A stretch of DNA of 32,000 nt from Trichlorobacter lovleyi SZ. GTDB taxonomy: Bacteria > Desulfobacterota > Desulfuromonadia > Geobacterales > Pseudopelobacteraceae. The notes beneath the pieces are model-generated. The model was not told where the DNA came from. It made no database searches and saw nothing but the letters and a program-made list of their open reading frames with translations. The DNA is taken from contig NC_010814.1 in NCBI RefSeq assembly GCF_000020385.1, positions 2,580,001 through 2,612,000 on the forward strand. The letters run 5' to 3'. How positions within the stretch are numbered: the stretch's first letter is position 1; each line of letters begins with the position of its first letter. This document shows positions 1 to 32,000 of the stretch, one piece after another. Both the position numbers and the translations under genes were made by a program.

Positions 1-830
1 AGGTCATCGCTAACCACATGGCAGCAGCGGGCAATCGCCTCCAGCATCCCCAGCGGCGGCTGTTCGCAAAAGCAGCCGCACAGCACCACCCTGATCTTGT
101 CCTGCTGTTGGCGCTGCCGCATGGCCAGCAGGGGCAGCACCCGCTCCAGCAGACGGTTATGCTCTCCGGGCGGCAGCAGGCTCCCCACAGCGGTCAGCAG
201 GTAGTATTCATCCAGCGCCAGCTTTCGGGGTTCACGGGATTTCAGGGCCTGCAGCTCACGCAGCAGCCTGCGATGACGGTTATAGACAGCGATTGAGCGC
301 CGCACCGCCTCCAGCTCCAGCGGTCTGCCGGTCACCTCGCTCACCACGGCGGCAAGGCCGGCGTACTCCTGCCGCAGATAGTTCTCAGCAGCGGGAGCGG
401 TACTGTTTTGCGGCAGGTAGAGCGTCCGGCAGGGGGTACTGAAATTGCGGGACCAGATGGCAGGCAGGTTACGGGCCGCATCACAGATGGAAGGGACAAT
501 CAACAGATCCAGGCTGAGATCGCCCCCCTCCACCAGATTAAAGACCTGCTTGACCACTGAACAGAGGTAGGAACCGAAATGGGCGCCACCCGCCCCGCCG
601 TTGCCGGTGGTACAGCCCAGCTTCACCGCCAGCATCCCGGCAGCATCGGCAATCTCTTCAGGCATGTAGACCTGAAAATGCCCCAGCACCCTGCCCCCCT
701 GCTCCTGCCAGAGCCGGAGCGTGGGGAAGGTTGCATCGCAGAGCAGCTCCCGGCAGGCATCAAGGATCTCTTCCAGGGATGCATCGCAGGGCAGGCTCTG
801 ACCGAAAAAGAGAGGGGCACGCAGGTCCAT
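1..830 (-). CDS. 2-hydroxyacyl-CoA dehydratase / benzoyl-CoA reductase-type subunit (HGD-D family), partial; C-terminus lies left of the window
   Basis: Absent from the ORF track because it runs off the edge. Hand translation of the minus strand from ATG 830-828 gives MDLRAPLFFGQSLPCDASLEEILDACRELL..GHFQVYMPEEIADAAGML..LLIVPSICDAARNLPAIW..RVVLCGCFCEQPPLGMLEAIARCCHVVSDD, open to position 1. There is an in-frame stop upstream at 909-911. The Cys-containing motifs resemble HgdB/FldC/BcrB-type subunits. Confidence 0.7.
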   Translation of the reverse strand, partial: MDLRAPLFFGQSLPCDASLEEILDACRELLCDATFPTLRLWQEQGGRVLGHFQVYMPEEIADAAGMLAVKLGCTTGNGGAGGAHFGSYLCSVVKQVFNLVEGGDLSLDLLIVPSICDAARNLPAIWSRNFSTPCRTLYLPQNSTAPAAENYLRQEYAGLAAVVSEVTGRPLELEAVRRSIAVYNRHRRLLRELQALKSREPRKLALDEYYLLTAVGSLLPPGEHNRLLERVLPLLAMRQRQQQDKIRVVLCGCFCEQPPLGMLEAIARCCHVVSDD

Positions 831-867
831 GGGCGAGCCATAGCACTCTTGAGCGGCAGGGTCAAAC

Positions 868-898
868 AGAAACCTGCCGGTTGCACTTTCAGGTTTCT
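868..898. promoter_or_regulatory. inverted repeat AGAAACCTG-N13-CAGGTTTCT in the divergent intergenic region
   Basis: The 9-bp arms at 868-876 and 890-898 are exact reverse complements. They lie between the divergent starts at 830 (-) and 959 (+). Candidate operator or 5'-UTR hairpin; function not demonstrable from sequence. Confidence 0.3.
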
Positions 899-958
899 TT
901 GCTATGATTCAAGCACCATTCAGGGCGTAGCACCCCACACTGTAAAGGAGAACACACC

Positions 959-1195
959 ATGGCCGCGACCGTAGATGAGATGAAAGAGCTGATGCTGCAG
1001 ATCGGGATGGACAAAGAACTGGTAGCCGGGCTTGACCCTGTTGCGCCGTTGGCAGGACAGGGGGTTGATTCAGTGGACTGCCCCGCCTTTGCGGTGGCAC
1101 TGGAAAACAGGTACAAGGTCAAGATATCCGACTCCGATTCCATGCAACTGAGGGCCATCAACGACTTTGTCGCCTTTGTGAACCGGACGGCATGA
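959..1195 (+). CDS. acyl carrier protein (ACP-1)
   Basis: 78 aa, acidic, with phosphopantetheine-attachment-like motif GQGVDSVDCPAF. AAGGAG RBS upstream. Its stop overlaps the next start (ATGA at 1192-1195). Confidence 0.8.
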   Translation: MAATVDEMKELMLQIGMDKELVAGLDPVAPLAGQGVDSVDCPAFAVALENRYKVKISDSDSMQLRAINDFVAFVNRTA

Positions 1196-2241
1196 CCCTG
1201 CGACAGGAAGCGATCAGGCGACTGGCAGCGGACAGCCGTCCGCTGCCGGAGACCGAGCCGTTCTCGACACGACTGTATCAGCCGGAAGACGGCTACGGGG
1301 TAACACGGCTGTTCTATGCCGTATATGGCGACGGCTATCCGGTCGACACCTTCTACCTGCCGGAACAGCTGACCGAAGAAAACCGGGCCGGCCGGATCAG
1401 GAGTGTCGTGGCCCGGACTGAGGACGGCCAGGTGGTCTCGCACATCGCCTTGTACCGCAGCTCTGCCCCCAACCCGGACCTGTATGAGTACGGCCTGGGG
1501 CTCACCCTGCCCGCCTACCGTGCCAGCCTTGCCTTTGCCCGCTGCAACAGCCTGTTGCTGTCACTGGTGGAAGATGGCGTTGTAGACTCTTTTTTTGGCG
1601 AGGCGGTCTGCAACCACATCATCACCCAGAAGCTTACCAGACAGAGCGGTGCCATAGAGACTGCGCTTGAAGCGGCACTGATGCCGGCCCGTGCCTACGA
1701 GGCAGAGCAGAGCGCAGACGGCAGGGTCGGCTGCATCATGTCATTCAAGGTCTGCCGTGACCGGATCCGGCCCCTCTGCATTCCCTCCTGTTACCACCAG
1801 GAACTGACATTCGCCATGGAGGGACTGAAGCTTGGGCGTGAACTGATTCCTGACAACGGCCAGCTCTCAGACGAGGGCTCACAGTTTGACACCGTCCGGT
1901 TTGACCATGCCGGTGTTGCCCGTTGTACCATCACCGCCCCGGGCAGAGACCTTGTCCCGCGGCTGTTGTCACTTGAAACAGAACTCCGGCAGGCCGGGTA
2001 TGCCGTGTTGCAGTGCTTTATTCCGCTGGGTGACAGCCGGGGCGCCGCAGCCGCCACCCTGCTGCAACAGGCCGGTTTTTTTCTGGGCGGTTTTCTGCCG
2101 GCCTGGTTTGGCGAGGATGGCCTGCTGATGCAAAAGCTGTTTATTGATCCCGGCTTTGAATCTCTGAAGCTGCATTCGGATCGGGCCCGCACGCTTGCCG
2201 CACTGGTGCGGAACGACTGGCAGCGCAGCCTGGAAGGATAG
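1192..2241 (+). CDS. two-domain GNAT-like acyltransferase, paralogue A
   Basis: 349 aa. N-terminal GNAT-like pattern YQPEDGYGVTRLFYAVYGDGYP..VVARTEDGQVVSHIAL..EYGLGLTLPAYR, central FGEAVCNHIITQK, C-terminal AGFFLGGFLPAWFGEDGLLMQKLF. By eye more than half of the residues are identical to the ORF at 4699-5802. Confidence 0.55.
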   Translation: MTLRQEAIRRLAADSRPLPETEPFSTRLYQPEDGYGVTRLFYAVYGDGYPVDTFYLPEQLTEENRAGRIRSVVARTEDGQVVSHIALYRSSAPNPDLYEYGLGLTLPAYRASLAFARCNSLLLSLVEDGVVDSFFGEAVCNHIITQKLTRQSGAIETALEAALMPARAYEAEQSADGRVGCIMSFKVCRDRIRPLCIPSCYHQELTFAMEGLKLGRELIPDNGQLSDEGSQFDTVRFDHAGVARCTITAPGRDLVPRLLSLETELRQAGYAVLQCFIPLGDSRGAAAATLLQQAGFFLGGFLPAWFGEDGLLMQKLFIDPGFESLKLHSDRARTLAALVRNDWQRSLEG

Positions 2242-2245
2242 TACG

Positions 2246-3526
2246 ATGGAACTGAGACTGGAGCTTGAACCGGCACGGATGCCGATGGCGGTCGCCTTTG
2301 CAGAAACTGCGGCACAGGGGGCCGGACTGGGCAGCCATGAGACCGCCATGCTGGCGCTCAGTGCCGAAGAGCTGTTCCTTGCACTCTGCAGCAGCATGCC
2401 CGGCGCTGAGCTGGTGGTCGGCTTTCTTGACCGGCGCTATGCGGTTGATCTGCTGTTCCAGATCCCCCGGCCACCGGCTGATCTGCGCATCTTCAACATC
2501 ACGGCCCGACCGGACCATGATTCCGAGGAAGGGCTGGCCGGCATGGGACTCTATCTGGCATCACGGGCCTGTGACCAGTTCAGTATCCAGCAACTAGCGT
2601 CAGGCAGCTGGAAGATCATGCTGCGCAAGGAGCGGAGCTACCCGCCCCATCCCGCTGCGCCGCTAACCGCACATGGAGAGGCCGTTGCATGGCAGATTGC
2701 CGCCGTGCCGGCACCGGATGCGGTCAAGCAGCTCTCAACACTGATCGGCAACAGCTATGCCGCCCTCCAGTTTCCCGAGACCTTCACCCCGCCGGGGCGG
2801 CTGCTGGACAAACTGGCCAGCAAGGAATACGGCGTCATCCTGGCACAGGACCCGCAGGGAGAACTGGCCGGCGGCCTGATCTGGCGTACCGGTGGCGGCA
2901 AGGTGGTGGAATGCTTCGGCCCCTACCTGCGCAGTCCTGCTACGGACGGCACCCTGGCAACAGCACTCTGCGAAAAGGTCGCCGAACAGTTCGGCCGCAG
3001 CGACCGGCTCGGCCTGGTGCTCTACGCCCCCCAGCAACCGCCCTCCACCGCCGGCTTCGAGGCTGCCGGACAGCTTGAGACACCCGGCGGCACGGTCTGG
3101 ACCGGCTACCGGATGCTGGCCGAGGAGTTTGGCGCCGACGCCTGGGTCCCGCAGGAGCTGCTGCCATTCTATCAGGAATGCTGCGCCGGCATGGTCCTGA
3201 CACGAAATATCCGTGCCTGCCAAGATGACGGCGAAACCGGCAACGGACTGACCCTGTTCGCTACCCGCATTGACCGTTCAAACGGCATGGCCCTGCTGAC
3301 GCCGCTTCTGGTGGGGCGCGATGCAGCAGACGTACTGCAGGAGCACCTGCAGCTGCTTGAGCAGGAGCAGTTTTCCGCCATCTACTGCACCCTGGACACC
3401 GGGCACCCGTTTGACGCCCTGCTTGCCCCCCACCTGTTGAGCCACGGGTTCCTGCCCCGGATTCTGGTCCCCTGGGGCGGCAGCGGTGACCTGATACAGC
3501 TGCACCGGATCAGGGGCAGCCGATGA
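2246..3526 (+). CDS. fusion: RsbW/SpoIIAB-like (HATPase-like) N-terminal module plus GNAT-like module (paralogue D)
   Basis: Start moved to ATG 2246 (MELRLELEP..), which has GGAAGGA 8 nt upstream; the 2195 start would overlap the previous gene. The N-terminal ~130 aa (AVAFAETAAQGAGL, ALSAEELFLAL, EEGLAGMGLYLASRACDQFSI) resembles anti-sigma serine-kinase folds but lacks an obvious N-box Asn. The C-terminal part repeats the paralogue architecture and ends HGFLPRILVPWGGSGDLIQLHRI. Confidence 0.45.
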   Translation: MELRLELEPARMPMAVAFAETAAQGAGLGSHETAMLALSAEELFLALCSSMPGAELVVGFLDRRYAVDLLFQIPRPPADLRIFNITARPDHDSEEGLAGMGLYLASRACDQFSIQQLASGSWKIMLRKERSYPPHPAAPLTAHGEAVAWQIAAVPAPDAVKQLSTLIGNSYAALQFPETFTPPGRLLDKLASKEYGVILAQDPQGELAGGLIWRTGGGKVVECFGPYLRSPATDGTLATALCEKVAEQFGRSDRLGLVLYAPQQPPSTAGFEAAGQLETPGGTVWTGYRMLAEEFGADAWVPQELLPFYQECCAGMVLTRNIRACQDDGETGNGLTLFATRIDRSNGMALLTPLLVGRDAADVLQEHLQLLEQEQFSAIYCTLDTGHPFDALLAPHLLSHGFLPRILVPWGGSGDLIQLHRIRGSR

Positions 3527-4692
3527 ATCTGGATACGCTGATGCCGCAGTATGTGCGGCAGTTTGAGACCTACATCCCCTCACCACCGGATGACGAGTTG
3601 AAACGGATGTTCGGGATCGAACGCCTGATCCGTCTGAACAATAACGAGAATCCGCTGGGACCACCCCCGGCAGTGGCCGCATTGCTGCGCAGCCTTGACC
3701 CGGCCCTGGTGCCCCGTTATCCCAGCGGTGACTGCTTTCACCTGCGTGAAAAGCTGGCCGCCCAGCTGGGGCTTACCCCCAAGCAGCTGCTCTTCGGCAA
3801 TGGCGCCAACGAGGTAATTGCCTTCGTGATCAAGGCCTTTTGCGAACAGGGCGACAACATCGTCACCGCCGACCGCACCTTTGCCGTCTATGAGTGGATT
3901 GCCCGTTTTTCCGGTCTGGAAGCCAGGCTTGCGCCGCTGAACGACTTCGGTTTTGATGAAGAGGCGCTGCTTGCACAGGTGGATCGCCGCACCAAGCTGG
4001 TCTTCATCTGCAACCCCAACAACCCCACCGGCAGCTGGTGGAGCCGTGACCGGTTGATCAGTTTTCTGGAACGGTTGGGCCCCGATCACCTGGTGGTACT
4101 GGACGAGGCCTATTGCGAATTCATGGATCAGCCCGACTACCCTGACGGCATCTCGCTCCTGTCCCGTTTTTCCAACCTGATCATATTCCGCACCTTCTCG
4201 AAGATGTACGGTCTGGCAGGCTTACGGATCGGCTACCTGGCAGGGGTGGAGCAGGTGGTGGACAGTATCCGCAAGACCTGCATTGTCTACTCGGTCAACA
4301 GCATTGCCCAGGTGGCGGCCCTGGCCGCCTTTGGCGATCAGGAGTTTATCCGCGCAACCCGCAGTATGGTGCGGGAAGGGCAGCAGATGCTGGCAGAGCT
4401 GTGCAGCACCCTGCAACTGCCGTTGCTGGCCGGTGACTGCAACTTTGCCATGATCAGGCTGCCGTTCAGCGACACCCTGGCCTACCGTTCGCTGATGCAA
4501 CAGGGGGTCATGATCCGCACCATGACCGCCTTCCGCTTTCCCGGCTGGATCCGGGTCAGCATCTCCACCCGTGACGAGATGCGGCTGTTCTGTGAGGCCC
4601 TGTCGCGGCTGGTTCACTCACGCACTGACCGGAACCCGCTGGCCAGGGCCTACGGCGTCAGCGGCTCCATGCCGCACATTTCGGCGGTTTAA
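3523..4692 (+). CDS. PLP-dependent class I/II aminotransferase, histidinol-phosphate/aromatic aminotransferase (HisC) family
   Basis: 389 aa with NNNENPLGPP, CNPNNPTG and the PLP-lysine motif FSKMYGLAGLRIGY. ATGA overlap with the previous gene. Confidence 0.85.
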   Translation: MNLDTLMPQYVRQFETYIPSPPDDELKRMFGIERLIRLNNNENPLGPPPAVAALLRSLDPALVPRYPSGDCFHLREKLAAQLGLTPKQLLFGNGANEVIAFVIKAFCEQGDNIVTADRTFAVYEWIARFSGLEARLAPLNDFGFDEEALLAQVDRRTKLVFICNPNNPTGSWWSRDRLISFLERLGPDHLVVLDEAYCEFMDQPDYPDGISLLSRFSNLIIFRTFSKMYGLAGLRIGYLAGVEQVVDSIRKTCIVYSVNSIAQVAALAAFGDQEFIRATRSMVREGQQMLAELCSTLQLPLLAGDCNFAMIRLPFSDTLAYRSLMQQGVMIRTMTAFRFPGWIRVSISTRDEMRLFCEALSRLVHSRTDRNPLARAYGVSGSMPHISAV

Positions 4693-4698
4693 CTCCCT

Positions 4699-5802
4699 AT
4701 GGAGATGACGCATGCCAAACAGGCCGCCCCCGCTGCAGCGGCAATGACGACCAGGGAGGCGGCGATCAGGCTGTTGGAAGGGGATACCCGGCCCTGGGCT
4801 GAGGGAGAACCGTTCACGGTACGCTTTTATCAGCCAGAGGACGGCTATGGCGTGGCCCGCCTGATCTACGCCGTGTATGGAAACGGCTACCCGATCGATA
4901 CCTTCTACATCCCTGAACAGTTGACTGAAGAAAACCGGGCCGGCCGGATCAAAAGTGTGGTTGCCCGCACCAGCAGCGGAGAGGTGATCTGCCATTTCTC
5001 GCTCCACCGCAGCTCCGCCCCCAATCCCGACATGTATGAAGCAGGCCTGGGGCTGACCCATCCGGCCTATCGAGCCTGCGGAGCCTTTGAACGCTGCTTC
5101 ACGCTGTTGTTCTCGCTGGTTGAAAACAATAGCGTCACGGCAATTTTCGGCGAGGCGGTCTGCAATCACACCATCACGCAGAAGATGGCTGAACCGGCAA
5201 AACTCGTCGAAACGGCCCTTGAAGTCGATCTGATGCCTGCCGACACCTATGCCAAAGAACGGGCTTCAGATGGCAGGGTCAGTTGTCTGATGTACTTCAG
5301 AATCGGTGCAGATCAACGGCGGCCGCTCTACATACCGGACTGTTATGCTGCTGAGATCAGGTTCATGATGGAAGGGATCACGCTTGAACGTGAGCTGCTC
5401 GGCAGCAGCGGGTCACAGCCCCTGCCTGCAGACTCAGAGCTGCAGACAGAGTCCTTCAGCTCGTCCGGCGTCTGCCGCTGCAGCATCATCAGACCGGGAC
5501 AGGATCTTGCCGGACGCCTTGCGGCACTGGAAGACGACCTTCGTTCCCGGGGGTATGCGCTGCTGGAGTGTTTTGTGCCGCTCGGCGTCCCGGAAGCGGC
5601 ATATTCCGTTGCGGCCCTGCGCACGGCCGGATTTTTTCTGGGTGGTTTTTTACCGTGCTGGTTCGGCGACGACGGCCTGTTGATGCTGAAGCTGTTCGGA
5701 ACAGCGGGCTTTGACAGCATCAAGCTCTTTTCTGAGCGGGGAAAGGCGATTATGGCGATGGTACGGGCGGACTGGGCACGGGCCTGCGGTCACGGCCGGT
5801 AG
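4699..5802 (+). CDS. two-domain GNAT-like acyltransferase, paralogue B
   Basis: Motifs YQPEDGYGVARLIYAVYGNGYP, FGEAVCNHTITQK, AGFFLGGFLPCWFGDDGLLMLKLF. The alternative start at 4744 (MTTREAAIRLL) aligns with the N-terminus of paralogue A (MTLRQEAIRRL). Confidence 0.55.
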   Translation: MEMTHAKQAAPAAAAMTTREAAIRLLEGDTRPWAEGEPFTVRFYQPEDGYGVARLIYAVYGNGYPIDTFYIPEQLTEENRAGRIKSVVARTSSGEVICHFSLHRSSAPNPDMYEAGLGLTHPAYRACGAFERCFTLLFSLVENNSVTAIFGEAVCNHTITQKMAEPAKLVETALEVDLMPADTYAKERASDGRVSCLMYFRIGADQRRPLYIPDCYAAEIRFMMEGITLERELLGSSGSQPLPADSELQTESFSSSGVCRCSIIRPGQDLAGRLAALEDDLRSRGYALLECFVPLGVPEAAYSVAALRTAGFFLGGFLPCWFGDDGLLMLKLFGTAGFDSIKLFSERGKAIMAMVRADWARACGHGR

Positions 5803-6668
5803 TCGTAGACCCCCTGCCCGCTCTTTCTCCCCAGCCGTCCCCTGGCAACATAGTCCCGCAGCAGCGGGGAGGCGGCATATTTGTGGTTGTCGATACCGTT
5901 TGCCAGGGTCTCCGTCGCCGCCAGAATCACATCAAGCCCGATCATATCGGCCAGGGCCAGCGGCCCCATCGGATGGTGGGCCCCCAGCTGCATGGCCGTA
6001 TCAATATCCTCAGCAGCGGCAATACCGTCCTGCAGCATACCGAACGCCTCGTTGATCAGGACACAAAGCAGCCGGGTGATGATAAAGCCGGGCTGGTCCT
6101 TGCTGCAGACCGACTGCTTGCCCAGGGCAGTCACCATCTGCCGGGCAATGTCGATGGTCCGGGGCGATGTCTCTGATCCGGCAATCAGCTCAACCAGCTC
6201 CATCAACGGCACCGGATTCATGAAATGCATACCGATGAACCGTTGCGGGATGCCTGAAGCGGCTCCCAGGGCGGTGATGGAGAGGCTGCTGGTACTGCTG
6301 GCCAGGATCGCCTCTTTGCCCAATACAGCTCCAAGTTCCGCAAGCAGCTCACACTTGGCTGCCATCTGCTCGGCAATCGCCTCGATCACCAGATCACAAT
6401 CAGACAGAGCAACAGGCTCATGACAATTGCTGATTCTGGCACGGATCACGGTTGGTTCCTCGCCGATCAGCCCCTTTTCATGCAGCTTGGCAAGGCTGGT
6501 CTCGATCCTCCCCGCGGCATCAGCAAGGGCTGACGCATGCCGGGCATACAGCCGTACCCTGAAACCTGCCATTGCAGCCAGTTGCGCAATGCCGGCCCCC
6601 ATACTGCCTGCCCCTGCCACACCGATCAGCGGTATCTCCCTGTTCATGACCATCTCCCGGAGCAGCAT
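5790..6668 (-). CDS. NAD-dependent 3-hydroxyacyl-CoA dehydrogenase (Hbd/FadB-like)
   Basis: Rossmann motif IGVAGAGSMGAGIAQ and HFMNPVPLMELVELI. A likelier start is ATG 6647 (MNREIP..), preceded by GGGAG. The 3' end overlaps the convergent gene by 13 nt. Confidence 0.85.
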   Translation of the reverse strand: MLLREMVMNREIPLIGVAGAGSMGAGIAQLAAMAGFRVRLYARHASALADAAGRIETSLAKLHEKGLIGEEPTVIRARISNCHEPVALSDCDLVIEAIAEQMAAKCELLAELGAVLGKEAILASSTSSLSITALGAASGIPQRFIGMHFMNPVPLMELVELIAGSETSPRTIDIARQMVTALGKQSVCSKDQPGFIITRLLCVLINEAFGMLQDGIAAAEDIDTAMQLGAHHPMGPLALADMIGLDVILAATETLANGIDNHKYAASPLLRDYVARGRLGRKSGQGVYDYRP

Positions 6669-6751
6669 TGCATTTTGGCACTGCTGCTGTATGCTGTCAG
6701 TTGCATGGCGTTTCGGCCGGCATTACCATTTCAATACCTCTGGGGAGCTCG

Positions 6752-7705
6752 ATGGACTACTCGCTCAAGAACGTCAGGATCGCCGGAACCGGTTCCGCAG
6801 TACCGGCAAGGATCGTTACCAATCAGGATATCAGCAACATGGGTGTGCCGGTCAAGGATGACTGGATCATTGAGAACCTTGGTATCCGGCAACGCCATAT
6901 CGCTGACAACGAAAGCACCACAGATCTGGCCACCCGGGCCGCCCTTGCGGCCATGGAAAACGCAGGGATCGACAGGGAAGAGATCAGCCTGATCCTGTTG
7001 GCCACCATTACCCCGGATCGCAAGGCCCCATCCACGGCCTGTCTGGTCAAACACCGGCTGGGGATGACCAACCTGGCCCCGGCCCTTGATATCTCAGCCG
7101 CCTGCTCCGGGTTCATGTACGGCCTGACCATTGCCGGCAACCTGATCCGTTCCGGGGTGCACAAGAATGCGCTGGTCATCTGTTGTGACCGGATGTCCAG
7201 CATCACTGACTGGTCACGCCGGGACTGCATTTTCTTCGGCGATGGCGCGGCAGCGGTCGTGCTGACCGAAAGCCGCTACGAAAACAGCCTGTTTGAGGCC
7301 AGGATCTTCTCAAACACCGAGTTTACCGACGGCGCAACGGTCTTTGAGGGAGACAGCGCCTTTACCATGGACGGCCATGCCGTGTACGAGGCCGCCTCCT
7401 CGGTGCTGCCCGGCTCGATTGTCTCGGTCCTGCTGCGTTGCGGCCTGAGCGAAGAGGATCTCACCTGGGTCATTCCCCACCAGCCCTCCATCAAGATCCT
7501 GAAAAAAATGGCGGAACAGCTGGGCATCCCGTTTGAGAAGGTCTGCCACAACATGGAGCGCTACGCCAACACCTCCGGGGTCTCGATTCCGCTGCTGCTG
7601 GATGAGGTCAACCGTGCCGGCAAACTGAAAAAGGATGACCTGGTCGCCTTTGCCGGTGTGGGAGCGGGTTGGACCTTCGGGGCAGCGATCTACCGCTGGC
7701 ACTGA
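6752..7705 (+). CDS. 3-oxoacyl-ACP synthase III (KAS III, FabH family), copy 2
   Basis: Start moved to ATG 6752 (MDYSLKNVRIAGTGSAVP), which has GGGGAG upstream. Catalytic triad motifs DISAACSGFMYGL, IPHQPS and YANTSGVSIP, with C-terminal GVGAGWTFGAAIYRW. Confidence 0.85.
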   Translation: MDYSLKNVRIAGTGSAVPARIVTNQDISNMGVPVKDDWIIENLGIRQRHIADNESTTDLATRAALAAMENAGIDREEISLILLATITPDRKAPSTACLVKHRLGMTNLAPALDISAACSGFMYGLTIAGNLIRSGVHKNALVICCDRMSSITDWSRRDCIFFGDGAAAVVLTESRYENSLFEARIFSNTEFTDGATVFEGDSAFTMDGHAVYEAASSVLPGSIVSVLLRCGLSEEDLTWVIPHQPSIKILKKMAEQLGIPFEKVCHNMERYANTSGVSIPLLLDEVNRAGKLKKDDLVAFAGVGAGWTFGAAIYRWH

Positions 7706-7718
7706 CAACCGTTCCAGA

Positions 7719-8057
7719 TCAGGCGGAAAGCGCTGCCAGCCCCTCATCAAGACCTTCATACAGTGCCACAAACTGGTTAAAACCGGCTATCTTGAACAGG
7801 TCTCTGACCGGCCCTGTCATGGCGCAGGCCGCAAGCCTGCCGCCACGTGCCTCAAGCAACTTGCAGATCTTCAGAATACTGCGCAATCCGGCACTGGTGA
7901 TATAGGTCAGAGCACTCATCTCCAGCAGGTAGGAGCGGCACTCCGGTTTATCCTGTCCGGCAAACCAGAGGTCAAAAAGCGGCGCAGCCCCGGAATCCAG
8001 CCGTCCGGTCAGGCTGATCACAGCGACATCACCTTCAAATCTGATTGTAGATTCCAT
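7719..8057 (-). CDS. STAS-domain protein (anti-sigma-factor antagonist family)
   Basis: 112 aa, ..VAVISLTGRLDSGAAP..LTYITSAGLRSILKICKLL.. Typical SpoIIAA/RsbV-like pattern including the conserved Ser. Confidence 0.85.
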   Translation of the reverse strand: MESTIRFEGDVAVISLTGRLDSGAAPLFDLWFAGQDKPECRSYLLEMSALTYITSAGLRSILKICKLLEARGGRLAACAMTGPVRDLFKIAGFNQFVALYEGLDEGLAALSA

Positions 8058-8090
8058 GTTTCAGCACCTCTCGGTATGCTTGGTAGTGAT

Positions 8091-8675
8091 TCAACCGGCA
8101 ATACGACCCTTAAGCCGGGCATACTGTTCAGGCGTATTCATATCCAGTAGCACGGCCTGATCTTCAGACGGCAGCTCCAGCATCTGCCAGCCACAGTACA
8201 GGCTGCGCAACCCTCCGGCACCGTCAGCGGACAGTAGTTCCTGCTGTCGTCTCATCCGTAGCAGCGGAGGATGCCCACGCTTGCCACAGAATGTTGGAAT
8301 CACCCCATCAACAGCGGGATTCTGCTGCAGTGCGGCGAGCAGGCCGGTCAATGTTGCCGGGCTGACCAAAGGGATATCCACCGGCTGCACGAAAAAGGCA
8401 TCCGTTGCAGGTCCAAGCGCTGCAACCCCGGTCTGGATTGATGAAAACATCCCGTTTTCCGGCGCCGGATTCCGTACCAGCTCAACCGGCAGACACAACT
8501 GGACCAGAGCGGCATGATTCTGCCCGCTCACCACAACAATCTGCCCTATCCCGACGGCCTGATAGCTGCTGACGATCCGTTCAAGAACAGGCTTCCCATT
8601 CAGATCAAGCAGCGCCTTGTCACTGCCCATCCGGCTGGAAAAACCGGCGGCCAGAATAATGGCAGCGCTTTTCAC
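8091..8675 (-). CDS. MobA/MocA-like molybdenum cofactor nucleotidyltransferase
   Basis: N-terminal AAIILAAGFSSRMGSDKALLDLNGKPVLERIV (NTP_transf_3-like). ATGA overlap with the xdhC-like gene. Confidence 0.8.
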   Translation of the reverse strand: MKSAAIILAAGFSSRMGSDKALLDLNGKPVLERIVSSYQAVGIGQIVVVSGQNHAALVQLCLPVELVRNPAPENGMFSSIQTGVAALGPATDAFFVQPVDIPLVSPATLTGLLAALQQNPAVDGVIPTFCGKRGHPPLLRMRRQQELLSADGAGGLRSLYCGWQMLELPSEDQAVLLDMNTPEQYARLKGRIAG

Positions 8676-9595
8676 CCTTTACTCCGCCTGAAGGCAATCA
8701 GTTCAGCCAGGATACTGACCGCAATTTCTGCCGGGGTTTCCGCGCCAATGACCAGCCCCACCGGGCAATGCACCCGTTCCAGATTGGCATCGCTGACACC
8801 GGTAGCACGCAGTTGATTAAACAGCTCTTCCCGTTTGCGTTTGCTGCCCACCATGCCGATATACCCGGCAGCGCTTGCCAGGGCCTGTTCCAGCACCACC
8901 CGGTCATGCCGGTGGCCATAGGTAACAATCAGCACGGACGTAGCCGGTGTAATCTGTTGACACACCAGACAGTCGTTAAACCCTGTAACCAGAACGGTTT
9001 TAACAGGCGCAGCAAAGCGGCCCGAGTCAAGCAGCTCAGCCCGGTCATCAAGCACGCTGACCTTGAAACCTGCAGTTATTGCCATAGGTGCCAGAGCCTG
9101 GGCAATATGCCCTGCCCCGCAGATCAGCAGCCCCGGAGCAGGCTGCAAGGGAATGCTGTAGCAATGCAGGGCATCACCAGCCGGTTGATCAACAGACCAG
9201 CAGGCCTGGCCGTTATCCCTTAAAACAACCAGCAGGTTGCAGCCCCTGCCCGCTTCCAGACCCGCTGCTGCTGCAGTAAAGACAGGGACCACATCAGGAG
9301 ACAGCCGTACCAGCAGCAGGGTAAGGCTGCCACCACAGGGCATACCATCCTGCTCCGGCAGTAACTGAAATGAACGGACAACGCCATGACCGTCCTGCTG
9401 CAGTTGACCCAGGCTGGCAACAACCTGCTGTTCCAGGCTGCCGCCCCCCACGGTGCCACAGCAGCTGCCATCCCGACGGAGCAACAGCATGGCCCCTACC
9501 CCACGGGGAGCAGAGCCTCGCCGTGCAACAATCAGGGCCAGTGCGCCTGCCCCGGTTGCTGCCACCTCGTTCAGTATCTGCAACGCCTCAGACAT
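8672..9595 (-). CDS. XdhC/CoxI-family molybdoenzyme maturation factor
   Basis: 307 aa. N-terminal XdhC-like segment (ALALIVARRGSAPRGVGAMLL..GTVGGGSLE) plus a Rossmann-like LLICGAGHIAQALAPMAITAGFKVSVLDDR. Confidence 0.8.
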   Translation of the reverse strand: MSEALQILNEVAATGAGALALIVARRGSAPRGVGAMLLLRRDGSCCGTVGGGSLEQQVVASLGQLQQDGHGVVRSFQLLPEQDGMPCGGSLTLLLVRLSPDVVPVFTAAAAGLEAGRGCNLLVVLRDNGQACWSVDQPAGDALHCYSIPLQPAPGLLICGAGHIAQALAPMAITAGFKVSVLDDRAELLDSGRFAAPVKTVLVTGFNDCLVCQQITPATSVLIVTYGHRHDRVVLEQALASAAGYIGMVGSKRKREELFNQLRATGVSDANLERVHCPVGLVIGAETPAEIAVSILAELIAFRRSKG

Positions 9596-10742
9596 TTTGC
9601 TTCCTTACCAGCAGCACCAGCCCGGCTGCCAACAGCAGCGCACCGGCAGCCGCACCAAACAGAAGCGGATACCCGCCCTGGGGTAGCAGCCAGCCACCAG
9701 CCAGCGGCCCCAGAAAAAAGCCGCACTGCAGCATCAGCAGGCCAAGGTTCTGATTAAGCCCCCGTGTTTCAGGCTGTGACAGATCAAAGATCAGGGCATT
9801 CAAAAGCGGCATCACCACGCCCCAACCGATACCGCACAGCACCGCCAGTGCCAGCAGGATGGTAACATTGGCTGCAGCCAGGATCAAACCGGTGCCTGCT
9901 GCAGACAGTACCAGAAAGACCATGTTCATGCGTCGCTTGTCAAAGCGGTCAAACAGGCTGCCCCCAAACAGGCGGACCAGCATCATCATCACCGTGGCAA
10001 CCGTAAAAAACAGGCCGCTGTTGGCCAGCCCGGCTGCCCGGCCAAACCCCTTTAGATAGAAGAAGGTGGCAGCATACCCGGCGTACAGCAGCACCGTGGC
10101 GGCAAACAGCAGCAACAGGCTCCGGTCGGCCAGGCTGTTTTTGATCCCGGCAAAGGATGTCCCGCTGGCCGGTTCCTGTTCCTGGGGAAAACGGGGCAGC
10201 AGCCAGAGCAGCGCCCCGGCCAGCAGGGCCAGCAGGGCCGACCAGCGGATCACTCCACCCAGGGCTGCCGGCGCTATCTGAAACAGATCAAACAGGAGCG
10301 GCACCACGGCGTAGGGCACCAGCCGCACCAGCGAGATCCAGCCAAAGGCGCGGCCACTCATCTCGCGGGGGATGCAGAGCACAAACAGCGGCATGATTGC
10401 CGCCACCACACAGATAAAGCCGGCCCCCTGCAGCAGTCGGGCCAGCGTAAAGGCCAACTCACTGCTACAGGCTCCCTCCATGATCAGCGCAGCTGCAAGG
10501 ATCAGGGAACCGGCCAGCAACCAGCGCCGGGCAGTACGGGCGGTAATCAGCGGGGTAATAAACGGTTGTACAATCAGGGCGGCCAGGGCATCAGCCCCCA
10601 GGATGAAACCGGCTGAGGCAGCAGGCATGCCCAAAGAGGTCAGGTATTCCTGCAGGGGAAAGAAGATGGCAACAATGGTTGAAACAGCCAGAAACTGGCT
10701 GCAGAGCAGCAGAAAGGGGCGGGTCAAGAGCGGGTTTGCCAT
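9588..10742 (-). CDS. MFS transporter
   Basis: 384 aa, almost entirely hydrophobic with roughly 12 helix-length segments. Overlaps both neighbours (8 nt and 1 nt). Confidence 0.8.
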   Translation of the reverse strand: MANPLLTRPFLLLCSQFLAVSTIVAIFFPLQEYLTSLGMPAASAGFILGADALAALIVQPFITPLITARTARRWLLAGSLILAAALIMEGACSSELAFTLARLLQGAGFICVVAAIMPLFVLCIPREMSGRAFGWISLVRLVPYAVVPLLFDLFQIAPAALGGVIRWSALLALLAGALLWLLPRFPQEQEPASGTSFAGIKNSLADRSLLLLFAATVLLYAGYAATFFYLKGFGRAAGLANSGLFFTVATVMMMLVRLFGGSLFDRFDKRRMNMVFLVLSAAGTGLILAAANVTILLALAVLCGIGWGVVMPLLNALIFDLSQPETRGLNQNLGLLMLQCGFFLGPLAGGWLLPQGGYPLLFGAAAGALLLAAGLVLLVRKQNV

Positions 10743-11572
10743 CAGGCAACCAGCCTGAACAACAGGTTGCCTGCCACAGTCCGGCGATAGTCGGCAGTGG
10801 CCCGGATATCGTCAATCGGCTGCACCGCCTGCTGCACCAGAGCTGCTGCGTCCTGCAGGGTTGCTTCCGACAACGGCTTATTGATCAGGACCGCTTCAGC
10901 CCCGGTACAACGCAGCACGGTCGGGCCAACACTGCCCCAGGCAAAGCGGGCCTCAAGCACGGTGCCGTCATCAGCCAGCCGCAGCATGGCCGCCAGTGAG
11001 GCCACGGCAATGGCCAGGGATTTACGGCGGCCCACCTTTTCAAAACACTGGATGTTCCACTGCTGTGCAGGTGGCAGGATAATCCGGCTGATGAGCTCCC
11101 CCGGTTGCAGCAGGGTCCGGCGGGGACCGCTGATGAACGCATCAATCGCCACGATCCGACTGCCTGTTGCAGAACGCAGCTCAAGCCGGGCATCCAGCAG
11201 ATACAGGGCCGGCAGGGAATCAGCAGCCGGTGAGGCGGTCACGATATTACCGCCGATACTGGCCATGTTCCTGATAGCCGGGCCGCCCACGGTTGAGGCA
11301 GCCTGGGTCAGCAGGGGGTAGCGTTCTTTCAGCAGAGGATTGCGCACGATGGAACCAAACGTGACAGCAGCGCCGATACTGACGCTGTTGTCCGGCAGTT
11401 CTTCAATCATTGATAGCTCGGCAAGCCTCTCCAAAACGATGATTGACTGATGTTCCTGCGACCCATGACGCTGCGCCACCAGCAGGTCAGTCCCGCCGGC
11501 CATGATCCTGGTATCCGGCTGCTGATTCAGCAGGTTAAACAGCTCTTCAACAGTATTTGGAAAAAGAAGCAT
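10742..11572 (-). CDS. FAD-binding (medium) subunit of a xanthine dehydrogenase/CO dehydrogenase-family molybdenum hydroxylase
   Basis: IMAGGTDLLV and ASIGGNIVTASPAADS motifs. The track start at 11590 is a GTG inside the upstream gene, so ATG 11572 (MLLFPNTVEEL) is preferred. Only two Cys residues, so no extra Fe-S insertion. Confidence 0.85.
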   Translation of the reverse strand: MLLFPNTVEELFNLLNQQPDTRIMAGGTDLLVAQRHGSQEHQSIIVLERLAELSMIEELPDNSVSIGAAVTFGSIVRNPLLKERYPLLTQAASTVGGPAIRNMASIGGNIVTASPAADSLPALYLLDARLELRSATGSRIVAIDAFISGPRRTLLQPGELISRIILPPAQQWNIQCFEKVGRRKSLAIAVASLAAMLRLADDGTVLEARFAWGSVGPTVLRCTGAEAVLINKPLSEATLQDAAALVQQAVQPIDDIRATADYRRTVAGNLLFRLVA

Positions 11573-11579
11573 TAAGCTA

Positions 11580-12071
11580 TCACCCTTCACCCTTCACCCT
11601 TGCAGCTTTCTCAACCGCATCCACAATCCTGACATAGCCGGTGCAGCGGCAGAGATTGCCGGACAACCCTTCCTTGATCTGTTCCCGGCTCAGCGGTTCA
11701 CCCTGCCGCAGCAGCGCCAGCGAGGCCATCTCCATGCCGGGAATACAGTAGCCGCACTGCACCGCCCCTTCTTCAGCAAAGGCGGCCATCAGGGTGCGCC
11801 CCTCGTCAGTCTGCTGCAGCGCCTCAACCGTTTCCACCTGCCGTCCCTCAAGCTGGGCCGCCAGCATCAGGCAGGCCAGTTTCGGCAGACCATCCACCAG
11901 GATGGTGCAGGCCCCGCATTCACCGGTGCCGCAGCCTTCCTTGCTGCCGGTCAGACCCAGATCTTCACGCAGCAGATCGATCACCCGGCGCTCGGCAACG
12001 GTCTCAAGCACCGTTGCCTGCCCGTTCAGGGTAAAACGGATGGTCCGGTTATGCTGTAACATGGCTGTCAA
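11580..12071 (-). CDS. (2Fe-2S)-binding small subunit of a molybdenum hydroxylase
   Basis: GCGTGECGACTILVDG, CGYCIPG and NLCRCTGY cluster motifs. Confidence 0.9.
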   Translation of the reverse strand: MTAMLQHNRTIRFTLNGQATVLETVAERRVIDLLREDLGLTGSKEGCGTGECGACTILVDGLPKLACLMLAAQLEGRQVETVEALQQTDEGRTLMAAFAEEGAVQCGYCIPGMEMASLALLRQGEPLSREQIKEGLSGNLCRCTGYVRIVDAVEKAARVKGEG

Positions 12072-12291
12072 TGTAGGCGATCATCTCACCGACCGTCTTG
12101 GTCGCCACGGCATCCTCTTTGCTGATCGTGAGACCAAAGGCCTCCTCGGTCAGCACCAACAGTTCCATCATTGCCAGGGAATCCAGACCGAGGTCGCTGC
12201 GCAGATCAGCAGCAGGCACAATCTTCTCCACAGCCACCTTGCCCTTGCCTGCCTTCTGGATCAATCCCTGTACCTTCTCAAATCTCGTCAT
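12049..12291 (-). CDS. acyl carrier protein (ACP-2)
   Basis: 80 aa with DLGLDSLAMMELL motif. ATGA overlap with the upstream GNAT-like gene. Confidence 0.8.
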   Translation of the reverse strand: MTRFEKVQGLIQKAGKGKVAVEKIVPAADLRSDLGLDSLAMMELLVLTEEAFGLTISKEDAVATKTVGEMIAYIDSHVTA

Positions 12292-13319
12292 TCCTGTTCT
12301 CCTTTCCTTTGTACCGCTTCACGATCCGAGCGGATGTCATGCAGCATCTTTCTGGCAACGCCAGTGTAGAGCTTGATACCGTCATAATCCGGCTCTTTGC
12401 CGAACAGCTGTTGCAGCATCACGCCGTCATTGCCAAACCAGCGGGGGTACAGCCCCCCGATAAAGAACCCCCGTTGCCGCAGCTGAGCCACAGCCTCGCT
12501 GATGCAGGGCAGCGCCGTTGAAACAATCAGCTGGAGACAGACTGTTTTCCGTTCCCGGCTTTTGACCAGAATCCGGTCCAGAAACATCCCCCAGTCTTCT
12601 CCGATTACACTGACGGAAAAACGCCAGGTTCCGGCCTCTTCAAACCAGTGGTCAGTGGCGACCGTCTCCCCATGCCGGGGCAGTGGCGAAGTACCGGGCA
12701 GCAAAATACGGGGACGCAGCCGTTCATAGATCCCGTGCAAAAAGGCACGGTACTGTTCAGGCAGGTAACAGGGGCCTTGCGGATCAGACAGTTCATACAA
12801 CTGCACCACACAGGCCACCCGTTCCGTTTCAGGGCGATGCTCGGAGAAACTGGCGCCATCAAGCAGGTCAAGCGCCAGGCCGCACTCCTGAAACCCCAGC
12901 TTGACCGCCCCCACCTGGGTAAAATAGTGATGGCAGACCGCTTCTCCAATGATGCCGTCAGACTGCAGACCGGGCAGATTTCCCGGCTGCAGGTAATGCT
13001 GCATCAGTCCCCAGCCCAGTTCATCCTTGCCGCCACCGGGCACAACCACCAGATTTCCCCCTTCCCAGAGGTTCGGGTTGGGGGCGCATTTAAAGAACGA
13101 GACATAGCCGATTGCGTTCCCTTTGCTGTCAAACGCAAGTGAGGCGGCAAGCCGTCCGGCCCTGATCTCTTCCATGACCAGGGCGGCATGGTAGACATAC
13201 GGTACCGGAAAGCCGTCGCCATAGACCGATCTGAAGACCGTGGCCACCTCTGCTGCATTGGAAGCGTCTACGGGTTGTATGGTGTAGCCTGTTTCAGGCA
13301 TGACGTCCTTTCCTGCCAT
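12288..13319 (-). CDS. two-domain GNAT-like acyltransferase, paralogue C
   Basis: 343 aa, divergent from A and B but with the same landmarks: VATVFRSVYGDGFPVPY, IIGEAVCHHYFTQV, RGFFIGGLYPRWFGNDGVMLQQLF. Flanked on both sides by ACP genes with 1-nt and 4-nt overlaps. Confidence 0.5.
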   Translation of the reverse strand: MAGKDVMPETGYTIQPVDASNAAEVATVFRSVYGDGFPVPYVYHAALVMEEIRAGRLAASLAFDSKGNAIGYVSFFKCAPNPNLWEGGNLVVVPGGGKDELGWGLMQHYLQPGNLPGLQSDGIIGEAVCHHYFTQVGAVKLGFQECGLALDLLDGASFSEHRPETERVACVVQLYELSDPQGPCYLPEQYRAFLHGIYERLRPRILLPGTSPLPRHGETVATDHWFEEAGTWRFSVSVIGEDWGMFLDRILVKSRERKTVCLQLIVSTALPCISEAVAQLRQRGFFIGGLYPRWFGNDGVMLQQLFGKEPDYDGIKLYTGVARKMLHDIRSDREAVQRKGEQE

Positions 13320-13561
13320 CAGGAGACGACGGTCCCCTCGATAAAGGCCAGTATACCGCCAATAGTGGTCACCTTTGCGGCCTCCTCAAGCCCGACCGTG
13401 ATGGCGAACGTATCCTCCACCAGCACGATCAGCTCAGACTGCGCCAGGGAATCCAGCCCCAGGTCTTCATTCAGCCGGGCCTCCGGTGTCAACACCGCCT
13501 CCGACAGCCGCCCCTTGCTGACCTTGACAACCAGTTGTTGCAGTTTTTCCATGGTGTTCAT
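13319..13561 (-). CDS. acyl carrier protein (ACP-3)
   Basis: Start set at ATG 13561 (MNTMEKLQQ), 7 nt after GGAAGGAG. Motif DLGLDSLAQSELI. Confidence 0.8.
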   Translation of the reverse strand: MNTMEKLQQLVVKVSKGRLSEAVLTPEARLNEDLGLDSLAQSELIVLVEDTFAITVGLEEAAKVTTIGGILAFIEGTVVS

Positions 13562-13587
13562 CGTCCATCTCCTTCCACCCTTGAAAT

Positions 13588-14589
13588 TCACTCCTCAACG
13601 GAGTGCCAACGCACGAGAGCCGATCCCCAACTGACGCCGCCACCGAATCCGGTCAGTACCAGCCGGTCGCCATGCCTGATCCGTCCCGCATGCAGGACGT
13701 TATGCAGAGCGATCGGGATTGAGGCGGCCGAGGTATTGCCGCACTGCTCGAGATCTATCACGATTTTATCCATCGGCAGGTCCAGACGCCCGGCTGCAGC
13801 CTCAATAATCCGGCGATTGGCCTGGTGGGGGATGAACAGATCAATATCCTCCAATGACAGTCCTGCCTTCTGTATGACCCGCATGGCCGAATTGCCCAGG
13901 ACCCGCATGGCAAACATAAAGACCTGCTGTCCATCCATCCGTACATACTGCAACTGTTCGGCCAGGGCCTCAGGGGAAGCCGGAAGCCGGCTGCCGCCTG
14001 CCGGAATGACAATCGCCCCATGTTCAGAACCGATGCTGCCCGCATCAGTGGCCAGCAGCCCGTAGCCGTCAGGCACAGCACCGAGCACCACGGCACCGGC
14101 ACCGTCACCGAACAGGATCGCGCTGTCACAGTCCGCAGGGCTGGCAACCTGTGACAGCACCTCGGCGCCGATCAGCAGCACCTTGGGGCAGAACCCGCAG
14201 GAGACGGCATGGCACGCAACCACCAGCCCGTAGACAAACCCCGAGCAGGCAGCAGACAGATCAAAACAGGCTGCCGCTGGTATACCCAGCGCCCCCTGAA
14301 CAATGGCTGCCGTGGCAGGCATCCGGTAATCAGCGGTGGAGGTGGCCATGATCACCATACCGATCTCATCCGGTGTGGTTCCTGAGGCCGTAAGTGCCTG
14401 ACGGGCCGCAGCAATGGCCAGATCAGAACAGGCCTGTCCGGGAGCAACAATCCGGCGGTTATGAATGCCGGTCCGCTCATAGATCCAATCGGTTGTGACC
14501 CCGAAGTGCTCTGCCAGTTCCTGATTGCTCAAAACATTGTCCGGCAGATAGGCGCCGGTCCCCAGAATGCCTGCCCCGATCGTTATCAT
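13588..14589 (-). CDS. 3-oxoacyl-ACP synthase III (KAS III, FabH family), copy 1
   Basis: 333 aa: GTGAYLPDNVLSNQEL, DLSAACSGFVYGL, IPHQANRRII, CGNTSAASIP, GFGGGVSWGSALVRW. Confidence 0.9.
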   Translation of the reverse strand: MITIGAGILGTGAYLPDNVLSNQELAEHFGVTTDWIYERTGIHNRRIVAPGQACSDLAIAAARQALTASGTTPDEIGMVIMATSTADYRMPATAAIVQGALGIPAAACFDLSAACSGFVYGLVVACHAVSCGFCPKVLLIGAEVLSQVASPADCDSAILFGDGAGAVVLGAVPDGYGLLATDAGSIGSEHGAIVIPAGGSRLPASPEALAEQLQYVRMDGQQVFMFAMRVLGNSAMRVIQKAGLSLEDIDLFIPHQANRRIIEAAAGRLDLPMDKIVIDLEQCGNTSAASIPIALHNVLHAGRIRHGDRLVLTGFGGGVSWGSALVRWHSVEE

Positions 14590-14852
14590 ACGCCCCTCTC
14601 GCCACCCACGTGCGGCAGCCGCTCCATAACCAGATCAACACAGTCTCCCACAGACCGCAGCCTGAAAAGATCTGCATCATCGATTGCAATTGTCAAGCGG
14701 TCTTCCAGGGCAAGCACCAGCTGCACAAACCGGATTGAGTCAATGCCAAGATCACGCTGCAGGTGTTGCTGTGCCTGAAATACCGGGCCGCTGCCGGGCA
14801 GCAGCTCATGCAGAATGGCGCTAACCTCAGCACAGGCCTGCTCCCTGTTCAT
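14586..14852 (-). CDS. divergent acyl carrier protein (ACP-4)
   Basis: Start set at ATG 14852 (MNREQACAEV), after GAGGGAGGA. Motif DLGIDSIRFVQLVLALE. ATGA overlap with fabH copy 1. Confidence 0.65.
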   Translation of the reverse strand: MNREQACAEVSAILHELLPGSGPVFQAQQHLQRDLGIDSIRFVQLVLALEDRLTIAIDDADLFRLRSVGDCVDLVMERLPHVGGERGV

Positions 14853-14883
14853 CGCTATCCTCCCTCGGCTCATAGAGCGGACA

Positions 14884-16173
14884 TCATTTCAGGCGCCAGG
14901 TCAGAACCGAATCATACTGCCCGTTGTTGCTATAGCCGGTCACCAGCACCGCCTGATCAGGCTGCAATGCCAGGCCGTTGGCCACATCGGTGCCGCCGCC
15001 GGGCCCTTCAAAGATCAGCAGCCCCTCCCCGCCAAAGAGCGGATCAAGCTGGCCGTCCGTGGTGTAGCGCAGCAGCACGGCATCCTTGTTACCTGCGCTG
15101 TTCATGCTGCTGCCGGCAACAATGATCCTGCCCCCCTGCTGCACCAGCAGGCCATAGGGATAGGCATCGCTGCCGGTCAGTCCGGTGTAGGTGACCAGAC
15201 CGTCCTGGCCGAATCCGCTGTCAAGCTGTCCCGAGGAGAGCAGCCGCATGGTGACGATCTGAAAACCGGTTGCACTGGCAGCTGCGCCGGTCACAATCAC
15301 CTTGCCATCCGGCTGCAAGGCAAGGTTATTGGCATAATCGGCATAATCGCCGGGACTGCTCCAGACAAAGCTGCCATTGCTGCCGAAACTGCTGTCCAGG
15401 CTGCCGTCCTGGTTGACCCTGATCACCAGCATATCCTCCTTGCTGTTGCTGGTAACGGCAGCACCGCTGGCAACCAGCTTGCCGTCAGGCTGGACCACCA
15501 CCGCAAACCCTTTTTCGTTGCCGCTTGCCGGGCCGTTGTAGTGAAAGGCGCCGAACTGGGCAAAGCCCGGATCAAACTGCAGGTCAAAATCCAGCCGCAA
15601 CAGCAGCAGATCCTGTTTCTGGGCCTGGGAGGACGAGCTTTCCCCGATAATCACGATCTTCTGGTCCGGGGTCAAGGCGATGCCGAAGCCGATATCGGTC
15701 CCCAGATCAGAATAGAGCAGGTCTTTCACAAAGCTGCCGTTGGCGGAAAACTTGACCACCAGCAGTTCCCGGCTGCCGTTGATGGTCGAGTAGCCGGTCA
15801 CGATGATCGAGTCATCAACCGGCAGGATGGCCAGTCCCAGGCCGCGGTCACGGTCGTAATCGCCGTAACGGACATAGCCGTTGGTGCCGAAGCTGGTATC
15901 AAGCAGGCCGTCTTTGGTGTAGCGGATCAACAACAGGTCATCGTCCAGACCGTTGACGGTCGAGCCCATCACAATCACCTTGCCGTCCGACTGCAGCGCG
16001 GTTTCCACCCCCCGGCTGGAAAAGCCGGAAGCGGGTGTAAACAGGGCATAACCGAGCGGTGGATTGAAACTGTGGTCAAGGCCAACGTACCGCACAGCGG
16101 GGTCATTGCTGCTGCAGCCGGCCAGCAACGTCGCGCCAAGCAGACACCATCCAAGAAGCATCTTCAGATTCAT
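14884..16173 (-). CDS. delta-60-repeat (beta-propeller-like) lipoprotein
   Basis: Lipobox LLAGC after a signal peptide. About seven ~55-60 aa repeats, each pairing a DG(S/Q/L)LD(S/T/P)xFGxxG element (DGLLDTSFGTNG, DGSLDSSFGSNG, SGQLDSGFGQDG, DGQLDPLFGGEG) with a QPDGK(V/L)(I/V)(V/A)(T/S)G element. Confidence 0.75.
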   Translation of the reverse strand: MNLKMLLGWCLLGATLLAGCSSNDPAVRYVGLDHSFNPPLGYALFTPASGFSSRGVETALQSDGKVIVMGSTVNGLDDDLLLIRYTKDGLLDTSFGTNGYVRYGDYDRDRGLGLAILPVDDSIIVTGYSTINGSRELLVVKFSANGSFVKDLLYSDLGTDIGFGIALTPDQKIVIIGESSSSQAQKQDLLLLRLDFDLQFDPGFAQFGAFHYNGPASGNEKGFAVVVQPDGKLVASGAAVTSNSKEDMLVIRVNQDGSLDSSFGSNGSFVWSSPGDYADYANNLALQPDGKVIVTGAAASATGFQIVTMRLLSSGQLDSGFGQDGLVTYTGLTGSDAYPYGLLVQQGGRIIVAGSSMNSAGNKDAVLLRYTTDGQLDPLFGGEGLLIFEGPGGGTDVANGLALQPDQAVLVTGYSNNGQYDSVLTWRLK

Positions 16174-16222
16174 ACAGGTAGCCCTCTGTCAGCCCGCAGG
16201 AATAAACGGTACGCCAGGTATC

Positions 16223-16579
16223 TTACGGTATGAGTGCAATGGTTACGGCAACAGCGCCGTTGCTATCCACAGTTACCGCGTAATTGGTGGTTGCTGACGG
16301 CGTGGCAACGGTGTAGCTGCCCAGCAACGGATTTGCCCCGCCGGCAGTATTCACCACATTGATCTTGTCGATGCTCTTGCTGATGAAGGTGGTGTAGGTG
16401 CGTGAATCTCCCGGATAGACGGTTACCTGGCTCTCCGAGCTGCCGGCATGAATGCCGACCCTGACGGCGCTTGCAAACTTGTTGCTGATGGCAACGGTGC
16501 CGGCCCCGGCGTCTGCCTGGAACAGCAGCACGGAAAACAGCAGTACCATCAAACCGCTGGCACGGTATCCCTTTTTCAT
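16223..16579 (-). CDS. small secreted protein, unknown function
   Basis: Strong RBS (AAGGAGGA). Signal peptide MKKGYRASGLMVLLFSVLLFQADA. Ser/Thr/Val-rich beta-type composition. Confidence 0.65.
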   Translation of the reverse strand: MKKGYRASGLMVLLFSVLLFQADAGAGTVAISNKFASAVRVGIHAGSSESQVTVYPGDSRTYTTFISKSIDKINVVNTAGGANPLLGSYTVATPSATTNYAVTVDSNGAVAVTIALIP

Positions 16580-16772
16580 CGGAACATTCCTCCTTTTCCT
16601 TGTGGCTTATCAGACCGGCTATGCTTCATACATGCTGCAACACGTTTCATGCCAAGACCAAAGCCTTTGGTTACGGCATGTTAGCAACACCATGCAACCA
16701 ACTTTTGTCCTGCATCGCCAAACCTGTTGGCGGTTTCAGCCTACCTGGCGTCAGATGCTGCTCCGGCCGGAT

Positions 16773-17186
16773 TCAGTCCTGCTCCTGCGCATGCAGAGTA
16801 TCGGCATGGCACCGTTCAATCGTATCAAACAGCCTGTCCAGGTCAGCCGGTTTGATGATGTAATCGTAAAAGCCGATGGCGTTGAACCGGTCCAGATAGC
16901 CCTTTTCACTGTAGCCGGTGAGCACGATGAAACTGGTAGCGGGCTGCAGCTCCCTGATCCGCTCGGCCATCTCGATACCGTTCATGACCGGCATGTTGAT
17001 GTCCGTAAGGACGATCTCCGGCGCATGCTCCCGGAACAGCTCAAGGCCACGCTGGCCGTTGTCGGCGGTGTAGACCTGGGCCCCGGAAAACTCCCTGGCG
17101 AGCATGCGGCCAATGGCGTGGCAGACAACCGCGTCATCCTCCACAAAAAGCAGCTTGAAGCGGGCTGAGGCGCGGGAATGTTCCAT
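16773..17186 (-). CDS. response regulator, receiver domain only
   Basis: Start set at ATG 17186 (MEHSRASARFKLLFVEDD), 1 nt after the kinase stop. LLFVEDD..VLTDINMP..IVLTGY..IIKP receiver landmarks; no output domain. Confidence 0.85.
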   Translation of the reverse strand: MEHSRASARFKLLFVEDDAVVCHAIGRMLAREFSGAQVYTADNGQRGLELFREHAPEIVLTDINMPVMNGIEMAERIRELQPATSFIVLTGYSEKGYLDRFNAIGFYDYIIKPADLDRLFDTIERCHADTLHAQEQD

Positions 17187-17187
17187 A

Positions 17188-18294
17188 TCAGACCTCGATT
17201 CTGAATTCTGCACCATCGGCGGTGTTACGCACGCTGATGCAGCCCCCCATATTCTTCTCAATAATGGTTTTGGCCAGAAACAGACCGACCCCGGTCCCTT
17301 TGCCGAGCGCCTTGGTGGTAAAGAACGGGTCAAAAATCTTGGCCATGATCTCCTCGTTGATGCCGCCGCCGTTGTCGCTGATGGTCACCATGGCCCGCCC
17401 TTCTTCGGACCAGGAACGCACAACAATCCGGGGGTCGCCGGGCTGCCGCTCCTGCAGGGCATCCTTGGCATTCAGAATCAGGTTCATCAGCACCTGACCG
17501 AATTCATTGGGATAACCGTTGATCTGCGGTTCACCGCCAGTTTCAACCTCCAGACTGATGCCGCTGTTTTTCAGGCTCTCTTCCAGAATCTGCACCGTGT
17601 CGGCAATGACCTGTTCCACCTTGAACAGACTCTTTTCCTTGTCCGGGACGTTGTAGTTCTGGAAGACGGTAATGGTCTGGGACAGGTGCTGCAGGACCCC
17701 CATGGCAGAGGAGATATTGGCATCCAGCAGCTCCTTGCTCAGTTCGCCGTGGCGGTGGGAAAAACCGATTTCCTGCACCTTGACCCCGACCACATTGAGG
17801 GGCTGACGCCACTGATGGGCGATGTTGCCCAGCATCTCTCCCATGGCCGCCATGCGGCTCTGCTGGATCAGCAGCTGCTGTTTTTCCCGCAGCTCCTCCA
17901 TGGCCTGCTGGCGTGCTGTGGTCTCTGTCTGCAGCTCAGCATAGGTCCGCTGCAGCTGGACGTTCTGCTGCTGCAGTTCAGCGGCCCGCTCCGCCAGGGC
18001 CGTGTTCAGCCTTTCAACCTCCCTGGCCGAGCTGTGCAGCGGCCGGGCAACCCAAAACCAGATAAACGGCGCACTGATCAGCACCAGCAGCACCGAATCG
18101 GCAAAGTTGTCAACAAAGGCGATCGAGGTATGGAAAATCAGCGGCAGGACGAACATCACCAGCGCCTCGGCAAGAAACAGCACCACCATCAGGCTTACGA
18201 TCAGGCGTATGGGTGATACAACCCTGGGCGGTTCACTGCCGATCTCCCTTCCTGTTGCTGACAGCTCCATGGCCTCACCTCGCTTTCTTCCCAT
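17188..18294 (-). CDS. membrane sensor histidine kinase
   Basis: Two N-terminal hydrophobic helices and a coiled segment. H-box NIAHQWRQPLN, N-box VLMNLILNAKDAL, G-boxes DNGGGIN and GTGVGLFLAK. Alternative start at 18270. Confidence 0.85.
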   Translation of the reverse strand: MGRKRGEAMELSATGREIGSEPPRVVSPIRLIVSLMVVLFLAEALVMFVLPLIFHTSIAFVDNFADSVLLVLISAPFIWFWVARPLHSSAREVERLNTALAERAAELQQQNVQLQRTYAELQTETTARQQAMEELREKQQLLIQQSRMAAMGEMLGNIAHQWRQPLNVVGVKVQEIGFSHRHGELSKELLDANISSAMGVLQHLSQTITVFQNYNVPDKEKSLFKVEQVIADTVQILEESLKNSGISLEVETGGEPQINGYPNEFGQVLMNLILNAKDALQERQPGDPRIVVRSWSEEGRAMVTISDNGGGINEEIMAKIFDPFFTTKALGKGTGVGLFLAKTIIEKNMGGCISVRNTADGAEFRIEV

Positions 18295-18345
18295 TCCCTC
18301 TTCCCAAACAGCAGAAGGAACAGCACACTGTCTGTTATAGCCCTC

Positions 18346-18723
18346 TTACTTCCATTTCCAAGCAGTCAATTTGTATGGCGCGTCCTTGTTCCAGGCCTGC
18401 CACCAGACCGTTGCCTCTGCTTTTTTGCGCTTACCGTTCAGTTTCACCTTCAGCGCAAGGTGATAGTTCATGCCGGAGACAACCTGTTCTTCGGCACTGA
18501 TGATGGTGACCAGGCTTAGTTTTGTTGCTGTTTTCAGCTCTTTCTCGATCACCTTTGCCTGTTCAGCAACGGCAAAATGTGCCGCAGCAACCACCTCCGG
18601 TTTGGTTACCGCTGCCAAAGTCCAGCCGCCGGAGATCTGCTCTTGCGCCAGACAATCGCCGTCAAGCAGTACAGTAAAAAGGGTAATCAACAGGACGCAG
18701 AGTGGAATAATCAGCTTCTTCAT
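18346..18723 (-). CDS. secreted cystatin-like protein (putative cysteine-protease inhibitor fold)
   Basis: Signal peptide, then GGW..VVAAAHFAVAEQ..EEQVVSGMNYHLALKV..VWWQAWNKDAPYKLTAWKW. This gives a QxVxG hairpin motif with the flanking pattern typical of cystatins. Confidence 0.6.
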   Translation of the reverse strand: MKKLIIPLCVLLITLFTVLLDGDCLAQEQISGGWTLAAVTKPEVVAAAHFAVAEQAKVIEKELKTATKLSLVTIISAEEQVVSGMNYHLALKVKLNGKRKKAEATVWWQAWNKDAPYKLTAWKWK

Positions 18724-18781
18724 CTGTTTTCCTTTCCGGGTTTGGCGCGCTTACCACCTGCGGCACGGGAGCTTCACAGGA

Positions 18782-19024
18782 CTAAAGGGAAAACAGCAAT
18801 CCCTTTTCCGGATAATGCTGTACGTTTCTGGTGGCGACCTTATACCCCTTAACCAGTGCCGTTGCAGCAATCAGGCAGTCAAGCGATGTAAGCGTCACAC
18901 CTCTGGCTCGATATTTCCGGTACAATTCACCACCCTTACCTGCGATCTCCGGGGTAACCGGTTCAACAGTGCAGGCCTCTATAAAGTTATACCCCCTGAC
19001 GATCCAACTGTCCGGGTGATATTG
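18782..19024 (-). pseudogene. 5'-truncated vapC (PIN-domain toxin) remnant
   Basis: Hand translation: an 80-codon open frame without any start codon, QYHPDSWIVRGYNFIEACTVEPVTPEIAGKGGELYRKYRARGVTLTSLDCLIAATALVKGYKVATRNVQHYPEKGLLFSL*. This matches the C-terminal two thirds of VapC proteins (..G......D.LIAATAL......TRN..). It is bounded upstream by an in-frame TGA (19025-19027) and the neighbouring gene's stop at 19065. Confidence 0.6.
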
Positions 19025-19064
19025 TCACTGCCTCGAAAAAGCAAATTCTTATCCCTATCCCTCT

Positions 19065-19475
19065 TTATTTCGTTATCCATCCATACTGTGAGAGCTTGTG
19101 GAATACACTGCCGAATAAAGCCTCACAGGCTTGGCTCTTGTTGACGCCCGGATTCAATTTTTGAGCTACAACGCCGATATTGTACCAACCCGGAAAAGAC
19201 TGGGCGGCGGTATCCGACCTAAAGCAACCGAAGTTGGAATTGTGGCGGGGGTAAAGGAGTGCACAAGTATAGACAATCGTGCTTGCCGGCTTCACATTCT
19301 GATAGAATTTCATTTTAACCTCAGTCCAGAGCCCCCACTCCCAAGGAACCCACCCCGTCGAAACAATGGTCAGATCGCAGGAAAACGTATCATTCGACCA
19401 GTCGGCGGCCCGCGCCGTTGACACCGAAAAGCAGATGACCAGGGCCAGACATGCGGCGAGAACCGGATTTTTCAT
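19065..19475 (-). CDS. secreted Cys/Trp-rich hypothetical protein
   Basis: Start set at ATG 19475 (MKNPVLAACLALVICFSVSTARA), after GGAGGAGG. No recognisable family. Confidence 0.6.
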   Translation of the reverse strand: MKNPVLAACLALVICFSVSTARAADWSNDTFSCDLTIVSTGWVPWEWGLWTEVKMKFYQNVKPASTIVYTCALLYPRHNSNFGCFRSDTAAQSFPGWYNIGVVAQKLNPGVNKSQACEALFGSVFHKLSQYGWITK

Positions 19476-19638
19476 AACAACCTCCTCCAAAACGAATCTT
19501 GTACTGTATTTCAATCGGGAAATGCGGTGAGCCCGCCCGCATACAAGAGACTCAACTCTTTTACAGCAATATGCTTGCCAACATCAAAACACTGGAATGA
19601 CACATGATAATCCAACTCTGCCCGCCAACTTCCGTCCG

Positions 19639-19660
19639 CGCCGCCAACCGGTTGGCGGCG
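19639..19660. repeat. 22-nt perfect palindrome CGCCGCCAACCGGTTGGCGGCG
   Basis: Self-complementary when read directly. Lies in a ~430-nt stretch with no convincing ORF. Confidence 0.9.
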
Positions 19661-19908
19661 ACATGTCTCGCCCTTTCGGGATGACCATGGTGGTGAAACA
19701 TGTTTGACGGTGATCATGCCCTGGCCGCCTTACTCCTTTTGTACTTAGGATCGATGACACGTTCGAGATAGCCCAGAGACTGGATGAGGAGCCAGGAGAT
19801 GAAAAAATACAGTGGGTCAATGGGGTCAGGCAGTCAAGTTCAGTTGCGATACTGTTTAACGTAAACTGGATTTTCATCTGCATTACGTCCTTTTTCACAC
19901 GGCCTACC

Positions 19909-20937
19909 TCAGATGGCCGTCAGTTCTCCAAATTTTTTCGTGGCAGCCAAGCCTGCCTCAGCTCGCTTTTTCCATGCACCGCCTTTGCTGATCAATTCCT
20001 TCCAGGACTGCTGCAGTTCAAACGGACGTTCCCGATCAAAATACGACAGTATCTGGTATGCCTGGTAGAGATCCTTGTGGGTCTTTGCACCGGACGTAAC
20101 ATCTCTAAGCTGGGAAACAATCAGCTTGTGCAGGCCAAAAACAAGCGGTTGCGGCACCATAACGGCTATGGCATCACCGTTGATAACGCAACAAGGGATC
20201 GGGTCTGTAATAAGATAGTCCAGATGGCTAAGCGGTTGTGCTGCCGCATTCAGCCGGGGAATAAACACAGGGTCTTCACTTTGGGATATTTTGGGAGTCA
20301 ACAAATCAACCCGCAACGGACTCTTGCGAACAGCAAAGGTGGTGGAAGGATGTGCCGGATTCAGCCTGGGAACCGGAAAAAACCCCATTGAAAGGCTTTC
20401 CAGTGCCTTTGGTATATCTGCACGTATGCCGGGTACCGCAATACTCACGTTCCGCTCTGCGGCAACATCAATATCCAGCGTTCCAAGGGTTGTTTCATCC
20501 CAACGGACACCAAGCAGATTGCCGATACAACCAAAGGCATGGGTACCGATCAGAACGCCGCCTACCCTGAAGACTGCTGAATCCGCCAGCTCACGTATAA
20601 CCCGGGCAACCGGATGGGAGGCAGTGGCAATACGCCCTGCCTTTAACTGGGCGCAGAGTTCCCGTATGCCGATCGGGTCCTGCTGGTTCTCTGTATGTTC
20701 AATTTTGTGCTGGCGTACCAGCTCTTCCAGCGCAGCTGTTTTCTGTCCCAGACAGATACTGCGCTTTGTCCCGCCTGCAACATAGTGCTGAAAATAAAGG
20801 TAATCCCTGCCGTTAATGGACTTGGTAGAAAAAGATCCTTCAAGATTGCCGATGTTTCGCTGGGCTTCACGCACTGCCAGCCGTTCCATCAGCTCTGCAA
20901 AGAGGGTTCTGGTTTCAATGGAAAGCTCGTCAAGCAC
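19909..20937 (-). CDS. nucleotidyltransferase-fold protein (GSU2403-like / AbiEii-like architecture)
   Basis: 342 aa with a GTG start. NTase-type motif VLIGTHAFGCIGNLLGVRWDETTLGTLDIDVA (G[ST]..DxD). Family name is from memory, not searched. Confidence 0.55.
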   Translation of the reverse strand: MLDELSIETRTLFAELMERLAVREAQRNIGNLEGSFSTKSINGRDYLYFQHYVAGGTKRSICLGQKTAALEELVRQHKIEHTENQQDPIGIRELCAQLKAGRIATASHPVARVIRELADSAVFRVGGVLIGTHAFGCIGNLLGVRWDETTLGTLDIDVAAERNVSIAVPGIRADIPKALESLSMGFFPVPRLNPAHPSTTFAVRKSPLRVDLLTPKISQSEDPVFIPRLNAAAQPLSHLDYLITDPIPCCVINGDAIAVMVPQPLVFGLHKLIVSQLRDVTSGAKTHKDLYQAYQILSYFDRERPFELQQSWKELISKGGAWKKRAEAGLAATKKFGELTAI

Positions 20938-20938
20938 A

Positions 20939-20972
20939 TTTAACCCCTGTTAATATTTATTCAGGGGTTAAA
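20939..20972 (-). promoter_or_regulatory. 11-bp perfect hairpin abutting the start codon of the nucleotidyltransferase-fold gene
   Basis: Arms TTTAACCCCTG (20939-20949) and CAGGGGTTAAA (20962-20972) with a 12-nt AT loop. On the mRNA strand the 3' arm contains the only SD-like AGGGG, 6 nt before the GTG. Confidence 0.5.
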
Positions 20973-21045
20973 ATACCCCGTAAGACAACAAAGGTCAACA
21001 CTGATACGGATGCAAGATCAAGAAAACCTCTCTTGATTCCATTCG

Positions 21046-21435
21046 TTACGTTCGCAACAGCATCATGATGAAGCCAACCATACCGGATGCCCCCAGCAGC
21101 AGATAGAGCCAGGCCAGAGACTTGGGAAATGGCTGTGTGGATGACTCAAAATCATTCATCAGCTCCTCTTCCTCCGGCAGCAGTTCCTGCCGTAATATCC
21201 GGCAGGCATATTCAGCACAGCTTTCAGGTACGTTCACCTTGATACCACCAAGGGCGTTTGCATACAGACTGTTTATGCCAATCGTGTACTCGTCAGCCAG
21301 AAACACCGGGATGTCATAGAACTCCAGCTCACTTTTAGCCAGACCTGCCTCATAGGGTGTACCGTACACCGCCACCGTAACCATAGGTTCCGCAACATCG
21401 CTTATTTCATCATTCTTTGCTTCAGCGTTTTTCAT
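21046..21435 (-). CDS. DUF2007-like (putative signal-transducing) domain protein with C-terminal membrane anchor
   Basis: VAVYGTPYEAGLAKSELEFYDIPVFLADE..GGIKVNVPESCAEYACRIL pattern, then the hydrophobic tail LAWLYLLLGASGMVGFIMMLL. Confidence 0.55.
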   Translation of the reverse strand: MKNAEAKNDEISDVAEPMVTVAVYGTPYEAGLAKSELEFYDIPVFLADEYTIGINSLYANALGGIKVNVPESCAEYACRILRQELLPEEEELMNDFESSTQPFPKSLAWLYLLLGASGMVGFIMMLLRT

Positions 21436-21570
21436 GGTGAGATCTTTGTGTTTCAGCCGATTAAATCTGTTTCTCTAGCGGGGCCGGCAGAACAGCGGCG
21501 GATTAGGCGGCTGCTTCTGTCTTGTTGGGCACCCATGTCTCGTGTCAAGGGCTGACCCCGCTGCGGCTCT

Positions 21571-21606
21571 CTGAGACTTCCCATGACCCCTGAGACTTCC
21601 TTGACC
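21571..21606. repeat. tandem imperfect direct repeat CTGAGACTTCC(C)(A/T)TGACC x2
   Basis: Copies at 21571-21588 and 21590-21606 differ by one indel and one substitution. They lie 4 nt beyond the deaminase stop and upstream of the DUF2007-like gene. Confidence 0.8.
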
Positions 21607-21610
21607 ACCT

Positions 21611-22195
21611 TTATTTCCAGTAGGCCCTGTGGGGCGCGAGCAGTTCGTCTTCAAGTTCCGGAACGGGGCCTACTACCCTGATGGGCTTCTGCCCTGCCGT
21701 GAAGACTGTTCGACACGGCAGGTTCATCGTGGGGTTTCTCTTGTCGGCGCCGGTCAGTTTCTTCGCAGTGATTTCCTCAACGCCATAGACCACGTTTCCA
21801 ATGTTGGCCCAATAGATGTTTCCAGCGCACATGGCACATGGTTCGACATTCGTCACAAGGGTACACTTCCACAAGTAGTCGGGGTCGTATTTAACAAATG
21901 CCTGCCGTGCAATCACTGTTTCTGCATGGTCCATCAAACTCACGTTTCCCTGTTTCATCAGCACCGTCTCGCCATCCGGTGCCACAAGCACTGCGCCAAA
22001 GGGCGGGTGATCAGATTTCATCGCTTCCTTGGCGGCTTCATTGGCAGTCCTCAGATGTTTGATGACCTGCTGGTGATTGAGGGGAAACCCCTCCAGATCC
22101 GAAGAGGTTTTCCAGTTCCAGGAGCCGTTCCCAACGCAGGCGCCCAGAGTCAAAAGCAGGAATGCGAACGAAACTGTCATTGCGATTTTCTTCAT
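21611..22195 (-). CDS. lipoprotein-anchored CDA-fold (cytidine/deoxycytidylate-type) nucleoside/nucleobase deaminase
   Basis: Signal peptide with lipobox LTLGAC. Zinc motifs HAE (MDHAETVIARQ) and PCxxC (EPCAMCAG). Confidence 0.8.
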   Translation of the reverse strand: MKKIAMTVSFAFLLLTLGACVGNGSWNWKTSSDLEGFPLNHQQVIKHLRTANEAAKEAMKSDHPPFGAVLVAPDGETVLMKQGNVSLMDHAETVIARQAFVKYDPDYLWKCTLVTNVEPCAMCAGNIYWANIGNVVYGVEEITAKKLTGADKRNPTMNLPCRTVFTAGQKPIRVVGPVPELEDELLAPHRAYWK

Positions 22196-22302
22196 TTCAA
22201 TTCTCTCCTCCCGTTTATTAGTTCATGGGGGCACGTGGGCCTAATCGTCTACCCAAAATGACATTTGACACTTTCTCCTATGATGCCGCCCAACGGGGCT
22301 GA

Positions 22303-22329
22303 GGCACCAGCGGCTTGACCGCTGTTGCC
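22303..22329 (-). terminator. stem-loop 5 nt downstream of the HEPN-like gene stop
   Basis: Arms GGCACCAGCGG and CCGCTGTTGCC pair at 10 of 11 positions, with a 5-nt loop. No U-tract, so intrinsic-terminator function is uncertain. Confidence 0.35.
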
Positions 22330-22334
22330 GATGG

Positions 22335-23303
22335 TTAGAAGTCTCCGCCTCTTCTCTCTGCCAGCCGCGAGTTAATGTCGATTGCGAACTGTTCAATCTT
22401 TTGACAAAGCTCCGTAATCTCACTTGTTGTGACAGATATAGGCTTTCCAGATTTATCGTGGCCGCTTCTGTGTACTATGTCATGTCGTTTTAGGATCGGT
22501 TCATCGAACGGTTTGAAACTTGGCGGTTCTATGCAAAGTCCAAATTTGAGTAGAGGAACTACCTTGTCCCACTTATGCCAAATAAGGTTCTGAAGGTATC
22601 CTTTTACTTGCTCCTTCAGATTTTTGTGTTTCTCAAATATCTCCCCCAGCTTCATCGGTTGATCTTTTAGGGCTGGGATGTTGGTAACAATGTTACGAAC
22701 AGTGTCATCATCATTCTCGACACTATAATCGACGGTTTCCCAAAGAAATGCTTCGAAAGCTGCGATAGCAGCACCAAAGACCAGGTTAATTGCTAGTCTT
22801 CTTGCATTTTCGTCGCCTTGCAGTGTTAATACGAGTTGGGCGTGCTCTAACCGTTCTTTCAGTTTGTCGAGAGGCTCATTACGTGCATGCAATTGTAGGT
22901 CGAAGCGTTCATCATAATCAAAGTCATCGAAATGGGCGTACCGAATTGGTGCCCATTTATCGCCAACTTCCGAATATAAATCGTCAATAATGTCTTGAAT
23001 GATCTCATCGCTAACTATCCCAGAGAAGCGATCAGGAAGAACAACAGCGGGATCATACGGACCACCGTGAATAAAGAGGTATCCACCTTCCCTTGTGTTG
23101 TATGGTGTTTCGTGGGCAGGGTCACAGTATCGTGCATAGAACCAGCACTTTACAGCCGTTGCCTGATCTACCTCGTCTGCAGATTCAAGCCAATGGTCAT
23201 TTGGGTCAAATGGGCCATCTACATCGAAAGGATTGAATGCCTCAGGAGGCAAATTTGCCAGTTCGTTACCATCATCGATATGATCATTCCATCCCATAAT
23301 CAT
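22335..23303 (-). CDS. hypothetical protein: acidic N-terminal domain of unknown family plus C-terminal HEPN-like domain
   Basis: 322 aa in the most AT-rich gene of the window. The C-terminal segment ..PILKRHDIVHRSGHDKSGKPISVTTSEITELCQKIEQFAIDI.. carries an Rx4H motif in an all-helical context, as in RiboL-PSP/Abi-type HEPN domains. Confidence 0.4.
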   Translation of the reverse strand: MIMGWNDHIDDGNELANLPPEAFNPFDVDGPFDPNDHWLESADEVDQATAVKCWFYARYCDPAHETPYNTREGGYLFIHGGPYDPAVVLPDRFSGIVSDEIIQDIIDDLYSEVGDKWAPIRYAHFDDFDYDERFDLQLHARNEPLDKLKERLEHAQLVLTLQGDENARRLAINLVFGAAIAAFEAFLWETVDYSVENDDDTVRNIVTNIPALKDQPMKLGEIFEKHKNLKEQVKGYLQNLIWHKWDKVVPLLKFGLCIEPPSFKPFDEPILKRHDIVHRSGHDKSGKPISVTTSEITELCQKIEQFAIDINSRLAERRGGDF

Positions 23304-23324
23304 TTTCTTTCTAACTCGTAATTG

Positions 23325-23348
23325 ACCAGTTCACGCGCGTGAACTGGT
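23325..23348. repeat. 24-nt perfect palindrome ACCAGTTCACGCGCGTGAACTGGT
   Basis: Self-complementary. Sits in the 65-nt gap between the large-subunit stop (23369) and the HEPN-like gene start (23303), at the G+C composition change. Confidence 0.9.
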
Positions 23349-23368
23349 GATCTTCCCAAATGGAACAT

Positions 23369-25657
23369 TTATCCCGTCTGCCCAGCCAGCACCCGTTCCG
23401 GTGTCAACGGGCCATGGCAAAGCCGCACGCCACAGGCATCAGCCACGGCATTGGCAACCGCAGGCAAGGGGCCGTTCATGGCCACCTCACCGATCCCCTT
23501 CATACCAAAGGGGCCGGTCTCTTCCGGCTCTCCCTGGGCTGCAATGGAGATAATCTCCGGGATATCCAGGCTACCGGGAATCAGGTAGGTGGCAAAATCC
23601 GGGGTCTTTACCATGCCACCCTGCACCGCAAAATCCTCCATCAAGGCATAGCCCAGACCTTGCCCTACCCCGCCCTGCACCTGCTGATCAAACATGCCTG
23701 GGTTCAGCACCCTGCCGCCGTCAGTCACGGCCAGGTAGTCGCAGACCGTGATCTGGCCGGTCAGGCTGTCCACCTCCAGCCGCACCAGATGGGCGCCATA
23801 CCCAAAGATCACATGGGGAAAGCCGATAAAGAAGCCTTTGGCAGTGGCAGGCACCTCTTTGCAGGTGGGGGCCACGTACTGGCCCAGGCAGACCCGTTCT
23901 TCCGGCTGCATGTAGCCAGCCAGCGCAACAAGACTGATCTCTTTCTGGCTGGGCAGATGGACCACCCTGCCCGGCTGCAGTTCCAGGCCATCATTATCCT
24001 GCAGAAACAGGATCATCCCGGCCCAGTTGAGCAGGCGGGACTTGAGTTCTTCAGTTGCGGTGATCAATGCCTTGCCAAAGGTGTAGGTGGTGCGGCCAGC
24101 TGAGGATGAGCCGGAGGGATAGGCGGTGCGGGTATCAGGCTGTTTCAATAGGACACGGGGAGCATCCTGTGACAGGATATGTCCGGCGATCTGCAGAAAG
24201 GCCGAGGAGTTGCCCTGACCCATGTCAGCCACTGCATTATGGATCAGAAAAGTGCCTTCCGGGGTCAGCTCTATCTTGGCAGTGGCAGCATCCCGCACCC
24301 CACCACCGTACCCGGCAGCATTAAAAACCGAAGCAAGACCAATGCCGCGCTTTTTGTACGCTGGCGCTGCTGCCTTCCATTGTTCCCGCTCCTGCCAGTA
24401 CGGGTGTTGTTGCAGCTGTTCCAGACAGGTCTTGATACCGGTGGAGCTGGTTAAACGGACACCGGCGCAGTTTTCATCTCCCCGCACCAAAGCATTTTTC
24501 AGACGCAGCTCCAGCGGGTCCATGCCCAACTTAGTGGCCAGCAGATCCATCATGGATTCAAAGCCAAAGCTGGCCTGACAGACCCCAAAGGCCCGCATGG
24601 CCCCGGCAACCGGGTTGTTGGTGTAGACGCACCAGCCTTCAATCAGGGTATGGGGGATGCGGTAGGGACCACCGGCATGCTCCATGCCCAGCTCCATCAC
24701 CTCGGCCCCCAGGTGGGCATAGGCGCCGGTGTCGTACCAGAGCCTGGCATGCAGCGCCTGCAGGGTGCCGTCTGCTGCAGCGCCCAGTTTATATTCCATC
24801 CTGCAGGCATGGCGTTTGTAGCCTGCCTTGAAGCTCTCTTCCCGATCCCACTGCATCCGCACCCAGCGTCCGCCTGCGTGTTGTGCTGCCAGCCCCAGCA
24901 GGCACTGTACGGTAGCGCCGTCCTTGCCGCCAAAACCGCCCCCCAGCGAAGGGGCAACAATCCGGATCTTGCCCCAGGGGATGCCCAGGGCATGGCTGAT
25001 CTCAAAGCGGTCACGGAACGGGGATTGGGTGGAGACCTCCATCAGCAGGCCGCCATCTTCCTCCATGCGGGCCAGACCGCTTTCGGTTTCCAGAAAGGCG
25101 TGGGCCTGTACCGGAGTGCTGAAGCTGCCTTCAACCACCACGCTACAGTCTGCAAAGCCATCCAGACCAGTGCCTTTGCAGATGCTGGCCTGGGCCAGCA
25201 GGTTGTTGGGCTTGTCTTCATGGATCAGCGGTGCATCCGCTGCCAGGGCTGCATCCAGATCAAAGAGACCGGGCAGCGGTTCAAGCTGCAGCTGTACCGC
25301 AGCAATGCCACGCTGCAGCGCTTCTTTGGTCTCTGCCAGCACCAGGGCCAGCGGATCGCCGCAGTAGCGCACCACCTCATTACACAGCACCGGCATATCT
25401 TTATGGATGATCCCCTGACGGTTGCTGGCAATAACATCAGCAGCGGTCAGTACCTTGACCACACCGGGCAGTGCTGCTGCAGCCGTGGTATCAATGCTGA
25501 TGATCCGCCCGCAGGCCAGGTTGGAGCGGACCGCACCGGCCCAGAGGCAGTCTTGCGGATACAGATCAGCAGCGTACCGTTCTGTGCCGGCTGCCTTGGC
25601 AGCGGCATCGCCGCGGGGATGGGCCGTTCCTATGCTGAGCGGTGTAACGCCGGCCAT
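23369..25657 (-). CDS. molybdopterin-binding large subunit of a xanthine dehydrogenase/aldehyde oxidase-family hydroxylase
   Basis: 762 aa. N-terminal hammerhead-like GTERYAADL..AGAVRS..GRIISIDT..ALPGVVKVLTAADV, and the GGGFGGK motif (SLGGGFGGKDG). Confidence 0.9.
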   Translation of the reverse strand: MAGVTPLSIGTAHPRGDAAAKAAGTERYAADLYPQDCLWAGAVRSNLACGRIISIDTTAAAALPGVVKVLTAADVIASNRQGIIHKDMPVLCNEVVRYCGDPLALVLAETKEALQRGIAAVQLQLEPLPGLFDLDAALAADAPLIHEDKPNNLLAQASICKGTGLDGFADCSVVVEGSFSTPVQAHAFLETESGLARMEEDGGLLMEVSTQSPFRDRFEISHALGIPWGKIRIVAPSLGGGFGGKDGATVQCLLGLAAQHAGGRWVRMQWDREESFKAGYKRHACRMEYKLGAAADGTLQALHARLWYDTGAYAHLGAEVMELGMEHAGGPYRIPHTLIEGWCVYTNNPVAGAMRAFGVCQASFGFESMMDLLATKLGMDPLELRLKNALVRGDENCAGVRLTSSTGIKTCLEQLQQHPYWQEREQWKAAAPAYKKRGIGLASVFNAAGYGGGVRDAATAKIELTPEGTFLIHNAVADMGQGNSSAFLQIAGHILSQDAPRVLLKQPDTRTAYPSGSSSAGRTTYTFGKALITATEELKSRLLNWAGMILFLQDNDGLELQPGRVVHLPSQKEISLVALAGYMQPEERVCLGQYVAPTCKEVPATAKGFFIGFPHVIFGYGAHLVRLEVDSLTGQITVCDYLAVTDGGRVLNPGMFDQQVQGGVGQGLGYALMEDFAVQGGMVKTPDFATYLIPGSLDIPEIISIAAQGEPEETGPFGMKGIGEVAMNGPLPAVANAVADACGVRLCHGPLTPERVLAGQTG

Positions 25658-25660
25658 ACC

Positions 25661-26041
25661 TTAGCCGGCCTGCCCGAGCTGCCCGTCAATACAGGCCAGC
25701 AGGTCGCTGAAGACAACCGGTTTTGCCAGGAAGGTATGGCTGCCGATCTGGCTGCCGGTTGGCTCCACCTCTTTCTTGCTGACAATGGCGGTCAGGAAGA
25801 TGATCGGCACCCGCGCAAGCTGCGGTTCTTCTGCAAAGGCAGCAGCCACCGAGCCGCCATCCATCTCGGGCATCATGACGTCAAGCAGCACCAGGTCCGG
25901 CCTGAACTGCCGGGCGGTCTCGAGCGCCTGGGTCGGATCATTGAGATCACGCACCTCAAAGCGCCCTGTGGCCTCAAGGTTACGTCGCATCATTCTGGTT
26001 ACCCCGGCCTCATCATCCACCAGCAGAATACGTTTTTTCAT
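25661..26041 (-). CDS. response regulator, receiver domain only (CheY-like)
   Basis: KRILLVDDE..DLVLLDVMMPEMDG..IIFLTA..LAKP. ATGA overlap with the kinase, and the stop lies 3 nt before the large-subunit start. Confidence 0.9.
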   Translation of the reverse strand: MKKRILLVDDEAGVTRMMRRNLEATGRFEVRDLNDPTQALETARQFRPDLVLLDVMMPEMDGGSVAAAFAEEPQLARVPIIFLTAIVSKKEVEPTGSQIGSHTFLAKPVVFSDLLACIDGQLGQAG

Positions 26042-27090
26042 GGCTGTGCATCTCCCTTTGGCAGTGTAAACAACAGTAGCGCTTCAGCCCCCTGCCGGTC
26101 ACGCCGGTTGCCCAGTGTGATGACGGCATGGTGCAGTTCAAGAATCTTCCCGGTTACCGACAGGCCAAGCCCGGTGCCGACCCCCACCGGCTTGGTGGTA
26201 AAAAACGGATCAAACAGTTTTGTCACAACCTCTTCCGGGATACCTTTGCCGGTATCCGCGATCCTGATCATGACCGCCTGCTCACCTGCTGCCGCTGCGG
26301 TCTGGCCGCTGCCGAAGGCGGCCAGGTCTGCAGGGCAGAGCCGGTGCAGTGCAACGCTGACCGTCAGCGAACCGCCTTCCGGCATGGCATGCACCGCATT
26401 CATGAACAGGTTGATAAAGACCTGCTTCAGCTTGTTTCTGTCCAGCAGCAAAAGCGGAATATCGCCTGCCGCCTCACGTACCACCGCAATATGCCCGCTG
26501 TTCAGTTCATGGCGGACCAGCAACAGTGAATCATCAATGACGGTCTGCAGGTCCGCCTCCTGCAGATCAAGCTGCTCCGAGCGGGAAAAGTCCAGCATCC
26601 CCTTGATGACACGGTCGGCCCGCTGCACCGCATCGGCCATATCCATGACCGTTTCATACCAGAGCGGGGTATCCTTGAGCTGATCGGCAAGAAAGTCGGT
26701 CCCGAGCTGGATGATGGCCAGCGGATTCTTGACCTCATGGGCAACCCCGGCCGCCAGCCGCCCCACGGTCTCCATCTTGGCCTGTTGAATCAGCTGCATC
26801 TGGGCCTGCTGCAGTTCCTGCAACGACTGCTGCAGCCGCTGGTTCGTCACGGTCAGTTCATCCCGGGTCCTGGTCAGATCATCAATCATCTGCTCCAACC
26901 GGAACTCACGGGCCTCGATCTTGACCGCCATCATGCCGAACGCCTCGGCAAACCTCGCAACAACCGGGGGGTACCGGCCGTCATCAGTCATGGCAAAGAT
27001 CTGCTCATGCCCCTCATAACGCCCCATTGACAGCTTTTCAGCGGCAACGATCAGCTGCTCAAGCAACTCTTCAACCTGACGGGAATACAT
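26038..27090 (-). CDS. cytoplasmic sensor histidine kinase
   Basis: No hydrophobic helices. Coiled-coil segment, H-box AAGVAHEVKNPLA, N-box FINLFMNAVHAM, G-boxes DTGKGIP and GTGLGLSV. Confidence 0.85.
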   Translation of the reverse strand: MYSRQVEELLEQLIVAAEKLSMGRYEGHEQIFAMTDDGRYPPVVARFAEAFGMMAVKIEAREFRLEQMIDDLTRTRDELTVTNQRLQQSLQELQQAQMQLIQQAKMETVGRLAAGVAHEVKNPLAIIQLGTDFLADQLKDTPLWYETVMDMADAVQRADRVIKGMLDFSRSEQLDLQEADLQTVIDDSLLLVRHELNSGHIAVVREAAGDIPLLLLDRNKLKQVFINLFMNAVHAMPEGGSLTVSVALHRLCPADLAAFGSGQTAAAAGEQAVMIRIADTGKGIPEEVVTKLFDPFFTTKPVGVGTGLGLSVTGKILELHHAVITLGNRRDRQGAEALLLFTLPKGDAQP

Positions 27091-27334
27091 CCATGCACCT
27101 CCTGGGCAGCATGCTGCTCCGGTGAATCAGCTGCGCGTCTCTGGCAGACAGGGGGAACCGGATCGGCACAGGGGAGAGAAGAACTGGAAGGAGGTGATAC
27201 AGGTGATAGCCGAAACGGGCAGCCCATCCGGCAGCAGACGGCCCCTGCAGAGCTGCAGGAGCCGGGAGGAACAGGGAGGTGCAGAGCTGCCCATGCATCG
27301 GTTTTATAGAAAGGTCTCGCTATGCTGCCGCGGT

Positions 27335-27670
27335 TTACTGAAACGAGGCGCAGGCAGCTTCTACAGAGGGGAATGAGGGCAGTATGCTCAGGAAACCGGA
27401 GATCCTGAACACCTCTTCGACCGTCCCCCCCAGGCAGCAGAGCGCCAGTATGCCATTGTGGGTCTTGAGCTGTTTGGCAGCAGCCAGCAGGGAACGCAAT
27501 CCGGCGCTGCTGATGTAGTCAACCCCTTGCAGATTCAGGACCAGACGGGTTATGCCGCCTGCGCGCTGCTCATTGAACCAGCGGTCAAACTCAACCGTGG
27601 TCATGGCATCCATCCTGCCGGTGAGCGTGGCAATCGTAATCCCATCCTGCACAGCTGACATGATCTGCAT
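27335..27670 (-). CDS. STAS-domain protein (anti-sigma-factor antagonist family), second copy
   Basis: 111 aa, ITIATLTGRMDAMTT..VDYISSAGLRSLLAAAKQL.. Paralogous to 7719-8057. Confidence 0.85.
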   Translation of the reverse strand: MQIMSAVQDGITIATLTGRMDAMTTVEFDRWFNEQRAGGITRLVLNLQGVDYISSAGLRSLLAAAKQLKTHNGILALCCLGGTVEEVFRISGFLSILPSFPSVEAACASFQ

Positions 27671-27702
27671 GGTGTCCCCTCCTCAGTTCAGAGATGATCT
27701 AA

Positions 27703-28044
27703 TCAAAACTTCCAGAGTATAAAGCCGTTCGGTGAGGCACGATTCCATTCCTTGCGGCTGATATGGCCGCTCTTATCCGTATCAATCGTGCCAAAAAGGC
27801 GCTGCTTTTGTGCTTCGGTCAGGGCAGCGGCATCCCCCTGCTTGACCATATCGCGATGCAGCACCTGCTGCTGCCCTTTGGCGTCTTTGACCACAACCAG
27901 ATCCGACTTGAGCAGCTCATCACGGCTGATCCGACCGTTTTTATCGGCATCAAGCCGGTTAAAGACCGCTTCGTCACCGGCATTCCCCGCCACCGGGCCA
28001 AGTACTGTCAACGCTGTTGCCGCACACACTATCAACTGCTTCAT
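27703..28044 (-). CDS. secreted EF-hand calcium-binding protein
   Basis: Signal peptide plus two canonical 12-residue loops, DADKNGRISRDE and DTDKSGHISRKE. Confidence 0.75.
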   Translation of the reverse strand: MKQLIVCAATALTVLGPVAGNAGDEAVFNRLDADKNGRISRDELLKSDLVVVKDAKGQQQVLHRDMVKQGDAAALTEAQKQRLFGTIDTDKSGHISRKEWNRASPNGFILWKF

Positions 28045-28149
28045 GGTCTGAACATCCTCCTGTAAAGTAATACCTCACGACATGCACTCTTCTGCCAACC
28101 AGCCGCTCGACCTGCCGATGCGGGAAGACCGTCACCGGCTGCGGCGTCG

Positions 28150-28356
28150 CTATCCCCCCAGATACCGGGTAAGTTCTTCGCAGAGGGTCTGGGGATAGAG
28201 CAAACGGGCCGGAATCTTTTCACTGCCAAAGAACTCCTCACGCCAGGGCTGCCGCTTGACCCAGGTCATCAGTTGTTCCCACCCCTGCCAGGTTGAGAAA
28301 TCAACCCCGTGGATATTGGTCAGTTGCTCAAGAAAGGTTTGTTCGTAAGAAGCCAT
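28150..28356 (-). CDS. small hypothetical protein
   Basis: 68 aa, Trp-rich with balanced composition. Weak RBS and no recognised family. Confidence 0.4.
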   Translation of the reverse strand: MASYEQTFLEQLTNIHGVDFSTWQGWEQLMTWVKRQPWREEFFGSEKIPARLLYPQTLCEELTRYLGG

Positions 28357-28434
28357 GCCCTGGACACTCCCTGATTACCTGCTGCCAGTATACCCGGCTT
28401 CGCTCAGTTGGCAACCGCCGGCAAAGAAAAAATG

Positions 28435-29574
28435 CTACGGCCTGCCGTTGATTTGTGACGCGCCCTGCTGCGGCTGTCCGGATTTTTTGATCTCAAGCCG
28501 GGCGCCCGGCGAGACCCGCAGCTGGCCATCAATCACCACCTGTTCAGCAACGGCAAGCCCTTTCTCAATTGCGGTCAGGCCGTTGTAGGCTGCCCCAGTG
28601 ACAACCGGCCGCATCTCAGCGGTCAGGTCTGGCCGCACCACATAGACAAACGTCCCTTTCTGTCCGGTCTGCAGCGCCTGTGAAGGCACCGCCACCACAC
28701 CTTTCCGCTCTGCAAGGGTCAGAGAGACCTGCACAAACTGGCCGGGCCACAGACGACGGTTACGGTTGTCAAAACGTCCCTTTAACTTGATGGTGCCGGT
28801 TGTGGTATCCACCAGGTTATCCAGAAAGCTGACCTGCCCCCGTTCGACGATCCCTCCCGGCAGCTCTGCCTCCACGGCCATCCTGCCTTCGGCCATCCGT
28901 CCCCGGACCGCTGCCAGCTCCCGCTCCGGCAGGCTGAAGGTCACATAGATCGGTGCAATGGCATTCAAGGTCACCAGGGTGGTCTTGTTGGCCTCAACCA
29001 CGTTCCCCCGGCTGACCGCCAGATTACCCAGGCGACCGGCAATCGGCGCGGTCATGGTGGTGTAGGAGAGCTGCACCCGGGCATTTTCAACAGCAGCCTT
29101 GTCGGCCTCGACATCTGCTGCGGCAGAGTCCGCTTTTGTGCGGTATGCCTCTGCCTGTTCCTGGGTCACAATGCCTTCTTTGACCAGCTGGGCATAGCGG
29201 TGATAATCCTTGAGGGCGTTCTCCATGATGACCCGGTTGCGGGCCAGCGACGCTTCGGCCTTTTTGAGCGCGGCCTGGTATGAGCGGGGATCCATCTGAA
29301 ACAGCTTCTGCCCCCGGCTGACTTCCTGGCCTTCTGTAAAAAAAACAGCGGACAGTTCGCCGGAGATCTGGGGCCGCACCACCACGCTTTCGGTCGCCTC
29401 AACGGTTCCAACCGCAACCAGGCGCTGGGGAATATCGGCCGTGCCGACAACGGCAACCAGCACCGGTGCAGGAGGACGGCCCTGTTTCTTTTCTGCCTTT
29501 TTCGTGCAACCGCTACCGGCGGTCACAGCTACCAGTACGAGCAGGGTAGTCATGCTGCGCAACACAAGACTCAT
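28435..29574 (-). CDS. efflux transporter periplasmic adaptor (membrane-fusion protein, AcrA/MexA family) lipoprotein
   Basis: Start set at ATG 29574 (MSLVLRSMTTLLVLVAVTAGSGC, lipobox) with GGAG upstream. Coiled-coil hairpin region and barrel-sandwich pattern typical of RND adaptors. Confidence 0.85.
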   Translation of the reverse strand: MSLVLRSMTTLLVLVAVTAGSGCTKKAEKKQGRPPAPVLVAVVGTADIPQRLVAVGTVEATESVVVRPQISGELSAVFFTEGQEVSRGQKLFQMDPRSYQAALKKAEASLARNRVIMENALKDYHRYAQLVKEGIVTQEQAEAYRTKADSAAADVEADKAAVENARVQLSYTTMTAPIAGRLGNLAVSRGNVVEANKTTLVTLNAIAPIYVTFSLPERELAAVRGRMAEGRMAVEAELPGGIVERGQVSFLDNLVDTTTGTIKLKGRFDNRNRRLWPGQFVQVSLTLAERKGVVAVPSQALQTGQKGTFVYVVRPDLTAEMRPVVTGAAYNGLTAIEKGLAVAEQVVIDGQLRVSPGARLEIKKSGQPQQGASQINGRP

Positions 29575-29652
29575 GGACAACTCCGAAACACCCCAAGTGG
29601 TATAGTACGTTGTAAAATTGGCTGTATAGCACAAAACAGCGTTACTGACACG

Positions 29653-29680
29653 AAAAAGCCCCTGGCAGGTTGGCAGAGGC
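29653..29680 (-). terminator. candidate intrinsic terminator after the ferritin-like gene
   Basis: On the minus strand, GCCUCUG-N9-CAGGGGC forms 7 bp (one G-U) followed by UUUUU. It lies 36 nt past the stop at 29716. Confidence 0.4.
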
Positions 29681-29715
29681 GTTCCGGAAATTCCAGCTGC
29701 GTGGGCGGTGTGCGG

Positions 29716-30207
29716 TCATTCCCGTACAAAGGCATCCATGTCGCTCTCATCCACCATCCCCATGATCCGGGCATATTCGGCCTCGATCAGCAGGTAATGA
29801 TTATGGGTTTCACGGGCATTCAGCTCAAAGACCTCCCTGACCGCCGGATCAGCGATCTGTGCTGCTGTCCCGGCCAGAAATTCCGCCAGTTTCTTTTCTT
29901 TAAGCATCGCCAGCTCAAGGGCCTCTTTTTCGGTGAAGCTGTCATCAATCACCCTGCGCATTGTTGCCAGCCAGCTTGATCCGGCATCCGGCGGTGCATC
30001 AAGAAACGCCTCCAGCGAAGGGATATCGGTGCCCTGATAGATCCTGTAATAGTGTCCGGCATGCTCACGCTCTTCAGCAGCCAGAAGTTCAAACATGCGT
30101 CTTGCCCCCTGATCCTTCAGGTAAGCGGCCCCGGCCAGATAGAAATCCATGGCGCTCTTTTCGGTCTGGATAGAATTCCTGATAGCCTGCTGCAGATCGA
30201 TTGACAT
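29716..30207 (-). CDS. ferritin-like / rubrerythrin-family di-iron protein
   Basis: Start set at ATG 30207 (MSIDLQQAI), after CAGGAGGAA. Helical repeats with EKSAMDFY..AAEEREHAGHY and EKKLAEFL..ARETHNHY (ExxH-type ligands). Confidence 0.6.
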   Translation of the reverse strand: MSIDLQQAIRNSIQTEKSAMDFYLAGAAYLKDQGARRMFELLAAEEREHAGHYYRIYQGTDIPSLEAFLDAPPDAGSSWLATMRRVIDDSFTEKEALELAMLKEKKLAEFLAGTAAQIADPAVREVFELNARETHNHYLLIEAEYARIMGMVDESDMDAFVRE

Positions 30208-30320
30208 GGTTTCCTCCTGAACAAGATGACATGTATCGCTCTTTTGATAATACTCTGCCGGGTAAAGATCAAGCCCTATCGGAGACAAGTTTTGTCCTTT
30301 TTTGCAACACCGCTTAACAA

Positions 30321-30349
30321 TTGACATCCATACCGCTCCATGCAATAAA
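30321..30349 (+). promoter_or_regulatory. sigma70-like promoter for ettA
   Basis: TTGACA (30321-30326), a 17-nt spacer, then AATAAA (30344-30349), about 34 nt before the GTG start. Confidence 0.45.
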
Positions 30350-30382
30350 AAACTCCTTTATAAACAGCGGAGGTGGACGTTC

Positions 30383-32000
<1,618 letters not shown>

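Follow-up and report, generated by a model that had tools for sequence, protein, structure and literature searches.

The Trichlorobacter lovleyi region analyzed here is read, with a little more confidence than doubt, as one copy of a modular, uncharacterised pathway of thiotemplate-like type that is widespread among strict anaerobes. Judged from its sequence, the cluster centres on double-GNAT acyltransferases of a new family and on private carrier proteins. In the best reading these carrier-protein-dependent GNATs would transfer acyl groups, for which aromatic acids or amino acids are the probable source, and the output is probably a small acylated molecule. What the genes encode, their folds and conserved residues, and the synteny and fusions observed for the cluster are described below for the window, i.e. 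the whole chromosomal stretch of 32,000 nucleotides that was analyzed, with gene coordinates given as window positions:

1..829, minus strand, 5' part of an HGD-D family subunit gene that runs off the left end (PF06050, E 1.1e-39)
959..1195, plus strand, ACP1, small carrier protein with the serine motif GVDSV (PF00550, E 4.4e-5)
1192..2241, plus strand, UnkA, tandem-GNAT acyltransferase of A/C type (BLASTP against UnkD, E 2e-39)
2246..3526, plus strand, UnkB, N-terminal RsbW/SpoIIAB-like domain followed by a tandem GNAT-like region
3523..4692, plus strand, HisC-family PLP aminotransferase (PF00155, E 2e-53; TIGR01141, 301 bits against a cut-off of 276.55)
4699..5802, plus strand, UnkC, tandem-GNAT acyltransferase of A/C type, 58% identical to UnkA
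5790..6668, minus strand, 3-hydroxyacyl-CoA dehydrogenase, lineage-specific accessory gene (PF02737 and PF00725)
6749..7705, plus strand, FabHa, KAS III, lineage-specific accessory gene (NF006829, 324 bits against a cut-off of 249)
7719..8057, minus strand, STAS-domain protein of anti-anti-sigma type, ending a long minus-strand operon (PF01740, E 2.8e-13)
8091..8675, minus strand, MocA-like molybdenum-cofactor nucleotidyltransferase (PF12804, E 2e-39)
8672..9595, minus strand, XdhC-type maturation factor (PF13478 and PF02625)
9588..10742, minus strand, MFS transporter (PF07690, E 6e-33), with orthologues in 22 loci
10742..11590, minus strand, FAD-binding medium subunit of a Mo hydroxylase (PF00941 and PF03450)
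11580..12071, minus strand, 2Fe-2S small subunit of the Mo hydroxylase (PF01799 and PF00111), 73% identical to its orthologue in related locus L001
12049..12291, minus strand, ACP2, GLDSL motif (PF00550, E 4.8e-12)
12288..13319, minus strand, UnkD, tandem-GNAT acyltransferase of D type with an ACP gene on either side
13319..13561 (or to 13591), minus strand, ACP3, GLDSL motif (PF00550, E 6.9e-8)
13588..14589, minus strand, FabHb, KAS III of module K (TIGR00747, 350 bits against a cut-off of 292)
14586..14852 (or to 14873), minus strand, ACP4, GIDSI motif (PF00550, E 5.8e-10)
23369..25657, minus strand, molybdopterin-binding large subunit of the Mo hydroxylase (PF02738, PF20256 and PF01315)

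An earlier note made from the sequence alone had recognised four GNAT-like proteins and four small carrier proteins in this region, and both family assignments stand under profile and fold tests: all four small ORFs match the PF00550 PP-binding model, and AlphaFold models with Foldseek searches return tandem GNAT folds for UnkD and UnkB. The UnkD model has a pLDDT of 93.9 and Foldseek GNAT matches at a probability of 1.0. None of the four GNAT-like proteins matches a Pfam or NCBIfam model, while weak PF00583 matches occur in 19 of 44 homologues. UnkA, UnkC and UnkD are, on sequence comparison, clearly paralogues. Their family, which comprises proteins of about 340 residues and 2,302 representatives after clustering at 50% identity, has a canonical GNAT active site with an invariant Glu, a Cys-x-His pair, Gln and Arg, all of which are retained in UnkA. 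Across the 92-member family alignment E86, V128, Q135 and R167 are invariant, and C129 and H131 are present in 90 and 91 members, respectively; the conserved Cys may act as a general acid and not as a nucleophile. The family lacks the CoA pyrophosphate-binding motif, and motif A is regarded as absent because conservation stays below 85% at every position of the same alignment between residues 89 and 125.

The association of these enzymes with carrier proteins is evident from gene order and from fusions. The ACP1 stop overlaps the UnkA start (ATGA), as does the ACP3 stop the UnkD start. The start/stop overlaps reported previously were found as ATGA at 1192, 3523, 12288 and 14586 and as TGATG at 13319, whereas the one at 8672 is GTGA and not ATGA. 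Among D-type genes, 51 of 62 have both a KAS III and an ACP gene within 2.5 kb, and ACP-UnkD fusion proteins exist among relatives, with the counterpart of ACP3 joined to the N-terminus of UnkD. Moreover, family members fused to NRPS-type adenylation domains adjoin an 80-residue ACP as free-standing pairs, one member forms a fusion with a C-A-PCP module, and others carry a PYP-type 4-coumarate-CoA-ligase-like domain or are fused to PAL/TAL-like (aromatic ammonia-)lyases. Carrier-dependent GNATs have precedents in SbzI, GdvG, FeeM and CurA (PMC11685415), and the closthioamide ligase CtaG joins two carrier-held substrates via an enzyme-bound intermediate (PMC12865890). The proposal of a dedicated carrier-tethered system, as opposed to housekeeping fatty-acid synthesis, is supported.

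The cluster is conserved in many oxygen-avoiding bacteria, with 204 relatives found in GTDB species genomes, and the expected synteny of the block across many genomes was observed. Comparison of 77 related loci revealed two recurrent modules, K and M, both of which recur in Desulfobacterota and Negativicutes. Since the same genes recur jointly across two phyla, in dozens of genomes, their occurrence together exceeds chance. The 15 kb are not the single, indivisible pathway that had been assumed, being a composite of the two modules, each of which is also found separately. In line with the suggested novelty, searches turned up neither a homologous cluster that has been characterised nor a family model or a paper. 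The genes noted within 1-14852 are confirmed, yet the system also takes in ligase and BCR-like genes to the left of the window and, at 23.4-25.7 kb, the Mo large subunit; this large subunit, the left-side aryl-acid ligase, the STAS gene and the RsbW-like domain of UnkB had been missed.

Module K consists of KAS III, ACP and a D-type GNAT and is represented here by ACP4, FabHb, ACP3, UnkD and ACP2. Both KAS III ORFs (6749-7705, plus strand; 13588-14589, minus strand) match PF08545 and PF08541 and keep Cys112, His244 and Asn274 when aligned to the E. coli FabH sequence; relative to the same sequence FabHb retains Arg249 besides the catalytic triad and carries Met in place of Phe87. In relatives, an E1-alpha/E1-beta/lipoyl/KAS III fusion stands at the position of ACP4-FabHb, the ACP4 position being the slot of the E1-lipoyl domains, and in L001 the KAS III domain of the E1-lipoyl-KAS III fusion shares 75% identity with FabHb. 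This joining of KAS III to a 2-oxoacid dehydrogenase E1 and lipoyl domain lends support to the idea that the starter derives from an amino acid. A 3-hydroxyacyl-CoA dehydrogenase gene lies beside FabHa in only two of the fetched loci (L077 and L088). As had been noted, FabF/B, FabD-type acyltransferase, thioesterase, adenylating enzyme and PKS/NRPS megasynthase were not found in the window ORFs scanned. There is likewise no phosphopantetheinyl transferase or malonyl transferase in the window, and the lack of these two and of a thioesterase was counted against the pathway reading.

Module M in its recurrent form comprises UnkB, the HisC-like aminotransferase, a three-subunit Mo hydroxylase, the MFS transporter and an A/C-type GNAT; the T. 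lovleyi version contains ACP1, UnkA, UnkB, the aminotransferase, UnkC, the Mo hydroxylase and the MFS transporter. Pfam confirmed the accessory genes previously named, i.e. the HisC-family aminotransferase, 3-hydroxyacyl-CoA dehydrogenase, HGD-D subunit, 2Fe-2S and FAD subunits, XdhC, MocA-like protein and MFS transporter; NCBIfam MocA/DVU_1551-type matches of the MocA-like protein fall below their cut-offs. Orthologues in 36 loci share 48-59% identity with the aminotransferase, and the scoring of this enzyme as a true histidinol-phosphate aminotransferase was counted against the pathway reading. In relatives, A/C-type genes adjoin the Mo hydroxylase module. The Mo large subunit is 69% identical to its L001 orthologue, which lies inside its cluster, and is displaced from its partner subunits by an insertion; the resulting distance of 11 kb suggests that the function of the T. 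lovleyi copy may be incomplete.

The genes at the left end extend the aromatic theme. The HGD-D subunit gene opens a divergent BCR-like operon continuing left of the window, and in close relatives this subunit is one member of a BCR-type set that comprises two ATPase and two HGD-D subunits; in L088 two HGD-D and two BcrAD-type ATPase genes are followed by a ligase gene. Its assignment to the HgdB/BcrB family was correct as to the HGD-D family, but its highest score is with benzoyl-CoA reductase subunit C, which is also the top NCBIfam match, under the model cut-off, of a 75% identical protein from L085. A benzoate-CoA-ligase-family (aryl-acid ligase) gene lies just left of the window, and such genes (TIGR02262, 432-466 bits against a cut-off of 375) occur beside ACP1-UnkA or BCR-like genes, in L016 and L019 directly upstream of ACP1. 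The genes also resemble an anaerobic aromatic degradation route, a point counted against the pathway reading, with a ligase, a BCR-like enzyme, a 3-hydroxyacyl-CoA dehydrogenase and a Mo enzyme like 4-hydroxybenzoyl-CoA reductase, whose alpha subunit is the best PDB match of the Mo large subunit (E 1.2e-91). The FAD subunit has just two Cys and therefore is without the 4Fe-4S insertion that the beta subunit of 4-hydroxybenzoyl-CoA reductase carries.

For the thiotemplate-like pathway we infer donor and acceptor, reaction order, product and regulation as follows. The tandem GNATs would take acyl donors from adjacently encoded small carrier proteins and not from acyl-CoA. In module K, KAS III would condense a starter, possibly carrier-delivered, with malonyl-ACP to a short 3-oxoacyl-ACP, and UnkD would pass the 3-oxoacyl group to a free amine or to a substrate on a second ACP. 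In module M, the left-side ligase may load an aromatic-type acid onto ACP1, or form a CoA ester, and UnkA would transfer the loaded group, while the HisC-like aminotransferase could provide a 2-oxo acid or amine partner. Helped by XdhC and MocA, the XO-family hydroxylase would add a water-derived hydroxyl without needing oxygen, and the MFS protein may carry the product or a precursor across the membrane. Module M occurs in many genomes without detectable ACP or KAS III nearby (3/41 and 6/41 of A/C-type genes), which suggests that A/C-type GNATs may draw on CoA esters or a different donor.

In sequence, UnkB shows only a weak relationship to the family (hhalign E 0.0017, probability 16%), which was counted against the pathway reading. 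Its AlphaFold model (pLDDT 83) matches GNATs as well as SpoIIAB (1til_E, E 1.8e-6) and RsbW (6m36, TM 0.80-0.86) in Foldseek, the N-terminal domain resembling these anti-sigma factors. Aligned with reference sequences, UnkB has Ala in the N-box Asn column and misses the G1-box region, and this domain is probably not a kinase. The serine in the phospho-site column of the STAS protein is conserved in an alignment with reference sequences, and the STAS protein probably controls UnkB via its RsbW-like domain. STAS genes are contained in 17 related loci, and a cassette of STAS, RsbW, NMT1 and PP2C genes occurs in 13-15 loci.

The gene content that an earlier note had read from the sequence, mainly at positions 1-14852 of the window, was borne out by domain searches, which also revealed a STAS gene and the gene for the large subunit of the Mo hydroxylase, both overlooked at first reading. 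The features referred to below are the following.

1..829, minus strand: left-end subunit gene of the HGD-D family, only partly inside the window
959..1195, plus strand: ACP1, small carrier protein
1192..2241, plus strand: UnkA, GNAT-like protein
2246..3526, plus strand: UnkB, GNAT-like protein
4699..5802, plus strand: UnkC, GNAT-like protein
6749..7705, plus strand: FabHa, KAS III enzyme
7719-8057, minus strand: STAS gene of the anti-anti-sigma type
12049..12291, minus strand: ACP2, small carrier protein
12288..13319, minus strand: UnkD, GNAT-like protein
13319..13561, minus strand: ACP3, small carrier protein
13588..14589, minus strand: FabHb, KAS III enzyme
14586..14852, minus strand: ACP4, small carrier protein
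23369-25657, minus strand: Mo large subunit
27335-27670, minus strand: second STAS gene, near the Mo large subunit

All four ACP ORFs, described in the note as small ORFs with a D-S-(L/V/I) motif, exceed the Pfam gathering score for PP-binding (PF00550) and carry the serine motifs GVDSV, GLDSL, GLDSL and GIDSI. Both KAS III enzymes are complete as claimed, with matches to PF08545 and PF08541 and with the Cys-His-Asn triad kept in an alignment to E. coli FabH, for which, as for the comparison at Phe87, we used what we take to be the reference sequence. FabHb reaches 350 bits against TIGR00747 (cut-off 292), while FabHa, at 288 bits just under this cut-off, passes NF006829. Phe87 of E. coli FabH restricts primer size; in the KAS III enzymes of the cluster it is replaced by Met, Ala, Thr or Gly, and these smaller residues suggest that larger primers are used. 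Domain scans likewise confirmed the aminotransferase, 3-hydroxyacyl-CoA dehydrogenase, HGD-D, 2Fe-2S, FAD, XdhC, MocA-like and MFS genes. The start/stop overlaps reported between neighbouring genes, some of which join GNAT genes to ACP genes, are all real, with the correction that the XdhC stop and MocA start at 8672-8675 read GTGA, with a GTG start, and not ATGA. In agreement with the note, scans of the window ORFs gave no FabF/B, thioesterase, adenylating enzyme or megasynthase, nor did they give a FabD-type acyltransferase; NRPS/PKS megasynthase domains (condensation, adenylation, ketosynthase/acyltransferase) are absent from the window, and PKS domains are absent from both the window and the related loci examined. 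Housekeeping type II fatty-acid synthesis was rejected as an explanation because the gene neighbourhood does not suit it: GNAT-like proteins and a Mo hydroxylase surround the KAS III and ACP genes, and the fab-operon partners FabD, FabG, AcpP and FabF are not in the window.

None of the proteins UnkA, UnkB, UnkC and UnkD matched a Pfam or NCBIfam model at E <= 0.01, UnkD gave no match in a sequence search of the PDB, and the UniProt label for these proteins is 'N-acetyltransferase domain-containing protein'. Their assignment as GNAT-like is upheld by fold searches together with the weak PF00583 matches of 19 out of 44 homologues (best E 2.4e-4). The AlphaFold model of UnkD, calculated with 44 homologues as input (pLDDT 93.9), has a GNAT-type domain twice in succession and then a long C-terminal helix; Foldseek paired it with numerous GNAT structures (probability 1.0, target TM-scores 0.65-0.75), each match spanning one domain only, and the best full-length match, a histidine acetyltransferase, is poor (TM 0.28-0.30). 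The GNAT fold is also present in the model of UnkB (AlphaFold and Foldseek) and is assigned to UnkA and UnkC via homology to UnkD, UnkA being 58% identical to UnkC and aligning with UnkD over the full length (BLASTP E 2e-39). The note had spoken of four paralogues, which is correct in substance, except that there are three clear paralogues (UnkA, UnkC, UnkD) and that UnkB is a divergent three-domain relative, in which an N-terminal domain folded like SpoIIAB/RsbW (target TM up to 0.86, Foldseek E 1.8e-6) precedes the tandem GNAT-like region. The UnkB sequence aligns with the family co-linearly but weakly (hhalign E 0.0017), and the BLASTP comparison of UnkB with the RsbW-GNAT protein P0093 was not significant.

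In an alignment of 92 family members, E86, V128, Q135, R167, P187, G240, F295, D298 and G299 are invariant, C129 is found in 90 and H131 in 91 members, and T134, near H131, in 66. The UnkD model places E86 on strand beta4 and C129-x-H131 at the beta5-alpha4 junction, positions of the kind at which the catalytic residues of GNATs sit. GNATs bind the CoA pyrophosphate through motif A (Q/R-x-x-G-x-G/A); since no column of the 92-sequence alignment is conserved to 85% or more at residues 89-125, the beta4-alpha3 loop, motif A is absent from the family. Carrier-dependent GNATs of the SbzI, GdvG and FeeM type are marked by a dedicated carrier and, as a rule, an adenylating enzyme whose genes adjoin that of the GNAT; such partners are evident here from ACP overlaps and ACP neighbours, from ACP fusions, and from ligases and adenylation domains as neighbours and fusion partners. 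Several relatives have UnkD with the upstream ACP as its N-terminal part, and D-type (UnkD-like) GNATs also occur in one chain with an adenylation domain that is truly of NRPS type (TIGR01733, 427 bits). Two-gene units of Bacillota and Negativicutes (L086, 7733-10526; L087, 7735-10532) comprise an 80-residue ACP followed by a tandem GNAT-adenylation fusion, with no ketosynthase or Mo enzyme found near them, and one family member heads a C-A-PCP module; the adenylation and C-A-PCP fusions are confined to distant family members. Three library proteins (P0200, P0141 and P0163) join the tandem GNAT to a PYP-type 4-coumarate-CoA-ligase-like domain, a PAL/TAL-like aromatic ammonia-lyase or both, and in P0200 (1322 residues) ligase, GNAT and lyase form a single protein. 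Moreover, a gene of the benzoate-CoA-ligase family (432-466 bits, cut-off 375) lies directly upstream of ACP1-UnkA in two related loci (L016, L019), and such a gene adjoins genes like those of benzoyl-CoA reductase (BCR) in L085 and in the T. lovleyi-type locus L088. We infer that the tandem GNATs are carrier-protein-dependent acyltransferases.

A further fusion concerns the KAS III enzyme. In Geobacter-type loci (L001, 6345-9737; also L013, L014 and L017) the place of ACP4-FabHb is taken by a 1130-residue protein in which E1 alpha and E1 beta of a 2-oxoacid dehydrogenase are joined to a lipoyl domain and, at the C-terminus, to the KAS III domain (E1-lipoyl-KAS III fusion), and the presence of lipoyl arm and KAS III in one protein implies direct transfer of a starter from the arm to the ketosynthase.

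With each GTDB species represented by a single genome, 204 relatives were found, and 77 loci were retained. The homologues of UnkD are all unnamed or 'hypothetical' and come mostly from Desulfobacterota metagenome-assembled genomes, and the sources of the loci include Geobacter, Pelobacter, Desulfuromonadaceae, Syntrophobacteraceae, Syntrophorhabdaceae, Smithella, Desulfobacula, Desulfobacter vibrioformis and Solidesulfovibrio, as well as many Negativicutes, some Bacillota and one Methanoculleus genome bin. When 1.84 billion cluster representatives (50% identity clustering) were searched with the family profile, 2,302 members were obtained at E <= 1e-3, and the same search for the tandem-GNAT family gave 384 members at E <= 1e-30. 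Mapping by tblastn and clustering of the ORFs divided the genes of the loci into two modules. Module K consists of KAS III, ACP and the D-type GNAT: a KAS III gene lies within 2.5 kb of 51 of the 62 D-type genes, and the same proportion (51/62) holds for ACP. Module M consists of UnkB, the aminotransferase, the Mo large, 2Fe-2S and FAD subunits, the MFS protein and an A/C-type (UnkA/UnkC-like) GNAT; here the Mo large subunit is found within 10 kb of 27 of the 41 A/C-type genes, and KAS III is nearby for only 3 of the 41. Both modules are present in 14 of 81 loci, module K only in 30, module M only in 15 and neither in 22, the last group probably owing in part to short fetched contigs. The counts of the single families are as follows.

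Table. Gene families and the number of loci in which each was found
Family, loci
Tandem GNAT, 78
ACP, 46
KAS III, 41
Aminotransferase, 36
FAD subunit, 34
UnkB, 33
2Fe-2S subunit, 30
Mo large subunit, 26
MFS, 22
AMP-ligase, 21
STAS, 17
RsbW-like kinase, 14
PP2C phosphatase, 13
NMT1-like protein, 13
SDR, 10

All-against-all clustering of the ORFs yielded no further conserved families; those unlabelled clusters whose positions were checked are antisense to known genes, and most of the others were assumed to be so, too. The note had looked to a block that is syntenic across several genomes, and the same families indeed recur in Desulfobacterota and Negativicutes. A literature search found no paper on the cluster or its T. 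lovleyi genes, and the Geobacteraceae genome papers that were examined make no mention of the cluster. In the resources searched there appears to be no description of the tandem-GNAT family, of the architecture of the cluster or of the fusions E1-lipoyl-KAS III and RsbW-like-GNAT, carrier-dependent GNATs and KAS III starter modules being already known kinds.

The gene for the Mo large subunit lies 11 kb from those of its 2Fe-2S and FAD partners, to which it is adjacent in relatives, and its product is 69% identical to the L001 orthologue, which sits within that cluster. Because the large subunit stands beside its partners in the relatives, insertions appear to have split the T. lovleyi cluster. 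Among PDB entries the large subunit best matches the alpha subunit of 4-hydroxybenzoyl-CoA reductase (1rm6; E 1.2e-91), with nicotinate dehydrogenase and aldehyde oxidoreductase close behind. Scores relative to the NCBIfam cut-offs were 411/995 (alpha), 127/405 (beta) and 161/258 (gamma) for 4-hydroxybenzoyl-CoA reductase, and 506/784 (pucD), 227/310 (XdhB) and 166/254 (pucE) for xanthine dehydrogenase (PucCDE / XdhABC). The FAD subunit (282 residues) contains only two Cys and therefore has no 4Fe-4S insertion. Thus, a true 4-hydroxybenzoyl-CoA reductase was rejected on account of the sub-cut-off scores and the missing insertion, and a true xanthine dehydrogenase because all equivalog scores fall under the cut-offs; the enzyme is instead a hydroxylase of the XO (Mo hydroxylase) family that fits none of the characterised subfamilies. 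Known members of this family that act on aryl thioesters are 4-hydroxybenzoyl-CoA reductase (PDB 1rm6) and 2-furoyl-CoA dehydrogenase, with which the enzyme shares the MoCo, FAD and 2Fe-2S subunits, the XdhC and MocA helpers and an aryl-acid ligase as neighbour, whereas it differs from 4-hydroxybenzoyl-CoA reductase in its equivalog scores well under the cut-offs and in the FAD subunit without the 4Fe-4S insertion.

In L085 and L088 the left-end gene shares its operon with a second HGD-D gene and two ATPase genes of the BcrAD type; the four score best in NCBIfam against BcrC, BcrB, BcrA/BzdQ and BcrD, in each case below the cut-off. Class I BCR consists of two HGD-D-type and two ATPase subunits, while 2-hydroxyacyl-CoA dehydratases have a single activator gene. 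A plain HgdAB dehydratase was accordingly considered for the left-end gene and set aside, since the two-ATPase/two-HGD-D set of the relatives speaks against it, although not decisively. The left flank of L088 (2035-5803), which corresponds to sequence beyond the left end of the window, additionally contains three genes without a Pfam match, followed by the gene of the benzoate-CoA-ligase family. By eye, the three encode a porin-like protein of 444 residues, a lipoprotein of 63 residues and a secreted protein of 241 residues with an internal duplication; a PDB sequence search with two proteins of this flank that belong to no recognised family gave no match.

The STAS gene at 7719-8057 (PF01740, E 2.8e-13) directly follows MocA in the long minus-strand operon. 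In an alignment that included RsbW and STAS sequences, presumably the reference forms, the column of the phospho-site Ser is conserved in the STAS proteins of the cluster, while the N-box Asn and the G1 box appear to be missing from the N-terminal domain of UnkB. A four-gene cassette of STAS protein, RsbW-like kinase, NMT1/THI5-like binding protein and Cache/HAMP PP2C phosphatase accompanies module M in 13-15 loci of both phyla and lies inside or beside that module, as in L031 (3947-7628); the separate RsbW-like kinase and PP2C phosphatase occur in related loci only, and no sigma factor linked to the cluster was found. Judging from these sequences, UnkB is presumably the output of partner switching. 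Partner switching of this kind pairs an anti-sigma-type domain of GHKL fold with a STAS partner that has a phosphorylatable Ser, and includes a PP2C phosphatase. The likeness to RsbW/SpoIIAB and RsbV/SpoIIAA lies in the fold of the UnkB N-domain and in the STAS, kinase and PP2C genes that accompany the cluster in 13-17 loci. In contrast to RsbW/SpoIIAB, the domain is here fused to an enzyme rather than paired with a sigma factor, and both the ATP-binding Asn and the G1 box are apparently missing from it; it would be unusual for partner switching to end in an enzyme.

In the pathway that we propose, the KAS III of module K would form a short 3-oxoacyl-ACP from a starter provided by a carrier arm (lipoyl in relatives, possibly ACP4 here), and UnkD would hand the 3-oxoacyl group on. 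In module M the ligase would load an aryl-type acid onto ACP1 for transfer by UnkA, the aminotransferase would yield a 2-oxo acid or an amine, the Mo enzyme would hydroxylate with water and the MFS protein would export the product. Tentatively, and with considerably more doubt than confidence, we suggest that the tandem GNATs are thiotemplated ligases of a new class which replace an NRPS condensation domain and carry a Cys-His acyl-enzyme between two carriers (ACP3 to UnkD to ACP2; ACP1 to UnkA), that the result is an aromatic, beta-ketoacyl-derived amide hydroxylated without oxygen by the Mo enzyme, and that UnkB is switched directly by STAS partner-switching. The product of such a pathway could be a metal chelator or a signalling molecule of anaerobes.

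Several known systems resemble parts of this scheme. In altemicidin formation SbzL, SbzG and SbzI are an adenylating enzyme, a carrier protein and a carrier-dependent GNAT (PMC11685415), and both the three-step logic, in which a ligase loads a small carrier and the GNAT passes the acid to an amine, and the gene order of ligase, ACP1 and UnkA recur in relatives of the cluster. SbzI, to which the tandem GNATs are likened by gene logic, is however a single-domain actinomycete protein, whereas the proteins described here are tandem GNATs with a Cys-x-His motif, and their donor is probably aromatic or beta-ketoacyl. Likewise, CtaG acts with CtaH and CtaE in closthioamide formation as a thiotemplated ligase that couples an aromatic acid bound to one carrier with the substrate of a second carrier via an enzyme-bound intermediate (PMC12865890). 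This system is similarly non-canonical, stand-alone and from anaerobes, and its scheme would fit the ACP3-UnkD-ACP2 arrangement and the invariant Cys/His under the two-carrier mechanism supposed for UnkD, but CtaG has a papain-like fold in place of the GNAT fold. Known enzymes of GNAT fold use thioester donors different from acetyl-CoA to form N-acyl products, among them aromatic signalling molecules; the proteins of the window differ from them in being twice their size, in their set of conserved motifs and in matching no Pfam or NCBIfam model.

Type II PKS initiation in R1128 employs a KAS III, a priming ACP and an acyltransferase (ZhuH, ZhuG and ZhuC). Module K is an equivalent three-gene unit for a short beta-ketoacyl-ACP, although it has no KS-CLF partner and a tandem GNAT takes the place of the FabD-like acyltransferase. 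In branched-chain fatty-acid priming a transaminase and the Bkd 2-oxoacid dehydrogenase precede FabH, so that an amino acid is converted to a 2-oxo acid and then to the acyl thioester that primes KAS III, as may be the case here. In contrast to that route, the fusion found in relatives implies a lipoyl hand-over that bypasses CoA, T. lovleyi has ACP4 in its place, and enzymes of fatty-acid elongation are not in the window.

One alternative that we regard as doubtful is cell-envelope remodelling, in which the cluster would form an unusual membrane lipid instead of a small molecule for secretion, for instance an aminolipid of the N-acyl amino acid kind or fatty acids built on uncommon starter units. 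KAS III, private ACPs and an amino-acid-derived starter together make up branched-chain fatty-acid priming, whose logic the E1-lipoyl-KAS III fusion fits; in addition, the smaller residue at the Phe87 position suggests larger primers, a lipoprotein gene adjoins the operon, and acyl-ACP-dependent enzymes of GNAT fold, such as FeeM, make N-acyl amino acids (PMC11685415). However, the cluster contains neither an elongating ketosynthase nor a reductase/dehydratase set nor an O-acyltransferase, a Mo hydroxylase and an aryl-acid ligase would be unexpected, and NRPS adenylation domains occur as fusion partners of the D-type GNAT, too. We consider it unlikely that the locus instead serves to break down an aromatic acid or aromatic amino acid through a variant of the anaerobic benzoyl-CoA route, to which the GNAT and ACP genes would be peripheral and in which MFS uptake would be followed by CoA ligation, Mo hydroxylation or dehydroxylation, ATP-dependent BCR-like ring reduction and beta-oxidation-like steps. 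Such a route would account for the benzoate-CoA-ligase family of the ligase, the left flank with two HGD-D and two BcrAD ATPase genes best matched by BcrB, BcrC, BcrA/BzdQ and BcrD, the nearest PDB neighbour of the Mo large subunit (4-hydroxybenzoyl-CoA reductase), the 3-hydroxyacyl-CoA dehydrogenase in the cluster and the BCR-like genes near module M in Desulfobacter vibrioformis, too. Yet the BCR and 4-hydroxybenzoyl-CoA reductase matches are far under the equivalog cut-offs, the FAD subunit lacks the 4Fe-4S insertion that defines the latter enzyme, and most module M loci have no BCR-like genes; moreover, four ACPs, two KAS III enzymes and four acyltransferases are not normally needed for degradation, and lineage-variable accessory genes combined with partner-switching regulators are more typical of specialised biosynthesis.

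Other readings concern the function of the GNAT proteins themselves. That UnkD is a GNAT-type malonyl-ACP decarboxylase (CurA/GphF-like), which would supply acetyl-ACP for KAS III and make module K a minimal polyketide-like starter unit, is possible and distinctly unlikely. GNAT-like decarboxylases are listed among the GNATs (PMC11685415), the pairing of GNAT with ACP and the ACP-GNAT fusions resemble PKS loading didomains, conservation extends to a His (H131, 91/92) and a Thr close to it (T134, 66/92), and KAS III is immediately next. However, D-type GNATs also occur fused to amino-acid adenylation domains, or alone with an ACP, without a ketosynthase, and decarboxylative priming would have no role in such units. 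UnkD does not lie in a PKS loading-module setting of the CurA/GphF type, there being no PKS module, and to our knowledge an invariant Cys such as that of this family is not a feature of decarboxylases. Less likely than either the lipid or the decarboxylase reading, both of which are possible, and very unlikely in itself is a regulatory function as protein acyltransferases, acting for example on the adjacent AMP-forming ligase, much as Pat and AcuA acetylate acyl-CoA synthetases, or on a STAS protein. The family is fused or adjacent to AMP-forming ligases, UnkB has an RsbW-like protein-binding domain and STAS genes are linked, and acetylation of AMP-forming ligases by GNATs is well known (PMC11619455, PMC11255334), but the ACP overlaps, the ACP fusions and the missing CoA motif point to carrier-bound donors, and four paralogues with two ketosynthases would be excessive for regulation. 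Finally, we give almost no credence to unrelated operons lying side by side through chance. The genes are on both strands and the T. lovleyi arrangement is rearranged and interrupted, but both modules occur together in 14 loci and one module in dozens, across Desulfobacterota and Negativicutes, and this synteny rules out chance adjacency.

If the proposed pathway is right, the locus would represent a large unexplored class of biosynthetic clusters, spread over strict anaerobes that range from Geobacter relatives, syntrophs and sulfate reducers to Negativicutes. Acyl transfer from carrier proteins would then have been solved with a further, new fold, and the locus would also add oxygen-free hydroxylation of a natural product, direct hand-over from the lipoyl arm of a 2-oxoacid dehydrogenase to KAS III and possibly the first direct control of an enzyme through partner switching. 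T. lovleyi SZ is cultured and sequenced, which makes these proposals accessible to experiments, and its cluster genes are annotated as ACD96118.1 to ACD96147.1, the first of these database entries being ACP1 and the last the Mo large subunit.

With regard to the layout of the locus, the only match of the window in a plasmid collection was a chance one of 43 bases, and the locus is therefore taken to be chromosomal. An Rfam scan of the whole window gave no riboswitch or other RNA family, a promoter consensus scan found 4 sites as compared with 4.1 in shuffled sequence, and terminator-like sites numbered 22 as compared with 12.6 (sd 3.6), an excess that is uninformative because the sites are mostly inside genes. 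The Mo large subunit is separated from the operon by a DUF5122 lipoprotein gene, a two-component pair and a low-GC stretch. The DUF5122 beta-propeller lipoprotein gene (14884-16173, minus strand) shares the strand of ACP4, upstream of which it ends at a distance of 10 bases, and contains six 32-nt repeats about 175 nt apart, which were taken as propeller-blade repeats; in a Geobacter genome bin (L012) an orthologue with 76% identity forms part of the cluster and separates ACP2 from the 2Fe-2S subunit, and a 472-residue ORF at 14815-16233 on the plus strand is the antisense shadow of this gene. The low-GC stretch (18000-23300; GC 0.47-0.53 versus about 0.60 elsewhere) looks like an inserted island, in which a search with PADLOC gave no match and around which no flanking repeats were found. 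Its genes encode a cystatin-like protein, an NTP_transf_8 nucleotidyltransferase, a DUF2007 protein, a cytidine/dCMP-type deaminase and a protein that matches HEPN (RiboL-PSP) weakly and below the threshold. Beside the Mo large subunit, the minus-strand genes at 25661-28044 encode a response regulator, a histidine kinase, the second STAS protein and an EF-hand protein, and may constitute the regulatory neighbourhood of the displaced Mo large subunit gene.

Follow-up and report, generated by a model that had tools for sequence, protein, structure and literature searches.

Two-domain GNAT-like acyltransferases encoded alongside acyl carrier proteins in Trichlorobacter lovleyi SZ

A 32,000-nucleotide stretch of the Trichlorobacter lovleyi SZ genome (NC_010814.1, positions 2,580,001 to 2,612,000; hereafter the window, to which all coordinates refer) encodes several copies of a GNAT-like protein, and some of the genes overlap genes for acyl carrier proteins (ACPs). 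This raises the question of whether the acyl group is taken from a carrier protein or from CoA. Copies A, B and C are members of a two-domain acyltransferase family that is unnamed and uncharacterised. The explanation that we favor, with a probability of about 0.6, is that these are two-domain GNATs of which A and C use donors bound to carrier proteins and B uses acyl-CoA, while a more distant relative, D, is regulatory.

Fold and conserved residues of paralogues A, B and C

Paralogues A (1192..2241, plus strand, 349 amino acids), B (4699..5802, plus strand, 367 amino acids) and C (12288..13319, minus strand, 343 amino acids) have the coordinates and reading frames given in an earlier note made from the sequence, and they are true paralogues, as that note had also held. 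A and B share 59% identity, and A and C share 29% identity over 333 residues (BLASTP E 2e-39), with C representing a distinct subfamily. The three landmarks that the copies had been said to share are real and rank as the most conserved parts of the family among 99 aligned members. Y45, G46, E99, Q146, P198 and D309 are invariant in that alignment, E137, H142, R178, R244 and W305 are kept in at least 98 of the 99, and C140 is kept in 93, with Thr in five members and Leu in one. Within the protein, conservation is highest in the C-terminal hairpin, G-F-F-x-G-G...P-x-W-F-x-x-D-G. The family comprises about 2,300 clusters at 50% identity, mainly from anaerobes, and the C subfamily has 92 clusters, ACP fusions among them. 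Neither A, B, C nor D matched any Pfam, NCBIfam or PDB sequence model.

The AlphaFold (AF2) model of A (pLDDT 91.6) contains an N-terminal catalytic GNAT domain (residues ~20-187) and a C-terminal GNAT-like domain (~190-349; pLDDT 94.4 for its model). A Foldseek search with the N-terminal domain matched many GNAT structures (best E 5.7e-9), which places A in the GNAT superfamily as proposed. The tandem fold was clear in this half and weaker in the other: the top 50 matches of the C-terminal domain were GNAT proteins only, at a best E of 2.4e-3 and TM scores of 0.36-0.47. The closest structural neighbours of the N-terminal domain were the small-molecule N-acetyltransferases RimJ, ArsN/PAT, SpeG and YncA. 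The segment previously taken as the CoA-binding loop is in the right place, between beta4 (98-105) and alpha3 (114-127). The donor thioester would sit between beta4 and beta5 of the N-terminal domain, in a reaction centre that would be lined by E99 of beta4 and by E137-x-x-C140-x-H142-x-x-x-Q146 at the end of beta5 and start of alpha4. The V-Y-G-x-G-(Y/F)-P motif lies in the alpha1-alpha2 acceptor loop, and the C-terminal domain is presumably a degenerate GNAT-like unit.

Carrier protein genes and the state of the CoA-binding loop

Four ACP genes are present: ACP-1 (959..1195, plus strand, 78 amino acids, serine in GVDSVD; PF00550 E 4.4e-5, 24.1 bits against a cut-off of 20.8), ACP-2 (12049..12291; E 4.8e-12), ACP-3 (13319..13591; E 6.9e-8) and ACP-4 (14586..14873; E 5.8e-10), the last three on the minus strand. 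All four exceed the PF00550 threshold and keep the serine of D-S-(L/V/I). The true start of ACP-3 may be an ATG near 13561; its counterpart in T. lovleyi loci is called as an 80-amino acid gene. The overlaps described earlier were read directly from the sequence: the ACP-1 stop overlaps the A start in ATGA at 1192-1195, the ACP-3 stop meets the C start in TGATG at 13319 (1 nt), and the C stop overlaps the ACP-2 start in ATGA at 12288-12291. A FabH-type KAS III gene (13588..14589, minus strand; PF08541 and PF08545) is joined to both ACP-4 and ACP-3 by 4-nt overlaps. No ACP gene adjoins B or D.

Similar linkage is found in relatives. An ACP1-type gene lies directly upstream of the A-type gene in most close relatives, and A-type genes are typically preceded by a benzoate-CoA-ligase-family gene and an ACP, with contiguous Ligase-ACP-GNAT triads in 21 of 78 loci; the ligase of these triads scored 469.9 bits against TIGR02262 (cut-off 375). 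C-type genes had an ACP directly upstream and FabH adjoining in all four other loci. An ACP gene stands on either side of C, in the window as well as in locus L082, whereas all A-type and most C-type loci have only one adjoining ACP. Fusions include ACP-GNAT (P0024, P0164, P0315 and P0277), AMP-binding-GNAT, that is ligase-GNAT (P0170 and P0221), AMP-binding-GNAT-aromatic lyase (P0191) and the NRPS protein P0183 (GNAT-C-A-PCP). Every fusion checked has a P-loop lacking the glycine.

The P-loop itself differs among the copies. A (R110-A-S-L-A-F) has lost the glycine, B (R-A-C-G-A-F) retains both the Arg and the first Gly, and C is fully degenerate, as is the loop in 86 members of its subfamily, across which the Arg is not conserved. 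We compared loop state, scored by the glycine of R-x-x-G, with ACP adjacency in 96 relatives. An ACP adjoined 0 of 39 glycine-keeping members and 33 of 57 members without the glycine (Fisher p 2.6e-10); a phylogeny-aware simulation gave p ~0.015. Few independent evolutionary changes lie behind the association (six parsimony changes of the glycine). The remaining 24 of the 57 have no adjoining ACP. Members with an adjoining ACP have an alpha3 helix of greater hydrophobicity and positive charge, although this is weak support, since relatedness is a confounder.

Loss of the CoA-binding loop in the copies that adjoin ACP genes suggests that their acyl group comes from a carrier protein instead. 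The earlier proposal of an acyl-ACP donor is thus plausible for A and C, but cannot be extended to the entire family: about 40% of the sampled relatives have a canonical loop, R-x-x-G-x-(G/N/A/F), and no ACP nearby, and for that subfamily the proposal is refuted on the terms of the earlier note itself. Nor does B belong with the ACP-linked copies: it goes with the glycine-keeping, ACP-less members. Its glycine is not conserved, however, in the only other B-type orthologue sampled, which has His there (locus L010). According to a published structural study, P-loop substitution is a hallmark of GNATs that depend on carrier proteins; in one of these, SbzI, reinstating the canonical loop reduced activity to 2-5% (PMC11685415). 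As phosphopantetheine retains a phosphate, a degenerate loop is compatible with CoA use.

Proposed donors, acceptors and cluster partners

In the ancestral type the CoA pyrophosphate loop (R-x-x-G-x-G/N/A) would have been normal and the donor probably acyl-CoA, with the A-type and C-type lineages losing the loop glycine and coming to be encoded beside a dedicated carrier protein. For A, the donor would most likely be an aromatic or other acyl group loaded onto ACP-1 by the benzoate-CoA-ligase-family enzyme, a route from adenylating enzyme to carrier protein to GNAT with the logic of SbzL/SbzG/SbzI. For C, it would most likely be a product built by the neighbouring FabH on ACP-3 or ACP-4. B probably still uses acyl-CoA, as it keeps R-x-x-G and has no ACP.

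Several other explanations have to be weighed. Atypical loops also occur in some bona fide CoA-dependent GNATs, and A-D could be ordinary acyl-CoA-dependent N-acyltransferases of this kind, next to ACPs only because the operon has FabH-type chain-building enzymes. We regard this as unlikely. It fits the CoA-dependent enzymes found as nearest structures, the canonical-loop, ACP-less part of the family and the glycine-less members without an ACP, but it sits poorly with the lack of any ACP beside glycine-keeping members, the stop/start overlaps joining ACP and GNAT genes, the several independent ACP-GNAT fusions, and the Ligase-ACP-GNAT triads, in which A-type genes follow an ACP even where there is no FabH. 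C and perhaps A could also be decarboxylases of the CurA/GphF loading-module type that convert malonyl- or carboxyacyl-ACP to a primer for FabH without acylating an amine. GNAT-like decarboxylases that depend on a carrier protein have been described as a class (PMC11685415), C-type genes always adjoin FabH and an ACP, and the family His (H142) is invariant with Cys or Thr two residues earlier. Against this, A-type genes usually have an aryl-acid ligase and no FabH, the conserved acceptor-loop motif and second domain suggest a second substrate, and CurA and GphF are absent from the top 50 structural matches, making this reading quite improbable.

The ACP genes on both sides of C, together with the near-constant Cys140 close to His142, would also suit transacylases that shuttle intermediates among the carrier proteins of the cluster, ACP to ACP or ACP to CoA, through an acyl-Cys140. 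The replacement of this residue by Thr or Leu in six members, the single adjoining ACP of most C-type and all A-type loci, and the lack of any ACP for glycine-keeping members make such a role very doubtful. FemX-type enzymes likewise have two GNAT-like domains in one chain of ~350 residues, and an aminoacyl-tRNA donor, as in Fem/L-F-transferases, could be imagined. We give this very little credence, as there was no Fem-family Pfam match, Fem proteins were not among the top structural matches, and part of the family has a canonical CoA loop while the rest is linked to ligase and ACP genes.

For the favored carrier-protein route, the acceptor is the least certain part. The wider conserved partners of the family are D, a HisC-like aminotransferase, an XDH-type molybdoenzyme, an MFS transporter and a STAS protein. 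The class I/II aminotransferase (3523..4692, plus strand; PF00155 E 2e-53; TIGR01141 301 bits against a cut-off of 276.55) overlaps the D stop by 4 nt, and the two are the most conserved neighbour pair. On the minus strand lie the MFS transporter (9588-10742), the FAD (10742-11590) and 2Fe-2S (11580-12071) subunits of the XDH-family enzyme, and its molybdopterin-binding large subunit (23369..25657), which resembles pucD, XdhA and 4-HBCR-alpha, all below equivalog cut-offs; this last is displaced from its partners in the window and contiguous with them in most other loci. As a guess from this context, the acceptor would probably be an amine or amino acid tied to the aminotransferase and molybdoenzyme, with the MFS protein moving substrate or product. 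Some loci carry an E1-lipoyl-FabH fusion, and there the acyl chain could alternatively be made from a 2-oxo acid provided by the aminotransferase. At the left edge, the N-terminal 276 amino acids of a BcrC/HGD-D-type subunit are encoded (3..830, minus strand; tblastn 99.3% identity to T. lovleyi locus L001), and past this edge lie the other parts of a four-subunit benzoyl-CoA-reductase-like enzyme, along with the benzoate-CoA-ligase-family gene.

D (2246..3526, plus strand, 426 amino acids) had been described as a paralogue with a weaker version of the landmarks. A remote kinship was found (pairwise E 0.04 with A, marginal; hhalign of 34 D-family against 35 A-family sequences, 95.4% probability, E 2e-8, D 148-410 on A 22-304), but the D alignment shows no conservation of the E-x-x-C-x-H motif, and an RsbW/SpoIIAB-like HATPase_c_2 domain (~1-130) preceding the catalytically degenerate two-domain GNAT module had been overlooked. 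Of the 34 D-family members, 15 matched PF13581 (best E 1.4e-5); the D of the window scored only E 0.19. As D lacks the catalytic motif and looks regulatory, we rejected it as a fourth transferase acting in succession with A, B and C. A single-domain STAS protein of the anti-sigma-factor-antagonist type (7719..8057, minus strand; TIGR00377 56.3 bits against a cut-off of 53.45), encoded in 22 of the 42 loci that span 15 kb or more, is probably the partner of this domain in a regulatory pair. This arrangement recalls RsbW/SpoIIAB with RsbV/SpoIIAA, but the domain in D is fused to a pseudo-GNAT module and seemingly lacks the N-box Asn and D-x-G-x-G box (alignment judged by eye), and the cluster showed no sigma factor gene.

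Comparison with known systems

The earlier note had pointed to LuxI-, OlsB- and HlyC-type enzymes, but nothing links the family to these specifically. The best N-terminal domain matches, PAT/ArsN/YncA, RimJ and SpeG (E 5.7e-9 to 1e-6; TM on target 0.64-0.79), acylate amino groups of amino-acid-like substrates, but share only 10-15% sequence identity, are single-domain, CoA-dependent enzymes with a canonical P-loop, and have neither the E-x-x-C-x-H motif nor the W-F-x-x-D-G hairpin of the C-terminal domain. MshD, glycine N-acyltransferase and MAB_4324c have two GNAT-like domains per chain, one catalytic and one degenerate. The likeness to these is architectural only, without a significant sequence or profile match; three family members gave weak Pfam-scan matches to Gly_acyl_tr_C (best E 0.09).

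FeeM and SbzI are known examples of GNATs that have a degenerate P-loop and depend on a carrier protein; both were absent from the top Foldseek matches and had no detected sequence similarity to the family. FeeM, a GNAT-fold enzyme with an altered P-loop, acylates an amino acid with a fatty acyl group supplied by its dedicated ACP, FeeL (PMC11685415). It is single-domain and LuxI-like, and for the present proteins an aromatic donor (A) or one made by FabH (C) is more likely. The three-gene logic of Ligase/ACP-1/A equals that of SbzL/SbzG/SbzI in the altemicidin pathway, where a free-standing carrier protein receives an acid from an adenylating enzyme and the GNAT passes it to an amine, and the Q/R-x-x-G-x-G/A loop of SbzI is substituted, as in A and C (PMC11685415). 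SbzI is single-domain; here there is a second GNAT-like domain as well as the E-x-x-C-x-H motif, and some members of the family have an intact CoA loop.

Fold and sequence family of the GNAT-like proteins

Three paralogues of an uncharacterised GNAT-like acyltransferase family were placed on a gene map built from an ORF listing and domain scans of the window: A (1192-2241, +), B (4699-5802, +) and C (12288-13319, -). A is 59% identical to B and 29% identical to C across 333 residues (BLASTP E 2e-39), and three landmark motifs make up the conserved core of the family. The sequence itself gives an ATGA overlap between the carrier-protein gene ACP-1 (959-1195, +) and A, a TGATG overlap between ACP-3 (13319-13591, -) and C, and an ATGA overlap between C and ACP-2 (12049-12291, -). 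All four window carrier proteins, including ACP-4 (14586-14873, -), passed the PP-binding threshold in the domain scan. No dedicated carrier-protein gene lies beside B or beside D (2246-3526, +), the gene following A. The identities, alignment and junctions bear out the earlier observation of paralogues that share three motifs and overlap ACP genes.

None of A, B, C and D matched a Pfam or NCBIfam model (Pfam E <= 0.1), and the acetyltransferase model PF00583 was reached by only two relatives (P0119, E 3e-6; P0200, E 4.6e-4). PDB sequence searches with A alone, with an A-family profile and with a D-family profile gave nothing useful; the sole match, reovirus sigma-NS at E 1.5, was set aside as chance. 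A was modelled with AlphaFold2 from 35 homologues (pLDDT 91.6, pTM 0.87), and the model was compared with the PDB using Foldseek. There were 552 matches at E <= 0.001, and the best 50 of the 552 were all GNATs spanning the N-terminal half of A only, led by RimJ (E 5.7e-9) and including ArsN/PAT, SpeG and YncA, with a TM-score on the target of at most 0.79. In the model the N-terminal domain runs E24-28, H31-45, H52-65, E69-76, E81-89, E98-105, H114-127, E133-139, H143-151, E155-165 and E178-187 (E, strand; H, helix), which matches the mixed alpha/beta GNAT order beta1-alpha1-alpha2-beta2-beta3-beta4-alpha3-beta5-alpha4-beta6-beta7. The C-terminal domain modelled alone (pLDDT 94.4) also had only GNATs among its best 50 PDB matches, in this case weak ones (best E 2.4e-3, TM 0.36-0.47) aligning about 100 columns of the beta4-to-beta7 core. 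From the results for the two halves, we call A a clear catalytic GNAT domain followed by a putative second domain of degenerate GNAT-like type, as judged from the models. The GNAT placement made earlier is supported at the strength of the N-terminal match.

The conserved residues map to recognisable positions in the model of A. The V-Y-G-x-G-Y-P segment is part of the alpha1-alpha2 loop, which in GNATs usually shapes the acceptor site. E99 is in beta4, and E137, C140, H142 and Q146 sit where beta5 ends and alpha4 begins; H142 is conserved in the family together with C or T at position 140. Kinship with LuxI, HlyC or OlsB, enzymes named as parallels in the earlier note, was weighed and dropped, with neither sequence nor structural evidence in its favour: the Pfam and NCBIfam scans gave no match to LuxI-type autoinducer synthases, and no LuxI-family structure was among the best 50 Foldseek matches.

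A profile of the family was searched against 1.84 billion cluster representatives and recovered 1,661 at E <= 1e-10, a number that rises to 2,339 at E <= 0.001. Relatives are encoded in 191 species-representative genomes. At 50% identity the family forms about 2,300 clusters; it has no Pfam or NCBIfam model, and for this reason almost all of its members carry the annotation hypothetical.

Loop state and carrier-protein adjacency

The segment singled out by the earlier note is the true position of the CoA pyrophosphate-binding loop (P-loop, Q/R-x-x-G-x-G/A), between beta4 and alpha3 of the model. The loops of A (R-A-S-L-A-F) and C (G-K-D-E-L-G) are both non-canonical, and that of B (R-A-C-G-A-F) is a partial match. 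The P-loop is not essential for membership of the GNAT superfamily, since known carrier-protein-dependent GNATs also do without it.

Ninety-six family members were aligned, and an HMM made from the ACPs of the cluster was used to decide whether an ACP-like ORF lay no more than 200 nt from each gene. Glycine at motif position 4 (R-x-x-G) is kept in 39, for example as R-G-S-G-V-N, R-G-A-G-I-G or R-G-G-K-G-I-F, and an ACP adjoins 33 of the 96. None of the 39 glycine-keeping members is ACP-adjacent, compared with 33 of the 57 without glycine (Fisher p 2.6e-10, a value inflated by relatedness). Because of this inflation, ACP adjacency was simulated under a fitted two-state model on a neighbour-joining tree, on which the glycine state requires only 6 parsimony changes; zero overlap arose in 71 of 4,717 size-matched simulations (p ~0.015). 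A comparison of hydrophobicity and charge in the alpha3 helix was suggestive but is confounded by relatedness.

The ACP-linked members without glycine fall into three groups. The A-type clade has R-x-x-(L/M/T)-A-F, and in most cases its genes come after one for a benzoate-CoA-ligase-family enzyme and one for an ACP; a neighbouring clade with R-x-x-F-A-A has the same ligase-ACP-GNAT triad. The third group is the C-type clade, a subfamily of 92 clusters in which even the P-loop Arg is not conserved. C-type genes lie beside FabH and an ACP, and four further C-type loci each have an ACP directly upstream and an adjacent FabH. With the conserved H142 and C/T140, this setting may recall the CurA/GphF-type GNAT-like decarboxylases, whose hallmarks are a catalytic His with a Thr/Ser partner and a place beside an ACP where a chain-building module begins. 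B falls within the A-type clade without an ACP; the reversion of B to glycine is weak evidence, as His replaces it in the one other B-type orthologue sampled. Four family paralogues in tandem were seen in a Desulfarculus MAG (L080, 6815-11002), with K, R, G and G at motif position 4 and the usual neighbours absent within 10 kb.

In some relatives the GNAT is fused to further domains. ACP-GNAT fusions are P0024, P0164, P0315 and P0277, together with P0326, which its source names as an acyl carrier protein. An AMP-binding domain precedes the GNAT in P0170 and follows it in P0221, a GNAT-lyase fusion is found in P0167, an AMP-binding-GNAT-aromatic-amino-acid-lyase fusion in P0191, and a GNAT-condensation-adenylation-PCP (NRPS) fusion in P0183. 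All fusions checked (ACP-, ligase- and NRPS-fused) have a non-glycine P-loop. P0024 is a partial MAG protein for which an assembly or frameshift artefact was considered, and it carries little weight alone; the ACP-GNAT pattern is credible because of the four independent fusions P0164, P0315, P0277 and P0326. The fusions tie the family to the activation of acids, to carrier proteins and to acids derived from aromatic amino acids. Those with an aromatic amino acid ammonia-lyase (PAL/TAL/HAL type) or an NRPS module suggest that other lineages use acyl groups from aromatic acids and a chemistry like that of secondary metabolism.

The proposal that these enzymes use acyl-ACP instead of acetyl-CoA as donor is supported in part. 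For A and C, predicted use of acyl-ACP is reasonably supported by the loop without glycine, the gene overlaps and the split in ACP adjacency; it is not supported for B, for D or for the family as a whole.

Paralogue D and the conserved neighbourhood

D relates to A only at the level of profiles. In BLASTP, D showed marginal or no similarity to A and C (E 0.04 for A), but a profile of 34 D homologues from related loci matched that of the A family over its two halves (D 148-410 against A 22-304; probability 95.4%, E 2e-8). By this comparison D is a remote paralogue of the A family. The E-x-x-C-x-H motif is not conserved among the 34 homologues. The first ~130 residues of D (2246-2640) form an extra domain, and 15 of the 34 match the RsbW/SpoIIAB-type model PF13581 (HATPase_c_2; best E 1.4e-5), with the window's own D at E 0.19, under the Pfam gathering score. 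Since, by eye, the ATPase domain appears to lack its N-box Asn and D-x-G-x-G box, D is probably a non-catalytic sensor or adaptor, paired with the STAS protein of anti-sigma-antagonist type (7719-8057, -) that is a frequent single-domain member of the cluster. Together they could form a metabolite-sensing partner-switch; no sigma factor gene was seen in the cluster. It had been suggested that A to D act as four successive transferases, which is unlikely because D looks regulatory. A second STAS gene lies at 27335-27670.

Downstream of D are a HisC-type aminotransferase (3523-4692, +; TIGR01141, 301 bits, above cut-off), B, a 3-hydroxyacyl-CoA dehydrogenase (5790-6668, -) and FabH (6752-7705, +). 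Beyond the STAS gene follow a MobA-like nucleotidyltransferase (8091-8675, -), XdhC (8672-9595, -), an MFS transporter (9588-10742, -) and the FAD (10742-11590, -) and partner 2Fe-2S (11580-12071, -) subunits of an XDH-family molybdoenzyme. A second FabH (13588-14589, -) separates ACP-3 from ACP-4. The ACP/FabH operon ends (14884-16579) with a DUF5122 beta-propeller lipoprotein (429 aa; 14884-16173, -) and a small secreted protein of 118 aa with no family, and the T. lovleyi loci carry the same pair. In some strains or relatives the FabH beside the C-type gene is replaced by a fusion of about 1,110-1,130 aa (L001 20033-21104; L082 3345-6737) comprising a 2-oxoacid dehydrogenase E1 (E1_dh, transketolase domains), a lipoyl domain and FabH, which would link 2-oxo-acid decarboxylation directly to chain priming.

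The Mo-binding large subunit lies 11 kb off (23369-25657, -). After it come genes for a response regulator (25661-26041) and a histidine kinase (26038-27090), and another kinase/regulator pair is at 16773-18294. Between the cluster and this displaced subunit stands a stretch of lower GC (18300-23300; 0.47-0.53 against ~0.60), which suggests an inserted island splitting the molybdoenzyme genes. It encodes an NTP_transf_8 nucleotidyltransferase (19909-20937), a secreted cytidine-deaminase-like protein (21611-22195) and a HEPN-domain protein (22335-23303).

At the left edge of the window is the N-terminus of a BcrC/HGD-D-type subunit (830 to 3, -), 99% identical to a Trichlorobacter lovleyi locus. 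Further upstream, the syntenic T. lovleyi region encodes a benzoyl-CoA-reductase-like enzyme of four subunits, along with a benzoate-CoA-ligase-family protein. In the T. lovleyi group this enzyme, benzoyl-CoA-reductase-like or 2-hydroxyacyl-CoA-dehydratase-like and made up of two HGD-D and two BcrAD_BadFG subunits, is inserted between the ligase and ACP-1 (L001 558-6132); other genera have the genes for ligase, ACP and GNAT directly next to one another. Speculatively, the HisC-type aminotransferase and the BcrBCAD/2-hydroxyacyl-CoA-dehydratase-like enzyme might give the T. lovleyi type an anaerobic route to an aryl acid similar to those of the lyase fusions.

Neighbourhoods were sampled at 78 loci of relatives by searching six-frame ORFs with the window proteins. 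Most loci came from relatives of Geobacter, Trichlorobacter, Desulfuromonas, Desulfobulbus, Desulfobacter, Syntrophus/Smithella, Syntrophorhabdus, Desulfomonile and Desulfarculus, and the most general neighbourhood consisted of D, the aminotransferase, the Mo/FeS/FAD subunits, MFS, GNAT and STAS. In the 42 loci that span 15 kb or more, the aminotransferase was present in 32, D in 31, MFS in 29, the Mo subunit in 26, STAS in 22, and the ligase and ACP in 17 each, so that ACP is not a universal partner of the family. Ligase, ACP and GNAT were contiguous in 21 of the 78. The family also flags a conserved molybdenum-hydroxylase neighbourhood in relatives of Geobacter, Desulfobulbus, Syntrophus, Smithella, Syntrophorhabdus and Desulfomonile.

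Read jointly, these observations may describe a family in which remodelling of one loop has switched the acyl donor, at least twice, between CoA and dedicated carrier proteins, and which marks a widespread, unannotated anaerobe pathway making or processing N-acylated metabolites under a metabolite-sensing partner-switch; we give this tentative reading roughly one chance in four. The pathway would comprise the pseudo-GNAT/RsbW-like D, HisC-type aminotransferase, XDH-type molybdenum hydroxylase, MFS transporter, GNAT and STAS protein, and its products would share a common head group with lineage-specific acyl tails (acyl-CoA-derived, aryl-ACP-derived or FabH-built).

Comparison with known carrier-protein-dependent GNATs

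GNATs that depend on a carrier protein form a small, established class that includes FeeM, SbzI, GdvG/AprG and the GNAT-like decarboxylases of CurA/GphF; the few known are unrelated in sequence (PMC11685415). A substituted Q/R-x-x-G-x-G/A loop is characteristic of them, and grafting the canonical loop onto SbzI reduced its activity to 2-5% (PMC11685415). PDB sequence searches with single sequences and profiles detected no homology between the present family and a characterised member of this class, and FeeM, SbzI and CurA were missing from the best 50 Foldseek matches. No publication on the family or gene cluster was found within the literature open to search, PMC2996986 included. The concept is known; the family, its architecture, the donor switch proposed within it and the conserved molybdoenzyme neighbourhood are not described in that literature.

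How a GNAT comes to prefer a donor bound to a carrier protein over CoA is little understood. Loop-intact and loop-degenerate members here offer a natural comparison within one set of homologues, and as they can be aligned residue by residue and both kinds occur in the window (B versus A and C), loop-swap experiments are straightforward.

The adenylating enzyme, carrier protein and GNAT of the SbzL/SbzG/SbzI system follow the same logic as the ligase, ACP-1 and A. As in FeeM, SbzI and GdvG/AprG, the P-loop is substituted in A, C and the checked fused relatives, whereas B keeps the first Gly, and a carrier protein is encoded with A and C but not with B or D. Unlike those enzymes, the present family is two-domain, has its own conserved motifs and mixes loop-intact with loop-degenerate members.

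Follow-up and report, generated by a model that had tools for sequence, protein, structure and literature searches.

Results

Genes of the window and architecture of the fusion protein

The window, that is, the whole stretch of 32,000 nucleotides of Trichlorobacter lovleyi SZ DNA that was analysed (Table 1), contains an open reading frame at 2195-3526 on the plus strand, inside which a 426-amino-acid protein starts from the ATG at 2246; in the alignment, MEL is the start of all its homologues. All the motifs quoted in the original prediction, MELRLEL, AVAFAETAAQGAGL, ALSAEELFLAL and EEGLAGMGLYLASRACDQFSI, were found in this protein, which itself had no match in direct searches of Pfam or NCBIfam. 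Its full-length AlphaFold model has a pLDDT of 82.5 and a pTM of 0.77. The product is a two-part protein, made of an RsbW/SpoIIAB-like domain, a probable pseudokinase, and a GNAT-like body.

The start of the adjoining HisC-like aminotransferase gene overlaps the stop of the fusion gene, and the carrier protein gene occupies the same position in loci L087-L089. The closest solved relative of the molybdopterin large subunit is the alpha subunit of 4-hydroxybenzoyl-CoA reductase (1rm6_A, 1.2e-91). A second STAS gene had been reported near a kinase/receiver pair, and it does lie upstream of the histidine kinase, response regulator and Mo large-subunit genes, with the pair between STAS 2 and the large subunit; the Mo operon of L088 also has an attached histidine kinase/response regulator pair. 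None of the major ORFs of the window was identified as a PP2C phosphatase, a sigma factor or a standalone RsbW, in agreement with the earlier observation for the first two.

Table 1. Features of the window, with positions, strand and evidence.
Feature	Position	Strand	Evidence
Phosphopantetheine carrier protein, 78 aa, head of plus-strand operon	959..1195	+	PF00550 4.4e-5
GG2 paralogue 1, unfused GNAT-like	1192..2241	+	No Pfam match; 59% identity to 4699-5802
Fusion, N-terminal domain, aa 1-135: RsbW/SpoIIAB-type HATPase_c_2 fold, degenerate ATP site	2246..2650	+	Foldseek, hhalign, PF13581 in relatives
Fusion, linker, aa 133-146: low-confidence, variable	2642..2683	+	pLDDT <50 (133-146), length varies in alignment
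Fusion, GNAT-like enzyme body, aa 147-426: two alpha/beta halves	2684..3526	+	Foldseek; hhalign vs GG2
HisC-like class I/II aminotransferase	3523..4692	+	PF00155 2e-53, TIGR01141 9e-90
GG2 paralogue 2	4699..5802	+	GG2 HMM labelling, family hhalign to fusion body
3-hydroxyacyl-CoA dehydrogenase	5790..6668	-	PF02737, PF00725
KAS III (FabH-like), convergent with STAS 1	6752..7705	+	PF08541, PF08545; NF006829 7.6e-97
STAS protein 1, 112 aa, YITSAGLR	7719..8057	-	PF01740 2.8e-13; TIGR00377 56.3 bits, above cut-off
Mo-enzyme accessory/subunit run	8091..12071	-	Pfam, translations, HMM labelling
MobA-like	8091..8675	-	Mo-enzyme run
XdhC	8672..9595	-	Mo-enzyme run
MFS transporter	9588..10742	-	Mo-enzyme run
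FAD subunit	10742..11590	-	Mo-enzyme run
2Fe-2S subunit	11580..12071	-	Mo-enzyme run
GG2 paralogue 3	12288..13319	-	GG2 HMM match; no Pfam match
Molybdopterin large subunit	23369..25657	-	PF02738, PF20256, PF01315
Response regulator and histidine kinase	25661..26041 and 26038..27090	-	PF00072, PF00512, PF02518
STAS protein 2, 111 aa, YISSAGLR	27335..27670	-	PF01740 3e-20

The N-terminal domain is homologous to RsbW and SpoIIAB

The first 130 or so residues had been described as following the layout of RsbW/SpoIIAB-type proteins, and both structural and profile comparisons bear this out. The best PDB matches of the model in Foldseek were SpoIIAB (1til_E, E 2.4e-6, TM 0.74 on the target), RsbW (6m36 and 6m37, TM 0.81-0.86) and UsfX (8ih8), with TM values on the target ranging over these matches from 0.71 to 0.86. 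When N-domains of the window subfamily were compared by hhalign with standalone RsbW-like kinases together with SpoIIAB and RsbW, the match probability was 96.4% (E 1.1e-9, 124 columns), and it reached 98.6% (E 9e-16) for the wider family. Furthermore, PF13581 was matched independently by 27 of 43 distant family members. Residues 1-135 are thus a true homologue of the RsbW/SpoIIAB anti-sigma kinases.

Known GHKL ATPases depend on the Mg-binding Asn of the N-box, the adenine-binding Asp of G1 and the Gly-rich loops of G1 and G2. The missing N-box Asn, from which a possible pseudokinase had been proposed, corresponds in the alignment to A46 here and to Tyr, His or Phe in other family members. 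The T. lovleyi protein retains the Glu-Glu pair, has no G1 box, and its G2 box has shrunk to GMGL. The same degeneracy extends to every member examined, with LAxEExFxYL lacking the Asn, no DxGxG, and E(M/T)GLL, in which a single Gly of G2 remains, replacing GGLG. Standalone kinases encoded in the same loci retain EEALVN, DxGxPF and GGLG. Although the ATP site has been lost, the Glu-Glu pair of the former catalytic centre and the lid motif FN(L/I)T are nearly invariant across the family. On these motifs, the N-domain appears to descend from an anti-sigma serine kinase but no longer has the Mg-ATP site, and is probably a pseudokinase.

The body and its GG2 paralogues

The suggestion that the kinase-like module is fused to a GNAT-like enzyme was upheld by two kinds of comparison. 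In Foldseek, the C-terminal part matched the GNAT proteins Pat, SpeG, AAC(6')-Ib and RimL (TM approximately 0.55-0.64), and by hhalign the body is homologous to the GG2 family (97.8%, E 1e-12, 277 columns), unfused paralogues of about 350 amino acids of which the window encodes three. No canonical acyl-CoA motif was recognised in the GNAT body. Residues ~147-426 are a putative GNAT-like acyl- or aminoacyl-transferase body.

The fusion lies in a conserved cluster with one STAS orthogroup

The fusion family comprises 366 clusters at 50% identity, with representatives that are nearly all full length, and is widespread in anaerobes. Counts given below refer to 80 species-level loci, with a full-flank subset of 32 loci for which 9 kb or more of sequence is available on each side. 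A HisC-like aminotransferase gene comes directly after the fusion homologue in all 80, and the usual company is a Mo enzyme resembling 4-hydroxybenzoyl-CoA reductase, an MFS transporter and an unfused GG2 paralogue; the Mo-enzyme accessory and subunit set found at 8091-12071 was present in 49-57 of the 80. The order of the cluster is fusion, aminotransferase, Mo-enzyme L/S/M, MFS, GG2, STAS, RsbW in some, and dCache-HAMP-SpoIIE. Two variant fusions were also seen, one family member with an FHA phosphopeptide-binding domain at its N-terminus and another (P0088) with the aminotransferase fused behind the fusion homologue. The cluster probably serves CoA-ester or aromatic metabolism in anaerobes.

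STAS 1 and STAS 2, whose Ser aligns to Ser58 of SpoIIAA as expected from the conserved Ser noted earlier at 7719-8057, belong to a single orthogroup, which is the one linked to the cluster. The motif (Y)I(S/T)SAGLR is present in every STAS protein encoded in these clusters, with the SpoIIAA Ser58 position invariant. Their genes nearly all share the strand of the fusion, and two of them abut its start codon. A survey of whether fusion and STAS genes co-occur in other genomes, which had been proposed with the original prediction, found this orthogroup in 35 of the 80 clusters (17 of the 32 with full flanks), spanning two phyla. The STAS link is not an accident of the T. lovleyi window.

STAS 1 had been placed at the 3' end of a minus-strand biosynthetic operon. 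The minus-strand run does end with the STAS gene here, but elsewhere this gene is tied to the fusion cluster, lying between FabH and a GNAT-like GG2 paralogue in L001, L088 and L089, away from the 3' end of the Mo operon; L001 has no Mo-enzyme genes inside its flank, and the Mo operon of L088 and L089 lies 1-2 kb past STAS. Nor does the term biosynthetic fit the run, which encodes the small and FAD subunits of the Mo enzyme, an MFS transporter, XdhC and a MobA-like protein. The STAS gene belongs with the fusion cluster itself, and not with that operon.

Other switch components and the role of the N-terminal domain

A dCache-HAMP-PP2C phosphatase is encoded in 27 of the 80 loci (13 of 32 with full flanks) and a canonical standalone RsbW kinase in 15 (8 of 32), and a sigma-70-family ORF was found in at most two of 87 loci. 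Of the 35 loci with STAS, 20 resemble the window in that the fused N-domain is the sole RsbW-like domain near STAS. No standalone kinase was seen nearby in 12 of the 27 PP2C-containing loci, which fits poorly with a fully inactive fused domain, since another kinase would then be needed. The N-domain could consequently be a working, atypical serine kinase of STAS opposed by PP2C, with the fused enzyme as the analogue of a sequestered sigma factor, and the retention of the general-base Glu, E42, and of N84, invariant within FNIT, would agree with this, as would the JGI annotation of one member as 'anti-sigma regulatory factor (Ser/Thr protein kinase)'. However, the N-box Asn, the G1 Asp and the Gly-rich loops are missing from every member examined and kept by the neighbouring standalone kinases, and the missing kinases may be a truncation artefact because many contigs end right past the PP2C gene. 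We therefore regard an active fused kinase as improbable.

The N-terminal strand and helices form the dimer interface of RsbW and SpoIIAB (1L0O, 1TH8), and they are shared by the homologous fused and standalone domains. The two could accordingly form a heterodimer, through which the kinase would tether and inhibit the enzyme, STAS releasing it by binding the kinase subunit and not the fused domain. Several loci, such as L006, do have a standalone kinase directly between STAS and the fusion or the PP2C gene, but the low number of loci with such a kinase, and its absence from the window, make this arrangement very unlikely.

RsbW and SpoIIAB are obligate dimers, and the N-domain might instead be a dimerisation, scaffold or small-molecule-binding regulatory module of the GNAT-like enzyme that is unrelated to STAS, the STAS, PP2C and RsbW proteins regulating the MFS transporter, the Mo enzyme or a distant sigma factor. 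No STAS was found within 10 kb in 45 of the 80 loci, including well-covered ones such as those of Syntrophorhabdaceae, and N-domains of these loci, including whole lineages such as this one, are equally conserved, so that the domain must work either without a neighbouring STAS or with a distant one. Distance matrices of STAS correlated no better with those of the N-domain (r 0.71) than with those of the body (r 0.77), and the partial correlation given the body was 0.11, so that this comparison showed no co-variation specific to the N-domain. Furthermore, the high overall pTM despite a disordered linker suggests that the N-domain packs stably on the body. However, a function independent of STAS leaves unexplained the recruitment of a single STAS orthogroup in two phyla, often as the sole partner of an RsbW-like domain, and the near-invariance of Glu-Glu and FN(L/I)T once the ATP site had degenerated. 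Sigma factor genes, moreover, are not linked to the cluster. Overall, we consider a role unrelated to STAS rather unlikely.

Discussion

In many anaerobes the partner proteins are encoded beside the fusion and no sigma factor is, so that the direct target of the switch is probably a metabolic enzyme. We propose a sigma-free partner switch in which the pseudokinase is a built-in STAS receptor that changes the activity of the fused enzyme, a model that is well supported by context, although not proven, and to which we give an even chance. According to this model, the body would act together with the translationally coupled HisC-like aminotransferase, and the pseudokinase domain would have kept only the ancestral partner-binding role, as receptor for the cluster STAS. 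Unphosphorylated STAS would bind the N-domain and thereby alter the activity of the attached body, and phosphorylated STAS, possibly repelled by the conserved Glu-Glu at the former catalytic site, would not bind; we infer both this contact and its phosphorylation dependence, as well as the resulting change in catalysis. In many relatives, STAS phosphorylation would be set by the canonical RsbW-like kinase and the membrane dCache-HAMP-PP2C phosphatase encoded alongside, and an extracellular ligand would thus be linked to the activity of the enzyme with no sigma factor involved. In T. lovleyi, the receptor-enzyme and two STAS paralogues are in the window, and the kinase and phosphatase would be encoded elsewhere or be dispensable.

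The Bacillus RsbW/RsbV and SpoIIAB/SpoIIAA modules (6M36/6M37, 1TH8, 1TIL, 1L0O) have the same fold as the N-domain and detectable homology to it; the cluster STAS likewise has a phosphorylatable Ser, and in relatives the genes for a canonical kinase and for a PP2C phosphatase are present as well. In contrast to the Bacillus kinases, the domain described here is missing the Asn of the N-box, all of G1 and much the greater part of G2, forms one covalent chain with an enzyme and has no associated sigma factor.

Partner switches with outputs other than sigma factors include HsbR/HsbA-HsbD and SiaABCD of Pseudomonas, in which the target enzyme is a diguanylate cyclase. Others are SypE/SypA in Vibrio fischeri and BtrU/V/W in Bordetella (review PMC8256260). 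In all of these systems the phosphorylation of a STAS-type or analogous protein controls a non-sigma target, as proposed here, but their kinase is active, their output protein has no RsbW-like domain, and they include neither a GNAT-like enzyme nor a metabolic gene cluster.

Regulatory domains joined to GNAT bodies are also known from other proteins, such as MtPat/Rv0998, the mycobacterial cAMP-dependent protein acetyltransferase, in which an N-terminal sensor exerts allosteric control over catalysis. That sensor is a cyclic-nucleotide-binding domain responding to a small molecule, whereas the degenerate GHKL domain would be expected to bind a protein partner.

Partner switching acting directly on an enzyme has been reported for Anabaena All4160, a sugar transferase (glycosyltransferase) carrying a fused STAS domain, together with the phosphatase HenR and the kinase Alr3423 (bioRxiv 10.64898/2026.04.08.717354). 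In both cases phospho-signalling of the partner-switching type is proposed to target a biosynthetic enzyme directly and not a sigma factor, and one component of the switch is fused to that enzyme. However, in All4160 the STAS is fused and the kinases are free, whereas in T. lovleyi the inactive kinase-like domain is fused and the STAS is free, a mirror-image architecture; enzyme class, GNAT-like here, and organisms also differ.

The fusion would represent a new variant of partner switching, with an inactive kinase-like domain fused to an enzyme and no sigma factor, in which the signalling switch probably targets a metabolic enzyme instead of transcription.

Results

An RsbW-like domain joined to a GNAT-like body

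Searched with its own sequence, the 426-residue protein under study (the target) had no match in Pfam, NCBIfam or the PDB, and its homology was detectable only through relatives and structure. The motifs quoted in the original prediction were all found in its translation. Close homologues from Geobacteraceae (56-96% identity) gave a 20-row alignment, from which an AlphaFold (AF2) model was built with pLDDT 82.5 and pTM 0.77. It divides into an N-domain (1-130), a disordered linker (133-146) and two alpha/beta halves (150-426). The N-domain, with secondary structure E2-6, H9-25, H30-50, E55-62, E66-73, H94-108, E111-116 and E122-129, is by model and Foldseek a Bergerat-type alpha/beta sandwich, a fold of about 130-145 residues. 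The top Foldseek match against the PDB was SpoIIAB (1til_E, E 2.4e-6), with RsbW next (6m36/6m37, TM 0.81-0.86 when normalised by target length) and UsfX and further anti-sigma kinases after it; for SpoIIAB, RsbW and UsfX, the best matches, TM on the target was 0.71-0.86. Similarity to the HATPase_c_2 profile came through family members and hhalign, not through the target's own Pfam search: 27 of 43 diverse family members scanned singly matched PF13581 (best 8e-6). Against a reference made of the standalone RsbW-like kinases of related loci and B. subtilis SpoIIAB and RsbW, hhalign gave 98.6% (E 9e-16) for the N-domain of the wider family, 96.4% (E 1e-9) for that of the window subfamily and 85.5% for the window sequence alone. 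Together, these profile comparisons and structural matches, the checks on which the original prediction was to stand or fall, confirm the SpoIIAB/RsbW fold that had been proposed for the N-terminal module.

Over 277 columns (hhalign 97.8%, E 1e-12), the C-terminal ~290 residues show homology to GG2, a family of unfused ~350-residue GNAT-like proteins, so that the target consists of an RsbW-like domain and a GG2 body. A GNAT fold was recovered for this part by Foldseek, with matches to phosphinothricin acetyltransferase (Pat), SpeG, AAC(6')-Ib, RimL and others (E 1e-5 to 1e-4, 163-186 aligned columns). Pfam GNAT models matched neither the target nor the three GG2 paralogues of the window, which had no other Pfam or NCBIfam match; Acetyltransf_1/_7 gave at most weak matches to GG2 homologues, and inspection of the family consensus by eye showed no canonical copy of the acyl-CoA pyrophosphate-binding motif (Q/R-x-x-G-x-G/A). 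For the target family and for GG2 alike, no Pfam model gives a convincing match.

An exhaustive profile search yielded 366 family representatives at 50% identity, nearly all of 420-460 residues and matched end to end, and the fusion is therefore a stable family. A word-indexed search with a diverse alignment returned almost exclusively close relatives. Further architectures were seen in single members: an FHA phosphopeptide-binding domain is fused ahead of the RsbW-like domain in P0167, and in P0088 a target homologue and the aminotransferase are joined in one 813-residue protein. In Pelotomaculum propionicicum (locus L033, 3927-5375, minus strand) a distinct 482-residue protein with HATPase_c_2 and weak GNAT similarity lies just upstream of the target homologue; with this second protein, RsbW-like-GNAT fusions may have arisen more than once or diversified. 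The two fusions and the Pelotomaculum protein are hints of further regulation at the protein level.

The ATP site is degenerate throughout the family

In profile alignment the family motif LAxEE(I/L/V)FxYL falls on the kinase N-box LAxEEALVN. The Glu pair of the box is retained in the target (E41, E42), and the column of the Mg-binding Asn holds A46 in the window protein and Y, H or F in relatives; among about 85 family members tabulated, irrespective of surrounding genes, none has the Asn, and the Glu-x-x-x-Asn ligand of Mg-ATP is absent from the target. The G1 box (DxGxG) has no counterpart, its columns aligning to IPRPP, where neither Asp nor Gly is conserved, and a near-invariant FN(L/I)T (N84) aligns to the PF(D/N) that follows G1 in standalone kinases. 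The GGLG of kinase G2 is reduced to E(M/T)GL in the family (alignment column A/E-M-G-L), so the target has neither the DxGxG of G1 nor the GxGxG of G2 that serve adenine and phosphate binding and the ATP lid. The standalone kinases of the same loci keep N-box, G1 and G2 alike. The original prediction had noted the missing Asn and suggested a pseudokinase; with G1 also absent and G2 reduced across the family, that assignment appears well supported by sequence. An atypical but active kinase, for which the retained Glu pair might be cited, seems improbable beside the loss of N-box Asn, G1 and G2. Since these are the defining catalytic features, the N-domain, though descended from RsbW/SpoIIAB, should not be classified among the anti-sigma kinases.

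Gene content of the window

Features of the window are listed below. NCBI records of T. lovleyi contain its proteins as exact and as 96%-identical copies. NCBI labels the T. lovleyi target a 'hypothetical protein' and the 112-residue protein a 'STAS domain-containing protein'.

Features in the window (coordinates relative to the window)
Feature	Position	Strand	Remarks
HGD-D family gene, 5' part (2-hydroxyacyl-CoA dehydratase / benzoyl-CoA-reductase type)	3-908	-	PF06050 1.5e-39; runs off window start
Phosphopantetheine (PP-binding) carrier protein, 78 aa	959-1195	+	PF00550 4.4e-5
GG2 paralogue, 349 aa	1192-2241	+	No Pfam match
Target, 426 aa	2246-3526	+	RsbW-like domain + GG2 body
HisC-like aminotransferase	3523-4692	+	Start overlaps target stop
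Second GG2 paralogue	4699-5802	+	59% identical to first
3-Hydroxyacyl-CoA dehydrogenase	5790-6668	-	
KAS III (FabH-like)	6752-7705	+	
STAS 1, 112 aa	7719-8057	-	PF01740, TIGR00377
MobA-like, XdhC, MFS, FAD subunit, 2Fe-2S subunit	8091-12071	-	Xanthine-dehydrogenase-family enzyme; small and FAD subunits at 10742-12071
Third GG2 paralogue	12288-13319	-	
Second FabH	13588-14589	-	
DUF5122 propeller and HK/RR pair	After second FabH	-	
Low-GC stretch: nucleotidyltransferase, deaminase, HEPN genes	~18000-23300		GC 47-53% vs ~60%
Mo large subunit	23369-25657	-	Nearest solved relative 4-hydroxybenzoyl-CoA reductase alpha, 1rm6_A, 1.2e-91
Receiver	25661-26041	-	
Histidine kinase	26038-27090	-	
STAS 2	27335-27670	-	PF01740, TIGR00377
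EF-hand protein	27703-28044	-	PF13202 5.6e-13; directly upstream of STAS 2

The stop of the carrier-protein gene overlaps the start of the first GG2 gene. An AMP-binding adenylase precedes the carrier protein in relatives, and no remnant of such a gene was found at the window start. The window aminotransferase is closest to HisC and phenylalanine aminotransferases. Other genes, spanning ~11 kb, lie between the gene for the Mo large subunit and those for the small and FAD subunits. The low-GC stretch, which encodes cystatin-like, NTP_transf_8 nucleotidyltransferase, DUF2007, cytidine-deaminase-like and HEPN RiboL-PSP proteins, resembles an island of foreign or defence-type genes set into the Mo-enzyme region. 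No RNA family reached the Rfam gathering score, and the sole matches, in 1-1300, were at chance level.

A conserved metabolic cluster

The gene for P0037, a target homologue of 32% identity, lies in a single-strand operon in the order truncated PP2C gene, STAS, standalone HATPase_c_2 kinase, target homologue, aminotransferase, Mo large subunit, 2Fe-2S subunit, FAD subunit, MFS and GG2. A scan with a 12-sequence alignment, taking one genome per species, gave 80 loci from Desulfomonile, Syntrophales, Syntrophorhabdus, Smithella, Desulfobacterales, Pelotomaculum, Desulfosporosinus, Sporomusa and Clostridium thailandense, whose ORFs were labelled by HMMs built from seeds of the window and of locus L006. 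Typically the target is followed by the aminotransferase, Mo-enzyme L/S/M subunits, MFS, GG2, STAS, RsbW in some loci, and a ~650-residue protein with dCache, HAMP and SpoIIE domains (Pfam), a sensor PP2C phosphatase.

Occurrence of labelled genes near target homologues
Gene	All loci	Loci with 9 kb or more on each side
Aminotransferase	80/80	32/32
Mo large subunit	57/80	29/32
MFS	52/80	23/32
GG2	48/80	25/32
STAS	35/80	17/32
PP2C	27/80	13/32
Standalone RsbW	15/80	8/32

GG2 is a core member of the cluster. The Geobacteraceae version carries an extra branch of adenylase, carrier protein, KAS III and 3-hydroxyacyl-CoA dehydrogenase. An adenylating enzyme with a carrier protein was ruled out as part of a wider core, AMP-binding genes occurring in 6 loci and carrier proteins in 2, and clustering of the unlabelled ORFs for another recurrent neighbour family returned a mixed signalling group (REC, HK, HD-GYP, cyclase) united by shared domains only. 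In three loci of Desulfobacterales (L022, L026, L034) a ~340-residue coiled-coil protein with class III nucleotidyl-cyclase-like motifs, recognised by eye, is encoded directly upstream of the target, and L001-L003 have an HD-GYP-type (HD_5) gene upstream in the opposite orientation; the cluster may also be in contact with second-messenger signalling.

An HGD-D/benzoyl-CoA-reductase-type gene abuts the cluster in the window, and one also adjoins it in L089. Many of the lineages that host the cluster are anaerobic degraders of aromatic compounds. Taken with the relatives of the Mo enzyme and of the aminotransferase, this gene and these hosts suggest, as a lead only, a role in CoA-ester or aromatic amino-acid metabolism.

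STAS proteins and other partner-switching components

Both window STAS genes encode single-domain antagonists with a phosphorylatable Ser. They belong with the other cluster STAS proteins to one orthogroup, (D/E)YISSAGLR…VF(D/E)(I/V)SGF, and the Ser at the position of SpoIIAA S58 does not vary among 40 cluster STAS proteins. The STAS genes are almost all on the target's strand, two of them directly against the target start. STAS 1 had been placed at the end of the minus-strand biosynthetic operon; its position in close relatives of the window links it to the target cluster instead, since in L001, L088 and L089 it lies between FabH and a GG2 paralogue. The flank of L001 holds no Mo-operon genes, and in L088 and L089 the Mo operon lies 1-2 kb beyond STAS, with a GG2 paralogue and one or two further genes intervening. 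The STAS gene and the FabH/Hbd block can be missing, as in L087 and L004.

The target cluster occurs repeatedly with STAS, PP2C and RsbW genes, and a sigma-70-family ORF was found in at most 2 of 87 loci. The standalone RsbW genes of related loci have canonical motifs. As the original prediction had stated for the phosphatase, no PP2C gene was found in the window, nor was a standalone RsbW, and this lack of both kinase and phosphatase is a weakness for a switch model. Co-occurrence of fusion and STAS held for the 35 loci counted above and failed in the other 45, where no STAS gene was nearby; that the N-domain is equally conserved in these 45 is a second weakness. N-domain motifs did not differ between loci with and without STAS, kinase or PP2C, and mirror-tree and partial-correlation analysis of N-domain, enzyme-body, aminotransferase and STAS distances gave no N-domain-specific signal. 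A purely dimerising, scaffolding or small-molecule regulatory N-domain, with the STAS set serving another target, would sit easily with these observations; given the single STAS orthogroup and its place beside the target, we consider it unlikely, at about one chance in four. Pairing of the N-domain with standalone RsbW as a kinase/pseudokinase heterodimer would suit the loci that encode both, and with such a kinase in 15 of the 80 it seems very improbable.

Discussion

The target joins a pseudokinase domain derived from RsbW to a GNAT-like body, and its gene lies in a conserved metabolic cluster. The proposal that STAS binding switches the attached enzyme appears partly supported, with homology and gene context strongly in its favour. 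There is perhaps an even chance that the pseudokinase domain acts as a receptor for the cluster STAS protein and thereby alters the activity of the attached enzyme. The fused domain would retain only the partner-binding role; unphosphorylated STAS would bind it and change enzyme activity; and the RsbW kinase and ligand-sensing PP2C, where present, would set the phosphorylation state of STAS. Speculatively, the Glu-Glu kept at the former active site could tell Ser from phospho-Ser. More tentatively, and with somewhat less than even confidence, these proteins may form a widespread class of anaerobe enzymes in which a dead anti-sigma kinase domain has become a cis-acting STAS receptor and a full switch set, made of a dCache-HAMP-PP2C sensor phosphatase, an RsbW kinase and a STAS protein, would gate the enzyme post-translationally with no sigma factor. 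The gated enzyme would be a GNAT-like transferase working with the aminotransferase and the 4-hydroxybenzoyl-CoA-reductase-like Mo enzyme.

Partner switching is the textbook mode of sigma-factor control. To our knowledge only a handful of partner switches act on enzymes, and none has an anti-sigma-kinase fold attached as a pseudokinase to the enzyme itself. Neither a HATPase_c_2-GNAT fusion nor the target cluster turned up in searches of the literature. RsbW and SpoIIAB share ancestry with the target N-domain, which differs from them in lacking N-box Asn, G1 and G2. The nearest concept is a report on Anabaena All4160, in which STAS is fused to the enzyme, a sugar transferase (bioRxiv 10.64898/2026.04.08.717354); the target family mirrors this arrangement, the kinase-like part being the fused one and STAS a separate protein. 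SypE/SypA and BtrUVW are non-sigma partner switches that, unlike the target family, have active kinases and unfused outputs (reviewed in PMC8256260).

The case for the switch, built by inference from sequence, is specific, widespread and directly testable. If true, it would be a new type of output for partner switching and would offer a simple system of one STAS, one domain and one enzyme in which to read out STAS phosphorylation; furthermore, flux through an uncharacterised CoA-ester or aromatic pathway would then respond directly to an extracellular ligand. These results also flag a conserved, unannotated cluster in syntrophs, Desulfomonile, Geobacteraceae and Negativicutes/Clostridia; the likeness of its Mo enzyme to 4-hydroxybenzoyl-CoA reductase makes this cluster a lead for work on the anaerobic metabolism of aromatic compounds or amino acids.
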